Made by a program: the position numbers and the translations under genes. Below are positions 1 through 64,000 of a stretch of DNA of 64,000 nt, piece after piece. The stretch comes from a virus. The notes under the pieces are model-generated. The model had not been told where the DNA came from. It was given only the letters and a program-made list of their open reading frames with translations, and made no database searches. The stretch lies in the IMG/VR virus record IMGVR_UViG_3300013102_000030, positions 1 through 64,000 of that record. The stretch is one strand, 5' to 3'. The number at the start of each line of letters is the position of its first letter. Within the stretch, counting starts at the first letter, position 1.

Positions 1-48
1 CGGCTGGGAACTCTGTCTCAGGCCAAGCGGTTGCTGGAACGCGGCTAA

Positions 49-91
49 GAAACTTTTGTAAGTTGCGGTGCCGCTCGGACTCTGATAGAGT
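49..91 (+). promoter_or_regulatory. Promoter with inverted box abutting -35
   Basis: GAAACTTTTGTAAG then TTGCGG-17-TAGAGT. Confidence 0.75.
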
Positions 92-124
92 TTGAGTATC
101 AACAGCGATTCCGTAGGAGGAACC

Positions 125-463
125 ATGGCAGTCACACGTTTGTGGGAAGTCGAGAAGAAGGACCGTCGCAAGTTTCAGGGAGCGTACCGACGCGGCTGGA
201 ACTACTCGGACAACACCGACATCCCGAACCATCAGGGACTGGACGGGAACCCGGACTCCGGTATCCTGTACTGGGGCTGGGAGGATGGCTATCTGGACCG
301 TGCCGCTGACCGTGAGTACGGGCACATGATGCAGGAGCACGACCACAACAACCCGGACGAATGCCAAGCCGTAGAAGATCGGCTGCATGCCGCTTGGCTG
401 GCTACCGTGGAGAAGACTCCCGTCGCTCGTCAGGAAGTCGTAGGCGAGTTCAAAGATAAGTAA
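125..463 (+). CDS. hypothetical early protein
   Basis: ORF 92..463; SD AGGAGG before ATG125. Confidence 0.8.
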   Translation: MAVTRLWEVEKKDRRKFQGAYRRGWNYSDNTDIPNHQGLDGNPDSGILYWGWEDGYLDRAADREYGHMMQEHDHNNPDECQAVEDRLHAAWLATVEKTPVARQEVVGEFKDK

Positions 464-512
464 AAGTTGTAAGGGCTGGCCGGTTGACGGCTGGCCCTTA
501 CTGCTATAGACT
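462..512 (+). promoter_or_regulatory. Cassette element (degenerate box, hairpin, promoter)
   Basis: TAAGGGCTGGCCG/CGGCTGGCCCTTA stem; TTGACG-17-TAGACT. Confidence 0.85.
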
Positions 513-541
513 TTGAATACCGAACCAACTAGGAGGAAATC

Positions 542-772
542 ATGTTCAAGAAAATCCTGACCACCACACACCACAACGGTGTGACCACCGAGGATGTTGT
601 GGAGACCGTTGGCCCTGATCATGTCGAAGCGGACATTGCCGCAGAGATTCGGAACCTGCGTCCGATGACGCGGACGTACGGAAGGATTGCTCACGTGGAG
701 AAGACCATGACCACGTTGGTCATCGTCTACACGTCCGGTACCGTGGAGATCTTCCGGTGGGTGGCTGAATAA
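542..772 (+). CDS. hypothetical early protein
   Basis: ORF with AGGAGG SD after promoter. Confidence 0.8.
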   Translation: MFKKILTTTHHNGVTTEDVVETVGPDHVEADIAAEIRNLRPMTRTYGRIAHVEKTMTTLVIVYTSGTVEIFRWVAE

Positions 773-993
773 TGTCAGCACTGAAGCGCATGGTGGCGCG
801 GCTCGATGGCCGGAACAAGCGCACGTCTGCCGGATTCGTTACCACTACAGCGGAACTGGCGAAGATCCTGCCGGAACTCTCCAAGCTGGTATCCGTGTCC
901 GTCATCGAGAAGGAGCGGTATCCGTATCCGGTTGCCAATGAGATCGACATCGAAATCAAATTCAGCTTGACACTGGAGCGGGACAAGCTGTAA
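772..993 (+). CDS. hypothetical protein
   Basis: TAATG stop/start coupling. Confidence 0.7.
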   Translation: MSALKRMVARLDGRNKRTSAGFVTTTAELAKILPELSKLVSVSVIEKERYPYPVANEIDIEIKFSLTLERDKL

Positions 994-996
994 GCT
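963..996 (+). promoter_or_regulatory. Hairpin promoter without box, inside 3' end of upstream gene
   Basis: CAGCTTG/CAAGCTG stem; TTGACA-18-TAAGCT. Confidence 0.7.
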
Positions 997-1030
997 GGTT
1001 CTACCAACAACAACCGTCCTAGGAGGACAA

Positions 1031-1366
1031 ATGCCGCAGACTCTGAATGACATCATCGATCTCTCCATCCAGCCGGAGCTTGACTTCAGCAAGATTGAGG
1101 CGTACGGTTGTCGTATGGCGGGATGCCAGACCGATGGCATCACCATCAACCGCGCAACGGAGTACGTTCTCCGGATCGGTGGTTACCAGCGGAGGGTTTA
1201 CAACTGGGAGCAGTCCGGTGGCAACTCCCGGATGTACGTCAAGACGGGTTGGGGAGAGCGTTCTTTCCTCCCGGAGGAAGCTGTTACGCTTCTGACCTAC
1301 GGCAAGCCGGAGTACGGTACGCTGAAACTCGTGGCACATTCCGTGCAGGTTGCGGATGCCGCTTAG
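1031..1366 (+). CDS. hypothetical early protein
   Basis: ORF; GTCCTAGGAGGAC SD. Confidence 0.8.
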   Translation: MPQTLNDIIDLSIQPELDFSKIEAYGCRMAGCQTDGITINRATEYVLRIGGYQRRVYNWEQSGGNSRMYVKTGWGERSFLPEEAVTLLTYGKPEYGTLKLVAHSVQVADAA

Positions 1367-1378
1367 CTCTGATACTGT
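1350..1378 (+). promoter_or_regulatory. Promoter
   Basis: TTGCGG-17-TACTGT, similar to 63-91. Confidence 0.6.
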
Positions 1379-1405
1379 TTGACTACCAACAACACAGGAG
1401 GAACC

Positions 1406-1693
1406 ATGAGCCAGTCGCACGAAACGATCGAACTGAACATCGAGACCATCCTCACTCTGGACGACCAGAACGAGCCGCAGGCCATCACCGTTTCCGGTAC
1501 CGGGAACATCCCGCGTTCGGCAGTCCGTGCCATTGCGGAGGAAGCGCTGGAGTCCTTCACCGGAAAGGTCTTGCACGAGTACCGTGTGCAGATGTCTCCC
1601 GTTGAGGAATCGGAAGAGGGAACCGTCTTCGAGATCTACAAGAAGCTGACTTTCGGAACCCGTCCACGGGCACCAATGAGCGCTGCGGAGTAG
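1406..1693 (+). CDS. hypothetical early protein
   Basis: ORF 1379..1693; AGGAGG before ATG1406. Confidence 0.8.
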   Translation: MSQSHETIELNIETILTLDDQNEPQAITVSGTGNIPRSAVRAIAEEALESFTGKVLHEYRVQMSPVEESEEGTVFEIYKKLTFGTRPRAPMSAAE

Positions 1694-1701
1694 CTGCCGC
1701 A

Positions 1702-1758
1702 GTTACAAAACTTTCAAAAGGGATCGGGCTTGCGGCTCGGTCCCTTTTGCTGTAGTCT
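1702..1758 (+). promoter_or_regulatory. Cassette element
   Basis: GTTACAAAACTTTC; 15-bp stem; TTGCGG-17-TAGTCT. Confidence 0.9.
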
Positions 1759-1788
1759 TTGATTACCAACAACGGCTAGGAGGCCACC

Positions 1789-2073
1789 GTGAGCGACAAC
1801 TACAACATCAAGATCCAGCGCAAAGACGGCTTTACCCTTCAGGCAGTCCAGAACGTGAGCATCAACACAGCGTGGCGTATCCTGCCGTGGCTCATTGAGG
1901 ATCTGGTTATGCGCGGTGAGGGTAGCGATCCGTCTGCAACCTTGGAGCACATTGCATGCCGTGATGCGGTACGCGATCACTTTGTCCAGCATCCGCACAT
2001 CTGGTTCAACCAGTTGGCAGATACCGGATACGTCTCCCTGTTTGACCTGAGCATCACCATGGACCACAGCTAG
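1789..2073 (+). CDS. hypothetical early protein
   Basis: GTG start with AGGAGG. Confidence 0.8.
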   Translation: MSDNYNIKIQRKDGFTLQAVQNVSINTAWRILPWLIEDLVMRGEGSDPSATLEHIACRDAVRDHFVQHPHIWFNQLADTGYVSLFDLSITMDHS

Positions 2074-2129
2074 TTACAAAACTTTCCTACGGGAGGGAAG
2101 TTGCATCTACGGCTTCCCTCCTGTAGTCT
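2073..2129 (+). promoter_or_regulatory. Cassette element
   Basis: box fused to TAG stop; hairpin; TTGCAT-17-TAGTCT. Confidence 0.9.
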
Positions 2130-2164
2130 TTGATAACCAACCCAAACCGTCCTAGGAGGACAGC

Positions 2165-2668
2165 ATGACCACCTTTTCAGATGACAGCAGCGTTGACGAG
2201 CAGATCGAAAACGTGTACGCACAGGCTACGGATCTCTTCGATCCGGGCACGGTTCTGGACATCGACAACGACGAGTACGCTCGCGGTGTGGTGGAGTTGG
2301 TGACTCGGCTCCTTGGCATGGATGACAAGGAAGATGTTGCGGACATCATCACGGAAAAGCTCAAGCGTCCTGTACCGGAAGACAAGGACATCACGTGGAC
2401 GGATCTTGAACTCCGTCCTAACGGAGAGTTCTACATCGAGCGGCTGAAGGCTTCCACGTCGGAATACTGGCCGTTCCGCGTGGAGCGGTACGATGACATG
2501 GGAGCATGGCGCTTGATCGATGGCACATCGGATGTGCCGATGGCGATCATCCGTCCCGGAACTCAGCACGAATCGTGGCGCGTTACCGTCAACGGCTACG
2601 CGCAGGTCAAGCCGTTTACCAACCTCAAGGCTGCTGTGATCTACGCAGTCGGAGAGTTCAACGGCTGA
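2165..2668 (+). CDS. hypothetical early protein
   Basis: ORF with SD. Confidence 0.8.
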   Translation: MTTFSDDSSVDEQIENVYAQATDLFDPGTVLDIDNDEYARGVVELVTRLLGMDDKEDVADIITEKLKRPVPEDKDITWTDLELRPNGEFYIERLKASTSEYWPFRVERYDDMGAWRLIDGTSDVPMAIIRPGTQHESWRVTVNGYAQVKPFTNLKAAVIYAVGEFNG

Positions 2669-2724
2669 TTACAAAACTTTCTTACAGGGCAGGAGTTGCA
2701 ACAGCGGCTCCTGTCCTGTAGTCT
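2669..2724 (+). promoter_or_regulatory. Cassette element
   Basis: box after TGA; 17-bp stem; TTGCAA-17-TAGTCT. Confidence 0.9.
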
Positions 2725-2755
2725 TTGAGTACCAACCAAGCCGTAGGAGGCAACA

Positions 2756-3226
2756 GTGAAAGACTTTGACATCCGCCGCAAGTTCGTAGGAACCACCGCA
2801 GACGGTGAGCGCGTTTACTTGGATGCTCGCCTTATCTCCTTCACGGGAAGCGAGACCCAGACGGTGGACCACGTGAAGATCACGGAAGGTCAGCGGTTCA
2901 GCATCTCCGGACAGTGTGGACCGGAAGCCACCGGATCGTTTGGGCAGATCGTGGACGATGTCCGCAGGATCACCAAACCGGCAGAGGGTTTGAAGCTGTC
3001 GGATCTCGCGGATCTCGTGGAGATCTGGGAGACCTACCACCTGAACGACATGAAAGCTCTCTGTGAGCATCAGACAGTCAAATGGGAGTACAGCCGTGGT
3101 TACAAGAGCATGGATCTCGCTGGGATCGGTCCTTGCCCTGTCACTGGTTACCGTCCCGGCTCGCTGTGGCTTTACAAGCCGGTTCCGGATTCGGTACTCG
3201 CTCGCGTGCTGGAGATCCTGAGCTAG
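2756..3226 (+). CDS. hypothetical early protein (HLNDM..C.HQ / CP..GY..G motifs, possibly metal-binding)
   Basis: GTG start with SD; Cys/His motifs. Confidence 0.8.
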   Translation: MKDFDIRRKFVGTTADGERVYLDARLISFTGSETQTVDHVKITEGQRFSISGQCGPEATGSFGQIVDDVRRITKPAEGLKLSDLADLVEIWETYHLNDMKALCEHQTVKWEYSRGYKSMDLAGIGPCPVTGYRPGSLWLYKPVPDSVLARVLEILS

Positions 3227-3280
3227 TTACTAAAGTTTCTTAGGAGCGGAGTTGCAATAGCGGCTCCGCTCCTATAGACT
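3226..3280 (+). promoter_or_regulatory. Cassette element
   Basis: GTTACTAAAGTTTC; hairpin; TTGCAA-17-TAGACT. Confidence 0.9.
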
Positions 3281-3308
3281 TTGAGAACCAACCGAACAGG
3301 AGGCCACA

Positions 3309-3524
3309 ATGGCTAAGTTTGTAACCACGATTCCCAACACTCCCTTTCAGCAGCGGATGGCACGCGGCCACCGAATCCGCAACGGGCACGAGTTGGCAGC
3401 GTTGCATGTCAGCGACGATGGGATTCTGTGGCACAAGGTTCGCACGTGCTGTGGTGAGCAGATCCCGGAAACCGTAGAGACGTGGGAGCAGCACACTCCT
3501 ACTCCGGATCGTCCGCAGTTGTAA
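3309..3524 (+). CDS. hypothetical early protein
   Basis: ORF with SD. Confidence 0.75.
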   Translation: MAKFVTTIPNTPFQQRMARGHRIRNGHELAALHVSDDGILWHKVRTCCGEQIPETVETWEQHTPTPDRPQL

Positions 3525-3572
3525 AAGTTTCTTAGGGTAGGAGTTGCAACCGTGACTCCTACCCTGTAAGCT
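3518..3572 (+). promoter_or_regulatory. Cassette element
   Basis: GTTGTAAAAGTTTC containing the stop; hairpin; TTGCAA-17-TAAGCT. Confidence 0.9.
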
Positions 3573-3602
3573 GGTTCTACCAACAAAGCCTAGGAGGGCA
3601 AG

Positions 3603-4073
3603 ATGTCACGGTTTGAAACCGAAGAGGGACGGATCGAAGCAGCTAAGGAAGCTGGACGGAACGTCGCACGGCATGAGATCAAGGATGGCTACGATGAGCC
3701 GCGCAACTGGGATCGGGACGGAGTCCACAACGCGGGAGCGTTTAGCCACCTGTCAGCGGTTGGATTCTCCCGGCTGGGATCTCGGATGTACTCCCAAACC
3801 TTCATCGATGCATACAAGCATGAGTTTGAAAGCCTCTCCAAGGATGTCCCGGAGATCTCCGGAGAGGACGCGCTCGCAACGCTGGAAGGCATGCTAGCGG
3901 CAGAGATCCGCAACGCTGACCAGCTTTCTTACAAGCTCGCAAAAGAGCGAGAGGAATACAAGAAAGATCCGTCGGCGGATACAAAAGCCATCCGCGACAT
4001 GACAGAGATCCGCTACAACAAGGCGGTTCTGAAGAAGCAGGCGCTGAATTTCGCCATTCAGCAGATCCGCTAG
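3603..4073 (+). CDS. hypothetical early protein, helical C-terminus
   Basis: ORF with SD. Confidence 0.8.
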   Translation: MSRFETEEGRIEAAKEAGRNVARHEIKDGYDEPRNWDRDGVHNAGAFSHLSAVGFSRLGSRMYSQTFIDAYKHEFESLSKDVPEISGEDALATLEGMLAAEIRNADQLSYKLAKEREEYKKDPSADTKAIRDMTEIRYNKAVLKKQALNFAIQQIR

Positions 4074-4075
4074 CA

Positions 4076-4132
4076 GTTACAAAACTTTCTTTTAGGAGCG
4101 GAGTTGCATCCGTGACTCCGCTCCTATAGTCT
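4076..4132 (+). promoter_or_regulatory. Cassette element
   Basis: box; hairpin; TTGCAT-17-TAGTCT. Confidence 0.9.
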
Positions 4133-4177
4133 TTACTTATCGGAGCAACCGGCTCCCCTTAGTCCTAGGAGGACAAA

Positions 4178-4501
4178 ATGTCTGAACTCGCTCACCTTCT
4201 CGCTGGTTCCGTTTCGGATGCCAAGGTCACTGAAGCACCAGCCCAGCGGAGCGCAACAGGCTACGGTAGGAAGCTTCCTACTCCCTACATGGTTCGGATC
4301 TCCAACCGCTGGCACCGCGTTTACGTGATGAACTACGGCAACGCTGGTTCTTCCTACGTCGTGATCAACGGCAAAGAGCATTTCCTCTCTCCCGGAGCGG
4401 AGTTGATCGTTGAGACGGTTCGGGACGGCGGAACCGCTCAGGATGCCATCCAGCAGCTTCAGGCATGGCCGGACATCTTCCGTATGGAGGAAGGTCTCTA
4501 A
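4178..4501 (+). CDS. hypothetical early protein (GYG.KLPT.YMV...W.RVY motif)
   Basis: ORF with SD. Confidence 0.8.
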   Translation: MSELAHLLAGSVSDAKVTEAPAQRSATGYGRKLPTPYMVRISNRWHRVYVMNYGNAGSSYVVINGKEHFLSPGAELIVETVRDGGTAQDAIQQLQAWPDIFRMEEGL

Positions 4502-4503
4502 GA

Positions 4504-4559
4504 CTTACAAAAGTTTCCTACCGTAGGGAGTTGCATCCCGTAGCTCCCTACGGTACGCT
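4504..4559 (+). promoter_or_regulatory. Cassette element
   Basis: CTTACAAAAGTTTC; 16-bp stem; TTGCAT-17-TACGCT. Confidence 0.9.
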
Positions 4560-4596
4560 TGATTCATCAGCACAACGAAAGACTTTAGGAGTCGAA

Positions 4597-4839
4597 ATGA
4601 ACAAGAAGACCGCTAGCATCGTCCTTGCAGAGGTTCAGAACTTCGTGGGAGTTACGGAAGGATATTCCGCTCCGCAACTCATGGACAACGACCATGAGGG
4701 ACTTTCGGAAGGTTCATGGTCCATCTGCTTTGAAGGTGGCGGAAACGTGGAGGATTGGGCGCTTCACTTCCGGACAAAGGTTCCCGGAGTTTTCGTTGAA
4801 CCGATCAGTAGCTGCATTCTTGGAGTGCATGACGCGTAG
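4597..4839 (+). CDS. hypothetical early protein
   Basis: within ORF 4465..4839; AGGAG before ATG4597. Confidence 0.8.
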   Translation: MNKKTASIVLAEVQNFVGVTEGYSAPQLMDNDHEGLSEGSWSICFEGGGNVEDWALHFRTKVPGVFVEPISSCILGVHDA

Positions 4840-4848
4840 TCGATGTTT

Positions 4849-4890
4849 TCTGGTTCTGGGATTGACAACCGATCCCAGAGCCGGGATGCT
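4849..4890 (+). promoter_or_regulatory. Hairpin promoter, box degenerate
   Basis: CTGGTTCTGGGAT/ATCCCAGAGCCGG stem; TTGACA-17-GATGCT. Confidence 0.75.
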
Positions 4891-4924
4891 TTTACTACCA
4901 CAAAGCTAGTCCTAGGAGGACACA

Positions 4925-5269
4925 ATGACTGTAGTTCACACTCGCAAGGTTCACGCTGTGAAGCAGGTTCCTTACTCCAACCGGTACGATGTGGAGATGG
5001 TTGGAGGTCCGCTGAACTTCCCGCAGGTTGTTTCTGATGTGGAGGTTTTCAGCAAGTACGTAGGCGGTGGCCGGAGCGTGTGCACAATCCGAGTTCCCAT
5101 GAAAAAGCTTCAGGGAGTCCCGGACTTTCCGTCTCTGACCTCCCGGCAAATGGACGGGATCGCAAAGCGGATCGATGGCCGGTACCGTCTCCAGTACTCC
5201 CAGAGTGGCACGGATTCGGTAGGCCAGCCGGTTTACCTGCGTTCCTACGCATTCAACGCAAACGACTAG
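4925..5269 (+). CDS. hypothetical early protein
   Basis: ORF with SD. Confidence 0.8.
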   Translation: MTVVHTRKVHAVKQVPYSNRYDVEMVGGPLNFPQVVSDVEVFSKYVGGGRSVCTIRVPMKKLQGVPDFPSLTSRQMDGIAKRIDGRYRLQYSQSGTDSVGQPVYLRSYAFNAND

Positions 5270-5280
5270 GAGATCCAGCC

Positions 5281-5550
5281 ATGAGAGCAGAACTCAAGAC
5301 GCGCACGGACACGGTAAAGACTCCCGTAGGGAACGTGCAAGTCAGGCGGTACAGCGCACGCGGTAGCCTCCGTGGAGTCTTCCTAGAGGGCAGGGAGCTA
5401 GGCGAGATCCAAGGGCAAGGGAGGTTTGTCCTAGTCAAGCCGCACAGACGCTACGGGCAGCAGTGGAGGGCAGCTAGCTACGCTGAAGGCATCCGGCAGC
5501 TAGTCAACATTGACGCTCTGGACCATGGGAAAGACAAGGTCTTTCCGTAG
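5281..5550 (+). CDS. hypothetical basic protein
   Basis: within ORF 5080..5550; AGGAG before ATG5281. Confidence 0.75.
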   Translation: MRAELKTRTDTVKTPVGNVQVRRYSARGSLRGVFLEGRELGEIQGQGRFVLVKPHRRYGQQWRAASYAEGIRQLVNIDALDHGKDKVFP

Positions 5551-5605
5551 TTACAAAACTTTCTTAGGAGTAGGGAGTTGCAAAAGCTCCCTACTCTGAT
5601 AGTCT
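5550..5605 (+). promoter_or_regulatory. Cassette element
   Basis: box fused to TAG; hairpin; TTGCAA-16-TAGTCT. Confidence 0.88.
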
Positions 5606-5653
5606 TTACTTATCGCGGTTCGACCGGAGCCGCTGAAGTCCTAGGAGGACACA

Positions 5654-6034
5654 ATGACTGATCACGGATTCATCTCCCTTGGCAAGTTCTCATCCGCACG
5701 GGATTCGATCCTTCACTGGTTGGCAGGTGTGGAGTGGTGCAATGCATCCTCCGGACACGTTGAGGCTCCTACGGGATGGTTTGCCAAGATCTCTTTTCTT
5801 CCGGCAGAGATCCACATCCCAAACACTGAAATCACTTCCGTTCTGGAAGAATGGTTTCAGGATAATCCGGAGGTTACGGACTCTCCGGAACTCCGGAAGG
5901 AACTGGAGGGTTTTTTCATCGTCCGGGAGAACGAACAGGGTTTCGTGTCCGTGGAAGTGTTCCCTACGGAGGCAGCTATGAATGTTGCCTACGGAGCGTT
6001 GGAGGATGCTTTCTCTGAATGGGACGGCGAATAG
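5654..6034 (+). CDS. hypothetical acidic early protein
   Basis: ORF with SD. Confidence 0.8.
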   Translation: MTDHGFISLGKFSSARDSILHWLAGVEWCNASSGHVEAPTGWFAKISFLPAEIHIPNTEITSVLEEWFQDNPEVTDSPELRKELEGFFIVRENEQGFVSVEVFPTEAAMNVAYGALEDAFSEWDGE

Positions 6035-6090
6035 TTACAAAACTTTCTTACCGGCTGGGAATTGCAAGAGCGGTTCCCAGCCTGTAAGGT
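6034..6090 (+). promoter_or_regulatory. Cassette element
   Basis: box fused to TAG; hairpin; TTGCAA-17-TAAGGT. Confidence 0.9.
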
Positions 6091-6126
6091 AGGAACTACC
6101 AACAACCGATGTTCCTAGGAGGAACG

Positions 6127-6477
6127 ATGTACCAGCCGCGTACGCAGTCCAGCAAGTTTCGCAATGAGGATTGCCCTGCTGATGTTCTAGCCATCTATGA
6201 CAACGGCGGAAAGTCCTTTGATCGGTTCACAGTCTTCTATAAGCCTGTTGAGCCTCTGAAGGATCTTAGGGGATGGATTGGCTATCGTGGGATGTCAGAG
6301 CGTCCCAGCAGTCCGCAGGGTTTCGGCATCTATGATGAGATGGAAGCCTACAAGGTAGCACAGTACCGGAACAGGGTTTACCGGGAATCCTTCCAATGGT
6401 CAAAGCTTCCGGAGGAAGTGAAGAGCGTAGTTCGCGCCGATTGTGCGGACATCGTGGAAGCTCGCAAGCAGAAGTAA
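6127..6477 (+). CDS. hypothetical early protein (YDNGG.S.DR.TV...PQGFG motif)
   Basis: ORF 6109..6477; SD before ATG6127. Confidence 0.8.
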   Translation: MYQPRTQSSKFRNEDCPADVLAIYDNGGKSFDRFTVFYKPVEPLKDLRGWIGYRGMSERPSSPQGFGIYDEMEAYKVAQYRNRVYRESFQWSKLPEEVKSVVRADCADIVEARKQK

Positions 6478-6484
6478 GCATTTC

Positions 6485-6512
6485 GGAAGGGGAGCAAACC
6501 GGCTCCCCTTCC
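6485..6512 (+). other. Intergenic hairpin without promoter
   Basis: GGAAGGGGAGC/GCTCCCCTTCC. Confidence 0.6.
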
Positions 6513-6539
6513 TCCCTAACAAGTCCTGAGGAGGACAAA

Positions 6540-6749
6540 ATGGATTACTGGATCAATAAGCGCGGTTTCTCTCTGGTTGGCACTACGGAAGCCGGAGTCT
6601 TTCTAGCTCGGAAGGAACGGGAACGGAAGTTCCTGCTAGTCCGTGAAGACTGGTTCACGGGAGAGCTTCGGCAGTTTACTCCCATAGTCCGAACGGAAGC
6701 GGAAGCGCTTTCCTACCTGTCCAACTCTTCTACCCTTGCAACCGCTTAG
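6540..6749 (+). CDS. hypothetical protein
   Basis: within ORF 6396..6749; GAGGAGG before ATG6540. Confidence 0.75.
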   Translation: MDYWINKRGFSLVGTTEAGVFLARKERERKFLLVREDWFTGELRQFTPIVRTEAEALSYLSNSSTLATA

Positions 6750-6758
6750 GAGCCTGCT

Positions 6759-7052
6759 GTGAAGTCTGTAATAACCTCTCTGGAGCCGAACCGCGAAGAC
6801 GCTACGTTGGGTCTCACTCCCTACGCTGTGACCATCAAAGGATCTCCGGAACCACGCGTCAAGATCGTGGAATCGCGGGACATCACAACGGGCAAGGCTA
6901 CGGTGCGAATCATAGCCATGGCAGCGGCTGGGATGCCTGTCCTAGCGCTTCCCACGCTGGACCAGATCGCTAGGCGGATCTTGCCCGGAGCACGCGTTAC
7001 AGCGCGGCTGCATGGCTCCGCAGCGTTTACTAGGGTTTACGCAGCGGACTAG
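6759..7052 (+). CDS. hypothetical protein
   Basis: GTG start with AGGAG. Confidence 0.75.
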   Translation: MKSVITSLEPNREDATLGLTPYAVTIKGSPEPRVKIVESRDITTGKATVRIIAMAAAGMPVLALPTLDQIARRILPGARVTARLHGSAAFTRVYAAD

Positions 7053-7062
7053 ATCCACAGGA

Positions 7063-7119
7063 CTTACAAAAGTTTCATAACTTCAGGAGTTGCGCCTAAC
7101 GGTGTGACTCCTGTAGTCT
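7063..7119 (+). promoter_or_regulatory. Cassette element
   Basis: box; hairpin; TTGCGC-18-TAGTCT. Confidence 0.88.
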
Positions 7120-7163
7120 TTCTATATCGGTTCAAGGGGAACCGCAGAGCTTAGGAGTTACAA

Positions 7164-7475
7164 ATGTTCGGACACGTTCAGACCACGTTCAATCGCTCGG
7201 AAGTTGAAACGCTGTGCGAGAAGCTGACAGCGGCAGCGGTAGCGCTGGAAATGCTGGCAGAGGATGACAAGATCCTGTTTCATCCCGGATCTACCACCAA
7301 CGGACATGCTCCGGCTTTGAGCGTCTTCAACGCTAACGCGGAAGGTCACCGGAAGGTTGTACGCGTTGATTGGCTCCCTGATTTCAAGATCGGAGACAGC
7401 CGGAACACTGTTGGCCGGATCTTGTCCCCTCTCGTCGTTGGCATGACTGCGGCAGCGGACTTCCTGAATCCGTAG
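7164..7475 (+). CDS. hypothetical early protein
   Basis: ORF with SD. Confidence 0.8.
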   Translation: MFGHVQTTFNRSEVETLCEKLTAAAVALEMLAEDDKILFHPGSTTNGHAPALSVFNANAEGHRKVVRVDWLPDFKIGDSRNTVGRILSPLVVGMTAAADFLNP

Positions 7476-7531
7476 TTACAAAACTTTCCCAGTGTGGCGG
7501 ATTAGGAAATAGTCCGCCACACTGGTAACGT
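7475..7531 (+). promoter_or_regulatory. Cassette element
   Basis: box fused to TAG; 16-bp stem; TAGGAA-17-TAACGT. Confidence 0.85.
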
Positions 7532-7569
7532 AGTACTTACCAAACCGCTTGAAGTTCCTAGGAGGAACA

Positions 7570-7947
7570 ATGAAACTGCATTCCGACAAACTGACCACCG
7601 CTGAAATCCGCGCATGCTTGGAGCGTGCCATTGCTAAGGGCAGGGTTTCGCGTCTGGTGGACTTCTCCGAATTGGCAGAGCGTGGGAGCCGTACGCGTGC
7701 TAACGCGTGGGAGATCCGGCTTGAATGGCTGGGAACGAAAGAAAAGGGAGATGGCCGGAAGTGGACTAACTCCGGTACGCGTGGCAGCGGAGAGGCTGCA
7801 AGCGGTGGCTACGCTGCATTCTGGGATGAGTGGGGCTGGTTCATCTGGGAACTGTACGCGGTAGACTCCGAATTGGTATTCGGACACTACAAAACCGAAA
7901 CGGAGTTTCACGAGATGACTCGTTTCAAGTTCGCGGTGGCTGAGTAG
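7570..7947 (+). CDS. hypothetical early protein
   Basis: ORF 7549..7947; SD before ATG7570. Confidence 0.8.
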   Translation: MKLHSDKLTTAEIRACLERAIAKGRVSRLVDFSELAERGSRTRANAWEIRLEWLGTKEKGDGRKWTNSGTRGSGEAASGGYAAFWDEWGWFIWELYAVDSELVFGHYKTETEFHEMTRFKFAVAE

Positions 7948-8003
7948 TTACAAAACTTTGTTACGGGAGCGGAGTTGCTTAGGTGGCTCCGCTCCTGTAG
8001 TCT
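7947..8003 (+). promoter_or_regulatory. Cassette element
   Basis: box fused to TAG; hairpin; TTGCTT-17-TAGTCT. Confidence 0.9.
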
Positions 8004-8050
8004 TTCTATATCGGTTCAGAGGGAACCGAAAAGCTGACTTAGGAGTCACA

Positions 8051-8458
8051 ATGTCTGAAGGTAAGCAGGTCACAGCGGAAAACCTCAACTCTGTAATGGA
8101 GTTTGATCACGTGCTGCACATTGCTAACGGGATCGCTGAGGATGTCGCGGAATCCTTCTACTTTGAGGTTACCCAGTTCAAACTGGAAGATGGCCGCTGG
8201 GAAACCGAATACATCCTTCCTGAAGGCTGGCAGGTCATGCGTGGCTACACAGGGCAGCATGGCTACAATGGTCCGGACATGCATAACTCTGAGTTCATCG
8301 GCGGTGGCATGGCTAGGGACATTCTGGAGGCTCCCGGCCTGTATGTTGCCCTTGCCATCTCCGCTAGCTGTGGAGGCTTGGAAGATGGCTGTGCAGAAGA
8401 TGACTGCACCTGTGAGGGTGAGGGTTGGGTAGTAGCTTACAAGCTTGACGGCGAGTAG
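8051..8458 (+). CDS. hypothetical early protein (GYTGQ.GY.G..MH.SEFIGG motif)
   Basis: ORF 7958..8458; AGGAG before ATG8051. Confidence 0.8.
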   Translation: MSEGKQVTAENLNSVMEFDHVLHIANGIAEDVAESFYFEVTQFKLEDGRWETEYILPEGWQVMRGYTGQHGYNGPDMHNSEFIGGGMARDILEAPGLYVALAISASCGGLEDGCAEDDCTCEGEGWVVAYKLDGE

Positions 8459-8516
8459 TTACAAAAGTTTCTTAGGAAGGTCCGGAGTTGTAATGACTCC
8501 GGATCTCCTATAGTCT
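8458..8516 (+). promoter_or_regulatory. Cassette element
   Basis: box fused to TAG; hairpin; TTGTAA-17-TAGTCT. Confidence 0.9.
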
Positions 8517-8553
8517 TTACTTATCGGAACAATCCGCTAACTTAGGAGTCAAG

Positions 8554-8886
8554 ATGACTTACGAAATTACCACGTTTGAGCAGTACAACCCTTTCTCCCG
8601 TGTGGCTGATCGTAGCGTGCTGGTGATCGCTGATGAGCACGTGCGTAACTTCCTCTCTCACCTTCCGGAGGAAGCGCAGGAGATCATCCTAGAGGAAGCG
8701 GAGTGCAACGGTGGCACGCGTTTTGTGGGCAAGGATGGCAAGTACAACCACATCAAAAAGCGGATCTCATACGCGGATCTCCGGACTCCTACGGCAGCGG
8801 AGGAAGACGCAGAGTTTGAGGCTCGCCGGATGGCTGTAGAAGACCGGGAAGACCGGGAAGCGTTGCGCGGACGCTGCGGCGACTAA
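8554..8886 (+). CDS. hypothetical early protein
   Basis: ORF with SD. Confidence 0.8.
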   Translation: MTYEITTFEQYNPFSRVADRSVLVIADEHVRNFLSHLPEEAQEIILEEAECNGGTRFVGKDGKYNHIKKRISYADLRTPTAAEEDAEFEARRMAVEDREDREALRGRCGD

Positions 8887-8941
8887 TTACAAAACTTTGT
8901 TACGGCTGGGAGTTGCGCGGATGGCTCCCAGCCTGTAAGTT
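8887..8941 (+). promoter_or_regulatory. Cassette element
   Basis: box after TAA; hairpin; TTGCGC-17-TAAGTT. Confidence 0.9.
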
Positions 8942-8988
8942 TGACTTATCGGTTCAAGGGGAACCGATGAAAGACTTTAGGAGTCAAG

Positions 8989-9468
8989 ATGAGCAAGCTG
9001 GAAATCGGATCGCTGGTCAACGTTGAACTGCTGGCAGCAGGTTGGCACGGAGCGGAAGTTACCGGAGTCTCTGAGGATGGCAAGCTGTACAGCGTGAAGC
9101 TGCTGGAAGCTTCCGATGGCTACGAAGTAGGGCAGGAGCTTGGAGGCTTCCATGTAGATCCTACGGCTGATTACTTTGGAGATGCTGAGGCTCCCAACAT
9201 CAAAGCTGCTGAGGTTTACATCATGCGAGCGGATCGCACTCCGGAGATGTCATGGTGGCAGGCAGGGGAGAGCATCGGAGTTAGCCACTCTGCTAAGTCT
9301 CTTCCGGCCGCTGTAGGCTCCCTGCTGACCTGCTGGGAGGTAGAAGGACGTAGGAGCCGTGGAGAGCACACGGAGACTCCAGAGGCTGCGGCAGCGCTGC
9401 TGACAGGTGGCAGGTACTGGAGCGCTGACAAGCTGGTGACCTACTGGTTCCGGTTCACTGGTCAGTAA
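8989..9468 (+). CDS. hypothetical early protein, possible SH3/Tudor-like N-terminus
   Basis: LEIGSLVNV...W.GAEVTGV....YSVKL pattern. Confidence 0.75.
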   Translation: MSKLEIGSLVNVELLAAGWHGAEVTGVSEDGKLYSVKLLEASDGYEVGQELGGFHVDPTADYFGDAEAPNIKAAEVYIMRADRTPEMSWWQAGESIGVSHSAKSLPAAVGSLLTCWEVEGRRSRGEHTETPEAAAALLTGGRYWSADKLVTYWFRFTGQ

Positions 9469-9525
9469 CTTACAAAAATTTCATAGGGAGTGGGAGTTGC
9501 AATGTGGCTCCCACTCCTATAGTCT
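9469..9525 (+). promoter_or_regulatory. Cassette element
   Basis: CTTACAAAAATTTC; hairpin; TTGCAA-17-TAGTCT. Confidence 0.9.
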
Positions 9526-9571
9526 TTCTATATCGGATCAAGAGATCCGGAAAACAACTTAGGAGATTCAA

Positions 9572-9844
9572 ATGTCTGAAGCAGCAAACCGTGGCGGCGT
9601 TACCCTTACCGGCGCAGCGATTGACTTCTTTTTCATCCGCCGGATCGTCACCGCGTACGAGATGGAAGATCGCGGGATGCGTATGAATCGCGGACCTTCT
9701 GCCCTTCAGCAGACTAAGATGCTGGGATTGGTTCCGGAAAACTCCCGGAGCAAGAAAGCCGGATTGCGTGCGGTGGTTGCCAAGGTTCAGGAGATGATGC
9801 CGAGCTACGAACCTAACGATAACGTGAAGCGGCTCATGGCATAG
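9572..9844 (+). CDS. hypothetical early protein
   Basis: ORF with SD. Confidence 0.8.
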   Translation: MSEAANRGGVTLTGAAIDFFFIRRIVTAYEMEDRGMRMNRGPSALQQTKMLGLVPENSRSKKAGLRAVVAKVQEMMPSYEPNDNVKRLMA

Positions 9845-9849
9845 AGTCA

Positions 9850-9888
9850 GCAGGGAGAGGGACCGGGAAACCGGTCCTTTTCTTTTGC
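9850..9888 (+). terminator. Intrinsic terminator
   Basis: GGACCGG-GAAA-CCGGTCC then T-tract. Confidence 0.85.
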
Positions 9889-9894
9889 CCGTGA

Positions 9895-9942
9895 CTTACA
9901 AAACTTTCTTAGGTTGCGCGGTGGCAGGATCTCCTATAGTCT
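9895..9942 (+). promoter_or_regulatory. Box + promoter without hairpin
   Basis: CTTACAAAACTTTC; TTGCGC-17-TAGTCT. Confidence 0.8.
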
Positions 9943-9986
9943 TTAGGTAGTTAGTTGATAATCCAATAGCGAGAAAAGAGCAGGTC

Positions 9987-10358
9987 ATGGCAACATCCAA
10001 GGAAACCCTGAAGATTGCAGTCAAGATCATGAAGCGGATTCGGCGCTCGTGGGAGATGTACGAAGACGAATGTGCGGAGTACGCAAAGCAAGGCTACCGG
10101 CCTCACTACTGTTTCCACGGTGTGGACCAGTGGACGGACTACGACAACATCTGTGGATGGTGTGAGGAAGTAGGCAACGGCTGGGATTATGTGCAAGCGC
10201 TGAAGCAAGCGCTGGCAGAGGCTGAGGCAGCAGTTGAAGCCAAGCAGAAGCGCGTGGATCTCCTGATCACGGTACAGGTCCAGAAGATGCCTGTAGAGGA
10301 TTGGGGAAAGCTGCTTGAGTGGGCGCATGAGCCACTAGCCAAGTATGACGAATTGTAA
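9987..10358 (+). CDS. hypothetical protein with CxHG/CxxC possible Zn site
   Basis: ORF; YCFHG...ICGWCE. Confidence 0.8.
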   Translation: MATSKETLKIAVKIMKRIRRSWEMYEDECAEYAKQGYRPHYCFHGVDQWTDYDNICGWCEEVGNGWDYVQALKQALAEAEAAVEAKQKRVDLLITVQVQKMPVEDWGKLLEWAHEPLAKYDEL

Positions 10359-10363
10359 GAGAT

Positions 10364-10400
10364 AGGGAGTCAGCCTAACGGTTGGCTCCCTTTTCTTTTT
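10364..10400 (+). terminator. Terminator ending the + array
   Basis: AGGGAGTCAGCC-TAAC-GGTTGGCTCCCT + T-tract. Confidence 0.85.
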
Positions 10401-10550
10401 GCCCTGCGGCTGGTGGTTGGCTGCGGATCTCTGTTGCCTGCCCTGCGCGGCTGTGTGAGCCTCTGAGAGCCTGTTAGGTGGCTGGTGGTGTGGTTGTGCC
10501 TGCGCGTGATTCTGAGCGCTTAGAGAGGCTTCTAGAGGTCCTGCGCTGGG

Positions 10551-10590
10551 ACAAAAGAAATCCCGCTAGCCTGTTGGCTGCGGGATCTCT
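10551..10590 (-). terminator. Terminator ending the - array
   Basis: reverse complement ATCCCGCAGCC..GGCTAGCGGGAT-TTCTTTT. Confidence 0.75.
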
Positions 10591-10606
10591 GGGAGAGGCT
10601 AGAAGG

Positions 10607-10792
10607 CTACTGTGGCAGCGGAAAATCATTGATGCTGCCAACTACCACTAGAGCGGCTGCTAGGAGCGCTGTGGAGGCTGGAGAGGCTTTGAACCGCTGC
10701 CCTGCGCGTCGTGCGCGGATCTCAATACGATCTAGCGCGGTTTCGCGTGCTGCGTGGTCACGTGCTGCGCTGCGTTCTGCTGCTGTCATCAT
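10607..10792 (-). CDS. small protein with hydrophobic C-terminus
   Basis: AGGAG SD directly after a box at 10806-10819. Confidence 0.65.
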   Translation of the reverse strand: MMTAAERSAARDHAARETALDRIEIRARRAGQRFKASPASTALLAAALVVVGSINDFPLPQ

Positions 10793-10868
10793 TGCGGGAT
10801 CTCCTGAAAGTTTTGTAAGTGAGAGGAAGTGAAAGACTCCGGAGCCTTTCGACTCCGGAGCCTTCAGT

Positions 10869-11081
10869 CTAGCGGATGAAACGGACTTCAGACTCTAGGA
10901 CATTGAACGTGTCTCCGGAGGGAATCGCGGTGACTTCCAGAGTGTAGCGTCCCTGCCACGGCTGGCCGTACTCATCAACGCGAAGCTCTCCGGCTGCGGA
11001 CTCCGGAAGTCCCGTGAGAGGGAAGCTAGCGGCGTGGATCTGGACAACGTCACCGATTTTGTAGCTGCGTGCCTTGTTCAT
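10869..11081 (-). CDS. hypothetical SH3-like small protein
   Basis: ORF 10869..11120; AGGAGG before ATG11081. Confidence 0.75.
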   Translation of the reverse strand: MNKARSYKIGDVVQIHAASFPLTGLPESAAGELRVDEYGQPWQGRYTLEVTAIPSGDTFNVLESEVRFIR

Positions 11082-11110
11082 TTTTCCTCCTGAGTGGTTG
11101 GTACCCTCTG

Positions 11111-11166
11111 AGCTTAGCAAAGATCCGGACCTGTTGCCAAGTCCGGACCTTTGTAAGTTTTGTAAC
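11111..11166 (-). promoter_or_regulatory. Cassette element (minus strand)
   Basis: GTTACAAAACTTAC fused to TAG; hairpin; TTGGCA-18-TAAGCT. Confidence 0.85.
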
Positions 11167-11621
11167 TAGATGCTGCTGGTGCTGATGCCGTATGAGGTTT
11201 TGAAAGCGCGAACCGCGAAGTCAGCATTAGGCGTGCGCTGGTTGGTTCCGGCTGCGTAGGTGATCATGTCCCAGATCTGACCTTCACGATGGGCAGGGAC
11301 CACGTTGTAAACGAATCCGGAGTACTTCCGGGAGAGTTCCGTTTCGATCTCTTGCAGTTCTTCCTGCTGGGCTGCGTAGGCTGCGAGATCGGCAGCGGTG
11401 CGCGTTGCGTAGTCGATGGCATCCCGGACGTTGTTACCGTCCCGGATGATGGATTCGAAGATCTCATCAGCGTTAGCTGAGTCGATCAGGGAGAGAGTGG
11501 AGCGAAGCGCAGTTTCGATCTGCCCGTAAACTCCTGCCTGCGGAGCAGTGACTTCCATGGCGTTTGCTGAGAGGCGAGCGGCGTCCAGAGCTTCAGCGAG
11601 TGCGATCAGCTTGTCATCCAT
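11166..11621 (-). CDS. hypothetical early protein
   Basis: ORF with TAGGAG SD. Confidence 0.8.
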   Translation of the reverse strand: MDDKLIALAEALDAARLSANAMEVTAPQAGVYGQIETALRSTLSLIDSANADEIFESIIRDGNNVRDAIDYATRTAADLAAYAAQQEELQEIETELSRKYSGFVYNVVPAHREGQIWDMITYAAGTNQRTPNADFAVRAFKTSYGISTSSI

Positions 11622-11660
11622 TGTGACTCCTAGGTTGGTGCGATTGGTTGGTACAAAGAA

Positions 11661-11717
11661 AGACTATCGGTTCCGGGACCTGTTGGCAAGTCCCGGAACC
11701 TAGGGAACTTTTGTAAC
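11661..11717 (-). promoter_or_regulatory. Cassette element (minus strand)
   Basis: GTTACAAAAGTTC; hairpin; TTGCCA-17-TAGTCT. Confidence 0.9.
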
Positions 11718-11926
11718 TAGAAGATGTGGTTCAGGAGATCCGCAAATTCTTCGTCCGTTGCGTGAATCCATTCCGGCTCCGCTGCCATGCATCCGCTGCA
11801 ATAGTCCGTAGGCTGCGGCCCACGCGTTACAGTCTCGCCTGAAGTGTAAACGTCATCCTGTCCGGAGTGTTCACAGAGGGAATCGTTGCTGTCAGTCTTC
11901 CAGTGGCGTGCAACTCGCTGTGCCAT
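11717..11926 (-). CDS. small Cys/His protein, possible Zn-binding
   Basis: H...SLC...YCSGC; GAGGA SD. Confidence 0.75.
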   Translation of the reverse strand: MAQRVARHWKTDSNDSLCEHSGQDDVYTSGETVTRGPQPTDYCSGCMAAEPEWIHATDEEFADLLNHIF

Positions 11927-11965
11927 GTCTTCCTCTCGCGGTTGATACTTTCAACCTCTGAGACG

Positions 11966-12021
11966 ATTCTAGGGCAGGATCTCCTGATGTGGCAAATCCT
12001 GCCCTAGAAAAGTTTTGTAAC
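11966..12021 (-). promoter_or_regulatory. Cassette element (minus strand)
   Basis: GTTACAAAACTTTT; 16-bp stem; TTGCCA-18-TAGAAT. Confidence 0.88.
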
Positions 12022-12755
12022 TAGTTCGCTGCGGCTGCTGGTTCCGTTGTGACCACCGTTTCCGGCTTGGCTACGTTTGGCGCTGGTTCCGGCTGCTGCT
12101 TGCCAATCTGGCAGAACGTGCCAACTCCTGCCCACGCGTCTCCCAGTTCAAGGCTTGAGCAGATCTCTGCTTGAGTCTTGACGAAAACGTACTGATACGT
12201 GGGATTGATCACAGACCTAACCGCACGGTAGCCATCAGCTACGGGACCGACAGGAGCTAACGTGACGTAGGTATTGGCGAACGTCCCGCGATCCGTGAGA
12301 CCTGAGAGCGCATAGGCTTCCTCAAGTCCGCAAATACGGTTTCCCATCAGCGCACAATCCCAACGCGGATCATCCTCCGGAGTGATCTCCTGCTGTGGTT
12401 CCGTGGTGGCAGGAGCCTCTACGGTGGCCGGTACGGTGGCAGGATCTTCTACCGTGGCAGGAGCCTCAACGGTGGGAACTTCCGTTGCAACTGGAGCAGT
12501 GTATGACAGTTCCGGCTGCGGTTCCGATACGGTTTCGGAGACGGGCTGTGTGGTCTCCTGCGGCTGCGGTTCCGTGGCTGCGGTAGTCGATACGGTGGGA
12601 GCGTCCCACGCTGGCAGGATGGCATCCTGAGAGGCTGAGACAGAGGTCTCTGCTACGGGCAGGATCTCCGCTTCCTGTGGCTGCTGTGCTGTGGCTGCGG
12701 TTGTAGTGGTCAGGGCAAGGGCAAGGATTGCGAGAGGTGCAAGGATGCGTTTCAT
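12021..12755 (-). CDS. exported protein: signal peptide, P/T/E-rich linker, EDDP.WDC..MGN..CG motif
   Basis: MKRILAPLAILALAL...ATA; AAGGAG SD. Confidence 0.8.
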   Translation of the reverse strand: MKRILAPLAILALALTTTTAATAQQPQEAEILPVAETSVSASQDAILPAWDAPTVSTTAATEPQPQETTQPVSETVSEPQPELSYTAPVATEVPTVEAPATVEDPATVPATVEAPATTEPQQEITPEDDPRWDCALMGNRICGLEEAYALSGLTDRGTFANTYVTLAPVGPVADGYRAVRSVINPTYQYVFVKTQAEICSSLELGDAWAGVGTFCQIGKQQPEPAPNVAKPETVVTTEPAAAAN

Positions 12756-12783
12756 TGTGTCTCCTTAGATTGGTGAACCTTAC

Positions 12784-12820
12784 CTGAACAGGGTACCACG
12801 GGATGCGGTACCCTGTCCAG
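12784..12820 (-). other. Intergenic hairpin
   Basis: CTGGACAGGGTACCGC/GTGGTACCCTGTTCAG. Confidence 0.65.
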
Positions 12821-12836
12821 CTTGGATAGTGTTTGG

Positions 12837-13190
12837 CTAAGCGTGCTTGACGATGTCCCAGCGCATGACGTGGTAAGTGTTGGGGAAGTCCAGTGATGCA
12901 AGGGCAAATTCTCCCCTGATGGTTGCCACACTGGAAAGCTGGGATGCGTCGATGGTCCTGCTGTAGCTGAGCATAAGCTCTGTGTCTGATGTGTTCTCAA
13001 CGTGGTTGTCATCGACAGTCTGCCAAACATCCTGCATCAGCACGTCATCCTGTGGTGCGGCCTGCTGCTGTGCCTGCTGTACCTGCTGCGCTGCTGGTGC
13101 CTGTGCTGCCTCTACATGAGCGTTAGTGGTGGCTGGTGCACCAAAGACAATGGCAAGGCTGGCAATGACTGAGATGAGAAAGCTAAGCAT
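12837..13190 (-). CDS. exported protein with signal peptide
   Basis: ORF 12837..13256; GGGAG before ATG13190; MLSFLISVIASLAIVFG. Confidence 0.75.
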   Translation of the reverse strand: MLSFLISVIASLAIVFGAPATTNAHVEAAQAPAAQQVQQAQQQAAPQDDVLMQDVWQTVDDNHVENTSDTELMLSYSRTIDASQLSSVATIRGEFALASLDFPNTYHVMRWDIVKHA

Positions 13191-13227
13191 GATGACTCCC
13201 TGTTGTTTGGGTGGTTCGTTACACATC

Positions 13228-13256
13228 ACATTACACACATAGGACATGAGACACAA
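13228..13256 (-). promoter_or_regulatory. Promoter starting the minus array
   Basis: TTGTGT-17-TAATGT; box at 13309-13321. Confidence 0.6.
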
Positions 13257-13359
13257 GTCAAAGTCTTTGATAGTTCGAATGTGTTTCGTTTTGGTTTGGA
13301 ATGTGAAAGAAACTTTTGTAATCGAACATCAGCGCACATGGCACGTCACATTGCGTAAT

Positions 13360-13402
13360 GAAAGTTTTGTAAGTTGCGGCAGCGGCATGCGGCCTGTAGA
13401 AT
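13360..13402 (+). promoter_or_regulatory. Promoter with inverted box abutting -35
   Basis: GAAAGTTTTGTAAG TTGCGG-17-TAGAAT, same layout as 49-91. Confidence 0.75.
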
Positions 13403-13539
13403 GGATGCGGAGGCATTCTCGAAACAATTGGGGTTGCTTTTGGCGACACAGCACTAGGCTCCTCACAGATTTTAGTAAAAAATACTAAGCATGTACACTT
13501 GTCAACCCCTCCCCTCCCCTCTTGTGCTACAATGATTCC

Positions 13540-13788
13540 ATGAGCAGAACAAACTGGGACGAAGCCCTCAAGTACGTAAGCCCTCTCGACCACTTCAAAG
13601 ACGTGTACGGCACAGACCGAACCGAAGAGGTCATCCTCCAACTCACAAAAGCCGGTGGCACCTTAGCCATCTCCCAAGACAAACTCCACATGTCCGAATA
13701 CTCCTTTGAGTATCTTCAGTCTCTCTTCCAGAAGTGGTACTCCGAGAAGTTGAACTGGCTGGCCGAATCTGGTAAGCTGTCCGGATGA
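13540..13788 (+). CDS. hypothetical protein, probably leaderless
   Basis: TGCTACAAT ends 6 nt before ATG13540. Confidence 0.75.
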   Translation: MSRTNWDEALKYVSPLDHFKDVYGTDRTEEVILQLTKAGGTLAISQDKLHMSEYSFEYLQSLFQKWYSEKLNWLAESGKLSG

Positions 13789-14243
13789 CCCCTGAACAAA
13801 AACTTGCGTCCATCCGCATCTTTGCCGAACGCGCAGTCAAGCAGGACCCCAACGCCTTCCTTAGCGCACAGTGGCTCCTGAACCACATCGACTTCAAGTC
13901 CGCCCCACAGGAAGACACCGACATGGTCTCCCTCATCAAGAAGGACATGCAGCTTCACGCAGCAGACTGTGCGACCAACCAGAAGTCCATCACCCGCGAG
14001 TACAAGGGCTGTACCTGCTGGCTTGAAAACCCGAACGAAGCAGAGTACACTCTTCCTGAGACCACAACGGTCTTCCAGATCAAGCCCCTAGATCCCAGCA
14101 CCAAACTCCCGAAACAGGACTTCACGTCCCGACAGCACGCGCTTGACTGGTTCATGATCAACACAGCCCTTTCCAACGATCCGGACTCGGACGACTACTG
14201 GGGTAACTTCTACGACATCAAAGAAAAGGAAACCCCTGCATGA
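13785..14243 (+). CDS. hypothetical protein
   Basis: ATGA overlap. Confidence 0.8.
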   Translation: MTPEQKLASIRIFAERAVKQDPNAFLSAQWLLNHIDFKSAPQEDTDMVSLIKKDMQLHAADCATNQKSITREYKGCTCWLENPNEAEYTLPETTTVFQIKPLDPSTKLPKQDFTSRQHALDWFMINTALSNDPDSDDYWGNFYDIKEKETPA

Positions 14244-14428
14244 CCCCGGAGCAGAAGCTAGCGGCCATCCAACACGCCCTGAACGAACACAGCATAGAGA
14301 TAAAAGGCGGTCTCCTCATCGAACCCATCGTCTCTACCCGCCTCATTCAGAGCATCCTTGATCAACCCACTGCACAGCCACAACCCACCCGTGTCCGGAC
14401 GAGATCTCTCTCCTTCGGCTTCCACTAA
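14240..14428 (+). CDS. hypothetical protein (MTPEQKLA N-terminus shared with upstream gene)
   Basis: ATGA overlap, AAGGA SD. Confidence 0.75.
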   Translation: MTPEQKLAAIQHALNEHSIEIKGGLLIEPIVSTRLIQSILDQPTAQPQPTRVRTRSLSFGFH

Positions 14429-14441
14429 AGTAAAGGAAAAC

Positions 14442-15044
14442 ATGACAGGCATTGCCTCCTACCTCATCAAGAACGACGACGAGACCCTTGACAAGCTTGA
14501 ATACTTCGGCCTGTCCTATGCGAACCTTATGGAAGCAGGCGTAACCGACGCTGACGCGCTCCGCAAGGTCACTCAGGCGTTCCTTGACACCCTCCCCACG
14601 CTCAGCACCAACCCGCTCCCCAAGACTCCCGAGTCTCCGGTCTCTGACACCTACTTCCATGTCTTCCACAAGTCAATGAACAAGCAGTCCGCCCTCTTCC
14701 CGGACAGCTACAACAGCCACAGAGACGCAGAAGCGGCCCTCGTACGCAACTACTACGACCAGAAGCGCGGCGGCGGTGTTGAACACTTCCTTTCCCTGTT
14801 CGACATCCGCGAGTTCAAGCGCCCCAACGTAACCATCCAAGGCATCACCTTCACCCGAGAGCGCCCCAAGCGCTACGAAATCATCTTCAAGCAGACGCAA
14901 AGGCGTTCCCACCACTACACGAACACCTACGCACGGTATGAAGACGCACAAGCCGTGCTTGATCACGCCTATCCAGCCGTCGCAGCCCACCAGCGCACCC
15001 CTGAAGACCGCTGGAGCAACCTCTACGAGATCCGGAGCATCTGA
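14442..15044 (+). CDS. hypothetical protein with internal duplication
   Basis: ORF 14358..15044; AAGGA before ATG14442. Confidence 0.8.
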   Translation: MTGIASYLIKNDDETLDKLEYFGLSYANLMEAGVTDADALRKVTQAFLDTLPTLSTNPLPKTPESPVSDTYFHVFHKSMNKQSALFPDSYNSHRDAEAALVRNYYDQKRGGGVEHFLSLFDIREFKRPNVTIQGITFTRERPKRYEIIFKQTQRRSHHYTNTYARYEDAQAVLDHAYPAVAAHQRTPEDRWSNLYEIRSI

Positions 15045-15466
15045 TGAAGCAGATTGATCCCGACGACGAAGCCACCTTCAACAAATTCATGACCTTTGCC
15101 CACGCATTTGCGGACATCAAGGGTCTGAATTTCCCCGATGAGTCCATTGAAGAGCATCTTCTCAACGGATTCCTTGACTCCCTGCCCGATGACTCCTGTC
15201 CAGCGGTAGCAGTGTCTACTGAAGCGCCCAAAGTCCACGCAGATACGATGGTTGCGGTAGGCTGGTTCATTGGACTCCGTGACAAACCGCGCAACGGTCC
15301 CGCCATCAAGCTCGGAAAGCTCATTTATGAGACCTATACCGACGCATCAAAGGCCCTTGACAAGGAATTCAACAGAAACGGAGCCACCAACGTCTACCGT
15401 TCCGGCCTCGCACCGTACTCAGAGAGAATCGACTACCAAATTGTCCCCATCTATCGAGCCGTCTGA
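15044..15466 (+). CDS. hypothetical protein
   Basis: TGATG coupling. Confidence 0.8.
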   Translation: MKQIDPDDEATFNKFMTFAHAFADIKGLNFPDESIEEHLLNGFLDSLPDDSCPAVAVSTEAPKVHADTMVAVGWFIGLRDKPRNGPAIKLGKLIYETYTDASKALDKEFNRNGATNVYRSGLAPYSERIDYQIVPIYRAV

Positions 15467-15686
15467 CTTCCCAGAGCCTCCGGAAGCCCCTTCAGAGGCC
15501 GTCAATGCCCAACTTGACGACATTCGGGCGCGTTTCAACGTCCTTCTGCACGGATTTTTCCACGATTCCGACGCAGGAACGCCCATTTACGACCAACTCA
15601 AGAAAGAATACGACGACGAAGAGCGTTTCAACGAACTTCTGGCCTCCGGAGCAACAGAACGCCTCCACTACGGCACTTTTGTCTAA
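15441..15686 (+). CDS. hypothetical protein (TPIYDQL motif); start uncertain
   Basis: 3' part of ORF 15270..15686; TTG15441. Confidence 0.6.
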   Translation: MSPSIEPSDFPEPPEAPSEAVNAQLDDIRARFNVLLHGFFHDSDAGTPIYDQLKKEYDDEERFNELLASGATERLHYGTFV

Positions 15687-15707
15687 CAAATCAACGAAAA
15701 GGAATCC

Positions 15708-16226
15708 ATGACTACCGCAAAATACGACATTCCCGCCATTCTCGCCCTCCCCGTCGAGAAAAACGACCGCCAAGTCACCACCGTGGGCCAATATGTTGCC
15801 ACATCGACCCGAAAGAACCTCCTCAACACGTATTTCTCCCCCTCAGAGCGAGTTTCATGGCGAAATCCCATCCTTGCAGCCCTAGTGAAGGCCCAGATCA
15901 TCACCGGCACCCTCCAGAAGGACGGAAGCCTATACAATGCGAGTGAAGCCCAAGGTCAAGAGGTACTTGAGGCCATCGGAGAGTATCTGATCAAGGCAGA
16001 CTACTCCGCACTCCCGGAAGCACCCGTCATCAAGGAATGGTACGTCGTTGATTTCGACAAGACCTACGGCTCCAACGAAATCACCCTTCAGGAGATCATT
16101 TCCGGCCCCCACACCGAGGAAGAAGCCCGTAAAATCAGGAAGGAAGCGTATTCCACCGGCGCGTACGAGTTTTCCTCCTACGTCCTCCACATTCCCGTCC
16201 CCACTGACCTTCCTAAGAAGGCGTGA
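15708..16226 (+). CDS. hypothetical protein
   Basis: AAGGA SD. Confidence 0.8.
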   Translation: MTTAKYDIPAILALPVEKNDRQVTTVGQYVATSTRKNLLNTYFSPSERVSWRNPILAALVKAQIITGTLQKDGSLYNASEAQGQEVLEAIGEYLIKADYSALPEAPVIKEWYVVDFDKTYGSNEITLQEIISGPHTEEEARKIRKEAYSTGAYEFSSYVLHIPVPTDLPKKA

Positions 16227-16246
16227 TACAATACAATAACCAACCG

Positions 16247-16285
16247 AAACGACATCGCCACATCTGGCGGTGTCGTTTTTTATTT
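16247..16285 (+). terminator. Intrinsic terminator
   Basis: AAACGACATCGCCA..TGGCGGTGTCGTTT + T-tract. Confidence 0.8.
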
Positions 16286-16308
16286 GTGAAGAGAAGGAGG
16301 GTCTCTGA

Positions 16309-16608
16309 GTGGAAAAGATTTTTGAGATCATCAGTACCTCTGGTCCACAAGGCGGGTTCGTGGCAGTTGTTCTCTTGCTTCTTTTCTTTGTTCGTAAACA
16401 GGAAGCTGGAGTCCGAAATGAGATCAACGGATCTCTCCAAAGGCTCCAGACCGAAAACGATGGACTCAGGGCCAAAATCAAAGAACTGAATACGGAAATC
16501 GACACGCAGCGAGAGGAACGAAGAGCGGCTGAAGACCGCGCAGACAAACAAAGACGACGTGCAGAAGCCGCAGAGTCTAAACTAGGAGTAACCGATGTCA
16601 CAGGCTGA
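16309..16608 (+). CDS. membrane protein (1 TM + coiled coil), lysis-cassette type
   Basis: GFVAVVLLLLFFV followed by heptads; AGGAGG. Confidence 0.75.
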   Translation: MEKIFEIISTSGPQGGFVAVVLLLLFFVRKQEAGVRNEINGSLQRLQTENDGLRAKIKELNTEIDTQREERRAAEDRADKQRRRAEAAESKLGVTDVTG

Positions 16609-17497
16609 TGAATTGAAAACGGAAGGGACTGACGGAACATCCGTAGCAGCCCTTGCCGAACGCTTTAAGAGGTCATACCGCTATACCAAGATGGGACTTG
16701 TGGCTCTGCTTCTATTCGGCCTACTGTCTTCCTTTACCTTCTGGCAAGTCAACACTGAGAAAGATATTGCCGTCCAAAACCAACAGGTTCTGTCCCAGTC
16801 GATGGACAAAGATCTCTGCAAGGTCTATCCCGAGACTGAAAGCTGCAAGATCTCCGCTCAGATCAAGGAGTCCCCTACGGAAGCTGTCATCCCGAAGGAC
16901 GGCAAAGACGGTCAGAACGGTAAAGACGGTCAGGACGGAGCCAACGGTACAGACGGACGCGGAGTAACCAAGTTCGATCAGGCCACAGGTAACCTCATTG
17001 TCACCTACACGGACGGACAGACGCAGGATCTGGGACGTATCGTCGGACGGGACGGAGAAAACGGAGCGACAGGAGCCACCGGAGAAAAGGGAGCAGACGG
17101 ACGCGGTATTGTCTCATCCTCCATCGAAGGCGGCGCACTCATGGTCACCTACACAGACGGCTCAGTCCAGAACGCAGGATTCGTCGTCGGCCCCAAGGGT
17201 GACAAGGGTGATCCGGGCCAAACCGGAGCCACAGGAGCGTCGGGAACGGACGGTAAGGACGGTTTGAACGGCCAGAACGGGCTAACTCCTACCGGCATCA
17301 ACTCCGACATCTACGGAACCGTGACAGTCACCTACAATGACGGCTCATCCGCACAGGTCGGCAAGATTATCCTTCCGAACATCGAAATCTTCCAGTGTGT
17401 CGATAACGTCATGACCCTGAAGCTTACCAACGGTCCAGCGCACACAGCACCTGCCGTATGCAGTCTACCACAGGCCATCCCCAACCCACTAAAGTAA
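16595..17497 (+). CDS. membrane-anchored collagen-like protein
   Basis: N-terminal TM; G-x-y runs alternating with G.L.VTYTDG modules. Confidence 0.8.
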   Translation: MSQADELKTEGTDGTSVAALAERFKRSYRYTKMGLVALLLFGLLSSFTFWQVNTEKDIAVQNQQVLSQSMDKDLCKVYPETESCKISAQIKESPTEAVIPKDGKDGQNGKDGQDGANGTDGRGVTKFDQATGNLIVTYTDGQTQDLGRIVGRDGENGATGATGEKGADGRGIVSSSIEGGALMVTYTDGSVQNAGFVVGPKGDKGDPGQTGATGASGTDGKDGLNGQNGLTPTGINSDIYGTVTVTYNDGSSAQVGKIILPNIEIFQCVDNVMTLKLTNGPAHTAPAVCSLPQAIPNPLK

Positions 17498-17506
17498 GGA
17501 ACCACC

Positions 17507-17962
17507 ATGGAACTAGTCCTCGCGGCTACAGCGGTCTTCACGATCCTGCAACCGTTCATCAACGCGTGGATCAACCGCATCAACTGGACACCAAAGCAGA
17601 AGACACTGGTAGCATGGGCGGTAGCTATCGTCATCGGCGCAGGCTACGTCTTCTTCACTGCCGGTATCGGTAGCTGGTACCAGCTATTCCTTGCAGCACC
17701 ACTGATCTTCGGCTACGGTCAGGCAATTCACCAGTTCCTCGTGAAGAACATTGCCACCAAGTTCGAAGCAATCACTGCCAAGGGAAGCGCGGTTATCGCG
17801 CCAGCAGAGAACACCGACAACGCAGAGCTTGTCACGGACAAGACCATCGATCTTCAGGGCGGCTCCGTTACCGTCGAAGCTCCGGTCACCGTGAAGCAAG
17901 CAGATACACCACCACCGACCGATCCAGAACCTCTCAAGAGGGACGAAAACGTAGTCGGATAA
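17507..17962 (+). CDS. putative holin
   Basis: 3 TM segments; charged C-terminus. Confidence 0.65.
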   Translation: MELVLAATAVFTILQPFINAWINRINWTPKQKTLVAWAVAIVIGAGYVFFTAGIGSWYQLFLAAPLIFGYGQAIHQFLVKNIATKFEAITAKGSAVIAPAENTDNAELVTDKTIDLQGGSVTVEAPVTVKQADTPPPTDPEPLKRDENVVG

Positions 17963-17965
17963 CCC

Positions 17966-18000
17966 AAGGGCCGCTCCTCACCGAGCGGCCTTTGTGTTTT
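17966..18000 (+). terminator. Intrinsic terminator overlapping the next promoter
   Basis: AAGGGCCGCTC..GAGCGGCCTT TGTGTTTT. Confidence 0.75.
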
Positions 18001-18020
18001 CTGTGCAACGGTGATACAAT
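17992..18020 (+). promoter_or_regulatory. SigA-type promoter, leaderless
   Basis: TTGTGT-17-TACAAT, ATG 6 nt downstream. Confidence 0.75.
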
Positions 18021-18026
18021 CGACAC

Positions 18027-18338
18027 ATGACAACGAACTACCAACTCCAGACTCCTGAATCCCTCTACGTGCTCATCCAGCACCCGACGCTTTCAGAGTC
18101 TGTCAACGTATACGCAGCAAACCGCTCCGATCTGGAGACCCTGCTTGACAACCTTGAACTTGCCGGTGTGGCTGAAGGCCGGTTCCACGAAGACCTTGAA
18201 ATTGTCGAAGACTCCCTGACCGATGTCGTAGACAACCACGGCAATCAGGTTCCCTTCCTGCTGGAACTGACCAAAGCTGACCTCTCGCTTGCCACCACCT
18301 TTGAGTTCATGAACTTCCTCGGAGTCGTCGCTGAATGA
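18027..18338 (+). CDS. hypothetical acidic protein
   Basis: ORF after leaderless promoter. Confidence 0.75.
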   Translation: MTTNYQLQTPESLYVLIQHPTLSESVNVYAANRSDLETLLDNLELAGVAEGRFHEDLEIVEDSLTDVVDNHGNQVPFLLELTKADLSLATTFEFMNFLGVVAE

Positions 18339-18592
18339 GTGAACTCATTGCCCTACAAATAGCCCGACGCATCCGAGAAGATAGAGCTATGACACAAGTT
18401 ACCACACCCAAGCCTCCCAAGGCACCAAAACCCGAGAAATCCGCCCTTGTCAGGGCATCCATCCTCCTGTTCATCCTTGCACTCGCCTCGCTGACCGTTG
18501 CAGCCTTTGTCGGCTCTGCCTACCTCGCTGTAGGTGCCCTTCTGTGGGGCAGTGGCTCCATCACCGCTGCTGTCCTCTCCCTAAGGGAGTAA
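18335..18592 (+). CDS. membrane protein (2 TM)
   Basis: hydrophobic C-terminal half. Confidence 0.75.
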   Translation: MSELIALQIARRIREDRAMTQVTTPKPPKAPKPEKSALVRASILLFILALASLTVAAFVGSAYLAVGALLWGSGSITAAVLSLRE

Positions 18593-18593
18593 C

Positions 18594-18917
18594 ATGACTG
18601 TAGACGAGTATCTACGCTCCTCTAAGGGAGTACCACCCATCCCTGAGAGATGGACGTGGGAGGTCCAGAAGGCAACGTACACCAAGAAGGACAGCAACAA
18701 CATACCTGTTCAGTACTCGCTATACGACGTGTACATTCTGGATGAGAACAACGACGTACTGAGCAAGCAGACCTACGAACCGATGAGTCAGGATCTCACC
18801 CGATTCCCGATCACCACCAATGAGAACTTCCTGACCGTCGTTCAGGCAACCTACTTCTCCCTGTACAGATCCCGAAAGCCGGATTTGCCGGAACTCCTGA
18901 CACTGCCCAATCTATGA
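18594..18917 (+). CDS. hypothetical protein
   Basis: GGGAG SD. Confidence 0.75.
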   Translation: MTVDEYLRSSKGVPPIPERWTWEVQKATYTKKDSNNIPVQYSLYDVYILDENNDVLSKQTYEPMSQDLTRFPITTNENFLTVVQATYFSLYRSRKPDLPELLTLPNL

Positions 18918-19198
18918 CCAAAGACCTCTACAAGAACTGTACCGACCTCACGGAAGAACTCCACATGGCAAAAGACGAACTCTACATTGACGTGCGCTTC
19001 ACATTCAAGCGCGAAGTTGAATTTGAAGGAGAAGATCCCACCCTCCGGCCTGTTGCCATCAAGCGACACAAGGTCAAGGGGCTGGACGATGACGAGCTAG
19101 ACGGCATCGGAGAGTCCTTCGCGCAGAGTAGCTGGCTTCAGATAGCTTTGGCCCAGATTCCATCTGTCTTGGCGGATAACAACAAGATCAAGCTGTGA
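18914..19198 (+). CDS. hypothetical protein
   Basis: ATGA overlap. Confidence 0.75.
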   Translation: MTKDLYKNCTDLTEELHMAKDELYIDVRFTFKREVEFEGEDPTLRPVAIKRHKVKGLDDDELDGIGESFAQSSWLQIALAQIPSVLADNNKIKL

Positions 19199-19203
19199 GT
19201 TAG

Positions 19204-19232
19204 TTGACAAAAACCCTCTCTTCTGTCATACT
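19204..19232 (+). promoter_or_regulatory. SigA-type promoter
   Basis: TTGACA-17-CATACT. Confidence 0.75.
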
Positions 19233-19265
19233 GATTTTACGCGCACCAACGACAAGGGAGGGGAA

Positions 19266-19502
19266 ATGACCAATCCAGCACCAGAGAAGCCCAAAGAGGG
19301 CATAGAAGGAACCTTTGAGATCAAGGTCTTCCAAGCAGATCGGGCGGCAATGGTCCACACCGAAACGCTGAAGAACAGCAGTGAGATCGAACCTCGCCTC
19401 AAGGACCTGACCAGAGAATACCATCTCGGTACCTACATCACTGTTGCCGACCCCGGAGTCTATATGTACACGGACGGAACCATACACGTGAACAAGATAT
19501 GA
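19266..19502 (+). CDS. hypothetical protein (paralog of 19717..19923)
   Basis: GGGAGG SD. Confidence 0.8.
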   Translation: MTNPAPEKPKEGIEGTFEIKVFQADRAAMVHTETLKNSSEIEPRLKDLTREYHLGTYITVADPGVYMYTDGTIHVNKI

Positions 19503-19720
19503 TCCAACTCCTCAGAGCATACATAGACGGTCGTGTCATTGCGGCGGAAGCTTATGATCATGATGAGCTTCTGCCGCAGCCTGACGTTCCCCCATGGGCA
19601 CGCATGCGCTGCTCTCCCACACCCGTGTGGCAGAGCCGCATGGCACACCTAGCAACCTTTGGCGGGTACGATAAAGTCACCGTCACATCAATCTACCCAT
19701 CGACAAAGAGCACCACATGA
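19499..19720 (+). CDS. hypothetical protein
   Basis: ATGA overlaps at both ends. Confidence 0.65.
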   Translation: MIQLLRAYIDGRVIAAEAYDHDELLPQPDVPPWARMRCSPTPVWQSRMAHLATFGGYDKVTVTSIYPSTKSTT

Positions 19721-19923
19721 AATTCGAATTCAGAGTCTTCCAGAACAACCAATCAGTACCAGTTCACACCGAAGAGTCGGATGTGGAGAACCCAGCACCG
19801 AAATGCCATGAGCTTTCCGTCAAGTTCCACCTTGGCCCTCCCACCTATTCGGTGGATTACGGCTGGCGGTACACTGACGGCTATGTATCTGCTTCACCCC
19901 TAGAACAAGAAAAGGACAAATGA
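19717..19923 (+). CDS. hypothetical protein (paralog of 19266..19502)
   Basis: FE..VFQ....VHTE...HLG...YTDG. Confidence 0.75.
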   Translation: MKFEFRVFQNNQSVPVHTEESDVENPAPKCHELSVKFHLGPPTYSVDYGWRYTDGYVSASPLEQEKDK

Positions 19924-20444
19924 CTTTCCAGATCATCAAGGGCGATCTGTTCGACCCCGCCCACAACTTCAACGCGCTCGCACAGGGTGTCAACACCAAG
20001 GGCATCATGGGCGCTGGCATTGCGGTGCCGTTCCGGGAGAAGTTCCCTCTCATGTACCGTGAGTACATCCAGTGGTGCGCCAAGTACGAGGCCGTTCTTC
20101 CGGGCCTCCTGCACGCCTTCTACGACGTTGACGGTGGAGTCCATCCCTCACGTCCTGCCGTCTACAACCTGTTCTCTCAGGTCCAGCCCGGAAAGGACGG
20201 CTCCTACGCCCTGCTGGAACGCGCCACCTTCCTCATGCTGAAGGAAGCAGAGGATTCTCTCTCAGTCTTTACGGCTTTTGATTCAACCCGTCCTGAAGAT
20301 CCTGACCTGATTGACGGCAAGTTCCGCGTTGGCCTGCCATGGATCGGCTGTGGCATTGCCGGTCTCCAGCGTCACAACGTTGAGCACATCTTCCGCCGAT
20401 ACCTCACCGACTCTGAGGTTGAGTTCACTCTCGTAGAGCAGTAA
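19920..20444 (+). CDS. macrodomain protein (ADP-ribose binding/hydrolase, DarG/TARG1-like group)
   Basis: IIKGDLF; GVN..G.MGAGIA..F..KFP; LP.IGCGIAGL. Confidence 0.88.
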   Translation: MTFQIIKGDLFDPAHNFNALAQGVNTKGIMGAGIAVPFREKFPLMYREYIQWCAKYEAVLPGLLHAFYDVDGGVHPSRPAVYNLFSQVQPGKDGSYALLERATFLMLKEAEDSLSVFTAFDSTRPEDPDLIDGKFRVGLPWIGCGIAGLQRHNVEHIFRRYLTDSEVEFTLVEQ

Positions 20445-20453
20445 GGAAACAGT

Positions 20454-21281
20454 ATGGAACTTTTCTTTGTCCTCTTTTTCCTTGTACTGACCGCAGTGCT
20501 GATCGTGGGCGGGAAGTTCCTCCAAAGCAACCCGCAGATCGTCCAGCGGACAAAGAAGATCCTCCATGCGAACCGCCAGCCGCCCTCTGATCCAGTAGCC
20601 GACCAGAGGGCGCTGGAGACCGCCTTCAAGAACCTCCGGAAGGCCAAGCAGGAGGAACACTACCTGCATCTGAACCAGTGGCAGCAGGTCTATCTCCAGA
20701 ACCTCAAACCGACCGACCCCGAGCGCGTGGCCCTTGAGGTCAAGCGCAACGGAATCAACGTTGAGGAAGCCAAGTTTGTCGTCTCTGCTCCCGCCGACAC
20801 AGAGGAGATCAGCTACTCCCACCGAGTGGTCAAGGGCCTTTCTGTCCTCAGGGGTGAACCCAACAAGCAGTCCCAAACGCTTGCCACCCTGAAGAACGGC
20901 ACCAAGATTCAGATCGATGGATACACCTACGGTGAAAAGATCGGCTACACTGATATCTGGTACCGTATTGACGACAAGAACGGCATCTACGCTACCGCGT
21001 ACATCTGGGCAGGGTCCACAACCCAGCCCGAGCCTAAGGGACTCCCGCGTGTCTTCCCCGAGAACACACCCAAGTCCCCTGCGGCAGTACGTGACCTTGA
21101 GCGCAAGATCGACCTGCTGAACGCTGAGGTTGAGAACAGCCTCCGAAGGACAGCAGGGAAGACCAGCCGTGAAGTCAGGGCTGAGGTCATGTTCGTACCA
21201 CTCAAATCCCCCAAAAGTACTCGATGGGACGCAACTCCCAAAGAGTACATCCCCTCCACTATCCAAAAGGTAATCAAATAA
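20454..21281 (+). CDS. membrane-anchored protein with SH3b-like domain
   Basis: N-terminal TM; LR.EP...S..LATLKNGTKI.I.G......WYRI. Confidence 0.7.
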   Translation: MELFFVLFFLVLTAVLIVGGKFLQSNPQIVQRTKKILHANRQPPSDPVADQRALETAFKNLRKAKQEEHYLHLNQWQQVYLQNLKPTDPERVALEVKRNGINVEEAKFVVSAPADTEEISYSHRVVKGLSVLRGEPNKQSQTLATLKNGTKIQIDGYTYGEKIGYTDIWYRIDDKNGIYATAYIWAGSTTQPEPKGLPRVFPENTPKSPAAVRDLERKIDLLNAEVENSLRRTAGKTSREVRAEVMFVPLKSPKSTRWDATPKEYIPSTIQKVIK

Positions 21282-21293
21282 CGAAAGAGAATC

Positions 21294-21887
21294 ATGAAAG
21301 AAAAACTTATCAAGGCTTACTGGACAGCTTGGCGCTGGCCGGAAGTTCATAGCGACTCCAAGGACGTGATCTGGATCAGCCGCGTCCTCGCTGTTGCCAT
21401 CCCGGTTTTTCTTGTGATTCTGACCTTCCTGATCGGTGTATCAGCCTTTGGTGTCGTCCTGTCCGCCATCATGGCCGGATTTGTCGGTGTCGGGCTGATT
21501 GTCCTCACCGTATCCGCCTTCTACGAGGAATACCCTACAGTGGAAGACTTTGAGGCACGTGAAGCAGCCATCAAGGACTTCTTCATCGGCTTTCCGTCCA
21601 TCACGGACGTTCCGATCATCGAAGATGACGAAGATGAGTGGATCGCGTACGGCCACATCGACAAAACCCTCTTCCTTGATGCCATTGCCCGAGTCATCTT
21701 CCGTGTTACGGAAGACGGAGCACTTGCTGACCGGTTTATCGGCAAGGAAGATCAGGTGGAGTACCTGTACGCCCGTTTCAACAGCCCACAGCAGACGCAC
21801 TGGAAAGACGGCATCACCTTCTGCCACGAGCACTCCACAGACTGCTTCCCCGTTACGAGAATTGAGATACATGAGCCAGACAACTAG
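21294..21887 (+). CDS. membrane protein (2 TM) + soluble domain shared with next gene
   Basis: two hydrophobic helices; GHID motif. Confidence 0.8.
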   Translation: MKEKLIKAYWTAWRWPEVHSDSKDVIWISRVLAVAIPVFLVILTFLIGVSAFGVVLSAIMAGFVGVGLIVLTVSAFYEEYPTVEDFEAREAAIKDFFIGFPSITDVPIIEDDEDEWIAYGHIDKTLFLDAIARVIFRVTEDGALADRFIGKEDQVEYLYARFNSPQQTHWKDGITFCHEHSTDCFPVTRIEIHEPDN

Positions 21888-22209
21888 ACCAATGCGCCCG
21901 ATCACTGAGCGGGACTTCCACGGCTACCCTGAAGAGGTCACAGCCCTTCCCATCTACGAAGAAGACGACGGACAGGTCTTTGGCTGGGGCCATATCGATC
22001 CTGCTGAGTTCGTACTTGCCATTCAGCAGATTGCCAAGTACCATGAACTGGACGACGACTTCTCCGATGTGGAAGGTACCGACATCTCCCACACATACGC
22101 CAAGCCTCACCCGTATCTCACGGATGATGACCTTCAGGGAGACATTGCGTTTGTCCTGTGCGCTGAAGAAGACGAGGGCGCGTTCCCGATCACCTACTTC
22201 CAGCCCTAG
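21871..22209 (+). CDS. hypothetical protein (soluble paralog of upstream C-terminal domain)
   Basis: 3' part of ORF 21499..22209; PI.E.D...GHID...FP.T. Confidence 0.75.
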   Translation: MSQTTRPMRPITERDFHGYPEEVTALPIYEEDDGQVFGWGHIDPAEFVLAIQQIAKYHELDDDFSDVEGTDISHTYAKPHPYLTDDDLQGDIAFVLCAEEDEGAFPITYFQP

Positions 22210-22215
22210 GAAGCC

Positions 22216-22479
22216 ATGGCAGAACGAATCCAACTCCCGATCCCCACCGGAGACCTTCTCCCGGCTCAGGAACGGCTAGAGAACGCTCTCAATGCCATCA
22301 AGAACCGCCTGCTGTACGAAAAAGGCGAGTGGGACCAGATGCTGAGGGAACTCGATATGGGCTTCTGGACCGAGGACTCTCCGGAGCTAGCCAAGCAGCG
22401 GAGCTTCATGCAGGGACTTGACATTGCATGGAGTATCGCTCAGACAGAAGCTGTACGACGAACCGACAGCCCGACCTAA
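22216..22479 (+). CDS. hypothetical protein
   Basis: AGGA SD. Confidence 0.75.
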   Translation: MAERIQLPIPTGDLLPAQERLENALNAIKNRLLYEKGEWDQMLRELDMGFWTEDSPELAKQRSFMQGLDIAWSIAQTEAVRRTDSPT

Positions 22480-22488
22480 GGATACACA

Positions 22489-22911
22489 ATCTCATTAGAA
22501 CTAGTACTGATTCTCTCCCTGCTGGCCCACATGGTGGGGGACTATCTGATTCAGAACCACTGGATGGCCTCTCAGAAGACCTCACAGTGGTTGCCAGCAG
22601 TTGCCCATGGTGTCACGTACGCCATCCCGTTCATATTCATTGTTCCGTCGTGGCCTGCATTGTTGATCATTGCGGGAACTCATATAGTTATCGACCGCTA
22701 CCGACTGGCGCGTCACGTGGTATGGTTCAAGAACCAGCTAGCGCCCAAGGACTTCCGGCCTCTCACTCCGGCACTGAAGACCACCGGATACGCTGAGAGC
22801 ACTCCCGTGTGGCTCTCCACATGGCTGATGATCATTGCGGACAACACGCTCCACCTGATCATCAACACGCTTGCCATCGTATTCCTTGGACACGTCGGGC
22901 TGATGTGGTGA
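22489..22911 (+). CDS. DUF3307-type membrane protein; probable ATC start
   Basis: H..GDY..Q..WMA..K, H...Y, H..IDR, DN..H motifs; conserved His lies upstream of ATG22531. Confidence 0.75.
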   Translation: MSLELVLILSLLAHMVGDYLIQNHWMASQKTSQWLPAVAHGVTYAIPFIFIVPSWPALLIIAGTHIVIDRYRLARHVVWFKNQLAPKDFRPLTPALKTTGYAESTPVWLSTWLMIIADNTLHLIINTLAIVFLGHVGLMW

Positions 22912-23051
22912 TTCATCCACAATGCGAGTGTTGTGCTAAATGTCGTGTACTTCAGGATGAAGAGTGGTGCCTGCAATGTGACTATTACAGTTGCGAGAGA
23001 GGTCCCGACTGCCGGGACGCAACATTTACGGAAGAAGTGTTCAGTGGCTGA
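22908..23051 (+). CDS. small Cys-rich protein
   Basis: GTGA overlap; 8 Cys in about 47 aa. Confidence 0.5.
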   Translation: MIHPQCECCAKCRVLQDEEWCLQCDYYSCERGPDCRDATFTEEVFSG

Positions 23052-23400
23052 CTCCTACGCAAAGAAGGTCAAAGACCTTTGCCACAAGCTCAACATCGAA
23101 CTGGAGGACTACTCCAGCCTCAGTAAGTACGCGGTACGTCTGAAAGCTCCCCAAGGACAGTTGTTACTGTTCGTGGAGGAGAATGAGTACAGAATCTCCA
23201 GAGTTCGTCAGAAGGGTGGACGAAAGGAGCCGTTCTGGAGCCGAGTGTTCGAAGTCGTAGAAGGAGGACTGGTTTCTGCTGAAGAATGGCAGCGGATGGA
23301 TGCCTCATACAGGCGTGAGAAAGAAAAGGGAAGACTCAATCCGGAGTCAACTCACGACACATACGTCAAAGGGTGGTTCACTGGAGTCACGCCAGTTTGA
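23044..23400 (+). CDS. hypothetical protein
   Basis: 3' part of ORF 22933..23400; GTG23044. Confidence 0.7.
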   Translation: MADSYAKKVKDLCHKLNIELEDYSSLSKYAVRLKAPQGQLLLFVEENEYRISRVRQKGGRKEPFWSRVFEVVEGGLVSAEEWQRMDASYRREKEKGRLNPESTHDTYVKGWFTGVTPV

Positions 23401-23425
23401 CACTGAACAAGAAAAGGATTAGACT
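23397..23425 (+). promoter_or_regulatory. SigA-type promoter for NAD operon, near-leaderless
   Basis: TTGACA-17-TAGACT, ATG 9 nt downstream. Confidence 0.8.
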
Positions 23426-23434
23426 CAACACATA

Positions 23435-24343
23435 ATGATTACCTTCAAAGCTAAAGACACATCCGGCGAGAACATCAATTCCGCCCTCCACGAGTTCACC
23501 TTCCCCGCTGGGGAGAAGCACATCAAGCAGACAGAGGATCGGGAGATCCAAGATGTCGAAATCGCCATCTGGCAGCCGACTCCGGACTCCATCCACGATG
23601 ACCTGTTCACACTCGGTATGTGGATGAACTTCATCATCCAGACGGATGTTGAGGTTGCCAAATCCAACTCCTCATTCACTGGTACCCACACCGTTCTGCT
23701 CATGCCCTACGTTCCCGGTGCACGCGCTGACCGTGGAATCCCGTTCGGTCTGGGTACGTACGCAAAGTACATCAATGACCTGATGGTTGACCAGATCATC
23801 ATCTTTGATCCTCACTCCCAGCGTACTCCTGAAGTCCTTCACGGCTTTGATAACCTTACGGTTCTCTACCCTGAAGATCTGTTCGCACTGGGCCACATGG
23901 CTGCTGTCATCAATGGCTACACGGGCATCATTGCCCCTGACAAGGGCGCTGTCCTGCGTGCTGAAGGTGTAGCCAAGGCTGCAAACCTTCCGGTCTACAC
24001 TGCCACCAAGGAACGGGACGAAGCCACCGGTAAGCTCTCCAACTTCAAGATTGAAGGTCTGCCTACTGACGGCACCTTCCTTGTGGTCGATGACATCTGT
24101 GACGGAGGCGGAACCTTCCTTGGTCTCGCTGACGCAGCAGGTCTTGAGAAGAACCAGCTTGACTTGTACGTCTCGCACGGTGTATTCTCAAAGGACGCGC
24201 TGAAGAACCTCAAGGAGAAGTTCGGACACGTCTTCACCACCAACTCCTTTGCTCCCAAGCGGGAACTCAACGACGATGACGAATACCCGATCTACCGTCG
24301 CTTTGATGTGATCCGTCTGATGGAAAGCAAAATCAAGTACTGA
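23435..24343 (+). CDS. ribose-phosphate pyrophosphokinase-like (probable ADPR-PP synthetase, NARP1 Adps type)
   Basis: FP.GE; MPYVPGARADR; DPHS; APDKGA; VVDDICDGGGTF; VSHGVFS. Confidence 0.9.
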   Translation: MITFKAKDTSGENINSALHEFTFPAGEKHIKQTEDREIQDVEIAIWQPTPDSIHDDLFTLGMWMNFIIQTDVEVAKSNSSFTGTHTVLLMPYVPGARADRGIPFGLGTYAKYINDLMVDQIIIFDPHSQRTPEVLHGFDNLTVLYPEDLFALGHMAAVINGYTGIIAPDKGAVLRAEGVAKAANLPVYTATKERDEATGKLSNFKIEGLPTDGTFLVVDDICDGGGTFLGLADAAGLEKNQLDLYVSHGVFSKDALKNLKEKFGHVFTTNSFAPKRELNDDDEYPIYRRFDVIRLMESKIKY

Positions 24344-24507
24344 TGGGCTGGTGGATCGCGCTCAACGTAGTTCTCTACATTGCCGCAGCCGTAACCCAAT
24401 TCGTATTCGGACTGTGGATTGCTGCCCTGATCCTCGTGATCTTGGCCGCACTGCTCACATTGATTCTGTCAGGCGGAACCATCAACGTCTTTGACGCATT
24501 CGACTAA
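24343..24507 (+). CDS. 54-aa two-TM membrane protein (absent from ORF track)
   Basis: TGATG coupling; MGWWIALNVVLYIAAAVTQFVFGLWIAALILVILAALLTLILSGG... Confidence 0.7.
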   Translation: MGWWIALNVVLYIAAAVTQFVFGLWIAALILVILAALLTLILSGGTINVFDAFD

Positions 24508-24523
24508 CTGAAAGGCTATACCA

Positions 24524-26032
24524 ATTACTGCTGATCTTGCTTTCCTCAACCCGCTGCTGGACACCGACTCCTACAAGCTCTCCCACTTCAAGATGTACCC
24601 TGAAGGTCTGGAAGAGGTAGAGTCCAACTTCACGTCCCGAAAGTCCCGTGTTGACGGTGTGGCTCACGTCCTCCAGTTCGGACTTCAGGCATGGCTCGCT
24701 GAGCGTACCCGAGCATGGGATATGTTCTTCTCATCCCCCAAGGATGAAGTCATTGCCGAGTACAAGGAGAACATCTCCACCTTCGTCAATCCCGGTTTCA
24801 CGCTGGAGCACGTGGAAGCTCTGCACGATCTGGGCTACCTCCCGCTCCAGTTCTCACAGGTTCCTGAAGGCACCCTTGTCCCCATCGGTGTCCCGTCCGT
24901 CCTGATCCGCTCCACCCACAAGAAGTTCGCATGGCTGGTCAACTACATCGAGTCCGACCTGTCCGCAGGAATCTGGCACCCGTCCACCGTCGCAACTCTC
25001 GCATGGCGGCTCCGTCGCGTCTTTGAGAAGGCCGCAAAGGAAACCGGTGAGAGCACTGAGGGCGTTGACTTCCAGCTCCACGACTTCTCCTACCGTGGAC
25101 ACGTCAACCGTGCAGCGGCCAAGGCAGCAGGCGCAGCCCATCTGATCTCCTTCAAGGGATCTGATGCTGTTCCGGCTGTGCCGTGGATCAAGCGCTACTA
25201 CCCCGGAGCACAGAACGGCCTGCTTGCAGCCTCCGTTCCCGCTACCGAGCACTCCGTGATGTGCGCCTACGGTCGGGCCAATGAGATTGACGCGTTCCAG
25301 CACCAGCTTGACACGTTCCCCACCGGCATCCTGTCCGTGGTCTCTGACACCTACAGCCTGAAAGATGTCATCACCAAGTTCCTGCCGGAACTGCGTGACC
25401 AGATCATGGGACGTGACGGCAAGCTCGTGATCCGTCCTGACTCCGGTGATCCGGCAGACATCATCTGCGGCACCAACCGCGAGTTCGGTACCAGCGGTGA
25501 CGACTTCTACGCAAAGGGCGCGATTGAAGCCCTGTGGGAGTTCGCTGGTGGTACGATCAACGAAGAGGGCTACAAGGTTCTGGACTCCCACGTCGGCCTG
25601 ATCTACGGTGACGGCATGTACAAGGAGCGCATTGAGGACATCAACGCACGTCTGAAGGCCAAGGGCTTTGCCTCCACCAACTGGGTTGCCGGTATCGGTT
25701 CCTTCTCCTACCAGATGATCACCCGAGACACCTTCGGTTCCGCTGTGAAGGCTACGTTCGTTGTCGTCAACGGTGAAGAGCGCAACATCCAGAAGGACCC
25801 GGAGACCGACGACGGCACCAAGAAGTCCGCTACGGGCCGACTGGCCGTGCTGTCCAAGGCTGACGGTACCCTGTACCTCGTGCAGGAAGCCACGGCTGAA
25901 CAGAGGGCCAACAGCCTGATTCAGCCGGTCTGGGAGAACGGCAAGTTCATCAAGCGCCAGTCCTTCAACGACATCCGCGAGAATGCAAAGCGCTGGACTG
26001 AGATCCTTGAGCGCAACGGCTCGCTTACGTAA
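24524..26032 (+). CDS. nicotinamide phosphoribosyltransferase-like (probable NARP1 Namat type); ATT start
   Basis: LLDTDSYKLSH upstream of ATG24593; HDFSYRG; PATEHSVM; SVVSDTY; IRPDSGDP; IYGDG. Confidence 0.9.
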   Translation: MTADLAFLNPLLDTDSYKLSHFKMYPEGLEEVESNFTSRKSRVDGVAHVLQFGLQAWLAERTRAWDMFFSSPKDEVIAEYKENISTFVNPGFTLEHVEALHDLGYLPLQFSQVPEGTLVPIGVPSVLIRSTHKKFAWLVNYIESDLSAGIWHPSTVATLAWRLRRVFEKAAKETGESTEGVDFQLHDFSYRGHVNRAAAKAAGAAHLISFKGSDAVPAVPWIKRYYPGAQNGLLAASVPATEHSVMCAYGRANEIDAFQHQLDTFPTGILSVVSDTYSLKDVITKFLPELRDQIMGRDGKLVIRPDSGDPADIICGTNREFGTSGDDFYAKGAIEALWEFAGGTINEEGYKVLDSHVGLIYGDGMYKERIEDINARLKAKGFASTNWVAGIGSFSYQMITRDTFGSAVKATFVVVNGEERNIQKDPETDDGTKKSATGRLAVLSKADGTLYLVQEATAEQRANSLIQPVWENGKFIKRQSFNDIRENAKRWTEILERNGSLT

Positions 26033-26243
26033 GGTCCGCTACGATGTACTCCGGAGGGTTCAAGCTCTCCGGAGTGCATTAGCGGCCTACTCAGAACATC
26101 TCAGACGCAAGAACAAGATCACCTACAGCAAGAACATCCCTGAAGGAGACCACATCGTAGGAGATCTGTGGATAAAGACCGATGGTATGCAGATTCACCT
26201 GTGGACCGGCTATCGATGGCGCAGGATGAAGCCTAAAGGTTGA
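26007..26243 (+). CDS. small protein with one tail-fibre-like K.TYS..P..GDLW..W.G..W module
   Basis: ORF 25983..26243; start uncertain. Confidence 0.55.
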   Translation: MSATARLRKVRYDVLRRVQALRSALAAYSEHLRRKNKITYSKNIPEGDHIVGDLWIKTDGMQIHLWTGYRWRRMKPKG

Positions 26244-26268
26244 CAAAACTTCATAAAGGTGGTATGAT
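26240..26268 (+). promoter_or_regulatory. SigA-type promoter of HTH gene
   Basis: TTGACA-17-TATGAT, overlapped by ACAAAACTT. Confidence 0.8.
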
Positions 26269-26289
26269 AGGATAAACTTAGGAGTCATT

Positions 26290-26781
26290 ATGACCAAACA
26301 CAATCTCCCAGAGCTATCCAGAGAAACCATCGAACAGCTAGTGGCCCTCAGAGGGACCAACAAAAGCGAGTTCTACGCGCTGGTATACGCGCTACGGGCC
26401 GCAGGATGGACTCTGAGGGCCATTGCTGTCCCGCTGGACGTATCTCGTACCTGTGTCGATGGCTGGAAGCAGAAATACACGTCCGACACTCCTCTTCCTG
26501 AGGTAGAACCCCTTCCCGTGGTCGCTGTCAAAGACCGCACACACGACACCAAGAAGTTCACCCTCACTGACGAAGAGGCAGCGGAACTGAGAGAGCTTGC
26601 TACGGAAGCATCTCAGGTCCGCAGATTCACGGATGTCAACGCTCCATCCCGAAAGGCGGCAGCGGAACTGGAATCCCTCCTCCTCGCCTACAGCCAGCGC
26701 GGAGCTTCCTACCTTCAGCTAGCCAAGGCGTGCGGGGTATCCCGTACATCCATCACACAACGACTGGACAAGCACAGATAA
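26290..26781 (+). CDS. double helix-turn-helix DNA-binding protein
   Basis: GWTLRAIAVPLDVSRTCV and GASYLQLAKACGVSRTSITQRL. Confidence 0.85.
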   Translation: MTKHNLPELSRETIEQLVALRGTNKSEFYALVYALRAAGWTLRAIAVPLDVSRTCVDGWKQKYTSDTPLPEVEPLPVVAVKDRTHDTKKFTLTDEEAAELRELATEASQVRRFTDVNAPSRKAAAELESLLLAYSQRGASYLQLAKACGVSRTSITQRLDKHR

Positions 26782-27134
26782 TGCCAACAATCGTACTGGA
26801 CATTGAGCCAGCAGCATACTATTCACTGGATCTGTTTCCAGCATCCGTCAATGCCGGTGGACCTGATGGGCCACTTCTAGGAGAGGAATTCCGTGTCATT
26901 GTCACGGACAACTACTTCTATGTCTTCCAAGAGGTTGCAGGACTCCCTGAGATCCTGATCAAAGAGCCTCTGACGCTGTTTGAGGGCACTAACAAGACCG
27001 GATACACTGTCACTACCACCATGAACGTTTACTACGTCCGTAGGGCCGCAAACTGTGGCTGTGGGAACCGTCTCCGTGGCATTACCATCTTCTCCGGAGT
27101 GCCACACCAGTCCTATCTACCGAAACCAAAATAA
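26781..27134 (+). CDS. hypothetical protein (CGCG..L motif)
   Basis: TAATG coupling. Confidence 0.75.
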   Translation: MPTIVLDIEPAAYYSLDLFPASVNAGGPDGPLLGEEFRVIVTDNYFYVFQEVAGLPEILIKEPLTLFEGTNKTGYTVTTTMNVYYVRRAANCGCGNRLRGITIFSGVPHQSYLPKPK

Positions 27135-27143
27135 AGGAACACT

Positions 27144-27359
27144 ATGACAGGAAAGATCCCCCGCTTTGGGGCAGAACTCTTTGGCGGACATGTCGGAACC
27201 GGCACTGCCGTTCAGACCGGCTGTGTCTACTGTCTGCATGCAGGTCTGAAGGCCCCCGCGCTGGATCATGTGACCTACATGTGGGCCGGAACCAGCTATT
27301 GCAGTGACCACCTTCAGGAACACATCTTCAAGACCGCAGGAGCAGCAAATGGCACGTAA
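27144..27359 (+). CDS. small Zn-finger-like protein
   Basis: CVYC...GTSYC..H. Confidence 0.7.
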   Translation: MTGKIPRFGAELFGGHVGTGTAVQTGCVYCLHAGLKAPALDHVTYMWAGTSYCSDHLQEHIFKTAGAANGT

Positions 27360-27651
27360 CCAAGCAGTCACCGGCATCAGCGATTCACTGGCTGTCTACC
27401 GGCTTACAAAGCTGGTCATGGAAGACAAGATCACGGAAGATCTGAGGGACTGGATCTATGACAAGTTCCCTCACGGTTCCAAGGTCCGATACCTCATCAA
27501 TTGCCAATGGTGCGTCTCCGTCTGGGCAGGACTGGCGGTCTTCGGTCTCCGTGCAGTCAACCCCAAGGCAGCAGATCTCCTCTCCGGAGCGCTTGCAGCG
27601 TCTGCCGTTACAGGAATCCTGTACGCAAAGGGAGTTGACCAGCCAAACTAG
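27349..27651 (+). CDS. DUF1360-type membrane protein
   Basis: A.YRLT.LV.ED.IT..LR; L..C.WC.SVW. Confidence 0.75.
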   Translation: MARNQAVTGISDSLAVYRLTKLVMEDKITEDLRDWIYDKFPHGSKVRYLINCQWCVSVWAGLAVFGLRAVNPKAADLLSGALAASAVTGILYAKGVDQPN

Positions 27652-27666
27652 GATAGTGTAGACTCA

Positions 27667-27675
27667 TGGTAGAAT
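27667..27675 (+). promoter_or_regulatory. Extended -10 (late-type) promoter
   Basis: TGGTAGAAT; TGnTAnAAT/TAnACT also at 16224, 38472, 42655, 46412, 48265, 55668, 57179. Confidence 0.55.
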
Positions 27676-27713
27676 TGAAACACTAGTTTTCAATTCAATG
27701 CCGGAGTAGACAT

Positions 27714-29324
27714 ATGTCCATTTTTGATAAAAGAAACTCTTCTCGGGCTTCAGAAGATCTTATTGCGCCACAGCGCTACAATGCTCCCCGATCACTTACG
27801 GCTTCCGCCGCACGTATCGATCTGAAGAACAAGAAAGAGATCGACGCGATCAACAAGCGTCGTCAAACAGACAAGTGGCAGCAAGAGGCGTGGCAGTACT
27901 TTGACCTAATCGGTGAAATTAAGTACTCCGCGAACCTTGTTGCCAATGTCATGTCCAGAGTCAACCTCTACTCCGGATACGTGAACGATTCTTCCACTGT
28001 ACCATCAGACGTTGATGATGTCGAGAGCCTGCCGGAAGGTTTCGCACAGGATGCCAAAGACATCCTCTACCTGCTAGAATCAGGTAACGGCGGAACCTCC
28101 GGCTTGCTTCGTGGTGCAGCCCTGAACCTCTTCCTCGTGGGAGAGTGCTACCTTGTTCACGAACCAGCACGCTTCTCAAAGCACGAGCCTGCTAAGTACC
28201 AGATCCGTTCCATCTCTGAGATCGTCTCCACACAGGGACGTAATGCTCAGGTTGCCATCAAGCCACGCCGCGACTCAAAGCCAGCAGACATGCTTCCGCT
28301 GCCTTCCAACGGCTACATCTCCCGTATCTGGCGCAACCACCCTGAGTACTCTGAAGAGGCTGACTCCTCGCTCAAGGGTGTCCTTGACCTGTGTGATGAA
28401 CTGCTGCTTGTCTCCCGTACCGCGAGCGCTACAGCCAAGTCCCGCCTCAACGGTGGTCTTCTGTTCGTACCGGACGGTCTGTCCAACGTAACCCAGTCTG
28501 AGGGTGGCGAAGAGCTTGACGGCGAAATCGCTCCCATGACCGATGATGTCTCCGACTCCTTTGAAGAAGAGCTTATCGATGCCATGACAACTCCTATCGC
28601 TGATATCTCTTCTGCGTCTGCTGTTGTTCCTCTCGTGGTCCGTGGTCCTGAAGATCTTGGTGACAAGATCAAGCTGATCAAGTTTGAGCGTTCGTTCGAC
28701 CCGCAGCTTGCAGCACGTGCAGACCGCCTCATTGAGCGTATCCTTGCTGGTATCGACATCCCCAAGGATATCGCGGCAGGTATGTCCAATGTCAAGTACT
28801 CAAACGCTATCATCATCGAAGAGCAGCTTTACAAGGCCCACATCGAGCCGCTGATCCTCCTGATTGTGGACTGCCTCACCATCGGCTTCCTCCGTCCCGC
28901 TCTGCGTGCACAGGGATACGATGAGAAGTTTGTGAACCGTGCAGTGGTATGGTATGATCCTTCTGCCATCACTGCGAAGCCTTCCAAGGCTGAATCCGCT
29001 GTCACCCTGTACGGCCTCAAGGCTATCTCTCAGGAAGCTCTGCGTCAGGCACACGGATTCACTGAGGGCGACAAGCCTTCCGATCTTGAGCGCGTACAAC
29101 GTATCGCTGAAGACCGTGGCAACCTAACGGATGCAATGTCCGAAACCCTGCTAAACACCATGATCCCTGAAGACCTGAAGAATCAGGCAAGGGAAGATGC
29201 ACTGGCAGCTTCTGATCCTACCAGCGCCAACGCCCTGCAAAACGCCCTAGGTGGTGACCCAGCGGCAACCGGTGCTCCGGCAGACGGATCTGCTCCGGCA
29301 GAACCAACACCAAGTAATGAGTAA
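27714..29324 (+). CDS. portal protein
   Basis: WQ.EAW..FD.IGE; L.LVGECYL; RIW..HP....ADS; SRL.GG.LFVP; position before head genes. Confidence 0.85.
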   Translation: MSIFDKRNSSRASEDLIAPQRYNAPRSLTASAARIDLKNKKEIDAINKRRQTDKWQQEAWQYFDLIGEIKYSANLVANVMSRVNLYSGYVNDSSTVPSDVDDVESLPEGFAQDAKDILYLLESGNGGTSGLLRGAALNLFLVGECYLVHEPARFSKHEPAKYQIRSISEIVSTQGRNAQVAIKPRRDSKPADMLPLPSNGYISRIWRNHPEYSEEADSSLKGVLDLCDELLLVSRTASATAKSRLNGGLLFVPDGLSNVTQSEGGEELDGEIAPMTDDVSDSFEEELIDAMTTPIADISSASAVVPLVVRGPEDLGDKIKLIKFERSFDPQLAARADRLIERILAGIDIPKDIAAGMSNVKYSNAIIIEEQLYKAHIEPLILLIVDCLTIGFLRPALRAQGYDEKFVNRAVVWYDPSAITAKPSKAESAVTLYGLKAISQEALRQAHGFTEGDKPSDLERVQRIAEDRGNLTDAMSETLLNTMIPEDLKNQAREDALAASDPTSANALQNALGGDPAATGAPADGSAPAEPTPSNE

Positions 29325-29354
29325 GCCCCTCCGACACTGATGGAGCCGTAATAA

Positions 29355-32300
29355 ATGGCATGGAATATCAGCACGGCAAAACGCCGAGCGCTCGTCAAGC
29401 TTCAGCTACGAGATAAGAACGGTCGATGGATCGAAATGGGCGGTGGAGTCAAGTGGTACTCCTCCCGCCTAAAGAAAGTCGTATCTGGTACCGTTGTAGG
29501 TACACAGGGTGAGAACGCCCTTGTCCGACTCCCTAAGGAGAACCCAACACACGAACCAGCACTTGTCTCGGTGCCAGCACGCAGCATTGCTGTAGTTGAT
29601 GCCAAGACGCGTATTTCCATTCCGGGTAAGAACGCCCCTGCGGACGCTACCCCTGAGTTCGAAAAGCCTGAAGCAGTTGGCAAGCTGTCCAAGCCTGCCA
29701 ACGGATTTGTCAAGCCCAACGACCGTCCCGAGGATTGGAAGATCTCTCAGACGGACGATGGCCGTACCTACATCTCCCGTCCTGACGGTGCAGATCTGTA
29801 CTTCCCTGCCCGTAGCCTTGACATCGGTGATGAGATCATTGCTCCGGAAGGCGCTGAAGCATCCAAGCCGTTCTCCATCGGTAAGTCGTGGGGCCGCAAG
29901 AAGGCTGAAGCGGTCAGCACCACTGGCCCGAAGATGGGTACCGTCATCGACATCAACGGTGACCGTTACGCTGTCGTGCAGCTTGCAGACGGTGTTGTCG
30001 TTGACGACCCCAAGCGTCCCGGAGAGAAGACCAACAAGGTTACCGTTGGTCTGTCCAACTCTGTCATCAAGGCAACCGATGGTCTGAAGCAGGCTCTTGG
30101 TGGTGTCTTTGACGACGAAGGCTTCAACGAAAACGACGGCGGCGACGATCAGGAGGTTGACTCATCCGAGGAGGCCAACTCTGATCACGCTGGACGTGAA
30201 GTCCCTGAAGAGGATACCAACCCTGAGGACGATCCTGCTGCTGACGTAGAGGTCGATATCGCTGAGGCTACCAAGGCTGCTGAGCCGGGAACCGACAACG
30301 AAGAAGACGCTCCGATTCGTGAAGAGGAAGATCCTGAAGCCAAGGCTGCTGCTGAGGCCGATCTTGCACGCCGTGTTGCCGAGCATGAAGCAAAGCGCAA
30401 GGAACTGGGAGACCAGTACGACGAAAACGGTCTGACAGCAGACGAAGCCAAGATGGTTTCTGCCTATGACCGCCTTGCTGCCGGTGCCTCCGACCCTGAC
30501 CGTGCCGCAAACTACTTTGACAAGGCCGAAGCTCTCCGTGAAACGGGCAAGAAGCGTCTCGGGGAGTCCAACGACAAGTCCGAGAAGCCTGCTGACAAGC
30601 CCAAGGAGGCCCCTCAGACGGCTCCGGAGCCTGAACAGGAGCGCCAGTCCGACTCTAACGATTTGGAGGCCCCTAAGGAGAAGTCAGAGGCTGAGAAGCG
30701 TTATGACAAGATCACCGATGAGATTCGTTCCATCAAGTTCCCCGGAGAAGATCAGGAACCTGATCTGAATGATCCGCGTCTGAAGGCAGCAGAATCTGCT
30801 GATGACAACGCTGTGGACTCTGAGCGTGAAGGTATCAAGCCCAACACCGATGAGTGGTATGATATGTGGACTTCCACCTATCACTCTGCTCTTGAGGATA
30901 ACAAGGCTGAACAGGACGCGAAGTCTCGCCAGCAGGAACAGGATCAGGCTGTAGAGGAGGACGCGTACGCTGCGGCCTATCACAAGCCTGCCCTCCTGTC
31001 CATCACCACACGCGGAAACACCCGTGGAGAGATGGAGTACTTTGATGAGGTAGCTCGTGAGTCTGAGATCGATCAGGGTTACCACATGGAAGGTAACAAG
31101 TTCATTGTCACCGACCTTGACAAGGCTCAGAAGGCTATTGACAACATCATCGATGTCTGGAATGATAAGCAGGAGTCTGCCCAGAAGGGCGGATACTCTG
31201 CGGAAACCCCTGCAAAGGTCCGTTCGGTCCTTGCTGGCCTTGAAAAGCTGGATGCACAGGTTCGTGAAGCCAAGCGCAACAAGGAAAAGCACGCCTCCCG
31301 CTTTGACGGAAACTACGACATCACGGCTGACCGCCGTCTTGGTAAAGTCCGTCCGGGTGCTGAAGACTCTGACTACGCTGTAGATCGTACCTCCGATGAG
31401 CTTGTCAAGGCAATGCCCATCGGTGGAACCCTTACAGTACATGATCCAGACAACTTCTACTCAGGAATTCCTGTCGTCAAGATCGATGACAACACTTGGG
31501 CACGCCAAAAGGGTGTTGCAAGCCGCGAGTGGGACTTCTTTGACGACTTTGACATGTCCGATGATCTCCTCACAGGTGTCAAGCTTCCGGACAACCCGAA
31601 GAATGACTTCACTGAGAAGGATCTCAACGATGCACGCCGCGCCAAGGAACGCAAGGACCGTGACGACAAGGCGTTCAACGACAACTGGAACGCACATCAG
31701 GAGAAGCTGAAGGCTGAAAGGGATGCAGAGCAAGCTCCTGCCAAGGAAGAGCCAGCAAAGAAGGAACAGGCTCCTCTCACAGAGGGAGACCAGTTCGAAC
31801 TGCCGCTTCCGGGTGTCCAGAAGCAGGGCAAGCGCGAGGACAAGTCTGCTGCCCACAAGAAGACTCTTGACGGTCTGGAAGAGGGTGACCGTGTATCTTA
31901 CACGAACGCCCACGATGAGACTTCCACCTACCAGAAGCACGCTGATGGTACATGGGATCTGCTGGACCCTGAGGATGAGTGGGAGGATCAGTCTCCTCTT
32001 GAAGAGGCTCTGACCTCTGACGAAGTTGCTGCACGTACAAAGCGTGGAGACCTTGAGGTTGCTACTGTAGCAGACCGTGAGGAAGCTGACAGGGAAGAGA
32101 ACTACAAGCGCAGGCTCCGTGGCGACGACTACATGAAGTCCAACCCTGATCCTGTTCGTCGTAAGAACAATGGCGACGAAGGCAAGTCCCAGACTCAGCA
32201 GCAGGCGCAGGATGCCAACTCCGCTGACCAGCCATGGAGTGCTGATGAGATTCAGGGCACTATGCGTGACTGGTTTGACTTTGCTCAGGCTGTCAAGAAT

Positions 32301-35300
32301 GGCGACAACCGCGCCATTGAAACGATGGCTAACAACAAGCGTACCGGTGACGAAGAAACTGATATCATCGTCAACGACAAGGGCCAGCCGTTCGATCTCA
32401 CCCTGACTTACAACGATGACGGAGATCCCGTTGTTCGCTTGAGCAATTTCGATGACTCCAAGGACATCTACGGAGACTTTGAGATTGACAACTCTGTCAT
32501 GCCCAAGCAGCTTGCTACACTCATCCACGAGTCGATCAACGCTGATGATCCCCATGCAGCAGTTGCCGAGCGCAACGGAAGCAACGATCCTGTTGATGAC
32601 CCTTCAGTTGGTCAGAGCTATGAGGTCAGCAGTCACATTGGTGAAGGTAAGAACTACCTTGCCAAGGCTATTGAAGATCACGGTGACTCTGGCATTGTTA
32701 TCAACGGCACCACAGCGGATGTCACTGACCTTGACAAGGCACAGGACTTCCTGCGTGACGCTGTTCTTGACATTCAGGGGAAGATCAGCGATCCTTCCGC
32801 CCGTAAGAACTCCAAGATCGAACTGAACAAGGCTCAGCGCAACCTCAACAAGATACTTGCTGATGTCAACGCCAAGCAGTTCCAGCGCGACGGAGTAACC
32901 CGTCCGCCAAAGTGGATGAGGGACAAGCAGGACTCAACTCCGGCCAAGTCTGAGGATGCCCCTGCTCCTGAAGCGGAGGCTCCCAAGGCTCCGGAAGCTG
33001 CCAAGACCAACGTACCACTGGCTGATCTTGAGAAGCAGGCCAAGGCTGACGGAGACACTGTTCTCTATCACGGTGGTCTGCCTGACGGTACGACTCTCGA
33101 TGACATTGATCTGAACCGCAATGGAGAGCAGCAGAACAAGCGTGGACGCTCATTCGGTGGATTCTATCTCACCGATGAGTCTTCCAAGAGTTGGTCCGAC
33201 GACTACGCCATGAAGCGTAACGGTGTCATGCACGGTTTTGTCATCGACAAGAACGCCCGTATTGACGACCGTGGAAAAGCACAGATTGACCGCCTCTCCG
33301 CAGAAGACCGCGCTGAAGCTGCCAAGACTGCCGATGTCATCAAGGGTAAGGACCTTCTGGGACGCACCCAGTATGTCCTGCTCAACAAGGATGTCATCAA
33401 GGGTGTTGGTGAGACCAACATGAAGGACGACAAGTCCTCTGAGGACTCTGCTCCTGAGGCTAATGCTCCGGAAGCTCCTTCAGCACCTGAAGCTGATGTT
33501 ACGCCTGAGGAGTCCGCTCCTGAGGCTGACGCTCCTGCTCCAGTTGACATTGTCGATCACCTGAACCAGAATGCTGTACTGGGAGATGACGCTGAGCGTC
33601 GTGCTGCTGGCCTGTATCTCGGTGGTGCTCGCTACAACTCTGTCCTACGTGACGCTGCTGAGAACGGTAAAGAGGTTCACCCTCAATTCCAAGATCAGAT
33701 CGATACCCTCACGGGATTCATCGAGAAGCAGCCGGAGTTCGGTCAGGAGACCAAGCTCTACCGTGGAATGAGCCAGAAGTTCCTTCCGGATGCAGAGAAC
33801 CGTGTTGGCGACGTTATCACTGAGCCTGCGTTCCTGTCAACCTCTCTCAAGAGGGATCAGGCTGAACTGTTCTCCGGTGTCGGTGGTGGTGTCCTCATGG
33901 AGATCACTGCACGTCCACAGGACAAGGGCCTTTCGGTCAACATTGCTCAGATGCATGATCAGTCTGACATTCCGGAAGAATACCGTGCTCCTAACGATGT
34001 AACCGCCCGTGAGGCTGAAATCCTCATGAAGCCGGGAACATCCATGCGTATCACGGGTGTTGACGAAGTCAACGGAACTAAGGTTGTCAGGGCTGAGATC
34101 GTAGACGCACCTTCCGACAAGGTAGATGCTGAGATCATCCCTGAAGAAGCTGAGCTTCCTGAGGCTGAAGTCGATACTCCTGCTGTTGATGCTCCTGAAG
34201 ACTCCATCAACTCCCGTGGCCTCACCGATGCTGAGGAAGAAGAGTGGAATCAGGCTGAGATCGATGCTGACGTTGAAGCCCGTGCAGGAGATCCTGACGG
34301 TGTCCAGATGTACAAGGATAAGGCTGATGCCATCCTTCAGCGTGGACAGGACCGTCTCAACGGTGTAGACTCCACTGAGGACTCTTCCGCTCCGGAAGAA
34401 CCAGCAGTTTACACTGAGGGTGGACCCGGACGCGTTCCTTCTCTCAAGGAGACCATCAAGGCGATCCGTGAATCCGGTGTCGAATCCGTTCACATTCCGC
34501 TCAGTGATGCTCCGAAGAAGGACTGGACTCCGGATGAGCTTGAGGCTAAGTTCGACAGGGACGAGAAGAACGGTCTGGGGAACCTCCAGTTCGACGCTCT
34601 TCCTGATGAGTACAAGCGCTACAAGGACTCATCTGCTCCGGCAGATCCGATCAACCTTCCTGAAGAGGCAGCACCAGAAGCATCCGCTCCTGAGACTGCT
34701 CCTGAAGGACCGGCTCCAACTCCGGAACAGCAGGCCAAGCTTGACGAGTACGACCGTCAAATGGACGCTGCTGTAGAGGCTGACGATGACGCAGCGTACG
34801 ACAAGGCATCTGATGCTAAGTACGATCTCATTGACGCAATCCGTAATGGTTCGGCATCCAACGAAAACTCTGATAGTGTTTCAGACATGGAAACCGAATC
34901 TGAACCTTGGGTAAACCCGCTGGATGCACTGGGCATCGAACGACGCACACCTGAAGCGATTGAGGGAGAGAAGTATCCTCCGACTCAGCAGCAGCAGGAC
35001 GTGATTGATGCTGTTCTGGCAGGTCTTGACACGAAGGTTCAGGCTATGGCCGGTACCGGTAAGACTTCCACGCTTGTTGCTCTGTCCCGCCGCCTCACAA
35101 AGGAAGGCAAGAGCGCGATCTACATTGCGTTCAACAAGACAGTTCAGGAAGAAGCTGAAGAGCGCATGAAGGGCCTGAAGGTGGAAGCCAAGACCGGTCA
35201 CGGTACGGCTCACACGTGGGCACGTACCAACATGCCTCACCTGACGACCCGTCTTGCTGGCAAAGATCCGATGTACCCGATCAAGTTCGACAAGAAGACC

Positions 35301-38105
35301 AAGCAGGCAACTGACTGGGCTGACAAGAAGCCGGTTTCCTCTTCACGAGAGATCGCTAACATTCTCGGTGTTGAGAACAACCAGATTCACGAGGACGGTA
35401 CTGGTATTCCGCTCTCCAAGTCCAGTGTTGTTTTGGCTGTCAAGAAGACTGTCGGTTCCTTCCAGCTTAGTGATAAGGATGAGATCCTTCCGGAGCACGT
35501 TCCGGACTCATTTGAAATCGATGAGGCAGACAAGCCGAAGATTGTTGAGTTCGCAAACGCGTACTGGGATGACCTTTCCCGCGAGGATGGTGTGTTCCGC
35601 ATGGAGCACGACACCTACCGTAAGCACTGGGCGCTTTCACGTCCTGACCTCACGGATGGTACCGGTGGCAACAAGGCTGGCGCATCCGTGCTCTACATTG
35701 ACGAGGCTCAGGATACCCCTCCTGTCCTTGCCAAGGTAGTTGCAGACCAGAAGATGCAGAAGGTCATTGTCGGTGACCAGAATCAGGCCATCTACGCGTT
35801 CGCTGAGAACATCGACTACCTCTCTGAGGCAGACGGTGACGTTGAGCTTCCGCTTGACAAGTCATGGCGATTCGGTCCTCAGGTTGCTGACATTGGTAAC
35901 CGCTTCCTCCAGATGCTGGAATCTGACAGCCGTGTTGTCGGTGGTGGCCCTGAGTCCAGCATCGTCTACGGCATGGAGAACGCTGACGCTGTTCTTGTCC
36001 GCACCAACGCTGGTATGATTCAGGTCATCCTTGAAGAGACTGCTCGTGGCCGCAAGGTTGCTGCTCCTCCGGGAACTCGTGCAGATCTGATCCGCATGGC
36101 TGACACGGTCGAGAACCTGCGTGATGGCTGGGCCGGAGAGAATCCTCACGATGATCTCCTTGGGTTCAAGGACTGGAACGAAGTCATGGCAGCGAACGAA
36201 AACGGAGACCGTAGTGTTTCCAAGATCGTGAGCATGTTCGATGAGGGAAGTCCAACCAAGCGTGGAATGATCAAGGACTACCCTGCGTTCCTTGCTCAGC
36301 AGATGTCCAATGTCCGAAAGGCCATTGACAGCCTTGTCATGGAAGTTCCGGAATACCAGAACATCAAGCTTGTCAAGGAAGGTAACCGTACCTACCTTGA
36401 GGGTGCAGACCACCTGACCGGTAACAAGAAGCAGTTCGCGTCATACGACTTCAGCGCAGCCGTTGGTAAGATGAAGTACCCATACGCGGCCAAGCCGAGC
36501 ATGAACTTCATGGAGAAGAAGAAAGCCTACCACGAGGCAGGCGGACTCGGAACCGAAGGCTGGCGATTTGACTCTAGGTCAAAGCGCTACTACACTGATA
36601 GCCCAGAAGTAGCTGCTGGCATCGAGAAGTACTCGGGACAGGGAGACGTTATCGTTTCCACTGCCCACAAGTCCAAGGGTCTTGAATGGGACCGCGTCCG
36701 AATCAGTGATGACTTCCGTGCTCCTTACGAGGACAAGAACGGAGCCATGGTTTGGCCGGAGGATGACGAGTACAAGCTTGCCTACGTAGCCGTTACGCGT
36801 GCTGCCAAGGAACTTGATCCGGGTATTCTGGACTACGTTTTCGCTCACACACAGGAAAACGGTGGAGATCCCAAGAAGAAGCGTTCGATGGAAGATTCCA
36901 CTCCTGCTCCTGAGCAGGTTGAGGAAGAGAACCTTCCGAACAACGTTCCTGAAGAGGTTGCTGCTGAGGAAACAGACGTTCCTGAGGTTGAGGCTCCTGC
37001 CGAGATCCAAGAGAACCCTGAAGCCGATGTAGCTATTCCGGAAACGGAGCCGATGGGCCTCCCAGCCACAGACTACACGGAAGAGGAGTTTGCAAAGCTC
37101 CCTGTTGGAACTCGTATTCCAAGGGGACGCGGAGGCGAGCACCGCAAGGTTGGACCGAACGAATGGGAAAGCTACAACGAAGACGGTACCAAGCTCTCCG
37201 GAGGAACAAATACCGACTGGGTTATTCAGGCCAACGAAGAACTTCAGAAGCCTGCTCCAGTTGAGATTGATGCTCCAGAGATTCCGGAACAGGACGAACC
37301 TGTCATCACTCCGGATCTGGTTGACGCTCCTGAGCCTGTCTCAGAGCCTGATCCTGTACCTGTAGCTCCGGCTCCTGCTCCAACGCCTCCACCGGCTCCT
37401 GAGTTTGACGACGAAGGTCTGACTCCTCAGGAACGCCGCAGGGCTGATGAGCTTGAGCGCTGGATCGCTGAGGTCTACAAGGGCAACGCCCAAGGCAACG
37501 TGACGGCCATGGAGAACGAATTGTTCGACATGCTGGAGCGTGGCGAGAAGCGTATGAATCCGGCTCCTGAGCCTCCTACAGCGGCTCCACCGGCTAGGGA
37601 GACCACGACAACGCCTAAGGGACGCGCACCACGAGGTACGTACACCGATCAGCCTCTGATGGACTCCAGCGGTAAGCAGATCCAGATGGGTGACATGATT
37701 GGACACCCAAGGCTGGGACCGGTAGCAGTGACTGGTTTTGTTCCGCACTCCGGACGTAATACCTTCATTGATCCGGTAACAGGCAAGGAAGCGTCAGTCA
37801 AGGCGGCTAACGTCAAGATCGTCAATGACGTTCCGGACGAAGATATCACCGATATTGTTGGACAGCCCGGAGAGCGCTTCCAAGACCCGGCAACGGGTAA
37901 GAAAGCGTTCTACAACGGAGATGGACAGCCTATCGTGACCGGCCAGCGTGTCGTTGATCCTCGTACAGGACGTACAGGTGTTGTTGTCAGCGTCTATCCG
38001 GGCGCAGACGGCCTAGCCTCTGTCCCGGTTCAATGGGACGACGCTCCTAAGCCTGCCAAGCCAACCCGTGTCAAGGGTATCCTCTTGAAGCTGGCTGGTG
38101 TATAA
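29355..38105 (+). CDS. giant polyvalent head-associated protein: ART-like domain, VIP2-like ADP-ribosyltransferase, UvrD/Rep-like SF1 helicase
   Basis: LYHG..GFYLT; LYRG-FLSTS-REAE; AGTGKT, DEAQD, GDQNQAIY, SWRFG, STAHKSKGLEW, YVAVTRA. Confidence 0.85.
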   Translation: MAWNISTAKRRALVKLQLRDKNGRWIEMGGGVKWYSSRLKKVVSGTVVGTQGENALVRLPKENPTHEPALVSVPARSIAVVDAKTRISIPGKNAPADATPEFEKPEAVGKLSKPANGFVKPNDRPEDWKISQTDDGRTYISRPDGADLYFPARSLDIGDEIIAPEGAEASKPFSIGKSWGRKKAEAVSTTGPKMGTVIDINGDRYAVVQLADGVVVDDPKRPGEKTNKVTVGLSNSVIKATDGLKQALGGVFDDEGFNENDGGDDQEVDSSEEANSDHAGREVPEEDTNPEDDPAADVEVDIAEATKAAEPGTDNEEDAPIREEEDPEAKAAAEADLARRVAEHEAKRKELGDQYDENGLTADEAKMVSAYDRLAAGASDPDRAANYFDKAEALRETGKKRLGESNDKSEKPADKPKEAPQTAPEPEQERQSDSNDLEAPKEKSEAEKRYDKITDEIRSIKFPGEDQEPDLNDPRLKAAESADDNAVDSEREGIKPNTDEWYDMWTSTYHSALEDNKAEQDAKSRQQEQDQAVEEDAYAAAYHKPALLSITTRGNTRGEMEYFDEVARESEIDQGYHMEGNKFIVTDLDKAQKAIDNIIDVWNDKQESAQKGGYSAETPAKVRSVLAGLEKLDAQVREAKRNKEKHASRFDGNYDITADRRLGKVRPGAEDSDYAVDRTSDELVKAMPIGGTLTVHDPDNFYSGIPVVKIDDNTWARQKGVASREWDFFDDFDMSDDLLTGVKLPDNPKNDFTEKDLNDARRAKERKDRDDKAFNDNWNAHQEKLKAERDAEQAPAKEEPAKKEQAPLTEGDQFELPLPGVQKQGKREDKSAAHKKTLDGLEEGDRVSYTNAHDETSTYQKHADGTWDLLDPEDEWEDQSPLEEALTSDEVAARTKRGDLEVATVADREEADREENYKRRLRGDDYMKSNPDPVRRKNNGDEGKSQTQQQAQDANSADQPWSADEIQGTMRDWFDFAQAVKNGDNRAIETMANNKRTGDEETDIIVNDKGQPFDLTLTYNDDGDPVVRLSNFDDSKDIYGDFEIDNSVMPKQLATLIHESINADDPHAAVAERNGSNDPVDDPSVGQSYEVSSHIGEGKNYLAKAIEDHGDSGIVINGTTADVTDLDKAQDFLRDAVLDIQGKISDPSARKNSKIELNKAQRNLNKILADVNAKQFQRDGVTRPPKWMRDKQDSTPAKSEDAPAPEAEAPKAPEAAKTNVPLADLEKQAKADGDTVLYHGGLPDGTTLDDIDLNRNGEQQNKRGRSFGGFYLTDESSKSWSDDYAMKRNGVMHGFVIDKNARIDDRGKAQIDRLSAEDRAEAAKTADVIKGKDLLGRTQYVLLNKDVIKGVGETNMKDDKSSEDSAPEANAPEAPSAPEADVTPEESAPEADAPAPVDIVDHLNQNAVLGDDAERRAAGLYLGGARYNSVLRDAAENGKEVHPQFQDQIDTLTGFIEKQPEFGQETKLYRGMSQKFLPDAENRVGDVITEPAFLSTSLKRDQAELFSGVGGGVLMEITARPQDKGLSVNIAQMHDQSDIPEEYRAPNDVTAREAEILMKPGTSMRITGVDEVNGTKVVRAEIVDAPSDKVDAEIIPEEAELPEAEVDTPAVDAPEDSINSRGLTDAEEEEWNQAEIDADVEARAGDPDGVQMYKDKADAILQRGQDRLNGVDSTEDSSAPEEPAVYTEGGPGRVPSLKETIKAIRESGVESVHIPLSDAPKKDWTPDELEAKFDRDEKNGLGNLQFDALPDEYKRYKDSSAPADPINLPEEAAPEASAPETAPEGPAPTPEQQAKLDEYDRQMDAAVEADDDAAYDKASDAKYDLIDAIRNGSASNENSDSVSDMETESEPWVNPLDALGIERRTPEAIEGEKYPPTQQQQDVIDAVLAGLDTKVQAMAGTGKTSTLVALSRRLTKEGKSAIYIAFNKTVQEEAEERMKGLKVEAKTGHGTAHTWARTNMPHLTTRLAGKDPMYPIKFDKKTKQATDWADKKPVSSSREIANILGVENNQIHEDGTGIPLSKSSVVLAVKKTVGSFQLSDKDEILPEHVPDSFEIDEADKPKIVEFANAYWDDLSREDGVFRMEHDTYRKHWALSRPDLTDGTGGNKAGASVLYIDEAQDTPPVLAKVVADQKMQKVIVGDQNQAIYAFAENIDYLSEADGDVELPLDKSWRFGPQVADIGNRFLQMLESDSRVVGGGPESSIVYGMENADAVLVRTNAGMIQVILEETARGRKVAAPPGTRADLIRMADTVENLRDGWAGENPHDDLLGFKDWNEVMAANENGDRSVSKIVSMFDEGSPTKRGMIKDYPAFLAQQMSNVRKAIDSLVMEVPEYQNIKLVKEGNRTYLEGADHLTGNKKQFASYDFSAAVGKMKYPYAAKPSMNFMEKKKAYHEAGGLGTEGWRFDSRSKRYYTDSPEVAAGIEKYSGQGDVIVSTAHKSKGLEWDRVRISDDFRAPYEDKNGAMVWPEDDEYKLAYVAVTRAAKELDPGILDYVFAHTQENGGDPKKKRSMEDSTPAPEQVEEENLPNNVPEEVAAEETDVPEVEAPAEIQENPEADVAIPETEPMGLPATDYTEEEFAKLPVGTRIPRGRGGEHRKVGPNEWESYNEDGTKLSGGTNTDWVIQANEELQKPAPVEIDAPEIPEQDEPVITPDLVDAPEPVSEPDPVPVAPAPAPTPPPAPEFDDEGLTPQERRRADELERWIAEVYKGNAQGNVTAMENELFDMLERGEKRMNPAPEPPTAAPPARETTTTPKGRAPRGTYTDQPLMDSSGKQIQMGDMIGHPRLGPVAVTGFVPHSGRNTFIDPVTGKEASVKAANVKIVNDVPDEDITDIVGQPGERFQDPATGKKAFYNGDGQPIVTGQRVVDPRTGRTGVVVSVYPGADGLASVPVQWDDAPKPAKPTRVKGILLKLAGV

Positions 38106-38425
38106 TGACCGCAAACTACATAGAAGGGGAATCGATGGAAGAGAACGTTGATGTTGAAGACGGTCTCGGTGATGAAGTTGAGTTCGGACTAGTTCTGGAC
38201 AAAGACGACAAAGCCTTGATGCTGATCAGGACGGATTTTGAGGAGGGGGCCATGTATTACCGGTCTTCCAACTCATGGGTCCAGATTACACCAGACGATG
38301 AGATTCCGCTACTTGATGACTATCCTCTTACGAGGGTGTCAGGAGAAGCGGTCGAGATCTGGGATGCTCATGGAGATCGAACCAAAAATGAGTTCGCTGA
38401 TGTCCTAATGGACGACGTGGACTAA
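38105..38425 (+). CDS. acidic hypothetical protein
   Basis: TAATG coupling (alternative start 38135). Confidence 0.7.
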   Translation: MTANYIEGESMEENVDVEDGLGDEVEFGLVLDKDDKALMLIRTDFEEGAMYYRSSNSWVQITPDDEIPLLDDYPLTRVSGEAVEIWDAHGDRTKNEFADVLMDDVD

Positions 38426-38433
38426 CCTAACAC

Positions 38434-38468
38434 GAGAAGCCCGTGATGTCAATCATCACGGGCTTCTC
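38434..38468 (+). terminator. Hairpin terminator
   Basis: GAGAAGCCCGTGATG..CATCACGGGCTTCTC. Confidence 0.75.
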
Positions 38469-38530
38469 TCATGGTATACTTGTAGCTAACTGTAAAATTT
38501 TGTAGGGGTCTGGAGTTCCAACACTCCCGC

Positions 38531-41032
38531 ATGACCTATCCTTGGAAGGCGAACACTTTGGCAAACGACTACCACTGGAGAAGCACCAAAGCCAAGAAGC
38601 AACTCAGAGACCGATTTGGACGCTGGATCTCCCTTGGAGCCAAAGTCCGTTACCGTGGAGACGGTGCAGAGCAGTCAGGTACTGTTACCAGTGTTGTAGA
38701 TGGTAAAGCGTACATCGACCAGAAGAACCGTGACGGATCTGTCACGCAGAAGATTCTTCCTGCAAGCGCCATCCGTGTTCTTGCTTCTAAGGCTACGCTT
38801 CCCCCTGACGGCAAGCGCATCAAGGCCGACAAGTTCTCTAAGGCTCTCAATTCTGATGACTTCAAGTCCATCATGGAAGAGCACGGAGAAGCTGTAATCG
38901 AGCGCAAGGACGGCTATTCTCTTGCCGCGTCCTACGAGTCCAACGAATTCGAAGACGAAGCACAGGGCACGGACAATCAGGTCAAAGACGGCTCAGAGCC
39001 AACCCAAGAGGAAGAGCGCTCACGTAAGCCTTCCAGCCCTGTTGTCTACCAGCTTTTCGCTCCCGCAGGCCGCAGCCTTGGTCTCTACGGTGAGGACGCT
39101 AAGGATGACTTTGACCAGATGGCCGATGAGGAGATCTTTGGTGACGCTAAGCGTGCCGATGCTCCTGTTCCGGGAACTGGTCCTGCTCCGGGTGCCGGAG
39201 GTCAGGAAGCTGAGACCGCTCCTGTCGTGACCGCATCGGGTGAGCAGAAGCCTTACCGTGTTCCTGAGGCTGTCAAGGCTGAGATCCAGAGCACACTAAA
39301 CTCCCACGACTGGGCCTTTGCCGTCGATGAGCTTCAGGTTGCAACCCGTCTGGCAAATGACGATACTGTATCGTTGGAAGACGTAAAGTGGGTTCACCAG
39401 TTCTTTGCTGACCGCTCTATCGATGAGCGTATCCGTGGTGGATTCAAGGGCCGCAAGTGGGCTTCAAAGATCGTAGAAGAGCCTTCCGCAGAGTTCTCCA
39501 TCCGCGAGGATGCAGATCTGGGACACCCTAAGTACACCTTTGATGACGATGTCATGGCATACTTTGCTGTCGGCAGGGATTCAGGATCTACCCTAGTTCA
39601 CAGCATGCTTGCTGTAGACTATGAGACCGGAATCGTATACTCTTGGAGTGACGAAGGCTTTGCTGTTGTCGAAGGTCTTGACATTCAGGATGTCGATGAG
39701 CCACAGCTTATCCCCATCGATGAGATGACCGCAGATTCCTTTGCTAAGTGGATCGACTGCAAGACTGGTGAAGACTTTGACATTCTGGACACAGATCCGG
39801 AAGAGCGCAACCTGTTCACGCTGGCTGATTCTGAGATAGACTATGAAGAACTTGACCGTACTTTCAGCATCATTGCTGCCGGTCAGGTTGGTGACGGTGA
39901 ATATACACCTGTTGAGCGTTCTCAGAACGCCAAGCAGCAGCGTCGTGGAGCCGGTGGAAAGTTTGGTGAGACTCCGGACCAGCCTGAAGCTCCAGCACAG
40001 GAAGCCGCTGTCAAGAAGGCACGCCTTCCAGTCGCACTTCCGCTGGTTCCGAATCCTGCTGCACGTATCGCGGAGTGGCTAGCCACTGCTGCTGAAGCAC
40101 CTGTCGTAGCGGCTGCTGAGCCTGTAGCGCCCGTAGAAGAGCCGACAGCAGACAGCCCTAACCCAGAGTACACTGAGGAAGATCAGGCCGTTGAGGACGC
40201 TGCTACAGGTCCAACAGATGAGGCTCTGTACTTCGCTATCGTTGACGAGGTTGACAAGTCAGCCGTCATGGATGCTATCGCCATCGTCAAGGTTCAGGGA
40301 GCACCTTCCGCGTACATCCGTTCTCAGATGACATGGCAGGCCAGCCCTGACACTCTCACGATCCTTCAGGGAGCTACACCGCCTCCTGTGGTTGAGCTTG
40401 ACGTACCCGAACCTGTCAAGACCGTTCTGTCACAGATTGACGCTCACGATCAGGGCAAGGATACCACTCCAGCACCTACTGCTGAAGAGGCTCCACAGGC
40501 GGGTGAGGTCCCAATTGCGGCTTCCGGATACTCTCTGGCTGATGGCTCATATGCTATTATTGATACACTATCACTAAGAGATGCTGTTGTAGCCGCTGGT
40601 GCCGCTCCCGACATCCTTGTCAAGGCCCACATCCGTAAGCGTGCCCGTGCTCTGAACCGTATGGACCTAGTTCCTGCCGACTGGAGGCAGTTCACTCTTG
40701 CCGAAATTGGAGAGATCTCCGCTGCTGAGACTGTCTACGGTGAGTTTGGTGAGATCATTGTCGCATCCGGTGTTCCCGGAATTGCCGACACTCCATCTGA
40801 CTTCAAGAACGTTGCCAAGCTCAAGGCTTACTGGAAGCACGGCAAGGGAGCGCTCAAGATCCGCTGGGGAACTCCGGGAGACCTGACACGCGCCCACAGG
40901 CACCTGTCTAAGTACGTCGGACCACAGAGGGCATGGGGACTCGCTCAGCGCCTGCACCAAGAACTTTTTGGAGTGAGCAACATTACTCACGACCGCGCAA
41001 CAGGGCAGTACGTCCCGAGAAGAAAGAAATAA
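38531..41032 (+). CDS. multidomain head-associated (minor capsid/morphogenesis) protein
   Basis: QLRDRFGRW N-terminus; HIRKRARAL..P.DW and YW..G.GA.KIRWGTPGD modules typical of actinophage head loci. Confidence 0.7.
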   Translation: MTYPWKANTLANDYHWRSTKAKKQLRDRFGRWISLGAKVRYRGDGAEQSGTVTSVVDGKAYIDQKNRDGSVTQKILPASAIRVLASKATLPPDGKRIKADKFSKALNSDDFKSIMEEHGEAVIERKDGYSLAASYESNEFEDEAQGTDNQVKDGSEPTQEEERSRKPSSPVVYQLFAPAGRSLGLYGEDAKDDFDQMADEEIFGDAKRADAPVPGTGPAPGAGGQEAETAPVVTASGEQKPYRVPEAVKAEIQSTLNSHDWAFAVDELQVATRLANDDTVSLEDVKWVHQFFADRSIDERIRGGFKGRKWASKIVEEPSAEFSIREDADLGHPKYTFDDDVMAYFAVGRDSGSTLVHSMLAVDYETGIVYSWSDEGFAVVEGLDIQDVDEPQLIPIDEMTADSFAKWIDCKTGEDFDILDTDPEERNLFTLADSEIDYEELDRTFSIIAAGQVGDGEYTPVERSQNAKQQRRGAGGKFGETPDQPEAPAQEAAVKKARLPVALPLVPNPAARIAEWLATAAEAPVVAAAEPVAPVEEPTADSPNPEYTEEDQAVEDAATGPTDEALYFAIVDEVDKSAVMDAIAIVKVQGAPSAYIRSQMTWQASPDTLTILQGATPPPVVELDVPEPVKTVLSQIDAHDQGKDTTPAPTAEEAPQAGEVPIAASGYSLADGSYAIIDTLSLRDAVVAAGAAPDILVKAHIRKRARALNRMDLVPADWRQFTLAEIGEISAAETVYGEFGEIIVASGVPGIADTPSDFKNVAKLKAYWKHGKGALKIRWGTPGDLTRAHRHLSKYVGPQRAWGLAQRLHQELFGVSNITHDRATGQYVPRRKK

Positions 41033-41035
41033 GCC

Positions 41036-42565
41036 GTGAAGATTATGCCTAAGCTTGATGAAGATCTCATCAAGTCCCTAGATTATTCGGAAGCCATGGT
41101 GGCATCAGCAGCAGCGTCTGCACGCCTCCTAGCGGAAGAAGAGGGAACCGAGTTCGGTCCTCTCAATGTTTCCGCTGTTGAGTCATCTGGCTCTCGCTTC
41201 ATTATCCCTCTCGCTGTGCCTGAAGAGCTTGCCTCAGGTGATGAACGTTCCTTCAAGAAGAACTCTATCACAACCCGTGAGCTTCCGCTACCCCTGATGT
41301 GGCAGATCAAGACCGGAAACGGTCACGATGGCTCTGTAGTTGTTGGACGCATTGATTCGGTCGAGCGTCTTGACAACGGACTGGGAAATGTGCGTGGTGT
41401 CTTTGATGTCGGTCCCTTTGGCCGTGAAGCTGAGCGCATGGTTCGTGGAGGATTCCTCAGGGGAGTCTCCGTTGACCTTGACAAGTTTGAAGCTGAGGTA
41501 GAAGAGCAAGTCTTTGATACCAAAGAAGAGGCTGAAAAGGCCGCAAAGAAGAACTCCATCAAGAATGAAAAGATCGTAGTCGAATCTGCACGACTGATGG
41601 GTATCACTATCGTACCAAAACCAGCATTTCAGGAGTGCTTTATCATGATTGAAGAAGAGCCATCTCTGGATTTCGAAGAGGCACCCCTGCCTGAAGGAAT
41701 CTACGAGGAGACACCGGAAGACTTTGAGTACCAGTTGGCTGCTCTAGCCGCTTCCGCAGCACCTATCGTACCACCTAAGGCTTGGTTCAAAGATCCCGGC
41801 CTGACACAGGCTACACCACTCACCATCACAGATGAGGGCAAGGTATTCGGACACATTGCATCGTGGACGACTTCCCACATCGGTATGGGCCGTGGTGTCA
41901 AGCCTCCTCGCTCAGCATCCAAGTACGCATACTTCCGCACAGGAGAGCTTCGCACGGATGAAGGTGACATTCAGGTTGGACAGCTAACTCTAGCCGGTGG
42001 ACACGCTTCCCTGCAAGCTTCCGCTGAAGAAGCAGTCAAGCACTACGATGACACAGCATCTGCCGTTGCAGACGTTATCGCTGGTGAAGACGCGTTTGGT
42101 ATCTGGGTAGCTGGAGCGCTCCGTCCCGATGTTACACCATCTCAGATTCGTGCGTTCCGTGCATCATCCCCATCAGGTGACTGGAGGCCCATCAATGGCC
42201 GTCTGGAGCTTGTTGCTGTATGTCAGGTAAACGTACCCGGATTCCCGATTGCACGCGCTATCACAGCCTCAGGAGGCGTTCCCGGAGCACTTGTTGCTGC
42301 CGGTGCAGCGTATCTTGCTGAGCTTCGTGAGAGCACAAAGATTGAAGATCTGGAAAGCCGCATCAACAAGATTGAAAACTCAACACTTTCTGCCGACGTT
42401 GCTGCTGTTCGTAACCGTATGTCTGCTGTACTGGCTTCCCGTGATGCTGAACTAGCATCCAAGGCTGAAGCTGCACGTCAGCGTATGGCTGCATTTACAC
42501 AGAAGAAGGCCGAGACTGAGCTATCCGCCAAGGTGGAAGCTCTTCGCGCTCGCTTCAACCGATAA
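41036..42565 (+). CDS. capsid maturation (prohead) protease
   Basis: PLPLMWQ...GHDG.VVVGRI; RGVSVD; SGDWR; VNVPGFP. Confidence 0.85.
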   Translation: MKIMPKLDEDLIKSLDYSEAMVASAAASARLLAEEEGTEFGPLNVSAVESSGSRFIIPLAVPEELASGDERSFKKNSITTRELPLPLMWQIKTGNGHDGSVVVGRIDSVERLDNGLGNVRGVFDVGPFGREAERMVRGGFLRGVSVDLDKFEAEVEEQVFDTKEEAEKAAKKNSIKNEKIVVESARLMGITIVPKPAFQECFIMIEEEPSLDFEEAPLPEGIYEETPEDFEYQLAALAASAAPIVPPKAWFKDPGLTQATPLTITDEGKVFGHIASWTTSHIGMGRGVKPPRSASKYAYFRTGELRTDEGDIQVGQLTLAGGHASLQASAEEAVKHYDDTASAVADVIAGEDAFGIWVAGALRPDVTPSQIRAFRASSPSGDWRPINGRLELVAVCQVNVPGFPIARAITASGGVPGALVAAGAAYLAELRESTKIEDLESRINKIENSTLSADVAAVRNRMSAVLASRDAELASKAEAARQRMAAFTQKKAETELSAKVEALRARFNR

Positions 42566-42569
42566 GGTC

Positions 42570-42596
42570 AGAGGCCCCTCTCCGGAGGGGCCTTTT
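42570..42596 (+). terminator. Intrinsic terminator
   Basis: AGGCCCCTC-TCCG-GAGGGGCCT TTT. Confidence 0.8.
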
Positions 42597-42774
42597 GCCG
42601 TCTATCACAAGCATGACTGCTTGTCAAACTTTTTACGCACATGCCTAAAAATCGTGATACAATAGAGTCATACTTTTAAAGCTTGGTCATATAGATGGCT
42701 GACCTTCTGCCGCAGGACTAATTATTTCGCTGAACCGCTCTGGTTCACCCTAATCATAAACAAAGGAGGGACTT

Positions 42775-44763
42775 GTGGATTCCATCCGTGAAAATCTTGA
42801 TCGTCTAGCCGATCTTAGCCCGGAAGAACTACAGGCTCTACAGGAATCGATTGCAACCGAGTTCGGTACGCTTTCTGATTCCGTTGGAGACAGCCCGACT
42901 CGTGACGCTGTTGACGCTATGAACGAACTCGCTGATGCCAACGACGTTGTCGCCGGAGAGCAGGCTCGTAGAGTAGCAGAGGCAGAAGAACTGGCAACTG
43001 CCGCAGAAGCTGCCATCTCCCGTTTCAAGGGGGATGAAGGTGCCACTGAAGAAGAGGCTCCCGTTGAGGAACTAGCCGCAGAGGGAACACCAGAAGAGGA
43101 AAAGAAGGAAACTCCTGAAGAGGAGAAGTCCGAACCAGCCCCTGCTGAAGGAACCCCTGAGGAAGAGACTGAAGAGTCTCCTGAAGAGGCAGACGCAGAA
43201 AAGAAGAAGAAGGATCTGGAGAAGTTCTCAGAGACTGAAATCGAAGAAGCGTCCGAACCTGTAGTTGAAGCTGTAGCTGAGTTCTCAGCATCAGAACCAG
43301 TTGAAGCACCAGTTGCTGAAGCTGTCGCTGAAGAGCCAGTCGAGTCTGAAGCCGCTATCGAAGAAGCTCCGGAGGCTGAAAGCGCCACCGAAACCCCCAT
43401 TGAAACAGTAGCAGAAGTTGCTACAGAAGATTCTACCACAGAAAGTTCGGAGGAACCTGTGACTGCCTCTAACACACCAAATGAGCTTGCATTCGAAGCT
43501 CCAGCAGAACTACGTCCTGCATCTCTCAAGGTCTCTGCTCCGGTAACCATTACCGCTGGTGCTGACCTTCAGGGTATCACAGCAGGTGCTGAACTGTCCA
43601 GCCTCAAGGAAGTTGCTCAGGCGCTTCTTTCCCGTAAGCACGGCATGGGCCGCACTTCCGGTGGCGACGGCGAACAGCACACTGTTGCTACCTTCTCCAC
43701 GTCCTTCCCTGACAACCGTATGCTCTTCAGCAATGACGTTGAGGGTAACCGCGCAAAGATCAACGCTGTTGTTTCTCCTGAAGCAATCGTTGCTGCCGGT
43801 GGTCTTACCGCTCCGGTTGAGACTTCTTGGGACATCTTTGAGCTTGGCGAGACCTCTGTCCGCCCCGTCAAGGACGCTCTTGCGGTCTTCGGTGCTGATC
43901 GTGGTGGCCTTCGCTTCATGACCCCACCGCTGCTCTCTGACCTTGAGGGCGCTGTCTCCGTATGGACCATGCAGGATGACATCGACGCTGCCTCCCCAGA
44001 CGGCCCGAACCCTGTCAAGCCATGCCTCCGTGTTGCAGCCGGTACTGAAGTTACCGTCTACACCGACGCTATTCCGCTCTGCCTTACCTTCGGTAACCTA
44101 GGCGCTCGCGCTTACCCTGAGCTTGTCCAGCGTCACACCGAGCTTGGAATGGTTCAGCACGCACGTTTCGCTGAGATCCGCCTGCTTACCCGCATTGGTG
44201 CTCTCTCCACCCCAGTTACCGCTGACGCTGAACTTGGCGCTGCTCGTGACATCTTCGTCCAGCTTGAGCAGGCTGCTACAGCTTACCGCTCACGCTACCG
44301 CCTTGATCCTAAGGTTCCGCTCCGCGTACTCTTCCCTGAGTGGTTCAAGAACGCGCTCCGCGCTGACCTGACCAAGCAGCTTCCGGGTGACGGACGCGAC
44401 GGTACCTTCAACCTGGGCGAAGCCGAGATCAACAAGTGGTTCGCTACTCGTAACATCAACGTTTCATGGTTCATCGATGGCGAAACAGGCCAGATCTTCG
44501 GTGAGCAGGCTCCGGGTGCACTTCTCGGATTCCCCAAGGAACTGATCTGGTACCTCTTCTCTGAGGGCACCTTCGTATTCCTTGAAGGCGGTGTGCTTGA
44601 CCTCGGACTCGTCCGTGACTCAACACTCAACGGCACCAACGATTACAAAATCTTCCTTGAGACTTTTGAAGGCGTTGCAAAGGTCGGTGTAGAGTCCCTA
44701 CGCGTTACCTCCAAGCTCGCAATCAAGGGTTCTAGCTCCGGCACCACAGCGGTCGCAGGCTAG
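42775..44763 (+). CDS. major capsid protein with N-terminal acidic scaffold domain
   Basis: Glu/Ala-rich N-terminal about 230 aa; AAGG..AP.E..WD; RGGLRF; KPC; GNL..RAYPEL; LDLG.VRDSTLN.TNDY..F.E.FEG. Confidence 0.9.
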   Translation: MDSIRENLDRLADLSPEELQALQESIATEFGTLSDSVGDSPTRDAVDAMNELADANDVVAGEQARRVAEAEELATAAEAAISRFKGDEGATEEEAPVEELAAEGTPEEEKKETPEEEKSEPAPAEGTPEEETEESPEEADAEKKKKDLEKFSETEIEEASEPVVEAVAEFSASEPVEAPVAEAVAEEPVESEAAIEEAPEAESATETPIETVAEVATEDSTTESSEEPVTASNTPNELAFEAPAELRPASLKVSAPVTITAGADLQGITAGAELSSLKEVAQALLSRKHGMGRTSGGDGEQHTVATFSTSFPDNRMLFSNDVEGNRAKINAVVSPEAIVAAGGLTAPVETSWDIFELGETSVRPVKDALAVFGADRGGLRFMTPPLLSDLEGAVSVWTMQDDIDAASPDGPNPVKPCLRVAAGTEVTVYTDAIPLCLTFGNLGARAYPELVQRHTELGMVQHARFAEIRLLTRIGALSTPVTADAELGAARDIFVQLEQAATAYRSRYRLDPKVPLRVLFPEWFKNALRADLTKQLPGDGRDGTFNLGEAEINKWFATRNINVSWFIDGETGQIFGEQAPGALLGFPKELIWYLFSEGTFVFLEGGVLDLGLVRDSTLNGTNDYKIFLETFEGVAKVGVESLRVTSKLAIKGSSSGTTAVAG

Positions 44764-44818
44764 TCAAAATCATATCAGTAAAAGTAGCTGGACTCAGAAT
44801 TAATCAGTAAGGAATCAC

Positions 44819-45688
44819 ATGGCACGCAGTAACACAACCCTAGTCCCCACAGCGGGACTTGAGGTCGCCCCCTTCGGTATTCTGAGTCCAGCTACCACTA
44901 CGTACAACGAAAGTGAAAGCTTCTGGACTTCAGGGATCACCTATGAAGCGGCAGATGCTGGTGTAGTGGTAAAGAACGGTTCCATCTTCGGAATCGGCTC
45001 TGCCACTGACGTAACTGTTATTGATAACACGGACGACAAAGAGCACTTCAAGATCTACTTCCCGTTTGACATTCAGGCATCCGTCAAGGTTTCCACTATG
45101 GGAACCAACCCGGATGATGTTGAGGCAAGCGCGAAGAATGCTCTTGACATCGTGACTCAGAAGGCCATTGAGGCGGAATTCTGGGACGGCGGGATCGCAA
45201 GTTCTCTAACATCTGACAATAATAACAGATGGCTTGCTTCGGCACAATCTGTAGATGTCACCCCAACTCCGGGAACCGGTGTGAAGGTTCAGTATGGTCT
45301 GGCTCTTCTGGAGCAGGCCATTGCAAACGCATCCATCGGATTCCAAGGAGTCATCCACGCTCCTAGAGATGTCGCATCAGCGCTCCGTCTGGAGGCTGAC
45401 GGCAAGACCCTCAGGACCAGCCTTGGCACTCCCGTAGTGGCCGGTGTCGGATACTCAAAGAAGGGTCCGAACGGTCAACCAGCAGCGGCAGGCAAGGCAT
45501 GGATGTATGCCACAGGCCCTGTATCAGTCCGCCTCGGACCAACAACAGTTACCCCACAGAAGCTCAATCAGGCAGTGAACATTCGTATCAATGAGATCGA
45601 ATACTACGCTGACCGTCCCGCAGCAGTTACTTGGGCTACCACTGACTCGTACGCAGTACTCATTGATCTAACACTAGATTACGCATAA
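44819..45688 (+). CDS. putative minor capsid/decoration protein
   Basis: follows MCP; G.IHAP, T.LGTPVVAG.GY, W.YATGPV. Confidence 0.55.
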   Translation: MARSNTTLVPTAGLEVAPFGILSPATTTYNESESFWTSGITYEAADAGVVVKNGSIFGIGSATDVTVIDNTDDKEHFKIYFPFDIQASVKVSTMGTNPDDVEASAKNALDIVTQKAIEAEFWDGGIASSLTSDNNNRWLASAQSVDVTPTPGTGVKVQYGLALLEQAIANASIGFQGVIHAPRDVASALRLEADGKTLRTSLGTPVVAGVGYSKKGPNGQPAAAGKAWMYATGPVSVRLGPTTVTPQKLNQAVNIRINEIEYYADRPAAVTWATTDSYAVLIDLTLDYA

Positions 45689-45702
45689 TTAGGAGATAAA
45701 CC

Positions 45703-46344
45703 ATGGCTCAAGACAACGCTTCCGCAGTAGCGGGTGTGGCGATCCGTCTAACAAGACTGGATGCAGCCGGAGCACCCGTAGTCGGAGCAAGCGCATCATA
45801 CGTTACCAAGAAGTTCGTCTCTCTTGGTTTCACCCCAGAATACGAGACTGGTGAAGAGTTTACCACCAAGGCAGCAGACGGGTCAACCTGTGCTACTTGG
45901 CGCTCCCCAGATACTCTCAAGCGTGTTACACTGAGCATTGCTCTCTGTGACCCCGATCCCGAGTTCACCGAAATGATTGCCGGTGGTACTCTACTCTCCG
46001 CAGGCGGAAAGTCTGTCGGTTGGAAGGCCCCACTTGTTGGTGTCGATGCTACACCTAACGGTGTTGGTATTGAAGTTTGGGCTATTGCGAACATCGGTGG
46101 CCGTCAGGCTGCTGTGAACCCATACTGGCAGTTCGTCTTCCCATACGCACAGATGCACATGGCTGGAGAGCGTGCAATCCAGAACGACCTTATGGCTACA
46201 AGCTTTGAAGGTTGGGCTGTTGGAAACGCCAACTTCGGAGACGGCCCTGCCGCTCCACTGTGGCCGTTCGCCTCTGACGCTCCAGTTGCTTACGCACGTA
46301 CCACTTCCATCCCTGCGGGAACTGGCTACCAAGCTGTAACGTAA
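45703..46344 (+). CDS. major tail protein
   Basis: G..IR.TRLD..G; E.GEE...K.ADG..C; LC.PDP; .EVW; synteny. Confidence 0.8.
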   Translation: MAQDNASAVAGVAIRLTRLDAAGAPVVGASASYVTKKFVSLGFTPEYETGEEFTTKAADGSTCATWRSPDTLKRVTLSIALCDPDPEFTEMIAGGTLLSAGGKSVGWKAPLVGVDATPNGVGIEVWAIANIGGRQAAVNPYWQFVFPYAQMHMAGERAIQNDLMATSFEGWAVGNANFGDGPAAPLWPFASDAPVAYARTTSIPAGTGYQAVT

Positions 46345-46362
46345 GTTACAACCACATAAATA

Positions 46363-46403
46363 CCACTGGCTGGTCTCTTCGTTGAGGCCAGCCAGTCGTG
46401 TTT
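46363..46403 (+). terminator. Intrinsic terminator
   Basis: ACTGGCTGGTCTC..GAGGCCAGCCAGT. Confidence 0.75.
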
Positions 46404-46446
46404 GTAGCCTATGATATAATTGGAAGAAGCGAACATTGGAGACTAA

Positions 46447-47133
46447 ATGACTAACCTTTGGATTAGTGCATCCGAAACTATAGACCCTGCGGGTCCATAC
46501 TCACAGTCTGCCGTTGAATTTGCCAGCTTGATTCTGTTCAAACTCTCTGCTGAAAAATACACCGGGATTCATACCACCACTGAGGTCTACTCCTCAGATG
46601 CTGGGTTGTCAGTTGCAGTCACTCCCGCTCTGGTTGGCGGCAACATCTACAACCTCCCGAGATCCTATGACGGAGTCCGTAACCTAAGGCTACGGCACAG
46701 CCCTGTCCGATCCATCCAGAGTGTCGAATATATGGGAGCACTTCTTGATCCCAGTGAGTACAGCCTACGGAACAACGCCTATATCGTACGGAAGCAGTCC
46801 CTTCCTTGGGTACTGGATTCCCTCACCGAACTGTCCATCACATACACCTACGGAACTCCTCCTCCTTCAGCAGGGAAACGCGCAGCACTGAGGCTCGCCA
46901 ATGAATTCATCCTAGCTGATATGGGATCTCCTGAGTGTGCCCTTCCTGAGCGTGTCTCATCTGTCTCCCGTCAGGGTGTACAGGTGAACTTTGACACCAG
47001 TGACTTTCTTCAGAACGGAAAGGTCGGCATCTATGAAGTTGACCTTTTCCTTGCCGCAGTAAATCCTAACAAGGCCAAAAAGAGGCCCAAAGTCTTCTCG
47101 GTAGACAGACCGAGAGGAGAAAGAGTAAACTAA
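46447..47133 (+). CDS. head-to-tail adaptor
   Basis: TY.YG..PP..G..AA..LA.E; C.LP.RVSSVSRQGV; G..EVD.F...VNP. Confidence 0.8.
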   Translation: MTNLWISASETIDPAGPYSQSAVEFASLILFKLSAEKYTGIHTTTEVYSSDAGLSVAVTPALVGGNIYNLPRSYDGVRNLRLRHSPVRSIQSVEYMGALLDPSEYSLRNNAYIVRKQSLPWVLDSLTELSITYTYGTPPPSAGKRAALRLANEFILADMGSPECALPERVSSVSRQGVQVNFDTSDFLQNGKVGIYEVDLFLAAVNPNKAKKRPKVFSVDRPRGERVN

Positions 47134-47402
47134 TGAGCGATATCGATCCTTATGCACCAGTGTACCCCGTAACCGAATACGCCAAGGAATTCAAGAAGGA
47201 AGAGGCGGAAGCCCCTGCTCCTAAGGTTGAAGCCCCTGCTGAGCCAGAAGTACAGGAACTACAGGTTCCCGATAGCTCAGCCAAGGATGTCCTTGCATGG
47301 GTTGGCGAAGATGTAGACCGCGCCAAGGCTGCTCTTTCTCATGAAGAAGACAACCAGAAGCGCTCCACACTCATCACCAAGCTCAACGCCATCATCGACT
47401 AA
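47133..47402 (+). CDS. small virion-module protein
   Basis: VL.WVG.D..RA..AL..E....RSTL. Confidence 0.7.
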   Translation: MSDIDPYAPVYPVTEYAKEFKKEEAEAPAPKVEAPAEPEVQELQVPDSSAKDVLAWVGEDVDRAKAALSHEEDNQKRSTLITKLNAIID

Positions 47403-47420
47403 TAACAATCTGAGGAAGCT

Positions 47421-47972
47421 ATGATCAATCCTTTGGAATTCGTAGAAATAGCTGACCTCCTCATGGATACCATCGTTTCCACATATGCAGATCACGGGGT
47501 ACCGCTTCCAACGAAGCGGTACCTCGCTGTTGGTGGTATCGGTGAAACTGCCCACAACTGTGAGCAGGTAACCGTTTCCTTTGAGCAGGGCTATTCCGGC
47601 CTCCCCGGAAATCAGGCACAAGAGCCTGCAAAATGCAATACCCCGAGAAGCGCCGTATTCATCGTTGAAGTTGTTCGGCACGTTCCGACCATCAACTCCA
47701 ATGCTACCATCCCGGAGACCCTGACACCAAGCCGTTACCCCATCGTGAACGCTAAGGTTGCACTGGTTCCGGATGACAAGCAGTCGGATGTCGCACGAAC
47801 GCAGATGAAAGACGCAATGCTCCTGCTGGATGCTGGCATGAGAGCCGCTGACAACCAGCTAGGAGGCGCTATGGTGGACGTAAGTGCCGGAAGCCTATCC
47901 GGAGACTACCAAGCCATGATTCTGTCCGTTACAGCCACTGCTGTGACCAATACGGTTGAGTTTGGTCTGTAA
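47421..47972 (+). CDS. putative tail terminator
   Basis: synteny; size. Confidence 0.55.
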   Translation: MINPLEFVEIADLLMDTIVSTYADHGVPLPTKRYLAVGGIGETAHNCEQVTVSFEQGYSGLPGNQAQEPAKCNTPRSAVFIVEVVRHVPTINSNATIPETLTPSRYPIVNAKVALVPDDKQSDVARTQMKDAMLLLDAGMRAADNQLGGAMVDVSAGSLSGDYQAMILSVTATAVTNTVEFGL

Positions 47973-48352
47973 TGAAATGGGTAATGGATCATGCAGCATA
48001 CGAGCGGATGGTCAACCATCCCGATGAAATGGTGGGACGCTATCTTACCATCGTTGCTGCCAAGCTCAAGATCCTTGCCAAAGCGCAGGCCGGATACAAA
48101 ACCGGAGCGCTACGCAACTCCATCAACTACCGCGTGGTAAATAGCGGTGGTGGATTGGTTGCTTTCGTGGGATCTGACAACCGAGTTGCCTTCATGCATC
48201 ATGAGGGAACGCGCCCCCACATCATTGCCGCGAGACGTGCCCAAACATTGAGGTTTTATTCTCGTGGTAGAATAGTGTATGCAAAAGTTGTGCGTCATCC
48301 CGGTACAAGACCTAACAAGTACCTGACGGATAACCTACGAAAAGTCATCTGA
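47972..48352 (+). CDS. neck/tail completion protein (HK97 gp10-like)
   Basis: TG.LR.SI; H.EGTRPH.I; V.HPGT.PN.YL. Confidence 0.7.
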   Translation: MKWVMDHAAYERMVNHPDEMVGRYLTIVAAKLKILAKAQAGYKTGALRNSINYRVVNSGGGLVAFVGSDNRVAFMHHEGTRPHIIAARRAQTLRFYSRGRIVYAKVVRHPGTRPNKYLTDNLRKVI

Positions 48353-48384
48353 CGCAATACGAAATAACGACACAGGAGCCACAC

Positions 48385-48732
48385 ATGGCCGCTTCACGCA
48401 AAATCAAGTCCTTCGCCGCCCCAGTTGCCGAAACTGAGGAAACCGTTGTAGAACCCATTGAGTTCGACGTAGCCGGAGAGACTGTTGAGGCACTGGGAGA
48501 AGTTCCCGGAGCCGTACTCCTTGACTTTATCGCCAATTCTGGCAGCGATAGCTCCTCCGATACTGCTAGCGCAATCAACACTTACCTCAAGGACTCCTTT
48601 GATGAGGAAAACGGTAAGAAGTTCCAGAAGATCATTCGTGACCCCAAGAACAAGGTCAAGATTGAGCACCTTTCTGAAATCGTAGCACACCTTGTGGAGG
48701 AACGCGCCTCGCGCCCTACGGCAGCGTCCTAG
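48385..48732 (+). CDS. tail assembly chaperone (G-type)
   Basis: position before tape measure; ends SRPTAAS. Confidence 0.75.
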   Translation: MAASRKIKSFAAPVAETEETVVEPIEFDVAGETVEALGEVPGAVLLDFIANSGSDSSSDTASAINTYLKDSFDEENGKKFQKIIRDPKNKVKIEHLSEIVAHLVEERASRPTAAS

Positions 48733-49052
48733 CAGTAGGACGCGATTTTCTGAAGTGGTGGTCGTATATTGACGGCCACCACCTCCGTAAAGGGGTCGAT
48801 CTGTTGAAACTCTTCCAGACTCTGGATGAGTACAGGTCTTTCAATATCATAGACGATATCCTAGTCGAAGAGGCTATACGGGATGCGGAAGTGCACGATT
48901 CTTTGACCAAGATTCGAAAGCACCTTGACAAATCATACCTCATGGAGGCAGACGACTCACCGTATAAGGACATTGAGGGATACATTCCCGGTGTCTATGA
49001 CGAAGCAACCGACGAAGGATTTGGCGGTTGGGGAATAGCACCGATGCAGTAA
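48717..49052 (+). CDS. tail assembly chaperone extension (GT-type), probably via -1 frameshift
   Basis: -1 frame open from 48678 to 49052; no SD at TTG48804. Confidence 0.6.
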   Translation, partial: YGSVLAVGRDFLKWWSYIDGHHLRKGVDLLKLFQTLDEYRSFNIIDDILVEEAIRDAEVHDSLTKIRKHLDKSYLMEADDSPYKDIEGYIPGVYDEATDEGFGGWGIAPMQ

Positions 49053-49066
49053 ACTAGGAGACCGCT

Positions 49067-52000
49067 TTGGCAATCATTGGATCAGCTTATGTTGATATCC
49101 GCGCTCTAGATCGTAATCTACAGCGCGACATTGACGACGCAATGAAGAAGGTCAAAGACCCGATCATTGAAATCAAGGCCGAAGTTGACCTAGAACCTGT
49201 CCGCAGAAAGATTGCGGAACTGCGTGCTGAACTCAAGAAAAATCCTCTCAAGGTAGCAGTTGAAGTTGACGACTCACACGTTGTTGACAAGCTCGCGGAA
49301 GCTCACCAGCTTTACGAGGACAACCCGCTTCACTCGGTAGCAACTGCCGATACATCCCAGATGCACACCGCCCTGCAAGCCGTCCGTGAGACGTACAGGG
49401 AGATGCCCTCAACCGTTACTGCCAATGCTAACACAGCTAGGGCTGAGGCGCAACTCTCTGTACTCTCACGACGCAGGCGAGTCAGCATCATTCCGGATAT
49501 CGAGATCCCGGAAGACTTTCAGCAAGCCTTCAGAGGCATCGGATACTCCATCATGGGTGCCATCCCTGCTGACAAGGTCAGGGCCTCTATTACTGGCATC
49601 CTAGCCAACTTTGAATCACTCCTGCTCACAGGTGCCAAGGTTGCAACGATGTTCGGCTCTATTGCCGCGTCCGCCCTCACAGCCAGTGCCAACGTTCTCA
49701 CAGTCGGAGCCGACGTTACTAAGGTCGTCGGACTCCTCTCTGTTGCGCCTGCTGTCATGTCCGCTTTCGGTGTGGGTGTGGCCTCTATGGTTATGGGGTG
49801 GAAGGACTTTGCAGGGGCACTTGATGAGGACCCCAAGAAGGCTTCCAAGGCACTTGCCAAGCTTCCGAAAGAAGCACAGGCTGCTGCACTGTCTCTGAAG
49901 GGCCTAGGATCAGAACTCCGTAAGTCCTCACAGGCTGAGTTCTGGAAGACTATGGGAACGTCCATTCAGGACTTCATGAAGCCTGCCTTTGACAGGATCA
50001 AGGAAGGATTCCAAGGATCTTCCCGTGAGTCAGCCAAGTTTGTAACAGGCGCTCTCAAGTCTTTCCAAGAATTTGCGGAAAAGGGTAACCTTGATGTAGT
50101 GTTCGGTAACATCAACAAGGGCCTCGCTGCTGCCTCCGGCGCTGCAAAGCCATTCTTTGATGCCCTAGGAACTATCACCCTTGTTGGCTCCAAGCACCTT
50201 GAGCGCTACGGGACCAACCTCACTAACCTTGCCACCAAGTTCGATGCTTGGGCCACCCGTGTCTCCCAGAGTGGAGAGATGAACACGTGGATCACTCAGG
50301 CCGAAGCGAACATGAAGAACCTGTGGTCTATCACCACATCTGCCGTTGATGTCTTTGAGGGTCTTTCGCACGCTGCCGCAAAGGCAGGAGGCAAGAGCCT
50401 AGCTGACCTCAACAACGGCATGAAGAACTTCGCCGGTCTAATCAACTCTGAGCCGTTCCAGACTAAGCTGGTGACGGTCCTTGAGGGTGCCCGTGCTGGT
50501 ACACAAGCTCTCAGTGAAGGCTTCAAGGACATCAAGGATGTCGTCAGCAAGGGTTCTGTAGCTCTCTCCGGATTCCTACACCTTGCAGGACAGGTTGGCG
50601 GTAAGCTCTCCTCCAACATTGCTGCAATGTTTGATGGAACGGACTTGGGCGCAGGTATCATCAATGCCATGGCTGGCGCTCGCAAGGCCATGGAAGACAT
50701 GAAGCCTGCCTTCAAGGACGTTGGAAAGATCATCGGTGATATCGGTGATATCGCTGGTGTTCTGTTTGTCAACATGGCTCCGGGCTTTGTCAAGCTTACC
50801 TCTACTCTACAGCAGGTAATTGAAGCGCTCAAGGATGGCATCATGGATGTCATCCCGGTCTTCAACATCTTCATTCAGAACATCCTTGAAGTTATCGCTC
50901 CAATTGTTGTCGGAGTCGCTAAGGCTGTCGGTGGACTTCTGGAAGGCTTCGCTGCCTTGCCAGAGGTTCTACGCAATGTTATCATGGGCTTTGGTCTTTT
51001 CCTAGCCGTCCTGAAGTTCCTTGACCGTCCGCTGAAGAACTCGGTCAGCCCTCTTCAGAAGATGAAGGACGGGATTACTAACCTTCGTGACTCACTGTCT
51101 CAGAAGTGGAACACAAATCCGTCACTAGGCGCTGTCAGGACAGCTTTCTCCGGACTCGCCGGATCAGCGTCTGTGGCTGTCGGTGCTGTAGGCAACGCCT
51201 TCAGGCAGATGGCTTGGATGACTCAGCACACTGCTGCTGCCATCGGTGAAGGATTCAAGAAGTCCTTCAGCCAGCTTGGCGATCAGATGAAGAAACTCGC
51301 GGCTCCTGCCAAGGAGTTCGCTTCCATGATGCGTGCTGCCATGGGAGAAGCGCTCTTCCCTCAGGAAGTCCGTGATGGCTTCCGTCAGGTCGGCTCAAAG
51401 CTCATGGAAGTTGCCCGTATCTACACGGGATACTTCACCGCTGCCAAGGACAAGATTGCTGCCATCGGCAAGTCCATTGCCTCTGTCTTCCCTGCAAGCC
51501 TCCTAGGACCGGCTCTCAAGGCCCTTCCGGGAGAAGTAGCTAAGACTCTTGCCTACGCTGGTCAGAAGGTCGCTGACGGCATTGCAAACGTTGCCAAGAC
51601 CATTGCTGGTCCTGCTGTTGGCTACGCTATGCAGAAGATGAAGGATGTCATCTCCACTCAGGCTCTTTACGCTTCCAAGCACCTTGAGAGCATTGGAAAT
51701 GGTATTGGAGCGGCTGTAAACGCCATCAAGGCTGCTCCAGCGGCAATTGCTTCTGCTGTCGGAAGCATGGCTGCAAAAGCCGGTGCTGCGTTCAACACCA
51801 TCCGTGAAGGAATGGCTAAGGCATTCAACGCTGGTGTGCTTGCTGCTGCTGTTCACCCGCTGACTGCTCCGTTCGTAACAATGGCAGATGCTGCACTGAC
51901 AGGTGCAAAGACTGCCCTTGGACACGTCCAGAACATGGCTAAGAACATCGGTTCCGCCATCAACACCATGACGGTACCTGCTCGTGCTGCGTTCTCCAGC

Positions 52001-54823
52001 ATTGCTGTTGCTGCCAGCATACAGGCTGGTGTTATGGCTGACAAGTTCAAGAACGCTGCTGAACGAATCGGTGGAAACATCTCAGCCGCGTTCCGTAACG
52101 CTGGTGCAGATCTCTCCAACGTAGCCTCCAACATGACAGCATCACTGGGCCGTGGGTTCTCCGGAATGGGAACGTTCGCGTCCAACGCTGCATCACAGGT
52201 CACCGACACCATGCGTCGTGCTGGCTCCGCTGTCGCTGAAAATTTCAAGCCTGCTGTCGAAGCGGTCAAGGGACACTTCTCCGGAATCGCCTCTGCGGTT
52301 CGAATCGCTGCTGCCCCTATTGCAGACCTTGGAAGGTCCGCTGGGACTGCTGCTGGCGCTGTAGGACAGCTAGCCGGTGCTACCGCAAAGTGGGCCGGTA
52401 GCGGCCTCCTGAGCGCTCTTGGTGGTGGCTGGGGTCTGGCAATTGCCGGAGCTACAGCCGCGATTACTGCCATTGCTGATGCACAGGCAAAGTCCAAGGC
52501 CCGTATCGATGCGTTCTCGGATTCTCTGGACAAGCAGACCGGTAAGATGACTGGTCTGACCAAGAGCCTGATGCTGAAGTCACTCTTTGACGGCAACACT
52601 GATGCTTGGGATGACTTTGTTCGTGGCTTCGTCCAGAGGTCAAAGTCTGTTACTGAGACTCTTAGTGACCTCAAGGTGGACACCAAGAAGTACTATGACA
52701 CCATGTCTGATCCCGGTGCCCGTGATAAGTACCTCAAGGGTATGGGAGAGGTTATCAATAACCTCAGGACCGGTAAGCAGACTTCCAAGGAGCTTGCCGA
52801 ATCCCTAGACATGAGTGCAGACGCGCTCACGGGTCTAAGCATCAAAGATGCTAACGGAATGGCTAACTCTCTTGAGCACGCGAAGACCAAGGCCGAAGAT
52901 ATGGCTAAGGAACTTCAGAGGGCTGAAGAGCAGACTAAGCTGGTAGCAAAGGTGACTGGAGTCAACTCTGCTGAAGCTGCTATTCTGTCCAAGAACTATG
53001 ACATCCTCGCAAGCTCTACCAGCAGTGTATCAGACAAGTTCAGTGCACTCAAGGAGAACATGCGTCTTGTCGGTTCCGATCAGGAGAAGGCAAACCTCGG
53101 ACAGAAGGGTTACCAGCAGTCTCTGCGCGACACCAAGAGCCGTATCGAAGACATCGTAAAGGCCAACGAAGGAATCCTCCTTCCAAGCCTCTTTGAGGTT
53201 GGTAAGGGCTTTGACTTCACCAAGCAGGCCGGTGCGGATCTGCACTCTGCTCTTGAGATTCAGGTTGACGGTATTCAGCAGCTTGGCGCTGAGGCTATCA
53301 ACAAGGCTCTTGCAGAAGGCAAGAAGGGTGAAGAGGTCCAGAGGGCCGCGCTGACTGCAATGCAGCCTGCCATCGACGCTCTGCGCCAGAACCTGAAGGA
53401 TCTCGGATTCAACCCCGAGCAGATTCAGGGGATCATCGACACCTTCAACTTGGTTCCTAAGGATATCAAGTCTTCTATCTCGGTGCAAGGTGCTGAAGAG
53501 GCCATGCGTCAGGTCGGTGCGCTCAAGATTGCTACTGACCTGTTCGTAAAGGGTGACTACGAAGCCACCCTGAAGGTTCTTCCGGATCAGGCTAAGGCTG
53601 CTATCGAGAAGGCCACAGGTATTGCCAACGGCTTCAAGGATGGCAAGTACGAAGCCATGCTGAAGGTGCTTGACTCTACTGAGGGTGGACGTACAGCCGC
53701 TCTTGCTAAGCTTATGACGGTGGTTGACGGAAAGTACGATGCTGAACTTACAGCATTGAACCTTACCGGACCAGAGGTTGAAGCTGCCAAGAAGGCCGGA
53801 GACGACTTCGGTAAGCAGACCTTCACTTCCAAGATGGACTCAGATAACGCTGCGTTCCTTGACGCTAAGAAGAAGGCTGATGAGGAAGGACGACTGTTCT
53901 CTGAGGTCACCTACTCCTCCAAGATGGCGGCAGATTACTCGCTGTTCACGCAAGCCAAGGGTGCAGCAGACGCAGCGGGTCAAGGATTCCAAGGAACGAC
54001 CTACACATCCAAAATGGACTCCGACACTGCTGCCTTTGAACGACAGAAGGCCATTGCCAACGCAGGCGGTAACGTCTTCGCGGGCACAAACTTCAAGTCA
54101 ACCATTGACGCGAACAATAGCCCCTTCATGGCTGTCCACAACAACGCAACCATCACAGGTACCACGTTCGGCCAGAAGACATTCAAGACCAACCTTGATG
54201 CAAATGATAATGCATCTAGGAAGATCGACAATGTTGATAGCAAGAAGATCGGTGACAAGTCCTTCAACATCTTTGCTTTCATTGATGACAACGTGAGGAA
54301 CATTGCCCGTGGTCTTGGAATCCAGCTTGCACATGGTGGTATCATTAATGGAGCAGGAGTTCAGACTTACGCTAACGGTGGCATCACGCTTCCTAAGGTG
54401 AATGCATACGCTGGCGGTGGATTTGAGAACCACGTAGCTCAGATCTCTCGCGGACAGACTCCGTTTAGAGTGTGGAGTGAGCCGGAGACCGGTGGCGAGG
54501 CATACATTCCTTTGGGCAAGATGAAGCGCCCCCGCTCGCTGAAGATTCTCGATGAGGTAGCCGATATGTTCGGATTCACTCTTGTCAAGAAGCTTTCGTT
54601 TGCTAGCGGTGGAATCATGAAGTCGGTTCAGCCTAACACATCTTCACCGTTCAGCGCAAGGGCTAAGTCTGAGGCATACGTCATGTCCGCACCAGCTACT
54701 CCTGCATCGGGAACGGCAACCATCGTAAACTACAACGTCCACCCGTCACAGGGACTCGATGAGAAGCAGATCGCAAAGGCTTCCATGGATGAACTGTACT
54801 GGAGACTTTCCACTAGTATTTAG
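49067..54823 (+). CDS. tape measure protein
   Basis: 1918 aa Ala/Gly-rich helical; IGSAYVDI N-terminus; EPETGGEAYIPL C-terminus. Confidence 0.92.
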   Translation: MAIIGSAYVDIRALDRNLQRDIDDAMKKVKDPIIEIKAEVDLEPVRRKIAELRAELKKNPLKVAVEVDDSHVVDKLAEAHQLYEDNPLHSVATADTSQMHTALQAVRETYREMPSTVTANANTARAEAQLSVLSRRRRVSIIPDIEIPEDFQQAFRGIGYSIMGAIPADKVRASITGILANFESLLLTGAKVATMFGSIAASALTASANVLTVGADVTKVVGLLSVAPAVMSAFGVGVASMVMGWKDFAGALDEDPKKASKALAKLPKEAQAAALSLKGLGSELRKSSQAEFWKTMGTSIQDFMKPAFDRIKEGFQGSSRESAKFVTGALKSFQEFAEKGNLDVVFGNINKGLAAASGAAKPFFDALGTITLVGSKHLERYGTNLTNLATKFDAWATRVSQSGEMNTWITQAEANMKNLWSITTSAVDVFEGLSHAAAKAGGKSLADLNNGMKNFAGLINSEPFQTKLVTVLEGARAGTQALSEGFKDIKDVVSKGSVALSGFLHLAGQVGGKLSSNIAAMFDGTDLGAGIINAMAGARKAMEDMKPAFKDVGKIIGDIGDIAGVLFVNMAPGFVKLTSTLQQVIEALKDGIMDVIPVFNIFIQNILEVIAPIVVGVAKAVGGLLEGFAALPEVLRNVIMGFGLFLAVLKFLDRPLKNSVSPLQKMKDGITNLRDSLSQKWNTNPSLGAVRTAFSGLAGSASVAVGAVGNAFRQMAWMTQHTAAAIGEGFKKSFSQLGDQMKKLAAPAKEFASMMRAAMGEALFPQEVRDGFRQVGSKLMEVARIYTGYFTAAKDKIAAIGKSIASVFPASLLGPALKALPGEVAKTLAYAGQKVADGIANVAKTIAGPAVGYAMQKMKDVISTQALYASKHLESIGNGIGAAVNAIKAAPAAIASAVGSMAAKAGAAFNTIREGMAKAFNAGVLAAAVHPLTAPFVTMADAALTGAKTALGHVQNMAKNIGSAINTMTVPARAAFSSIAVAASIQAGVMADKFKNAAERIGGNISAAFRNAGADLSNVASNMTASLGRGFSGMGTFASNAASQVTDTMRRAGSAVAENFKPAVEAVKGHFSGIASAVRIAAAPIADLGRSAGTAAGAVGQLAGATAKWAGSGLLSALGGGWGLAIAGATAAITAIADAQAKSKARIDAFSDSLDKQTGKMTGLTKSLMLKSLFDGNTDAWDDFVRGFVQRSKSVTETLSDLKVDTKKYYDTMSDPGARDKYLKGMGEVINNLRTGKQTSKELAESLDMSADALTGLSIKDANGMANSLEHAKTKAEDMAKELQRAEEQTKLVAKVTGVNSAEAAILSKNYDILASSTSSVSDKFSALKENMRLVGSDQEKANLGQKGYQQSLRDTKSRIEDIVKANEGILLPSLFEVGKGFDFTKQAGADLHSALEIQVDGIQQLGAEAINKALAEGKKGEEVQRAALTAMQPAIDALRQNLKDLGFNPEQIQGIIDTFNLVPKDIKSSISVQGAEEAMRQVGALKIATDLFVKGDYEATLKVLPDQAKAAIEKATGIANGFKDGKYEAMLKVLDSTEGGRTAALAKLMTVVDGKYDAELTALNLTGPEVEAAKKAGDDFGKQTFTSKMDSDNAAFLDAKKKADEEGRLFSEVTYSSKMAADYSLFTQAKGAADAAGQGFQGTTYTSKMDSDTAAFERQKAIANAGGNVFAGTNFKSTIDANNSPFMAVHNNATITGTTFGQKTFKTNLDANDNASRKIDNVDSKKIGDKSFNIFAFIDDNVRNIARGLGIQLAHGGIINGAGVQTYANGGITLPKVNAYAGGGFENHVAQISRGQTPFRVWSEPETGGEAYIPLGKMKRPRSLKILDEVADMFGFTLVKKLSFASGGIMKSVQPNTSSPFSARAKSEAYVMSAPATPASGTATIVNYNVHPSQGLDEKQIAKASMDELYWRLSTSI

Positions 54824-54831
54824 GCTAAGCA

Positions 54832-55698
54832 ATGTATTTGAAAAATGACAGAATCGTAGTGACGCTCAATGATAAGCTGCTGTTCAAATCCTATAAATCA
54901 GCCGAGCAGGCTGGTCAATACATTCTAGACCCTACCGCTCTGACGGGATGGGACGACGGATCAGCTACCAGAAGGTCAGCTACCGCCCGTCCCGTCAGTA
55001 ACGGTGACTTTGTGGAACCTCACACCATTGCTGCCCGTCTGATTGCCATCTCAGGAACTGCGGTGGCAACCAGTCGCGGAGAGCTTCAGCGCATGAGGGA
55101 CAACCTCATGGGGATGTTCGGTGAAAGGGACTATGTCTCAATCAAGGTGGAGACGGGTGCGTCTACACGATATTCTACGGTAGGTCCCGAGAACACACCA
55201 TCATGGGTACAGCTAGGGGATACCTTCGCTGCCTTCAGAATGGAACTGTACGCCCCTAACCCCTTCATTTATGGAGAGGAGAGGAGGGCTACCCTTGGTG
55301 CGACAACAAGCGCTGGCGGTGGTCTGAAGTATACCTTGACATACCCTCTGAACTACAATCCTCTGGATGTTTCTGTCTACGCCCCGCAGATTGTCAACAA
55401 CGGAAACACTCCTTCGTGGCCCAAGTTTATTGTGACTGGTGACTACACTGCTGGATTCACAATCACCGATGGATGGGACAAGAAGGTCACATACACAGGT
55501 GCTGTTACTCGTAGCTCTCCGGTAGAGATCGATATGGAGCGAGGAGTCGCACTTCAGAACGGTAACGACCGATCCGTGTACCTCTCAGATCGCCAGTGGT
55601 TCTCCATTCCGGCACAGGATTCACTTCTCCCACAGTTCAAGCCCACACAGGCCGCTTCAGGCTGGTGTGATATAATTTATAGAGATACTTTTATCTAG
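54832..55698 (+). CDS. distal tail (Dit-like) minor tail protein
   Basis: L.GWD; AP.P..YG; N.GN.PSWP; directly after TMP. Confidence 0.75.
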   Translation: MYLKNDRIVVTLNDKLLFKSYKSAEQAGQYILDPTALTGWDDGSATRRSATARPVSNGDFVEPHTIAARLIAISGTAVATSRGELQRMRDNLMGMFGERDYVSIKVETGASTRYSTVGPENTPSWVQLGDTFAAFRMELYAPNPFIYGEERRATLGATTSAGGGLKYTLTYPLNYNPLDVSVYAPQIVNNGNTPSWPKFIVTGDYTAGFTITDGWDKKVTYTGAVTRSSPVEIDMERGVALQNGNDRSVYLSDRQWFSIPAQDSLLPQFKPTQAASGWCDIIYRDTFI

Positions 55699-55716
55699 AA
55701 AAACGAGGAATGACAT

Positions 55717-56625
55717 ATGACTTCAGGTTGGGGCGTTGATGCCACACTAAACCAAAGCGGCGGTGTAACATCTGGAACTACATCCGCAGATGTTCGTAGA
55801 GTCTGGGGCGGACTCTACTCTAAAGGAGTTATCAGCGGACTGACAGTCACACGCAGCGCAAACTCCATGCAGTACACTGTATCATCCGGTGTCGCTGCTG
55901 TTCCTATGGCTACAGGTGAGATCGTCATGGTCCCTGTTGATCAGACCACTGTAACCGCTCAGTCTGCTCCCGCTTCAGGTAGCCGTCTTGACGTAATCTA
56001 CGTTCAGCAGAGGACTCCGGCAAACGGTGACTCCAACGTCCTTGTTGGTGTTCTTGCCTTCCCAAACAAGGACTCGGTCATTCTTCCCGCGAACTCTCTG
56101 GAGATCGACCGATACACTACATCTGCTGGACAGATCAGCACAAATGCGTCTGTCCGTTACGGCAACACTGCTTATTCTATCCCATACGGTGGTACTTTGG
56201 GAAATCTGCACTACTGGCAGAACAAGTACGATGGTGATCTCTCCAACAACCTGCTCCGTGAGGGGTACGGAACGTTCTGGCTTCCAACAGACCGCAGAGT
56301 CCGATTCCAGTACAGTGTAGTCCTGAGTGCACGAAATGCTGCTGGATTCGATCAGGGTAGGTACTGTGAGTACGGCTATCTCTTCAGGTCAGAAGAACTC
56401 GGTGGAGACTTCGTCCTACACACCACTCCGGGACTTCACCAAGCATGGTCAACCTATCAGTTCGAATCCACCACAATTCTCCCGCAGGGATGGAACACCG
56501 TCTCAATCGGTGGCCTGCGAATCGTTGGTCCGGGAACTGCATGGCAGCACTACGGAACTGATACACAAGGCTTTGGCCGTCGTGGTGGGGAATTCATGGT
56601 AGATGACCTTGGACCGGCTGAATAA
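55717..56625 (+). CDS. minor tail protein
   Basis: GL.V......YTV.SG.A; AP.SGSR.D.IY. Confidence 0.7.
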   Translation: MTSGWGVDATLNQSGGVTSGTTSADVRRVWGGLYSKGVISGLTVTRSANSMQYTVSSGVAAVPMATGEIVMVPVDQTTVTAQSAPASGSRLDVIYVQQRTPANGDSNVLVGVLAFPNKDSVILPANSLEIDRYTTSAGQISTNASVRYGNTAYSIPYGGTLGNLHYWQNKYDGDLSNNLLREGYGTFWLPTDRRVRFQYSVVLSARNAAGFDQGRYCEYGYLFRSEELGGDFVLHTTPGLHQAWSTYQFESTTILPQGWNTVSIGGLRIVGPGTAWQHYGTDTQGFGRRGGEFMVDDLGPAE

Positions 56626-57740
56626 TGTGGTCGGCCTATCTTTTCAAGATGACGACAGGCCAGATTGGACCAAGGCTCGCCTTTGAGTCCATGGACTGGT
56701 CCATTGAACTCAATGGAACCGAATCCATCAATATGAGGCTCCGAAAGAGTGAGCTTCCGGATTCTGACCTCAACTACTGGCTTTCCCCATGGTGGGCAGG
56801 AATCGTCCTCATGTGGGACGACAAACCAGTAGTTGGTGGTCCCATCCTAGCACGTCCCTCTGAAACTTTCGACTTTGTCACCATCTCGTGCGGAGGAATC
56901 CGATCCATCCTTGCCAAGCGGCAGATGTTCCCTGACTACAGGGAAAACTGGGATCAGATTTCGAAAGAGTATATCCATTTCTACAATGAATCCCTTGGAA
57001 GCATTGCCAGAAAGGTCGTCCGCATGGGCCTTCAGAGGCGCAGCGGCGGTCCACTTCCAATCAGCTACCCACAACCAGATGTGGTCGGAGGGCACGAAAG
57101 AACCTACCAAGGATTCAACGTTGCCAACACAAATATCGATGACGTTCTGACCAAGCTCTCCAACGTCATCGATGGACCTGATATAATGTTTAAACCAAGG
57201 ATTTTGCGTCCGGGGATGTTGACATTTGATATGTGGACCGGCACAGATGCGGAACCACGAATTGCTCAGAGGTTCACTCCGGTCTGGGATACTACCCCTG
57301 AAAAGGGATCAGTTTCGGATATGAACGTGATCACCACCGGAACCTACCAAACCAGCCGTGTTTACGCGATTGGTACAGGTCAGGATGAAGGGACGATGAT
57401 CAAGGTTGCTGAAGATTTCCGATACACCAGTCAGGATTATCCGATGCTTGAGACCTCCTTCAGTGACGGAGGAAGCAGCGAGAACCCAGATGTTGTCTGG
57501 AGTCACGCTAAAGCTAACCTAGACGCAAACATCGGTCCACTGAGAGAGATCCAGATGACTGTCCGTGGTGACACAGAGATTCCGTTTGGAGAGTTCTGGC
57601 CGGGAGATCTCGTAGAAGTAATTACAAAGGGATGGATCACCCTCCCTGATGGGAAGACTCAGATGAGACTTCTCAGCCTGACTGGGGATCACACAGCAAA
57701 CGTGAAGGTTAGCCTCCAAGAAGAGGCTAGATTCGCATAA
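56625..57740 (+). CDS. minor tail (hub/Tal-like) protein
   Basis: WS.ELN; L.PW..G.VL.WD; GGPI; L.KLSNVIDGPDI.F.P. Confidence 0.75.
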   Translation: MWSAYLFKMTTGQIGPRLAFESMDWSIELNGTESINMRLRKSELPDSDLNYWLSPWWAGIVLMWDDKPVVGGPILARPSETFDFVTISCGGIRSILAKRQMFPDYRENWDQISKEYIHFYNESLGSIARKVVRMGLQRRSGGPLPISYPQPDVVGGHERTYQGFNVANTNIDDVLTKLSNVIDGPDIMFKPRILRPGMLTFDMWTGTDAEPRIAQRFTPVWDTTPEKGSVSDMNVITTGTYQTSRVYAIGTGQDEGTMIKVAEDFRYTSQDYPMLETSFSDGGSSENPDVVWSHAKANLDANIGPLREIQMTVRGDTEIPFGEFWPGDLVEVITKGWITLPDGKTQMRLLSLTGDHTANVKVSLQEEARFA

Positions 57741-57758
57741 ACGACACATGAGGCAGTA

Positions 57759-60700
57759 ATGGAAGTAAGACGCATTGGACCTGAGACGGGACTTGTCCGC
57801 GAACTCAAGGATCTCCGCAAGAGAATCCAAACACAAGAGACCCGCCCAGCGGGTAAGCAGGTCATCCGCGAGACGCTGACGACTGTAGATCCCGATACTG
57901 GGGTCAAGACCATCTTCGGTGAACTTCCTGATGGTTCCTTTGGCATCCAGCCATTTGTCTACGACATCACTCCTCCTCCTGTAGCCACGACTCCCATTGT
58001 GTCTGCAAAGCCGGGAGTCATTTCTGTGTCTTGGGATGGTCTCTTCGCCAATAACGGAGAGCTCCCCCGAGACTTCGAATGTGTGAACATCATCGGCCAC
58101 AAGATGAATGGTACCACAACTGTCTCCTCCAAGCCAGTCGGTACCATTCGTCGTCCCCTTGACTTCACCTACCTTCAGCAGGACGTTATCCCTGTCGGTG
58201 AGACATGGCAGTTCTCTCTTGAGGCTGAGGACTACAACGGAAACCTAGCACAGTGGAGCGCTAGAAGCGCCTCTGTGACCATGGAATCGGTTGTGTCGGA
58301 TGCTGGGGTCAATGCTGCTCTGGAAGCCCTTCAGGATGCCACAGACACCGCCCAGCAGGCCGCTGACACTGCTCAGGGTGCTGCAAATACTGCCCAGCAA
58401 GCCGCTGACGATGCTGCACAGGCTGCAAGTGACGCGGCTGGTATTGCTGCGTCCAAGTCCAAGGTACTTATCCAGTCAACTGCACCTGCTGCTGCCGACC
58501 AGAACGCCAACGTCCTGTGGATCGACACCACCAACGGAGGCAACACCCCTAAGCGCTGGAGCAACAACGCATGGGTAGTTGTCACTGACAAAGTTGCAAC
58601 GGATGCTGCTGCTGCGGCTGCTGCTGCCCAGTCCAAGGCTGACACTGCTTTCAACAATGCTGCTTCGGCTGCTCAGGCTGCTGGTAATGCACAGACAACT
58701 GCTGACGGCAAGAACTCTTCATACTACCTGCCATCTGCTCCTGCTGGAACTGGCTTCAAGGTTGGTGACCAGTGGTTCGACACTGCCAACAACTATAGAC
58801 TAAAGGTTTGGAGCGGAAGCGCATGGGTTACGGCTCAGGACGCATTCCTTGCTCAGCAGACCGCTGACTCCAAGTCACTTGTCTACACTCAGGCAACTGT
58901 TCCTCCGGTTTCGGCCCGTCTCGCTACCACTGTATGGTACGACACTTCTCTTGGCCTTGATAAGGTTGTTCAGAAGTACTGGGACAGCGCTTCAAGCTCT
59001 TGGAAGCCTCTTGCTGACAAGACTGCCACGGATGCCGCTGCCGTCGCTGACTCCAAGGGCGAGACCATCTACTCAGACACTGAGCCTGCTGCGGCCAAGC
59101 GCCTCCCACAGAACACATGGGTTGACACCACTGGCGGCATCAACATTGTCAAGCGCTGGGACGGAAACGCATGGGTTGTAGCTGCTGACTCCCGTATTGC
59201 CTCTACTGCTACTGCGGTAACCGCTGCCCAAAAGTCAGCCGATGACGCTGCTGCATCTGCCGCAGCCAAGAGCGTTGTCTACACTCAGTCGGTCACTCCC
59301 CCTGTCTCTGCACGTCTTCCTCAGACTGTCTGGAATGACACCAGCCTAGGTCTAAACAACGTTGTTGTCAAGTACTGGGACGGAAACGCTTGGACCGCAA
59401 TGGCGGACAAGGTTGCCACTGACGCTGCTGCTGTCGCTGCCGCAAAGACCAAGACCTACTTCCAGCCTAACCAGCCATCCAACACAGGCAACACCACAGG
59501 TGATCTCTGGTTTGATACAGATGACCTGAACAAGCCGTACGTATGGAACGGATCTGCATGGACTCTAGCACAGGATGCTACAGTCAACAAGTCCCTGTTC
59601 AGCACTTTTGCAACGGACATCGACAACACCAAGCCCAACAAGTGGATGTTCACTCGGTACAACAAGACCATGCCGAGCAACACCACTGTTCCGACGTACC
59701 TTGATATCGCTGGTCTCGCCGGAACATCTACACTTGTAGATGACGGAACCAACCTTGTCAACACCGTTGGTGACAACTACGTTGGGCAGCTTCGCACCAT
59801 TGTATACCTCTCTGCGGGTAAGACAATTGCCGTCACTGCTACACACGATGACGCTGCTCAGATCCTCGTGGACGGCACTACTGTCTACTCTAAGGGTGCA
59901 TACACTCAGAACTCCCCCATCAGCTTCACAATGTCCGCTGGATGGCACGTACTGGATCTTCTCTGGACTGAGATCACAGGTGGAGATGGTTGGTTCGCAA
60001 TCTCTCCAACCTTCTCATCTCAGGTCACCAACATGTATGCTCCGGTGGCCCTGTCATCCCTCTCTGCTGCGGTAACTGCTGCCCAGAGTTCAGCAGACAC
60101 AGCTATGGCCGCACAGTCCTACTCTCTGAACGCCAGCTTTGATGACTGGACAGCGACTTACCCAACCGGATACAATTTCTGGTCAGGTACAGCAGTCAAG
60201 GAAACTTCCATTGTCCGTCGTGCACCTTATGCACTTCGTTTCAACGTAGCAGATGCCACCGCCCAACACGGTGTATCTTTCAGCAGCATCCTTAGCCATG
60301 CTCCAAACCTTGAGTACTTCACAGTAGAGATTGACCTCTACCTTGTATCTGGTACTCTTGATGGATCAGGTATGATTCTTGACTGGTCTGGAGCCGGTGC
60401 ATCCAATAACCGTACCCAGATCAACTTTGTCAGTGCCATCACTTCCCCGGTTACCGGAAAGTGGTACAGGGTTCAGCAGGTGCTTCGCCGTCCTGCGAAC
60501 TTCACCGGTACATGGACAAACATGTCTGGATACCTCATGGGCCAGTGGTCAGGTCACGGTACTGGTGCTGCTAAGAACATCATCTTTGACTGGTTCAACA
60601 TCCGTCCGTCCTCCGTGGAAGAAATCCTTGCCTTCGGAGCACCAGCAGATGCACAGGCCAAGGCTACTGCCGCCCAGACTGCTGCTATTAGTGCTGCCGC

Positions 60701-63700
60701 AACAGATGCTACCAGCAAGGCGAACCAAGCCAAGGCTGATGCTATCGCCTCTGCCGCGTCTGATGCTACTGTAAAGTCCGACAACGCCAAGATCTCAGCG
60801 ATCAGCGTTGCTGCTACCGCCGCACAGGCTAAAGCGGATGCTGCTCAAGCTGCTGCTATCTCCGCTGCTGCCACTGACGCTACCAACAAGGCTAACACGG
60901 CTCAGCAAGCCGCAATTGACGCGTCTCAGGTAAAGATTGATCAGGTTTGGGCTGCTGCTCGATCCTACATCAACCCTGCCACAAGCACAACCGGTATTGT
61001 TGCCAAGCAGGGGCCTATCCCTAGTGTCGTGACCTCCGTCAGCGCCATGGGTGGCAAGGCTCTTCAGAAGAGCGGCGGAGTCAGCGGTTGGTGGGAAGAT
61101 ACTAACGGAAAGCAGGCATACGATCCTACAGCGGTCTACCGTTTCAGCACCCGAATTCGTGTCACGTCTCCGTCTGTATCTACCGCTGGTGGTGGATTCT
61201 ACTGGGGCCTCGTAGGTCTTGCAGATGACAAGACAACTTACGTCAACACATCGGGAGCCAACTCCTACAGCAGCCAGCAATGGGTAACGCAGAACGCTAA
61301 GCCTGCCACAACTGGTGACTGGGTTGATTACGTAGTCTACTACAAGGGTGTCTCTACAGGCAACCCAACCGGAGCCGGAACTGTTCTGGACCCTCGCACG
61401 GTTCAGGCAAATACCAAATACTTCATGCCCGGAATGATCCTAGACTACGCCAACGGTACTGGAACATGGGAAATCTCCCACTGGTCCGTTGATGTCATCG
61501 ATCAGGCTGGATACCAAGCTCTCGTAGACGCTGCCAAGGCAAAGACTGATGCCATTGCTGCCGCTGCTGCTGACGCTACAACAAAGGCTAACGCTGCCCA
61601 ACAAGCAGCAATCACTGCTGCTGCTACAGACGCTGCAAACAAGGCTTCAGCGGCCCAGCAAGCGGCCATTGATGCTGCTGCCGCTGACGCTGCTGCTAAG
61701 GCCGCACAAGCCCAGCAGGCGGCTATTGATGCTGCCGCTCTGGATGCACAGGCTAAGGCCGATGCTGCTGAGCAGGCTGCTATTGATGCTGCCGCCATTG
61801 AGGCTCAGCTAAAGGCTGACGGAGCCGAACAGGCTGCTATTGATGCTGCTGCAACTGATGCTGCTGCCAAGGCTGCTGCCGCGCAACAGGCCGCTATTGA
61901 TGCTGCTGCACTGGATGCAACTGCTAAGGCCACACAGGCTAAGACAGACGCGATCACGGCTGCTGCAACGGATGCTCAGACTCGCGCTACACAGGCTAAG
62001 GCTGATGCTATCTCTGCTGCGGCACTGGATGCAACTGCTAAGGCTGACGCGGCTCAGATGGCTGCTATTCAGGCGCAGGCTTACCAGCTAAACCCATCGT
62101 TTGAAGACTGGACCGGAACCATTCCGGCCAGCTACACAACATTCGTCACCAACCCGACAAAGGAAACCACAACTGTACGTACAGGCAAGTACGCTGTACG
62201 CTTCAACTGCACAGATACTACCACACAGCGAGGACTTCAGTTCAACGCTGCGCTGGCGCACGCCCCTTACTTTGAATACCTGACCGTAGAGCTTGATGTC
62301 CGTCTTGACTCAGGATCTTCCTTCGGCGGTGCCGGTGTCCTCGTAGACTGGGGAGGCATGACCGGTGGAAACCGTGCCACGATCTCTCTTGCCACGGAAA
62401 TCCCTGCACCTGTTGTCGGTAGATGGTACCGCATGGTCAAGGTCATCCGCAAGCCTGCTACGGCTACCGGTACCTTCACCAGCTACTCCGCATGGCTCAT
62501 GGGTCAGTACGGAACCGGTATGGGAACTCAGGCAGTCAAGAACGTCATCTTTGATTGGATCAACGTACGCCCTGCTACAACTGAAGAAATCACTGCTTAC
62601 GGAACCCCTGCAAGCATTCAGTCCCTATCCGATGTCGTCAGTACCAAGACCAAGTCTTGGTACCAGCCGGGTCAACCTCCGCTTACCGGAAACACAACTG
62701 GTGACCTGTGGTTTGACACTGATGACAACAACAAGGTCTATATCTGGAACGGCACTTGGGCTGTCGCTTCTGACCAACGTATCGAGTCCCTGAACACTTC
62801 TGTTTCTTCCATTCAGACAACTGCAAATGGCAAGAACAAGGTGATCTACTCCACCAGTGCTGCATCCGGAACAACCGGATACGTGGCTGGTGATACATGG
62901 TTCCAGCGTGACGCTTCCAACAATATCATTGGTCAATGGGAATTCACAACCTCATGGCAGGTCCGCAAGCTGGATGACGCTATGGTTGCGAACCTCAACG
63001 CTGCCAAGATCATTGCTGGTACACTGGATGCTCAGCGTATCGGTGCAAACAGTCTTTCTGCTGGTAAGCTCATGGTTTCGGATATGGAAGAGCTTATTCC
63101 TAACCCGTTCTTCCACCCTAACGGTGAGCCAGTTCAGGCTGCTGCCGGTACAGTCGTCTCAACTGCTTCCTCTGAGGTCTCTGCGGGTGCTCCTTACCCA
63201 TACGCTATCAAAATCTCAGCACGAGATAACCATCCGTTTGCTACGCCTAACATTGCTGTGCGCCCCGGTGATCAGTTCTACATGGAGGCGTGGGTTTGTG
63301 CAGCACCGACAACTACCCGTCAGTTCAATTTCTACATCTTCGGATCAAGTGTACCGGTTGGTAGCCTCTCTGCCAAGTTCGCTTCCGGACAGGCTGTAAC
63401 TGGAACATGGGTCAAGAAGACCTACTCCTTTACTGTACCACTGAACGCAACCTACACCTACATCAAGCCTGTCCTTCAGGTTGAGACTATTGGTGGAGAT
63501 ACTTCCGACAAGTGGGTTTGGTACGTCACCGGCTGGTCTATGCGTCGAAAGAACACCGGAGAGCTTATTGTTGACGGTGCTATCAAGGCCGGATCTGCTA
63601 TCATTGATAACCTCGCGGTTAGCAATGCCCAGATTGCTGACCTTGCCATCAGCACTGCCAAGATTCAGATCCTCGCGGTAAAGACTGCTCAGATTGATGA

Positions 63701-64000
63701 CCTTGCTGTTACGGATGGCAAGATCACCAGCCTCAACGCTGGTAAGATCACTGCCGGATATCTTGATTCCAAGGTCATTGCTGCTGGTTCCATCAAAGCT
63801 GATAAGCTTGACGTTACTCTCGGTGGACTGAACCTTGTTGCCAACTCCTCCTTTGAAGTTGACAGCAACAACGATGGACTGGCAGATAACTGGAACACAT
63901 GGGCACGTGGAGCGGGAGACGCTAGCCGTACTTTCGCTAACACACGCCCTGCCGGTCTGTTCCCCGGATCAACCTACGCTCAACGTGTTACGTCCAACAA
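57759..64000 (+). CDS. giant tail fibre/adhesin, partial (>2000 aa, runs off window)
   Basis: ATG57759 MEVRRIGPETG; same frame open wherever read, to 64000; not in ORF track, consistent with no stop; Fn3-like start, W-rich modules, coiled coils, CBM-like domains. Confidence 0.85.
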   Translation, partial: MEVRRIGPETGLVRELKDLRKRIQTQETRPAGKQVIRETLTTVDPDTGVKTIFGELPDGSFGIQPFVYDITPPPVATTPIVSAKPGVISVSWDGLFANNGELPRDFECVNIIGHKMNGTTTVSSKPVGTIRRPLDFTYLQQDVIPVGETWQFSLEAEDYNGNLAQWSARSASVTMESVVSDAGVNAALEALQDATDTAQQAADTAQGAANTAQQAADDAAQAASDAAGIAASKSKVLIQSTAPAAADQNANVLWIDTTNGGNTPKRWSNNAWVVVTDKVATDAAAAAAAAQSKADTAFNNAASAAQAAGNAQTTADGKNSSYYLPSAPAGTGFKVGDQWFDTANNYRLKVWSGSAWVTAQDAFLAQQTADSKSLVYTQATVPPVSARLATTVWYDTSLGLDKVVQKYWDSASSSWKPLADKTATDAAAVADSKGETIYSDTEPAAAKRLPQNTWVDTTGGINIVKRWDGNAWVVAADSRIASTATAVTAAQKSADDAAASAAAKSVVYTQSVTPPVSARLPQTVWNDTSLGLNNVVVKYWDGNAWTAMADKVATDAAAVAAAKTKTYFQPNQPSNTGNTTGDLWFDTDDLNKPYVWNGSAWTLAQDATVNKSLFSTFATDIDNTKPNKWMFTRYNKTMPSNTTVPTYLDIAGLAGTSTLVDDGTNLVNTVGDNYVGQLRTIVYLSAGKTIAVTATHDDAAQILVDGTTVYSKGAYTQNSPISFTMSAGWHVLDLLWTEITGGDGWFAISPTFSSQVTNMYAPVALSSLSAAVTAAQSSADTAMAAQSYSLNASFDDWTATYPTGYNFWSGTAVKETSIVRRAPYALRFNVADATAQHGVSFSSILSHAPNLEYFTVEIDLYLVSGTLDGSGMILDWSGAGASNNRTQINFVSAITSPVTGKWYRVQQVLRRPANFTGTWTNMSGYLMGQWSGHGTGAAKNIIFDWFNIRPSSVEEILAFGAPADAQAKATAAQTAAISAAATDATSKANQAKADAIASAASDATVKSDNAKISAISVAATAAQAKADAAQAAAISAAATDATNKANTAQQAAIDASQVKIDQVWAAARSYINPATSTTGIVAKQGPIPSVVTSVSAMGGKALQKSGGVSGWWEDTNGKQAYDPTAVYRFSTRIRVTSPSVSTAGGGFYWGLVGLADDKTTYVNTSGANSYSSQQWVTQNAKPATTGDWVDYVVYYKGVSTGNPTGAGTVLDPRTVQANTKYFMPGMILDYANGTGTWEISHWSVDVIDQAGYQALVDAAKAKTDAIAAAAADATTKANAAQQAAITAAATDAANKASAAQQAAIDAAAADAAAKAAQAQQAAIDAAALDAQAKADAAEQAAIDAAAIEAQLKADGAEQAAIDAAATDAAAKAAAAQQAAIDAAALDATAKATQAKTDAITAAATDAQTRATQAKADAISAAALDATAKADAAQMAAIQAQAYQLNPSFEDWTGTIPASYTTFVTNPTKETTTVRTGKYAVRFNCTDTTTQRGLQFNAALAHAPYFEYLTVELDVRLDSGSSFGGAGVLVDWGGMTGGNRATISLATEIPAPVVGRWYRMVKVIRKPATATGTFTSYSAWLMGQYGTGMGTQAVKNVIFDWINVRPATTEEITAYGTPASIQSLSDVVSTKTKSWYQPGQPPLTGNTTGDLWFDTDDNNKVYIWNGTWAVASDQRIESLNTSVSSIQTTANGKNKVIYSTSAASGTTGYVAGDTWFQRDASNNIIGQWEFTTSWQVRKLDDAMVANLNAAKIIAGTLDAQRIGANSLSAGKLMVSDMEELIPNPFFHPNGEPVQAAAGTVVSTASSEVSAGAPYPYAIKISARDNHPFATPNIAVRPGDQFYMEAWVCAAPTTTRQFNFYIFGSSVPVGSLSAKFASGQAVTGTWVKKTYSFTVPLNATYTYIKPVLQVETIGGDTSDKWVWYVTGWSMRRKNTGELIVDGAIKAGSAIIDNLAVSNAQIADLAISTAKIQILAVKTAQIDDLAVTDGKITSLNAGKITAGYLDSKVIAAGSIKADKLDVTLGGLNLVANSSFEVDSNNDGLADNWNTWARGAGDASRTFANTRPAGLFPGSTYAQRVTSN
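60645..60925 (+). repeat. 19-aa (57-nt) coiled-coil repeat block 1
   Basis: AI.AAA.DA..KA..A..A about x5. Confidence 0.8.
61548..62072 (+). repeat. 19-aa (57-nt) coiled-coil repeat block 2
   Basis: AIDAAA.DA..KA.AAQQA x9. Confidence 0.85.

Follow-up and report, generated by a model that had tools for sequence, protein, structure and literature searches.

Repeated PeSL-like terminator/promoter units probably organise a hyperplastic gene region of a lytic-type actinobacteriophage

A phage genome of 174,136 bp from soil, whose kin are the Arthrobacter phages Racecar and Atuin, opens with ~13 kb in which ~31-32 small genes are spaced by one recurring control unit of ~100 bases. We regard a PeSL-like organisation as likely: repeated terminator/promoter units resembling the promoter-early stem-loops (PeSLs) of T4-type phages would arrange a hyperplastic, probably early set of genes in a lytic-type actinobacteriophage. 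Within the window (the whole stretch analysed, 64,000 nucleotides), the genes form two convergent arrays, plus-strand cassettes followed by minus-strand cassettes, and the array probably starts at genome position 173524, crossing the arbitrary start of the record. A preliminary description of this DNA had counted about 30 single-gene cassettes; the gene number holds, but only ~20 genes are single-gene units bounded by complete or partial repeats, the remainder standing in four short multi-gene runs. The cargo genes proved unrelated to one another, as that description had stated, with zero paralogue pairs and a mean identity of 9%. A Pfam search of the array cargo gave matches for 0 of 32 genes, and a PHROG search returned 11 matches, every one of unknown function; the anti-host or anti-defence role that the preliminary description had proposed for them is hypothetical.

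A complete unit consists, in order, of the 12-base box TTACAAAASTTT, a hairpin enclosing the -35 (TTGCA/TTGACA), 17 bp, a TAnnnT -10, a leader and an SD. A search of the whole genome (cut-off E<0.005) with a covariance model of five units found exactly 18 complete units in 174 kb, all at 1700-12023, which is the number given earlier; outside the array, in the rest of the 174-kb genome, it returned nothing better than E=0.2. With at most one mismatch, the box matches 22 times in the 64-kb window, always between 50 and 13372, compared with 0.24 +/- 0.49 (maximum 2) in shuffles, and of the 19 exact copies in the genome, 18 fall within the first 13.4 kb and the other is at 170203. In twelve cases the box directly adjoins the stop codon of a real ORF, and every fusion previously listed is present: ten with TAG (2071, 3224, 5548, 6032, 7473, 7945 and 8456 on the plus strand; 11166, 11717 and 12021 on the minus strand), one with TGA (2666) and one with TAA (8884). 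Each ORF closed in this way starts behind a strong SD. The -35/-10 pairs had been described as SigA-type, mostly 17 bp apart and placed after the hairpin; the spacing was borne out (17 bp in 14 of the 18 complete units, 16 or 18 in the others), whereas the -35 lies inside the hairpin. Across five lineages, 100 of 136 box contexts keep TTGnnn-17-TAnnnT, the 17-bp spacer being dominant. A scan with the E. coli consensus did not flag these promoters (6 found, 5.9 expected) because that consensus is not fitted to the TAGTCT-like -10. Searches of the phage for the sigma-70 region 2 and region 4 families gave no match, nor did a search for a T7-type RNA polymerase, whose controls also went without a match. 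Promoter activity, terminator activity and early timing are predictions from sequence.

The plus-strand array is headed by a box and promoter at genome position 173524, the promoter being conserved in the compared sequence L143. They lie upstream of a 193-aa ORF that starts at genome position 173603 and continues across the record end into 1-48, with its TAA at 46-48. An inverted box (50-61), a -35 TTGCGG (63-68), 17 bp and a -10 TAGAGT (86-91) follow, and then five SD-led cargo genes (125-463, 542-772, 772-993, 1031-1366 and 1406-1693) with partial units between them; the last two have homologues in another compared sequence, G001. The partial unit at 464-541 is made of a degenerate inverted box, a hairpin enclosing TTGACG, a -10 TAGACT, a leader and an SD. 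Complete units and single cargo genes then alternate: 1703-1788 before a 94-aa gene (1789-2073), 2074-2164 (box on TAG) before 167 aa (2165-2668), 2669-2755 (box on TGA) before 156 aa (2756-3226), 3227-3308 (box TTACTAAAGTTT on TAG) before 71 aa (3309-3524), 3519-3602 (degenerate box TTGTAAAAGTTT) before 156 aa (3603-4073), 4077-4177 before 107 aa (4178-4501), and 4505-4596 before 80 aa (4597-4839; homologues in Racecar, G001 and L143). A boxless unit at 4840-4924 (hairpin enclosing TTGACA, leader, SD) precedes two genes, 4925-5269 and 5281-5550, the SD of the second overlapping the stop of the first. The complete unit at 5551-5653 (box on TAG) leads to a 126-aa gene (5654-6034) that also occurs in Atuin, Racecar, G001 and L143 at differing array positions, and the unit at 6035-6126 (box on TAG) to three genes (6127-6477, 6540-6749 and 6759-7052) with a hairpin-only spacer at 6485-6513. 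Mycobacteriophages of ~75 kb, Porky and Lilac among them, have a gene similar to the stretch 6169-6375.

Downstream, complete units stand at 7064-7163 before a 103-aa gene (7164-7475), 7476-7569 (weak -35 TTAGGA, box on TAG) before 125 aa (7570-7947), 7948-8050 (box on TAG) before 135 aa (8051-8458), 8459-8553 (box on TAG) before 110 aa (8554-8886), 8887-8988 (box on TAA) before 159 aa (8989-9468), and 9470-9571 before 90 aa (9572-9844; 72% identical to Racecar gp38). A rearranged unit at 9855-9986, with a canonical terminator hairpin and T-tract, a box at 9896-9907, 6 nt, TTGCGC, 17 bp and TAGTCT, introduces the last plus-strand cargo gene (9987-10358, 123 aa), whose Racecar homologue sits in the opposite array; a canonical intrinsic terminator (10364-10400) ends the array. 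On the minus strand, the array head (13200-13372) is hairpinless and carries boxes at 13361-13372 and 13310-13321, TTGACT and the extended -10-like TGTGTAATGT. It is followed by two cargo genes with homologues in relatives, 12837-13190 (start uncertain) and 12021-12755 (244 aa). Complete units with their box on TAG at 11927-12020, 11622-11716 and 11082-11165 precede genes of 69 aa (11717-11926), 151 aa (11166-11621) and 70 aa (10869-11081), respectively. A promoterless, rearranged unit at 10793-10868, in which the hairpin and a box (10807-10818) lead directly to the SD, stands before a 61-aa gene (10607-10792), and a canonical terminator, read from sequence, ends the array at 10556-10600.

The unit architecture recurs in four further lineages, namely Racecar/Mimi/Talia1610, Atuin, one IMG/VR phage and one soil contig, and relatives differ in cassette order, whereas an identical order would have counted against the preliminary description. 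Only 25-45% of cassettes are common to lineages, and 3-5 of 8 shared cassettes are out of order, some having moved to the opposite-strand array. Junctions were analysed in the Racecar/Mimi/Talia1610 trio (94-97% identical), which offers three events only, one indel and two allele replacements. All three break at the box edge and in the leader/SD, in keeping with the exchange at the repeats that the preliminary description had proposed: at a 482-bp one-gene indel, identity stops right after box+AATA and resumes at the SD, and the allele replacements of gene 31 and gene 38 start in the -10/leader/SD zone and end exactly at the 5' edge of the box. It is possible, though doubtful, that the units are regulatory signals only, with turnover due to rare illegitimate recombination and to selection that keeps genes and hairpins intact, the repeats merely marking viable junctions. 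Such a process is the general assumption for mosaic actinobacteriophages, in which gene-border junctions also arise from selection alone, and viable junctions would already be restricted to the box and leader/SD sides if matched hairpin arms were selected for; moreover, the unit that Mimi carries at the indel is no simple hybrid of the two flanking it in Racecar, and the close relatives supply no more than the three events. However, three junctions lie within a few nucleotides of the edge of a perfectly conserved 12-nt box, scrambling and strand flips occur only in the repeat-bearing array while the repeat-free next 13 kb are collinear (12/12), and recombination of the analogous PeSLs has been demonstrated by experiment (PMC2839356).

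Judging by its placement, the box most likely serves as a DNA element upstream of the promoter. Nested units place it 13-16 nt from the -35, and units lacking a hairpin 6-7 nt. Untranscribed array heads have it as well, and inverted copies stand immediately upstream of -35 hexamers at 50-61, 124623 and 163491. The promoter motif is retained without a hairpin at 173524, 13321 (minus), Racecar 20272 (minus) and L118 18472 (minus), and with the hairpin separately upstream at L118 16051 and 16369 (both minus). The box might be contacted by the alpha subunit of RNA polymerase in the way of an UP element, or be bound by a phage or host factor, and it is probably also one of two homology patches where crossovers appear. 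A classical UP element would be expected to keep a tighter distance to the promoter than the 0 to 37 nt seen here, and a few boxes are promoterless (10818 minus, 160066, 170203 plus and Racecar 18139 minus). An operator for a phage DNA-binding protein, switching the whole array off (or on) after the early phase in the manner of stoperators, seems unlikely to us, even though a 12-nt asymmetric box that is almost invariant in five lineages amid variable surroundings would suit it, as would boxes at array heads and before terminator-only sites. Stoperators, reportedly described by Brown et al. in 1997, are said to overlap or abut stop codons and to follow the direction of transcription. They are the L5 gp71 sites of cluster A mycobacteriophages, and they share with the box (PMC9283540, PMC6550527) a short asymmetric motif, ~20-30 repeats, short intergenic spaces, overlap with stops and orientation with transcription. 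By contrast, the motif here occupies one region, is tied to promoters and hairpins, and has a few inverted copies; no candidate binding protein or repressor was identified, no sign of lysogeny functions appeared in the phage regions read, and a passive promoter element fits the data equally well.

The hairpin forms in the RNA of the sense transcript, and selection acts on it at the RNA level. Its stems measure 11-19 bp, close to the 12-19 bp first proposed, with dG of -24 to -37 kcal/mol and z of -4.5 to -7.6 relative to shuffles. Of 79 units drawn from four genomes, 76 fold more stably in sense than in antisense (-29.0 versus -22.3 kcal/mol; Wilcoxon p = 1.5e-14), and sense folds contain 213 G.U pairs compared with 26 in antisense folds. 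Basal arm sequences are only ~31% identical between units; when 53 units are aligned by structure, pairing holds in 96.6% of cells, as against 61.6% when shuffled and 30-48% when slid, with compensatory changes in 18/18 pairs. A U-rich tail was found on only about half of the hairpins by a generic E. coli-consensus scan. Box and hairpin might together act on RNA as a signal for processing or stability, by which early read-through transcripts are divided into single-gene messages with protective hairpins left in place; the cut would be of RNase E type in the A/U-rich box or made by RNase III in the stem of ~1.5 turns, as happens in T7 early mRNA. We consider this improbable. The selected sense hairpin speaks for it, as do stems of 15-19 bp, long for simple terminators, and a box forming a single-stranded A/U-rich stretch of fixed length between stop codon and stem; the majority box form contains AA/CUU, resembling the mycobacterial RNase E preference. 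On the other side, boxes at untranscribed heads and inverted boxes by -35 hexamers favour a DNA-level role, box and hairpin swap order in some units, and an Rfam search found no matching family. A dedicated integron-like system, with the box as recombination site of a putative phage recombinase, is very improbable: boxes do bracket cassettes, the first and often the last included, and junctions fall at the box edge, but each event has its second junction in the leader/SD, the box is missing at some array ends, no recombinase was linked to the array, and homologous recombination suffices.

The array is an actinobacteriophage variant of the T4-type PeSLs, not a new kind, and the preliminary description had chosen the right analogue. 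PeSLs, known from RB49/phi1, T4/PST and KVP40/nt-1 (Arbiol et al. 2010, PMC2839356; Comeau et al. 2014, PMC4122927), likewise combine an intergenic A/T-rich upstream region, a sigma-70-type -35/-10 with a 17-bp spacer, a stem-loop stopping upstream transcription, and an SD plus start; they too are concentrated in hyperplastic, ORFan-filled regions and bound indels and replacements between close relatives. Their crossovers map to the A/T-rich region and between the -10 and the SD/ATG (PMC2839356), the same two zones as here. Among the differences, promoter and terminator activity here is predicted, the phage lineage is unrelated and the host a high-GC Gram-positive, the stem-loop wraps the -35 and spacer instead of lying upstream of the promoter (the PeSL order survives in a few units), the A/T-rich part has become a sharply delimited, stop-fused 12-nt box conserved across lineages, the stems are long (13-19 bp) and covary freely in sequence, and ~30 consecutive cassettes are packed into two convergent arrays. 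Strong hairpins between small early genes also recall the RNase III sites of the T7/T3 early region, and in the SPO1 host-takeover module a terminal block of small host-takeover genes contains numerous promoters and terminators of host type; one repeated composite unit with a conserved box is absent from both, and T7 early genes share upstream promoters instead of having one each. Halovirus HF2 carries repeated intergenic sequences with A/T-rich motifs acting as promoters, but these are archaeal promoters, and nested hairpins and cassette shuffling do not feature in the abstract describing it (PMC8707807).

We infer the following scheme for the PeSL-like array, including the recombination mechanism and the role of the box. 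A unit usually begins at the stop codon of the preceding gene, with the box at about -60 to -49 of the next promoter, and the hairpin in the sense RNA would end or stabilise the upstream message. The -35 sits in the 5' arm and apex of the hairpin, the 3' arm serves as the 17-bp spacer and the TAnnnT -10 stands at the foot of the stem, giving a predicted promoter of the host SigA type; the next small gene would then be driven by a short leader and by a strong SD, which a 4-bp mini-hairpin often contains. Since the unit carries its own hairpin, promoter and SD, each cassette would be transcriptionally self-contained, and the earlier idea of plug-in expression modules stands in these components, its overall interpretation being partly supported. 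Exchange without an integrase, via homologous recombination as proposed for PeSLs, is plausible by analogy. As this ~100-bp unit is present ~20-30 times, its copies could undergo homologous recombination, both within and between co-infecting relatives, that would delete, insert, replace, reorder or flip single cassettes and leave their neighbours undisturbed.

With at most one mismatch, the repeat sequence TTACAAAASTTT occurred 22 times, all within 50-13372 (expected 0.24), and 18 of the 19 exact box copies in the whole genome fell in its first 13.4 kb. Alignment of the copies yielded a single composite unit, consisting of a stop codon (where present), the 12-nt box, 2 to 5 nt, a long hairpin, a TAnnnT hexamer, a leader, TAGGAGG and a start codon. 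A covariance model built on five in-register units and run on the entire genome detected 18 units with E<0.005, every one of them between 1700 and 12023, which is exactly the number of complete copies given in the preliminary description; the best match outside the array had E=0.2, at 170200. All 18 units carried a TAGGAGG-type Shine-Dalgarno (SD) sequence and a start codon at the 3' end, and each of the twelve stop-codon fusions described earlier was present and ended an SD-led ORF. The proposed count of about 30 cassettes held approximately (~31-32 genes); the genes form two convergent arrays, ending in canonical terminators at 10364-10400 (plus strand) and about 10556-10600 (minus strand). 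About eight further joints bore partial or rearranged units, among them an inverted box beside a promoter (50-91), one unit whose inverted box is degenerate (464-541), a boxless unit (4840-4924), a terminator-box-promoter arrangement (9855-9986) and, on the minus strand, a hairpin-box-SD joint (10793-10868) and a two-box head promoter (13200-13372).

We then compared units across five lineages, namely G000 (the genome under study), the soil contig L143, the related IMG/VR phage G001, the Racecar group and Atuin. At sequence level, 100 of 136 box contexts carried TTGnnn and TAnnnT separated by 16 to 18 bp, with 17 bp dominant. The call is based on position-specific conservation; a generic scan with the E. 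coli consensus failed to flag these promoters. The hairpin is nested around the -35. Its predicted stems measure 13-19 bp with loops of ~4 nt (folding dG -24 to -37 kcal/mol), and the stem-loop overlaps the -35 and spacer instead of preceding the promoter. Near its apex, the 5' arm carries the -35 hexamer (TTGCA in G000, TTGACA in relatives), whose TT forms wobble pairs with GG; the 17-bp spacer makes up the 3' arm, and the foot of the stem is occupied by the -10 (TAGTCT or other TAnnnT forms).

Folding favored the sense RNA over the antisense in 76 of 79 strong units from four genomes (-29.0 versus -22.3 kcal/mol; p=1.5e-14), with 213 G.U pairs in the sense folds versus 26 in the antisense folds. 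MAFFT plus RNAalifold on raw units gave no consensus structure, as loop and stem lengths vary; the covariance-model alignment resolved it. The resulting structural alignment comprised 53 units and had 96.6% of its cells paired, versus 61.6% after shuffling and 30-48% with the partner slid, and compensatory changes occurred at 18 of 18 pairs (covariation score 0.76 versus 0.18, in an alignment itself fitted to the covariance model). Identity of the basal arms between units was only ~31%. The sense-strand G.U asymmetry together with the freely covarying arms excludes a DNA cruciform or a sequence-specific palindromic protein site, and argues for a hairpin selected in the transcript of the upstream gene, as a putative terminator, 3' stabilizer or processing stem. 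Nine G000 units passed a generic terminator rule. In a few units (16051 and 16369, minus strand, at a relative's locus, L118), a short terminator hairpin stands apart, ahead of an intact -35/-10, and the array heads carry a promoter without any hairpin, so hairpin and promoter appear to be independent functions that are usually superimposed. A promoter for a phage RNA polymerase, either T7-type-like (box, TA and a G-rich start) or N4-type (hairpin), was considered unlikely: no T7-like polymerase family was matched, in a search whose controls were also silent and hence uninformative, and the host-type -35/-10 persists where the hairpin is missing. A family search of the phage for sigma-70 region 2 or region 4 likewise gave no match.

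Downstream of the -10, the leaders fell into two classes, one being TTGAnnACCAAC and the other TTnCTTATCGG with a small second hairpin behind it (such as CGGTTCaaggGGAACCG). In the partial units at 993-1030 and 1366-1405, from which box and hairpin are both gone, the ACCAAC leader survives. The SD often lies within a 4-bp mini-hairpin that presents TAGG(A) in its loop (for example, 2147-2163, 4160-4176 and 7146-7162, and likewise in L118 and Racecar), with the arms GTCC..GGAC, GACT..AGTC, TTCC..GGAA or GGCY..GGCC. At least three flanking pairs were found at 67% of 45 TAGGAG sites; permuting the partners gave 35%, with 56% the highest value in 1000 permutations. The recurrent 13-mer GTCCTAGGAGGAC supplies much of this signal. 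In Racecar (8852-9316), the GenBank start of gene 18 (8852) falls inside a box; the promoter, leader and SD of the unit indicate a start near 8930.

Comparison between lineages revealed extensive cassette turnover. Lineages had 25-45% of cassettes in common at the protein level; of the ~32 cassettes in G000, about 9-10 were common with G001 or Atuin and seven with Racecar. The preliminary description had proposed that cassettes are exchanged at the repeats without an integrase. In relatives, shared cassettes were out of order; identical order was not found. Cassettes arranged A,BC,D,E,F in G000 run D,F,E,BC,A in Atuin, three of eight cassettes common to G000 and G001 are displaced, and L143, which has the G000-type box, shows yet another order. 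Some common cassettes have switched strand, such as 9987-10358 (plus) in G000, whose counterpart is 18462-18833 (minus) in Racecar. In the following 13 kb (16.6-29.3 kb), 12 of 12 genes were collinear with Racecar and Atuin.

Among Racecar, Mimi and Talia1610, which are 94-97% identical, the sole cassette-sized difference was a 482-bp one-gene insertion in Racecar. The sequences are identical across the upstream gene and the box as far as AATA, part exactly at that point and match again from the following gene's SD. Genes 31 and 38 have undergone allele replacements (55-79% identical within ~95-100% identical flanks) that begin in the -10/leader/SD zone and stop where the box begins, at its base 1. 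The expectation that gains and losses break at the box thus applied to one edge in all three events, the other edge lying at the leader/SD. It is likely but not proven that the repeats cause the exchanges, beyond being permitted junctions, as there are three events only and Mimi's unit at the indel is not a simple hybrid.

These features invite comparison with the promoter-early stem-loops (PeSLs) of T4-type phages, which are recognized by a sigma-70-type promoter preceded by an A/T-rich region, an SD and start, a location in an ORFan-rich hyperplastic region, and unit-bounded indels (PMC4122927). The analogy, drawn in the preliminary description, holds on the sequence-level and comparative features. 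Each unit combines an intergenic host sigma-70-type -35/-10 pair with a ~17-bp spacer, an A/T-rich upstream part (the box) and an SD plus start codon at its 3' end; units cluster in a hyperplastic region among ORFans, beside a collinear region, and bound the indel and replacements between close relatives, albeit in three events only. In PeSLs, the stem-loop lies just upstream of the promoter as a terminator, whereas here it wraps the -35 and spacer, its terminator function being putative. PeSL features also include mini-circles from flanking-unit recombination and promoter and terminator activity in reporters; the promoters and terminators of the array are predicted from its sequence. The original PeSLs come from T4-like myoviruses, whereas the nearest relatives of the array are ~194-kb Arthrobacter globiformis phages; given this non-T4-like lineage, the array would be a variant working like PeSLs outside the T4 set. 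What sets it apart is its host and lineage, the hairpin nested around the -35 and a sharply conserved, stop-fused box; at the sequence level it is a well-supported PeSL variant. In the literature searched, these repeats are not described for Arthrobacter phages, and the box sequence does not appear in any phage context.

The box spans -60 to -49, and nine of its 12 positions are A/T in a 54% GC genome. It is nearly invariant across the five lineages (TTACAAAAcTTT in G000 and L143, ending TTC in G001 and TTG in Racecar, and T(T/A)ACAAAAnTT in Atuin); the flanking stems and leaders vary freely. A stop codon is touched by 85 of 136 boxes and, in Atuin, is the box's own TAA. A nested unit has 13-16 nt between box and -35, a hairpin-less one 6-7 nt; inverted boxes stand immediately upstream of -35 hexamers (50-61, 124623 and 163491), and copies occur in the untranscribed divergent region heading each minus-strand array. 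On these grounds we take the box to act at the DNA level, upstream of the promoter, as a UP-like element or a factor site that compaction has pushed against the preceding stop codon. This reading is not secure, because four or five boxes have no promoter behind them (10818 minus, 160066, 170203 plus and Racecar 18139 minus); a 'stoperator'-like operator and an RNA processing element are both possible. The right arm also has inverted boxes between its plus-strand genes (147228-147239, 160066-160077, 163175-163186 and 163491-163502); at 160066, the stop TAA supplies bases 1-3 of the inverted box, and the next SD, 10 nt on, leaves no space for a promoter.

It seems rather doubtful that the box is both the recognition site of a specific protein, be it an array-wide phage regulator or RNA polymerase retargeted by a phage ADP-ribosyltransferase, and a preferred crossover point. 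If true, regulatory address label and recombination linker would be one stop-fused element of an integrase-free cassette system, and a regulator of the box would gate the whole array at once, giving a lytic phage a switch of the stoperator type. The T4 ADP-ribosyltransferase Alt retargets RNA polymerase to T4 early promoters, and an Alt-like enzyme acting on RNA polymerase is a speculative candidate partner of the box. Homologues of the ADP-ribosyltransferase, phosphoribosyl transferase and nicotinate ribosyltransferase annotated in Racecar and Atuin (45-77% identity) are found at 19920-20444 and 23435-26032, in the strictly collinear block. Among the regulator families looked for, only a WhiB-like ORF was found, without a link to the box (125011-125445; Pfam PF02467, E=2.3e-15); it has a C-terminal CxxC...CxxC extension and no AT-hook, and the inverted-box promoter at 124623 is ~350 bp upstream. 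Other roles were rejected: box orientation tracks transcription and not the genome end, unlike a Chi-like or packaging site; a trans-acting RNA or ribozyme is disfavored by the lack of any Rfam family in the array or right arm and by inverted copies adjoining promoters; and covariation of the preceding base with box position 9 (mini-hairpin AGTT-ACAA-AACT) was dropped at 14 of 24 pairs versus ~11 expected.

The record measures 174,136 bp (CheckV 100%), and its first 64 kb are the window. Its closest cultured relatives are Atuin, Racecar, Mimi and Talia1610, to which the capsid/portal region is ~75-77% identical; megablast of the array against GenBank phages gave zero matches, and searching viral contigs at the protein level revealed no relatives. 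An ORF starting at 173603, preceded by a box and promoter at 173524, runs over the record end into 1-48, which probably places the array head at 173.5 kb and makes the record start arbitrary. Homologues of this ORF were looked for and not found, so that circular permutation is deduced only from ORF continuity and synteny with L143. Elsewhere, 30 tRNA genes covering most amino acids cluster at ~84,000-104,700. None of 32 candidate cargo proteins matched Pfam, and eleven matched PHROGs, every one of unknown function. Within the cargo gene at 6127-6477, segment 6169-6375 matches, at ~67% nucleotide identity, a gene from the right end of mycobacteriophages of ~75 kb (for example, Porky and Lilac); cargo is thus drawn from a wider actinobacteriophage pool. 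Nothing supports or refutes the proposed anti-host or anti-defense role of the cargo.

Together, the units offer actinobacterial synthetic biology about 130 natural versions of a single predicted promoter/terminator module, in an unusually compact nested design whose terminator hairpin is made from the -35 and spacer of the next promoter. The stop-fused, sharply conserved box is a testable element, the question being what reads it, and with Racecar, Atuin and Mimi the group includes three isolates that can be propagated on a harmless laboratory host and are amenable to direct tests. The array marks out about 30 ORFans per phage as candidates for host-takeover or counter-defense functions, and brings into large actinobacteriophages the PeSL principle of T4-like coliphages and vibriophages, in which self-contained promoter/terminator cassettes also serve as recombination linkers.

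Follow-up and report, generated by a model that had tools for sequence, protein, structure and literature searches.

The first 13 kb of this phage genome form an array of single-gene cassettes, in which the same compact signal recurs between some 20 small genes. The window analysed here (64,000 nt) is the left end of a 174-kb large Arthrobacter-type phage, which has a tail with a 1918-aa tape measure protein at its core and whose relatives are the Arthrobacter globiformis phages Atuin, Racecar, Mimi and Talia1610. The signal consists of a host-type promoter and an RNA hairpin that encloses its -35 box, and 19 such intergenic hairpin units were located between positions 465 and 12020, 16 on the plus strand and three on the minus strand (Table 1).

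Architecture of the units

An AT-rich 13-nt box, TTACAAAACTTTC, is sharply conserved 3' of the upstream stop codon, which lies 0-12 nt 5' of it, and is followed after about 25-28 bp by the -35 element. The promoter consensus comprises a -35 of TTGCAA, a fixed 17-bp spacer (16-18) and a -10 of TAGTCT. The pattern TTGnnn, 16-18 bp spacer, TAnnnT was present in 18 of the 19 hairpin units as well as in unit 9896, a constant geometry that confirms the fixed -35 of the preliminary description. The invariant columns are T and G of TTG and T, A and T of TA...T, which, as judged from the motif, are the bases recognised by the primary sigma factor; a phage RNA polymerase or sigma factor was looked for in the phage and none was found. 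The hairpin starts 14-17 nt past the stop codon, and its 3' arm occupies the spacer and terminates in the TA(G) of the -10. The arm is directly followed by TAGTCTTT in 10 of the 19 hairpin units and by TAGACTTT in two others, in agreement with the earlier observation that it fills the spacer and often precedes GTCTTT. On the downstream side, a leader and an AGGAGG Shine-Dalgarno site precede the start codon of a small gene. The hairpin is kept where the -35 has been lost (unit 7476), and the full promoter is kept where the hairpin has been lost (9896).

Table 1. Hairpin units, hairpin-less promoter and canonical terminators of the array (window coordinates; the first column gives the box or first-base position by which units are named).
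Unit	Feature	Span	Strand	Hairpin	-35	-10	Remarks
468	unit without clean box	465-512	+	465-505	TTGACG 484-489	TAGACT 507-512	z -7.3
1703	unit	1703-1758	+	1715-1749	TTGCGG 1730-1735	TAGTCT 1753-1758	box 1703-1715
2074	unit with box	2074-2129	+	2087-2126	TTGCAT 2101-2106	TAGTCT 2124-2129	
2669	unit with box	2669-2724	+	2682-2721	TTGCAA 2696-2701	TAGTCT 2719-2724	18 bp, 4 G·U
3227	unit with box	3227-3280	+	3238-3278	TTGCAA 3252-3257	TAGACT 3275-3280	box TTACTAAAGTTTC
3519	unit with degenerate box	3519-3572	+	3533-3566	TTGCAA 3544-3549	TAAGCT 3567-3572	
4077	unit with box	4077-4132	+	4093-4126	TTGCAT 4104-4109	TAGTCT 4127-4132	
4505	unit with box	4505-4559	+	4519-4555	TTGCAT 4531-4536	TACGCT 4554-4559	
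	box-less hairpin	4848-4892	+		TTGACA in loop		then TGCTTTTAC; sequence reading; probably one more composite unit
5551	unit with box	5551-5605	+	5567-5597 (core)	TTGCAA 5578-5583	TAGTCT 5600-5605	spacer 16 bp
6035	unit with box	6035-6090	+	6047-6088	TTGCAA 6062-6067	TAAGGT 6085-6090	
7064	unit with box	7064-7119	+	7080-7117	TTGCGC 7090-7095	TAGTCT 7114-7119	spacer 18 bp
7476	unit with box, without -35	7476-7531	+	7489-7525			TAGGAA in loop; z -8.8
7948	unit with box	7948-8003	+	7961-8000	TTGCTT 7975-7980	TAGTCT 7998-8003	5 G·U
8459	unit with box	8459-8516	+	8473-8510	TTGTAA 8488-8493	TAGTCT 8511-8516	
8887	unit with box	8887-8941	+	8900-8938	TTGCGC 8913-8918	TAAGTT 8936-8941	
9470	unit with box	9470-9525	+	9486-9518	TTGCAA 9497-9502	TAGTCT 9520-9525	
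	canonical terminator	9860-9886	+				GC stem 7 bp, GAAA loop, then TTTTCTTTT; score +20
9896	promoter with box, hairpin absent	9896-9942	+		TTGCGC 9914-9919	TAGTCT 9937-9942	box 9896-9908; spacer 17 bp; z +0.68
	canonical terminator ending plus-strand array	10364-10400	+				stem 12 bp, then TTTTCTTTTT; score +30
11165	unit	11111-11165	-	11157-11113	TTGGCA 11140-11135	TAAGCT 11116-11111	box 11165-11153; z -9.6
11716	unit with box	11661-11716	-	11700-11669	TTGCCA 11689-11684	TAGTCT 11666-11661	
12020	unit with box	11966-12020	-	12008-11968	TTGCCA 11995-11990	TAGAAT 11971-11966	

Pairing is maintained while sequence changes

Each hairpin of the 19 units comprises 13-20 bp with a folding energy of -23 to -32 kcal/mol; z-scores ranged from -4.0 to -9.6, and 0 of 200 dinucleotide shuffles folded equally well. 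The mean fold energy was -26.3 kcal/mol for cognate arms compared with -13.1 kcal/mol for non-cognate arm combinations, and the cognate 3' arm was the best partner in 15 of 19 units. Among the eight units that share a common register, 97% of cells pair and six pairs change on both sides, which was matched by 0 of 500 shuffles, with slid controls pairing at 36-49%. When 45 rows from three phages were placed in a model-fitted alignment, 95% of cells paired and both sides had changed in 17 of 18 pairs (31-54% pairing in slid controls). The preliminary description had noted that the arms differ between copies while their pairing is kept; the three arm pairs that it quoted were exact, and the arms covary beyond chance. 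RNAalifold, which it had put forward as a check, detected nothing on a plain MAFFT alignment of the copies because the loop register shifts between them, and the covariation came instead from the register-matched and model-fitted alignments. An Rfam covariance-model search returned as its only match a chance-level ctRNA at a canonical terminator (E = 0.08).

The same unit design, with different stems, was found in Racecar, Mimi, Talia1610 and Atuin. When the syntenic stems of Racecar were compared with those of Mimi/Talia1610, to which it is 95-97% identical, three compensatory double changes were seen where about 0.05 were expected, together with six changes between Watson-Crick and G·U pairs and none between Watson-Crick and A·C. 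Homologues in Atuin or Racecar were detected for only about 11 of the 31 array ORFs, in a different gene order, and the ends of a one-gene indel that separates Racecar from Mimi lie in the box and in the leader. Genes are thus shuffled at the units, which may double as recombination seams for gene swapping since boxes, -10s and leaders are common to them.

Wobble pairs follow the direction of transcription

Wobbles were counted with a helix finder that scores G·T and A·C alike. The ratio of G·T to A·C on the coding strand was 38:1, or 35:1 (p ~1e-9) without one double-counted hairpin, and amounted to 48:2 in Racecar and 17:0 in ten box-linked Atuin units. As the minus-strand units, read in their own sense, contain 11 G·T and 0 A·C, it is the direction of transcription, rather than the genome strand, that the bias tracks. 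Roughly half of the wobbles occur where the TT of the -35 pairs with GG of the spacer, and some 16 are located elsewhere in the stems, so that the earlier description of mismatches as mostly coding-strand G-T, often at this TT, was accurate. Such G·U wobbles would preserve an RNA stem while disrupting a DNA palindrome.

Embedded hairpins and canonical terminators are mutually exclusive

Of five promoters with a canonical terminator (hairpin plus T-run) ahead of them, none had an embedded hairpin, compared with 41 of 50 lacking such a terminator (Fisher p = 5.8e-4; instances in three phages). These counts point to a functional equivalence of the embedded hairpins with known terminators, as expected of elements that take the same position and can replace each other. 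The separate terminator and hairpin-less promoter that had been noted at 9850-9942 were both recovered (Table 1). Two further promoters, at about 967-1000 and 1358-1390 inside the ends of upstream ORFs, have no hairpin though a gene runs into them.

The tail that follows the stem contains 1-5 U in 8 nt. At least three U in the 8 nt past a stem of about -23 kcal/mol or stronger were found in 15 of the 19 hairpins, a combination that constitutes the lowest read-through class in Streptomyces Term-seq (PMC8269248). The U-tracts of the embedded hairpins are short and weak, with at most three U after the stem in units 3519, 4505, 6035, 7476 and 11165. On an E. coli-type terminator score, the embedded hairpins reached -44 to +4.6, whereas the array's two canonical terminators scored +20 and +30. 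Atuin units end in CUAGACUAGAG. Since the hairpin-less promoter 9896 retains GTCTTT as well, this motif may belong to the promoter instead of forming a U-tract.

Proposed function of the junctions

Given the wobble bias, the compensatory changes between relatives and the exclusivity with canonical terminators, the hairpin is predicted to act in the RNA of the upstream gene and not to be needed by the promoter. We consider it somewhat better than an even chance that each junction is a composite element, similar to the promoter-early stem-loops (PeSLs) discussed below, which is read twice, as a double-stranded DNA promoter and as an RNA hairpin that partially terminates the upstream gene. As double-stranded DNA, the unit would serve as a promoter for the primary sigma factor of the host through the consensus elements given above, and the box is probably an UP-like or factor-binding site. 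When a polymerase entering from the upstream gene transcribes the unit, the RNA copy of these bases would fold into the hairpin, followed by a short U-rich stretch, UCUUU, and this hairpin is most likely a partial intrinsic terminator (attenuator). The incoming polymerase would be released near the -10/+1 of the promoter that follows, the upstream mRNA would retain a stable 3' stem, and each gene would therefore be its own insulated unit. The preliminary description had proposed this dual use, as RNA terminator or 3' stabiliser and as promoter of the next gene, and it draws support from the wobble bias, the compensatory changes, the exclusivity, the invariant columns and the PeSL reporters. 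The structure, its covariation, the strand bias, the exclusivity and the gene shuffling are observed directly, whereas we infer that the units are active as promoters, that they terminate transcription and what part the box plays.

A less probable explanation, though one to be taken seriously, is that the hairpin acts at the RNA level without stopping polymerase. Long read-through transcripts would then carry stems that block 3'-to-5' exonucleases or are cut by an RNase III-type enzyme, resulting in stable messages of one gene each, comparable to those of the T7 early region. This would account equally well for the sense-strand G·U bias, the compensatory changes and the terminator exclusivity (canonical stems also cap 3' ends), and it fits both the length of the stems and their weak or absent U-tracts. 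However, RNase III substrates typically span roughly two helical turns, and the stems fall below this size. Nearly every gene, moreover, has its own promoter, which would be needless if long read-through RNAs prevailed, 15 of 19 units carry the U-containing tail described above, and PeSL stem-loops terminated transcription in reporters (PMC2839356).

It is very improbable that the structure forms in DNA, with a cruciform or single-strand hairpin switching the promoter in the manner of N4 early promoters or of a supercoiling sensor. The palindromes are long, and extrusion would hide the -35, which occupies either the stem top or the loop. The template strand, however, carries 2-5 A·C mismatches per stem and folds 3-10 kcal/mol more weakly, the wobble bias tracks gene direction, and promoters without a hairpin are otherwise complete, all of which disfavours the ssDNA/cruciform alternative raised in the preliminary description. 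Finally, protein-binding operators or selfish palindromes spread with the cassettes, without a part in expression, would fit repeated units at recombination seams and a box conserved near promoters in both orientations, but are highly unlikely given that arm sequences vary by unit with pairing kept, so that no single protein could read the stems, that selection maintains pairing between near-identical phages, and that a sense-strand wobble bias is unexpected for a DNA-binding site.

Comparison with known systems

As in the composite units, the early promoters of phage N4 coincide with sequences able to form a hairpin. N4 uses 5-7 bp DNA hairpins with a 3-nt loop on the template strand and needs a giant virion RNA polymerase, whereas the stems here are 13-20 bp long, their wobbles favour the non-template strand and leave A·C mismatches on the template, and the promoter is an ordinary -35/-10 promoter. 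No gene for such a polymerase was found, and an N4-type hairpin promoter was rejected; a search with PF00940 gave no match in the phage, nor in the control genomes, and the giant ORFs encode the tape measure, a tail protein and a helicase/ART protein. The early region of T7 has a few promoters at its start and then RNase III processing sites between genes. Hairpins between consecutive early genes leave a 3' stem on each message in both cases, but nearly every gene here has its own promoter superimposed on the hairpin.

Like actinobacterial terminators, the units place a strong GC-rich stem-loop just past the stop codon, with an A-tract 5' and a short U-rich stretch 3'. Term-seq in Streptomyces clavuligerus distinguished structured U-rich and U-lacking ('I-shaped') 3'-end classes (PMC8269248), and the threshold of that study, at least three U in 8 nt, was reached by the 15 of 19 units noted above. 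The difference is that stem and tail must here also spell a promoter, and the array-closing terminators of the phage itself have far better T-runs (TTTTCTTTT) than the embedded hairpins.

The closest likeness is to the PeSLs of the T4-type phages RB49/phi1, PST/T4 and nt-1/KVP40 (Arbiol et al. 2010, PMC2839356; Comeau et al. 2014, PMC4122927). In both, an upstream stop codon in an AT-rich stretch is followed by a host sigma70-type promoter whose -35, spacer or -10 is overlapped by a stem-loop containing G-T pairs, a Shine-Dalgarno site then leads into a small orphan gene, and the elements cluster in a hypervariable region where they mark gene gain and loss. The sequences are non-homologous, the host here being actinobacterial and the phage not T4-type; the stems are longer than the polyG/polyC stems of PeSLs; five classes of position are distinguished among PeSLs, whereas the stems here hardly vary in position and always surround the -35; and a conserved 13-nt upstream box replaces general AT-richness. 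Both terminator and promoter activity of PeSLs were seen with lacZ reporters (PMC2839356), whereas both activities of the present units are predicted from sequence. The cassette is not new in kind, but an actinophage version of the promoter/terminator cassettes of T4-like phages.

Genome Setting and Anatomy of the Units

The virus record is 174,136 bp long, of which bases 1-64000 form the window. Its first 13.4 kb carry about 31 small ORFs, 25 on the plus strand up to 10358 followed by 6 on the minus strand that converge on the plus-strand set, and beyond 13.4 kb lie the portal and capsid genes, a 1918-aa tape measure gene, tail genes, and a gene for a 2916-aa helicase/ADP-ribosyltransferase. 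A megablast search with a 12 kb query found no near-identical DNA among phage records; relatives were reached via the capsid protein, which is 82-86% identical to those of the Arthrobacter globiformis phages Atuin, Racecar, Mimi, and Talia1610, all with genomes of about 194 kb. No phage sigma factor was found by sigma70 region 2, and a search for T7-type RNA polymerase with PF00940 found none, a weak negative given that its control was also unmatched everywhere. An Rfam scan gave no match.

Nineteen units of about 55 bp were recognized, as a rule opening with an AT-rich box. The 12-mer TTACAAAANTTT occurs 24 times in the window at no more than one mismatch (0.37 expected), with nearly all copies inside 1-13.4 kb. 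The stop codon of the preceding gene lies 0-12 nt 5' of the box and the -35 (TTGCAA-like) 25-29 nt 3' of it, followed by a spacer of 17 bp (16 once, 18 three times) and a -10 that reads TAGTCT in 11 units and otherwise TAnnnT. Alignment of the 19 units leaves the TTG of the -35 and the TA...T of the -10 as the invariant columns, the positions that a primary sigma factor reads. One hairpin of 13-20 bp is present in every unit (19/19): the 5' arm begins just 3' of the box and extends into GGAGTTGC, the loop is 4 nt in most units, and the 3' arm fills the spacer, as the preliminary description had noticed, terminating in the TA(G) of the -10. The unit at 7476 has kept its box and hairpin and lost its -35.

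Of 43 units from three phages, 37 have the 13-nt form of the box, TTACAAAACTTTC (1703-12020 in the window), 25-28 nt 5' of the -35; spacings of 15-16 and 35-36 nt are rare and correspond to steps of about 10 bp. Inverted copies also occur at promoters. These placements suggest that the box may be a protein site on one helix face, either UP-like or bound by a factor. A role as the target of a trans-acting RNA was set aside, as the reverse complement occurs only beside other promoters.

Conservation of Pairing

Every hairpin folds better than expected by chance (z-scores of -4.0 to -9.6, with 0/200 shuffles folding equally well), the hairpin-less promoter at 9896 giving z = +0.68. That arm sequences differ between copies while pairing is kept, as originally claimed, was borne out by exchanging arms between units, which halved the stability (mean of -13.1 kcal/mol vs. 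-26.3 for cognate arms); the cognate arm was the best partner in 15 of the 19 units. As arm sequences vary from unit to unit, a reading of the inverted repeats as operators was rejected. In the eight units that share a common register, 97% of cells pair and six pairs have changed on both sides; none of 500 shuffles matched the observed pairing, and slid controls paired at 36-49%. A covariance model built from these eight recovered the remaining units of the window as well as units in Racecar and Atuin, and in the resulting 45-row alignment of three phages, which is fitted to structure and contains a few antisense matches, pairing holds in 95% of cells, and both sides vary in 17 of the 18 pairs. 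The in-register subset, the model-fitted alignment, and the arm swap took the place of RNAalifold; run on the 19 units as aligned by MAFFT alone, RNAalifold predicted no structure, because the loop register relative to the -35 shifts by 1-7 nt between units and not because pairing is absent.

Closer relatives were also compared. Between Racecar and its relatives Mimi and Talia1610, divergence is 3-5%, and their syntenic hairpins contain three compensatory double substitutions (CG>GC, GC>CG, TA>CG), against about 0.05 expected from a stem divergence of 2.2%. Six changes between Watson-Crick and G.U pairs were seen and none between Watson-Crick and A.C; of five other mismatches, three are direct neighbors at the loop-proximal end of a single stem. 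Hairpins whose loop contains TTGACA, with a -10 at 17 bp, are also found in Pumpernickel, a Microbacterium phage that is more distantly related (e.g., 7251, 9300).

Strand-Specific Wobble Bias

Mismatches had been described as mostly G-T on the coding strand, often at the TT of the -35, and both points held when wobbles were counted with a helix finder giving G.T and A.C equal scores. The G.T:A.C ratio was 38:1 in the window (35:1 once a hairpin found twice is removed) and 48:2 in Racecar. Atuin gave 17:0 over its ten box-linked units; the six A.C pairs counted in this phage belong to hairpins of opposite-strand genes or to hairpins within ORFs. Minus-strand units read in their own sense gave 11:0, and the bias therefore tracks transcription rather than the genome strand. 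The TT of the -35, paired with GG, accounts for about half of the wobbles, and about 16 fall elsewhere in the stems; the bias is still present in Racecar, where most -35 boxes lie in the loop. Folds of the sense strand exceed those of the antisense strand in stability by 3-10 kcal/mol.

Mutual Exclusion with Canonical Terminators

At 9850-9942 the preliminary description had pointed to a promoter without a hairpin where a separate terminator is present, and this layout proved to recur in relatives. At four Atuin sites, the stop codon is followed by a short GC stem and a T-run of about nine bases (e.g., TTTTTCTTT), then by the next box and a complete promoter with no embedded hairpin; three Racecar sites have the same layout, as judged by reading the sequence, unscored. 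Among box-linked promoters of the three phages, an embedded hairpin was found in 0 of 5 with a canonical terminator within 90 nt and in 41 of 50 without (Fisher p = 5.8e-4), several of the nine hairpin-less exceptions lying at divergent array starts or having a terminator further upstream. It follows from this exclusivity that the promoter does not need the hairpin and that, for the gene upstream, the hairpin probably takes the place of a terminator. As the box stays with the promoter, 3' of the canonical terminator, it is in all probability a promoter element.

After canonical terminators, all three phages have non-coding stretches of 100-200 bp rich in short repeated words (GCTGCGG, CTCTAAG, CAGCAGC, CTTACAG).

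Function of the Embedded Hairpin

With an E. coli-type terminator score, the embedded hairpins reached -44 to +4.6 and the two canonical terminators of the array +20 and +30. Fifteen of the 19 hairpins, however, combine a stem of about -23 kcal/mol or stronger with at least three U within the 8 nt that follow, and so belong to the class that was read through least in Streptomyces clavuligerus Term-seq (PMC8269248). The GTCTTT may be a promoter feature, because it is also kept in the hairpin-less promoter. We therefore read the embedded hairpin as a putative partial terminator (attenuator) that would also leave a protective 3' stem. The main rival is a purely post-transcriptional role for the hairpin.

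Far less probable, and in our view very unlikely as a whole, is that the overlap is a polymerase relay and not only a way of saving space. The hairpin would free the arriving polymerase right at the -10/+1 of the promoter that follows, where it would re-initiate without ever leaving the DNA, each cassette resetting the transcript and re-using the polymerase. G.U wobbles would be selected as giving a long RNA stem without a perfect DNA palindrome hiding the -35, and the 13-nt box, whose rarer positions are phased about one helical turn apart, would be a docking site for the alpha subunit or a polymerase-holding phage factor.

The single-stranded DNA or cruciform promoter switch put forward earlier is disfavored; the dual use proposed with it, as an RNA terminator or stabilizer and a DNA promoter, is supported by the wobble bias, the compensatory changes, and the exclusivity.

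Leaders and Other Sites

Two leader classes follow the -10. Seven units have leaders beginning TATCGG that fold into a 4-9 bp hairpin at the extreme 5' terminus of the predicted transcript, whose stems covary (CGGTTC/GAACCG, GGAGC/GCTCC, CGGATC/GATCCG) and which looks like a possible 5' stabilizer; the remaining leaders are short, unstructured, and CA-rich (TACCAAC...). Many Shine-Dalgarno sites lie within the small palindrome TCCTAGGAGGA, a possible 5-bp hairpin around AGGAGG. These and other sites are collected in the table.

Table. Positions of leaders, promoters, terminators, and related sites (window coordinates unless stated)
Feature	Position	Details
TATCGG leaders	4133-4177, 5606-5653, 7120-7163, 8004-8050, 8517-8553, 8942-8988, 9526-9571	
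Promoters within last codons of upstream ORF	967-1000; 1358-1390	TTGACA-18-TAAGCT; TTGCGG-17-TACTGT; stop codon inside -10 or spacer; no box, no strong hairpin
Box without -35 or -10	10793-10870 (-)	Box, then directly ribosome-binding site and start of 10607-10792 gene; hairpin of two GGCTCCGGAGTC copies 5' of box
Inverted box copies	50-61; 13361-13372	Directly 5' of + promoters at about 62-90 and about 13373-13401
Isolated composite units, outside window	145855-145900; 162089-162140 of the virus record	Far from array; one is a hairpin with TTGACG in loop, then TGTAAGCT; the other has TTGACA and TAAGCA
Shine-Dalgarno palindrome	e.g., 1017-1028, 2148-2159, 4163-4174	TCCTAGGAGGA
Canonical terminator, then promoter without embedded hairpin	9860-9942; Atuin 10349, 11522, 12587, 15583(-); Racecar 15721, 16504, 18831(-)	
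Repeated-word stretches	10400-10600; Atuin about 11990-12100, 15100-15250; Racecar about 15780-15870, 18890-18950	

Comparison with the PeSLs of T4-Type Phages

The promoter-early stem-loops (PeSLs) of T4-type phages consist of an upstream stop codon in an AT-rich region, a sigma70-like early promoter with a stem-loop, drawn with G-T pairs, between or overlapping the -35 and -10 boxes, and a downstream Shine-Dalgarno site and start codon, and are clustered among small orphan genes (PMC2839356; PMC4122927). In lowering lacZ expression, the PeSL stem-loop was about as effective as a strong terminator, and complete units were able to drive a reporter with no promoter of its own (PMC2839356). In sequence, the present units agree with this description at every point; what sets them apart is their lineage and host phylum, the length and fixed position of the stem, and the sharp conservation of the box. 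The role of PeSLs in gene shuffling is also mirrored: only about 11 of the 31 ORFs have homologues in Atuin or Racecar, in differing order, and Racecar gene 18 is missing from Mimi, with breakpoints at the box (left) and the leader/RBS (right) and a third, different hairpin at the Mimi site.

A literature search, itself incomplete, found no published description of such an element in actinophages. Together with the wobble bias and the exclusivity, the compensatory changes seen between phages of 95% identity provide a clean, testable case for dual selection on one DNA stretch, as a promoter in the duplex and as a stem in the RNA. Across the four related phages, which are cultured on a laboratory strain, there are about 70 natural stem variants, and the units are also natural 'terminator + promoter' parts for high-GC Gram-positive hosts. 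PeSL-type cassettes thereby extend beyond T4-like phages with Gram-negative hosts and reach large actinobacteriophages of Arthrobacter and, apparently, Microbacterium; their design therefore has the look of a general solution, arrived at convergently, to the packing and shuffling of early cassettes with one gene each.

Follow-up and report, generated by a model that had tools for sequence, protein, structure and literature searches.

A predicted NARP1-type gene pair, a Gln-type macrodomain and ADP-ribosyltransferase domains in a large soil phage related to Arthrobacter phages Atuin and Racecar

NARP1 of Bas63, SPbetaL1 and DyoEdafos consists of an adjacent PRPS-like (Adps) and NAMPT-like (Namat) gene pair on one strand, with an Adps-type DDICD PP loop, a Namat-type clamp helix and no genomic NMNAT. 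In NARP1-AP, an experimentally shown precedent (bioRxiv 10.64898/2026.01.28.702374), Vibrio phage Gary combines Adps and Namat with the macrodomain phosphatase Adpp, and the preprint's operational rule sets a maximum distance of two genes between the macrodomain gene and NARP1. SCO6735, which shares its fold class with DarG and TARG1, is a DNA and protein de-ADP-ribosylase that uses Gln85 and Asn27, the Gln at the catalytic-Lys position being essential (PMC9411070). The polyvalent proteins of phages and conjugative elements (Iyer et al. 2017), among them P1 DarB and the ART-PolyVal carriers, and also T4 Alt are precedents for giant multi-domain proteins with ART cargo (PMC5512222).

The window analysed here is the first 64 kb of the complete 174-kb genome of a large soil phage whose kin are the Arthrobacter phages Atuin and Racecar; a literature search found no published work on this phage group. 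The macrodomain, PRS-like, NAMPT-like and ART-bearing genes picked out by the initial annotation were all confirmed in place, on the plus strand (Table 1). Each of the modules that they form (NARP1 pair, macrodomain and ART cargo) is a fresh example of an already known anti-host type. On balance, the three are probably inherited separately and most likely act against the host in parallel, with no obligate single cycle.

Table 1. Features of the NAD+/ADP-ribose locus (positions within the window)
Feature	Position	Strand	Remark
Stand-alone macrodomain protein, 174 aa	19920..20444	+	Poa1p/TARG1/DarG (ALC1-like) class
Two genes between macrodomain and Adps	20454..21887	+	Outside ADP-ribose metabolism
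DUF3307 protein	22531..22911	+	Just 5' of Adps, conserved in relatives
Adps-like PRPP-synthetase homologue, 302 aa	23435..24343	+	First NARP1 enzyme (predicted)
Namat-like NAMPT homologue	24524..26032	+	Second NARP1 enzyme (predicted)
Helix-turn-helix protein	26290..26781	+	Between Namat and portal gene, syntenic in all relatives
Portal protein	27714..29324	+	
Polyvalent head-module protein, 2916 aa	29355..38105	+	Between portal and head-protease genes
ART domain 1, aa ~1232-1354	33048..33416	+	ART-PolyVal-like, probable member of the H-Y-E (diphtheria toxin/PARP) clade
ART domain 2, aa 1412-1576	33588..34082	+	Alt/VIP2/Vis-like, R-S-ExE site
UvrD/FBH1-like SF1 helicase domain, aa ~1875-2490	34977..36824	+	Within the giant protein

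The Adps- and Namat-like gene pair

The PRS-like and NAMPT-like genes are neighbours on the same strand. The former matches Pribosyltran (Pfam, 2.7e-7) and PHROG 619 (5e-61), and the latter, read from its first ATG (24593-26032), matches NAPRTase (Pfam, 6e-36) and PHROG 448 (1e-168). Because a conserved N-terminal motif sits upstream of this ATG, the ATT at 24524 is the probable start. Adps is distinguished from Prs by a remodelled PP loop (Cys215-Ser220) and the catalytic Lys185; the window protein has the loop DDICDGGGTF together with Lys192, and the residues singled out for Adps in PMC13586617 (Lys, DDICD, Ser/Thr-Phe) are matched in it. It is 31% identical to the tested Adps of Bas63, with an identical DDICDGG loop, and scores 43 bits at most against any cellular Prs. 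These motifs and the Bas63 homology suggest that it is an Adps. For the NAMPT-like protein, the top solved match is the Namat of SPbetaL1 (9W5X/9W5W, 418-431 bits), whereas true Nampts score about 217 bits, roughly half as much. Its selectivity-clamp helix, GSFSYQMITRD, agrees with the Namat consensus GSXФXФXФTRD in length and at Phe3, but position 7 is a non-aromatic Met, in contrast to the aromatic residue of known NARP1.

The pair could also be read as ordinary salvage, in which PRPP and then NMN are formed and a host NMN adenylyltransferase completes NAD+. This would match the Pfam reading and the GenBank annotations of the relatives, and Namat reportedly retains some NAM-PRPP activity in vitro (PMC12774641). 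However, the solved-Namat score is about twice any Nampt score, the clamp motif is largely of the Namat type, the Adps-type PP loop is common to the window and Bas63, and the tested Bas63 pair functioned without host PncC/NadR, all of which make ordinary salvage highly improbable. NARP2 (Nampt plus a phage NMNAT) does not fit either, since the 174-kb genome contains no CTP_transf_like match and hence no detectable NMNAT.

The best solved match, to SPbetaL1 Namat, the DDICD loop of Adps and the missing NMNAT instead point to a NARP1-type rather than a PRPP-type pair, as originally proposed, with a predicted rebuilding of NAD+ from ADPR, ATP and nicotinamide. Judging from close homology to tested enzymes, Adps would pyrophosphorylate ADP-ribose with ATP after a host NADase defence has split NAD+, and Namat would convert the product and nicotinamide to NAD+. 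Compared with the described NARP1 systems, the predicted enzymes of the window are only 31-32% identical to those of Bas63, and their genes immediately precede the head module in a 174-kb actinophage. No RyR/RyDEP-type NARP1 partner was found among the small neighbouring ORFs, which yielded DUF3307 and DUF1360 only.

The macrodomain and its distance from NARP1

The stand-alone macrodomain barely exceeds the Pfam cut-off (Macro, 22.6 bits against 22 bits) and matches the PHROG 335 'phosphatase' family (8e-31). The best Foldseek match of its AF2 model (pLDDT 95) is Poa1p (6e-13), followed by TARG1 and DarG, and its sequence profile is nearest to TARG1 and DarG. Loop 2 is GIAG, the same as in Poa1p, but the Ser of Poa1p is replaced by Gln87. 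The TARG1/DarG-type catalytic Lys (Lys84 of TARG1, Lys80 of DarG) and Asp125 of TARG1 are both absent, with Gln87 and Ala147 at their respective positions. Gln87 and Asn25 are invariant among 31 homologues, and an alignment to TARG1, together with PMC9411070, indicates the SCO6735 arrangement of a Gln at the Lys position plus a conserved Asn. However, sequence similarity to SCO6735 is low, and direct comparison gave only a weak match (profile E 0.009; rank 26 by fold); unlike DarG, the window macrodomain has no DarT partner. The fold class includes known ADP-ribose-releasing enzymes, which is in keeping with the eraser role first suggested for this gene, and the protein would be a small ADP-ribose-releasing hydrolase with a Gln-type site. 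Public records for the Arthrobacter large-phage lineage misname both the macrodomain, as 'ADP-ribosyltransferase', and Namat, as 'nicotinate ribosyltransferase'.

The macrodomain gene ends 3 kb, or about 5-6 ORFs, upstream of the Adps start, with lysis-type genes between them. The two nearest to the macrodomain encode an SH3_3-containing protein, whose Atuin homologue is annotated as an endolysin, and a 197-aa protein, described in Racecar as a membrane protein. Because of this distance, the locus falls outside the two-gene limit published for NARP1-AP. The active sites also differ, with an SCO6735-like Gln in the window and a Ser in Poa1p and in the relatives at loci L030 and L032, which lie inside NARP1 operons. 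What the locus has in common with NARP1-AP is a macrodomain of the Poa1p-containing class near NARP1 on the same strand, and in Pseudomonas phage PAK_P1 such a relative adjoins NARP1, in the order Adps, hypothetical, Namat, hypothetical and a Gln-type macrodomain. Counted by host name, 134 or more Salmonella-phage records contain a macrodomain relative and no detected Adps relative (256 versus 122), which is a soft bound.

The best reading of the macrodomain is that it either feeds ADP-ribose to NARP1, as in NARP1-AP, or counters host ADP-ribosylation. Most likely, it would turn an ADP-ribose derivative arising from a host defence into free ADP-ribose usable by NARP1, and macrodomain and pair would then be a dispersed version of NARP1-AP. 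A candidate derivative would be the ADPR-1''-phosphate made by RES-type NADases; an alternative would be ADP-ribose on nucleic acid or Glu/Asp, left by DarT-like or other ADP-ribosylating defences. The Gln-type site fits SCO6735 and not Poa1p with its Ser, a point against this reading. In a more specific proposal, which we regard as unlikely, the Gln-type macrodomain would be a coupling enzyme that strips ADP-ribose from marked macromolecules and passes it directly to NARP1. Host DarT-like defences or the phage's own H-Y-Q ART could supply such marks. If true, large actinophages would link de-ADP-ribosylation and NAD+ resynthesis in a single salvage route, a version of NARP1-AP fed by macromolecules.

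Alternatively, the macrodomain may have no tie to NARP1 and act as an independent counter-defence that strips host ADP-ribose (e.g., that of DarT) off phage DNA, RNA or proteins. Besides the profile proximity to TARG1 and DarG, the invariant Gln87 and Asn25 mirror Gln85 and Asn27 of the actinobacterial DarT antagonist SCO6735, and the relatives of this phage have an actinobacterial host. Many macrodomain relatives are also distant from NARP1 (Gln-type ones in the Felix O1 group and genome G003) or lie on contigs without it. However, SCO6735 itself is matched only weakly, as noted above, and its DNA-contact lysines are not alignable to the window macrodomain. Furthermore, a NAPRTase-family gene occurs in all six IMG/VR records in our sample (at least 90% complete, with a macrodomain relative), and the PAK_P1 relative adjoins NARP1. 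A wholly independent counter-defence is thus possible, though rather doubtful. On the best reading given above, NARP1 and a likely accessory macrodomain are now placed in the Arthrobacter large-phage lineage.

The giant head-module protein and its ART domains

The ART-bearing ORF is preceded by the portal gene and followed by a 106-aa ORF, an 833-aa ORF, the head maturation protease and the major head protein, an order that upholds the head-module location given to it at first. Its N-terminus, C-terminus and helicase are conserved across relatives, the ART cargo of the mid-region is mosaic, and the domains are connected through acidic Pro/Glu/Ala linkers. A whole-protein PDB search returned only the FBH1-like helicase, Pfam scans of its segments (E up to 1) found only the ExoTox ART and the helicase and no MuF domain, and an ESM Atlas search with the N-terminus gave no usable match. 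The giant size, portal-adjacent position, ART domains plus helicase and mosaic content are all shared with polyvalent proteins, whereas a UvrD helicase takes the place of SNF2 helicase plus methylase and no MuF domain was detected in those scans. Judging from the position of its gene, the protein is probably packaged in the head and leaves it together with the DNA, like T4 Alt and P1 DarB.

The initial annotation spoke of ART domains in the plural, and rightly so, as a second domain accompanies ADPrib_exo_Tox. The key residues of this domain (ART domain 1) are His1239, Tyr1271 and Gln1339. A Pfam scan (E up to 1) gave no PF18760 match to the window's own copy; ten of its 41 short relatives match ART-PolyVal in Pfam, and exotoxin A, cholix toxin and PARP catalytic domains are structural matches of its AF2 model (pLDDT 92). 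Both His1239 and Tyr1271 are invariant, and the third catalytic position is Gln in the window copy and 16 of the 41 relatives and Glu in 25. Because Gln replaces the catalytic acid, ART domain 1 may be weak or inactive. ART domain 2 matches ADPrib_exo_Tox with E 1.3e-8 (3.7e-11 for the segment alone). Its site, Arg1470, Ser1495-Thr-Ser1497 and Glu1553-Ala-Glu1555, aligns to the Vis toxin and has the Arg, Ser-Thr-Ser and Glu-x-Glu of the R-S-E (Alt/VIP2/C3) type, so that the domain resembles the arginine-specific toxins, with Vis as the closest. The ART catalytic motifs are strictly kept among homologues.

The giant protein thus combines an H-Y-Q ART-PolyVal-like domain, an Alt/VIP2-type R-S-ExE ART and a UvrD helicase. 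The R-S-ExE ART would target arginines of host proteins for ADP-ribosylation, the H-Y-Q ART may modify other targets, and the helicase would act on DNA, the ART domains being apparently swappable cargo of a portal-adjacent protein.

Relation of the ARTs to the macrodomain and NARP1

The initial annotation had joined these modules into one reversible, self-refuelled programme, in which the phage ARTs write, the macrodomain erases, and NARP1 rebuilds NAD+ from the released ADP-ribose and nicotinamide. All of the parts do fall in an 18-kb stretch of one strand, the macrodomain class has members that take ADP-ribose off Glu/Asp and DNA (among them SCO6735, with the same Gln), and ART domain 1 probably falls in the H-Y-E clade, whose marks are in principle reversible by macrodomains. 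However, the complete Racecar genome contains the macrodomain, Adps, Namat and the giant protein, and neither ART family was found in it; in Mimi and Talia1610, too, macrodomain and NARP1 are retained and ARTs are absent. Because the NAD-rebuilding genes and the macrodomain persist in close relatives that have no ARTs, we infer separate anti-host modules, with the closed cycle unproven. Furthermore, the clearly active-looking ART is the R-S-ExE domain, nearest to the arginine-specific Vis toxin. Macrodomains are not known to cleave Arg-ADP-ribose, and a search of the phage's own genome revealed no ARH/DraG homologue, the hydrolase of this linkage. The few injected enzyme molecules would also be unlikely to deplete NAD+ enough to require refuelling. 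Taken together, these points make the closed circuit very unlikely. Own-genome searches for Nudix, NADAR and KptA/Tpt1 were all negative too; because of these negative searches, neither an RNA-repair role (KptA plus macrodomain) nor an Arg-ADPr eraser is supported.

Atuin-like phages with ARTs and Racecar-like phages without them, on the same host, provide a natural experiment that bears on any link among phage ADP-ribosylation, its removal and NAD+ rebuilding. When co-occurrence of the three modules was checked, as had been suggested at the outset, the writer proved independent, with ART presence varying freely across relatives. Among 50,697 phage records, the R-S-ExE domain is shared with Atuin only, and in the six IMG/VR records above, all with NAPRTase, the ART-PolyVal-like domain occurs in two and the ExoTox ART in one.

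Layout of the ADP-ribose genes

The ADP-ribose parts of the window are real and well defined, and their best-supported reading comprises three elements: the NARP1 pathway (Adps and Namat, rebuilding NAD+ from ADP-ribose and nicotinamide), a nearby Gln-type macrodomain, the probable role of which is to supply ADP-ribose or to counteract ADP-ribosylation by the host, and exchangeable ADP-ribosyltransferase (ART) cargo in a polyvalent head protein, which is probably injected.

The source record, of which the window is bases 1–64000, is 174,136 bp long and complete by CheckV. Its portal and NAMPT-like genes share ~78–80% DNA identity with those of Racecar, Mimi, Talia1610 and Atuin, which are ~194-kb phages of Arthrobacter globiformis. 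The boundaries of the initial annotation coincide with open reading frames, 19920 being the start of the 174-aa ORF and 38105 the stop of the 2916-aa giant ORF. Its term "head-module protein" is also fair, since the giant ORF follows the portal gene and is itself followed, at some distance, by an 833-aa ORF and the genes for the head maturation protease and major head protein. We note that several GenBank names are misleading: the macrodomain homologues are called "ADP-ribosyltransferase" in L001 (Atuin gene 54), L009 (Racecar gene 64) and Mimi (gene 63), with Namat entered as "nicotinate ribosyltransferase", Adps as "phosphoribosyl transferase" and the giant protein as just "DNA helicase".

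Coordinates of the genes treated, with the matches or positions that define them
Feature	Coordinates	Strand	Match or position
Macrodomain ORF, 174 aa	begins 19920	+	Pfam Macro, PHROG 335, fold
DUF3307	22531-22911	+	directly upstream of Adps; place kept in relatives
PRS-like ORF (Adps)	23435-24343	+	Pribosyltran; PHROG 619 "ribose-phosphate pyrophosphokinase" 5e-61
NAMPT-like ORF (Namat)	24593-26032 (first ATG)	+	NAPRTase 6e-36; PHROG 448 1e-168
DUF1360	27304-27651	+	directly upstream of portal gene; place kept in relatives
Portal gene	27714-29324	+	
Giant ORF, 2916 aa	stop at 38105	+	ADPrib_exo_Tox aa 1412-1576; UvrD-type helicase aa ~1875-2490
Head maturation protease	41036-42565	+	after 833-aa ORF, before major head protein

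The probable NARP1 pair

NARP1 was demonstrated in 2024, and the PRS-like and NAMPT-like proteins very probably constitute such a pair. Against PDB 9W5X/9W5W, identified as the SPbetaL1 Namat in the depositing paper, the NAMPT-like protein reaches 418 bits, versus ~217 bits against true Nampts. According to the same paper, Namat alone has the clamp motif GSXФXФXФTRD; the clamp in the window, GSFSYQMITRD, fits in length and spacing and has Phe at position 3, but carries Met at position 7. The best score of the PRS-like protein to any solved Prs is only 43 bits, and it shares 31% identity (E 8e-25) and the DDICDGG loop with Bas63 gene 79, a tested Adps. Counterparts of the residues Lys185, Asp212-Asp213-Ile214-Cys215-Asp216 and Ser220-Phe221 of the Adps paper (PMC13586617) are also present. 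Judged from these likenesses, the pair would have NARP1 enzyme activity. A search of the whole 174-kb genome found no NMNAT, and therefore a NARP2-type route is not encoded.

The true start of Namat, as read from the sequence, almost certainly lies upstream of the first ATG at 24593. Positions 24548-24577 encode NPLLDTDSYK, a conserved N-terminal motif, in a frame open from 24512, and the probable start, ATT 24524, sits 8 nt past a GAAAGG ribosome-binding site. With the N-terminal extension, the score to the solved Namat rises from 418 to 431 bits.

The macrodomain and its possible link to NARP1

The 174-aa protein is barely over the Pfam Macro cut-off (22.6 bits vs. a 22-bit threshold); it matches PHROG 335 at 8e-31 and has >200 homologues. 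Its AF2 model (pLDDT 95) is a macrodomain, with yeast Poa1p (E 6e-13), TARG1 and DarG as the best solved matches, and a profile built from 31 homologues hits TARG1 (2e-15), DarG (1e-14) and Poa1p (2.5e-8). The invariant Gln87 aligns to the catalytic Lys84 of TARG1 and Lys80 of DarG, and Ala147 to Asp125 of TARG1; the loop CGIAGL is close to SGIAGV of Poa1p. A Gln at the TARG1-Lys84 position also occurs in the Streptomyces macrodomain SCO6735, in which it is essential; SCO6735 removes ADP-ribose from DNA thymidine and from protein and blocks DarT (PMC9411070). However, its direct match to the window macrodomain is weak (profile E 0.009, fold rank 26). By its sequence, the window macrodomain may be either a small-molecule phosphatase of the Poa1p/Adpp kind or a macromolecular de-ADP-ribosylase.

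A phage enzyme which frees ADP-ribose for NARP1 is an already established idea, given two precedents reported in 2026: the macrodomain phosphatase Adpp, which turns ADPR-1''-P into ADP-ribose and lies at most 2 genes from 15% of NARP1 operons (bioRxiv 10.64898/2026.01.28.702374), and a second feeder, RyDEP, which yields ADP-ribose from cyclic ADPR signals. Iyer et al. (2022), surveying viral NAD+/ADP-ribose systems, argue that soluble ADP-ribose derivatives are the main targets of phage Macro domains.

Gene order is constant across the Arthrobacter-phage lineage, even where the macrodomain falls to 37–47% identity: macrodomain, SH3 protein, 197-aa protein and other ORFs, Adps, Namat, HTH, portal, giant protein. 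This order is weak evidence of coupling between macrodomain and NARP1, because these genomes are broadly collinear. Pseudomonas phage PAK_P1 lends independent support: it encodes, on one strand and in this order, Adps, a hypothetical protein, Namat, a second hypothetical protein and a Gln-type macrodomain relative. Further support is provided by two distant contigs whose NARP1 operons contain Ser-type, more Poa1p-like macrodomains (Adps-Namat-macro in L030, Adps-macro-Namat in L032). Of the 25 IMG/VR records that contain a macrodomain relative, 15 also have a gene of the NAPRTase family, among them all 6 with a completeness of ≥90%. However, tens of kb separate the macrodomain relatives from NARP1 in the Felix O1 group and in G003, which counts against tight coupling. 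NARP1 was not found within reach of the macrodomain relative on several contigs, and host-name counts imply that many macrodomain-positive phages lack a detectable Adps.

Two neighboring arrangements were also observed. Several relatives have a metallophosphoesterase gene 1–3 genes downstream of Namat (L001:15723-16535 in Atuin; homologues in L004, L007, L010, L013 and L017). The window lacks this gene, and none was detected in the Racecar stretch; its product could be a further NARP1 accessory enzyme working on an ADP-ribose derivative. In the distant 363-kb jumbo phage L031 (IMGVR_UViG_3300021514_000002), Nampt is followed by a small nucleotidyltransferase, forming a NARP2-like pair, with a Gln-type macrodomain 6 kb away.

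ART domains of the giant protein

Iyer et al. (2022) found myoviruses to be enriched in ARTs, often fused to head proteins or within polyvalent proteins, in which ART-PolyVal domains had been described in 2017 (PMC5512222). The ART-PolyVal-like domain (aa ~1232–1354) is the most widely shared segment of the giant protein; it recurs at 50–80% identity in many otherwise unlike giant proteins and as short stand-alone proteins. A Pfam scan of the segment gave no match, and 10 of 41 short relatives match Pfam ART-PolyVal. Its family profile weakly matches diphtheria-type toxins, with alignment of their YHG and GFY motifs, and its AF2 model (pLDDT 92) gives Foldseek probability 1.0 to the catalytic domains of exotoxin A, cholix toxin, PARP2 and tankyrase. 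The third catalytic position, after the invariant His1239 and Tyr1271, is occupied by Gln1339 in the window and by Gln in every close giant homologue, and by Glu in 25 of the 41 relatives; because of this Gln, the window copy may have little or no activity. Beyond this phage lineage, carriers are annotated "DarB-like antirestriction", "PLxRFG protein" or "virion structural protein". In the ExoTox domain, Arg1470, Ser-Thr-Ser 1495–1497 and Glu-Ala-Glu 1553–1555 are strictly conserved among homologues having that domain, and the catalytic residues align to the arginine-specific Vis toxin.

Among 50,697 phage records, the R-S-ExE (ExoTox) domain was found in Atuin only, and the ART-PolyVal-like domain in Atuin and in 13 records from unrelated phages of enterobacteria and Aeromonas. 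Neither domain was found when the whole Racecar genome was searched, although Racecar keeps, in unchanged order, the macrodomain, Adps, Namat, the portal and a giant "helicase" of 2709 aa. Among the 25 IMG/VR records, each domain occurs in 4, always within the giant ORF and in all combinations, one record having two ExoTox copies. Since the ARTs are absent from Racecar, vary among relatives and sit in the mosaic middle of a protein whose N-terminus, C-terminus and helicase are conserved, they are accessory cargo on which neither the macrodomain nor NARP1 depends.

The initial annotation had proposed a closed, self-refuelled programme in which the ARTs write, the macrodomain erases and NARP1 recycles, and had put forward co-occurrence of the three modules across phages as a test. 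This programme is very improbable: the writer is inherited independently of the other two modules, the clearly intact ART (ExoTox) has arginine-type chemistry, and no ARH-type eraser was found in the genome. Nor are three such modules unusual in one large phage, given that 56% of jumbo phages have Macro domains and 33% NadV (Iyer et al. 2022); NARP1, macrodomain and ART cargo each extend an already known type.

The Pro/Glu/Ala-rich linkers flanking the ART-PolyVal-like domain (window 32945-32992 and 33431-33478) are direct DNA repeats with 71% identity over 48 nt, with a weaker third copy at 30218, and could serve as recombination points for the exchange of domain cassettes. Two other stretches of the giant protein, aa ~575–625 (window 31080-31230) and ~1100–1150 (~32650-32800), gave no family match and have in common a motif ending in VTDLDKAQ, which suggests an internal repeat of one domain.
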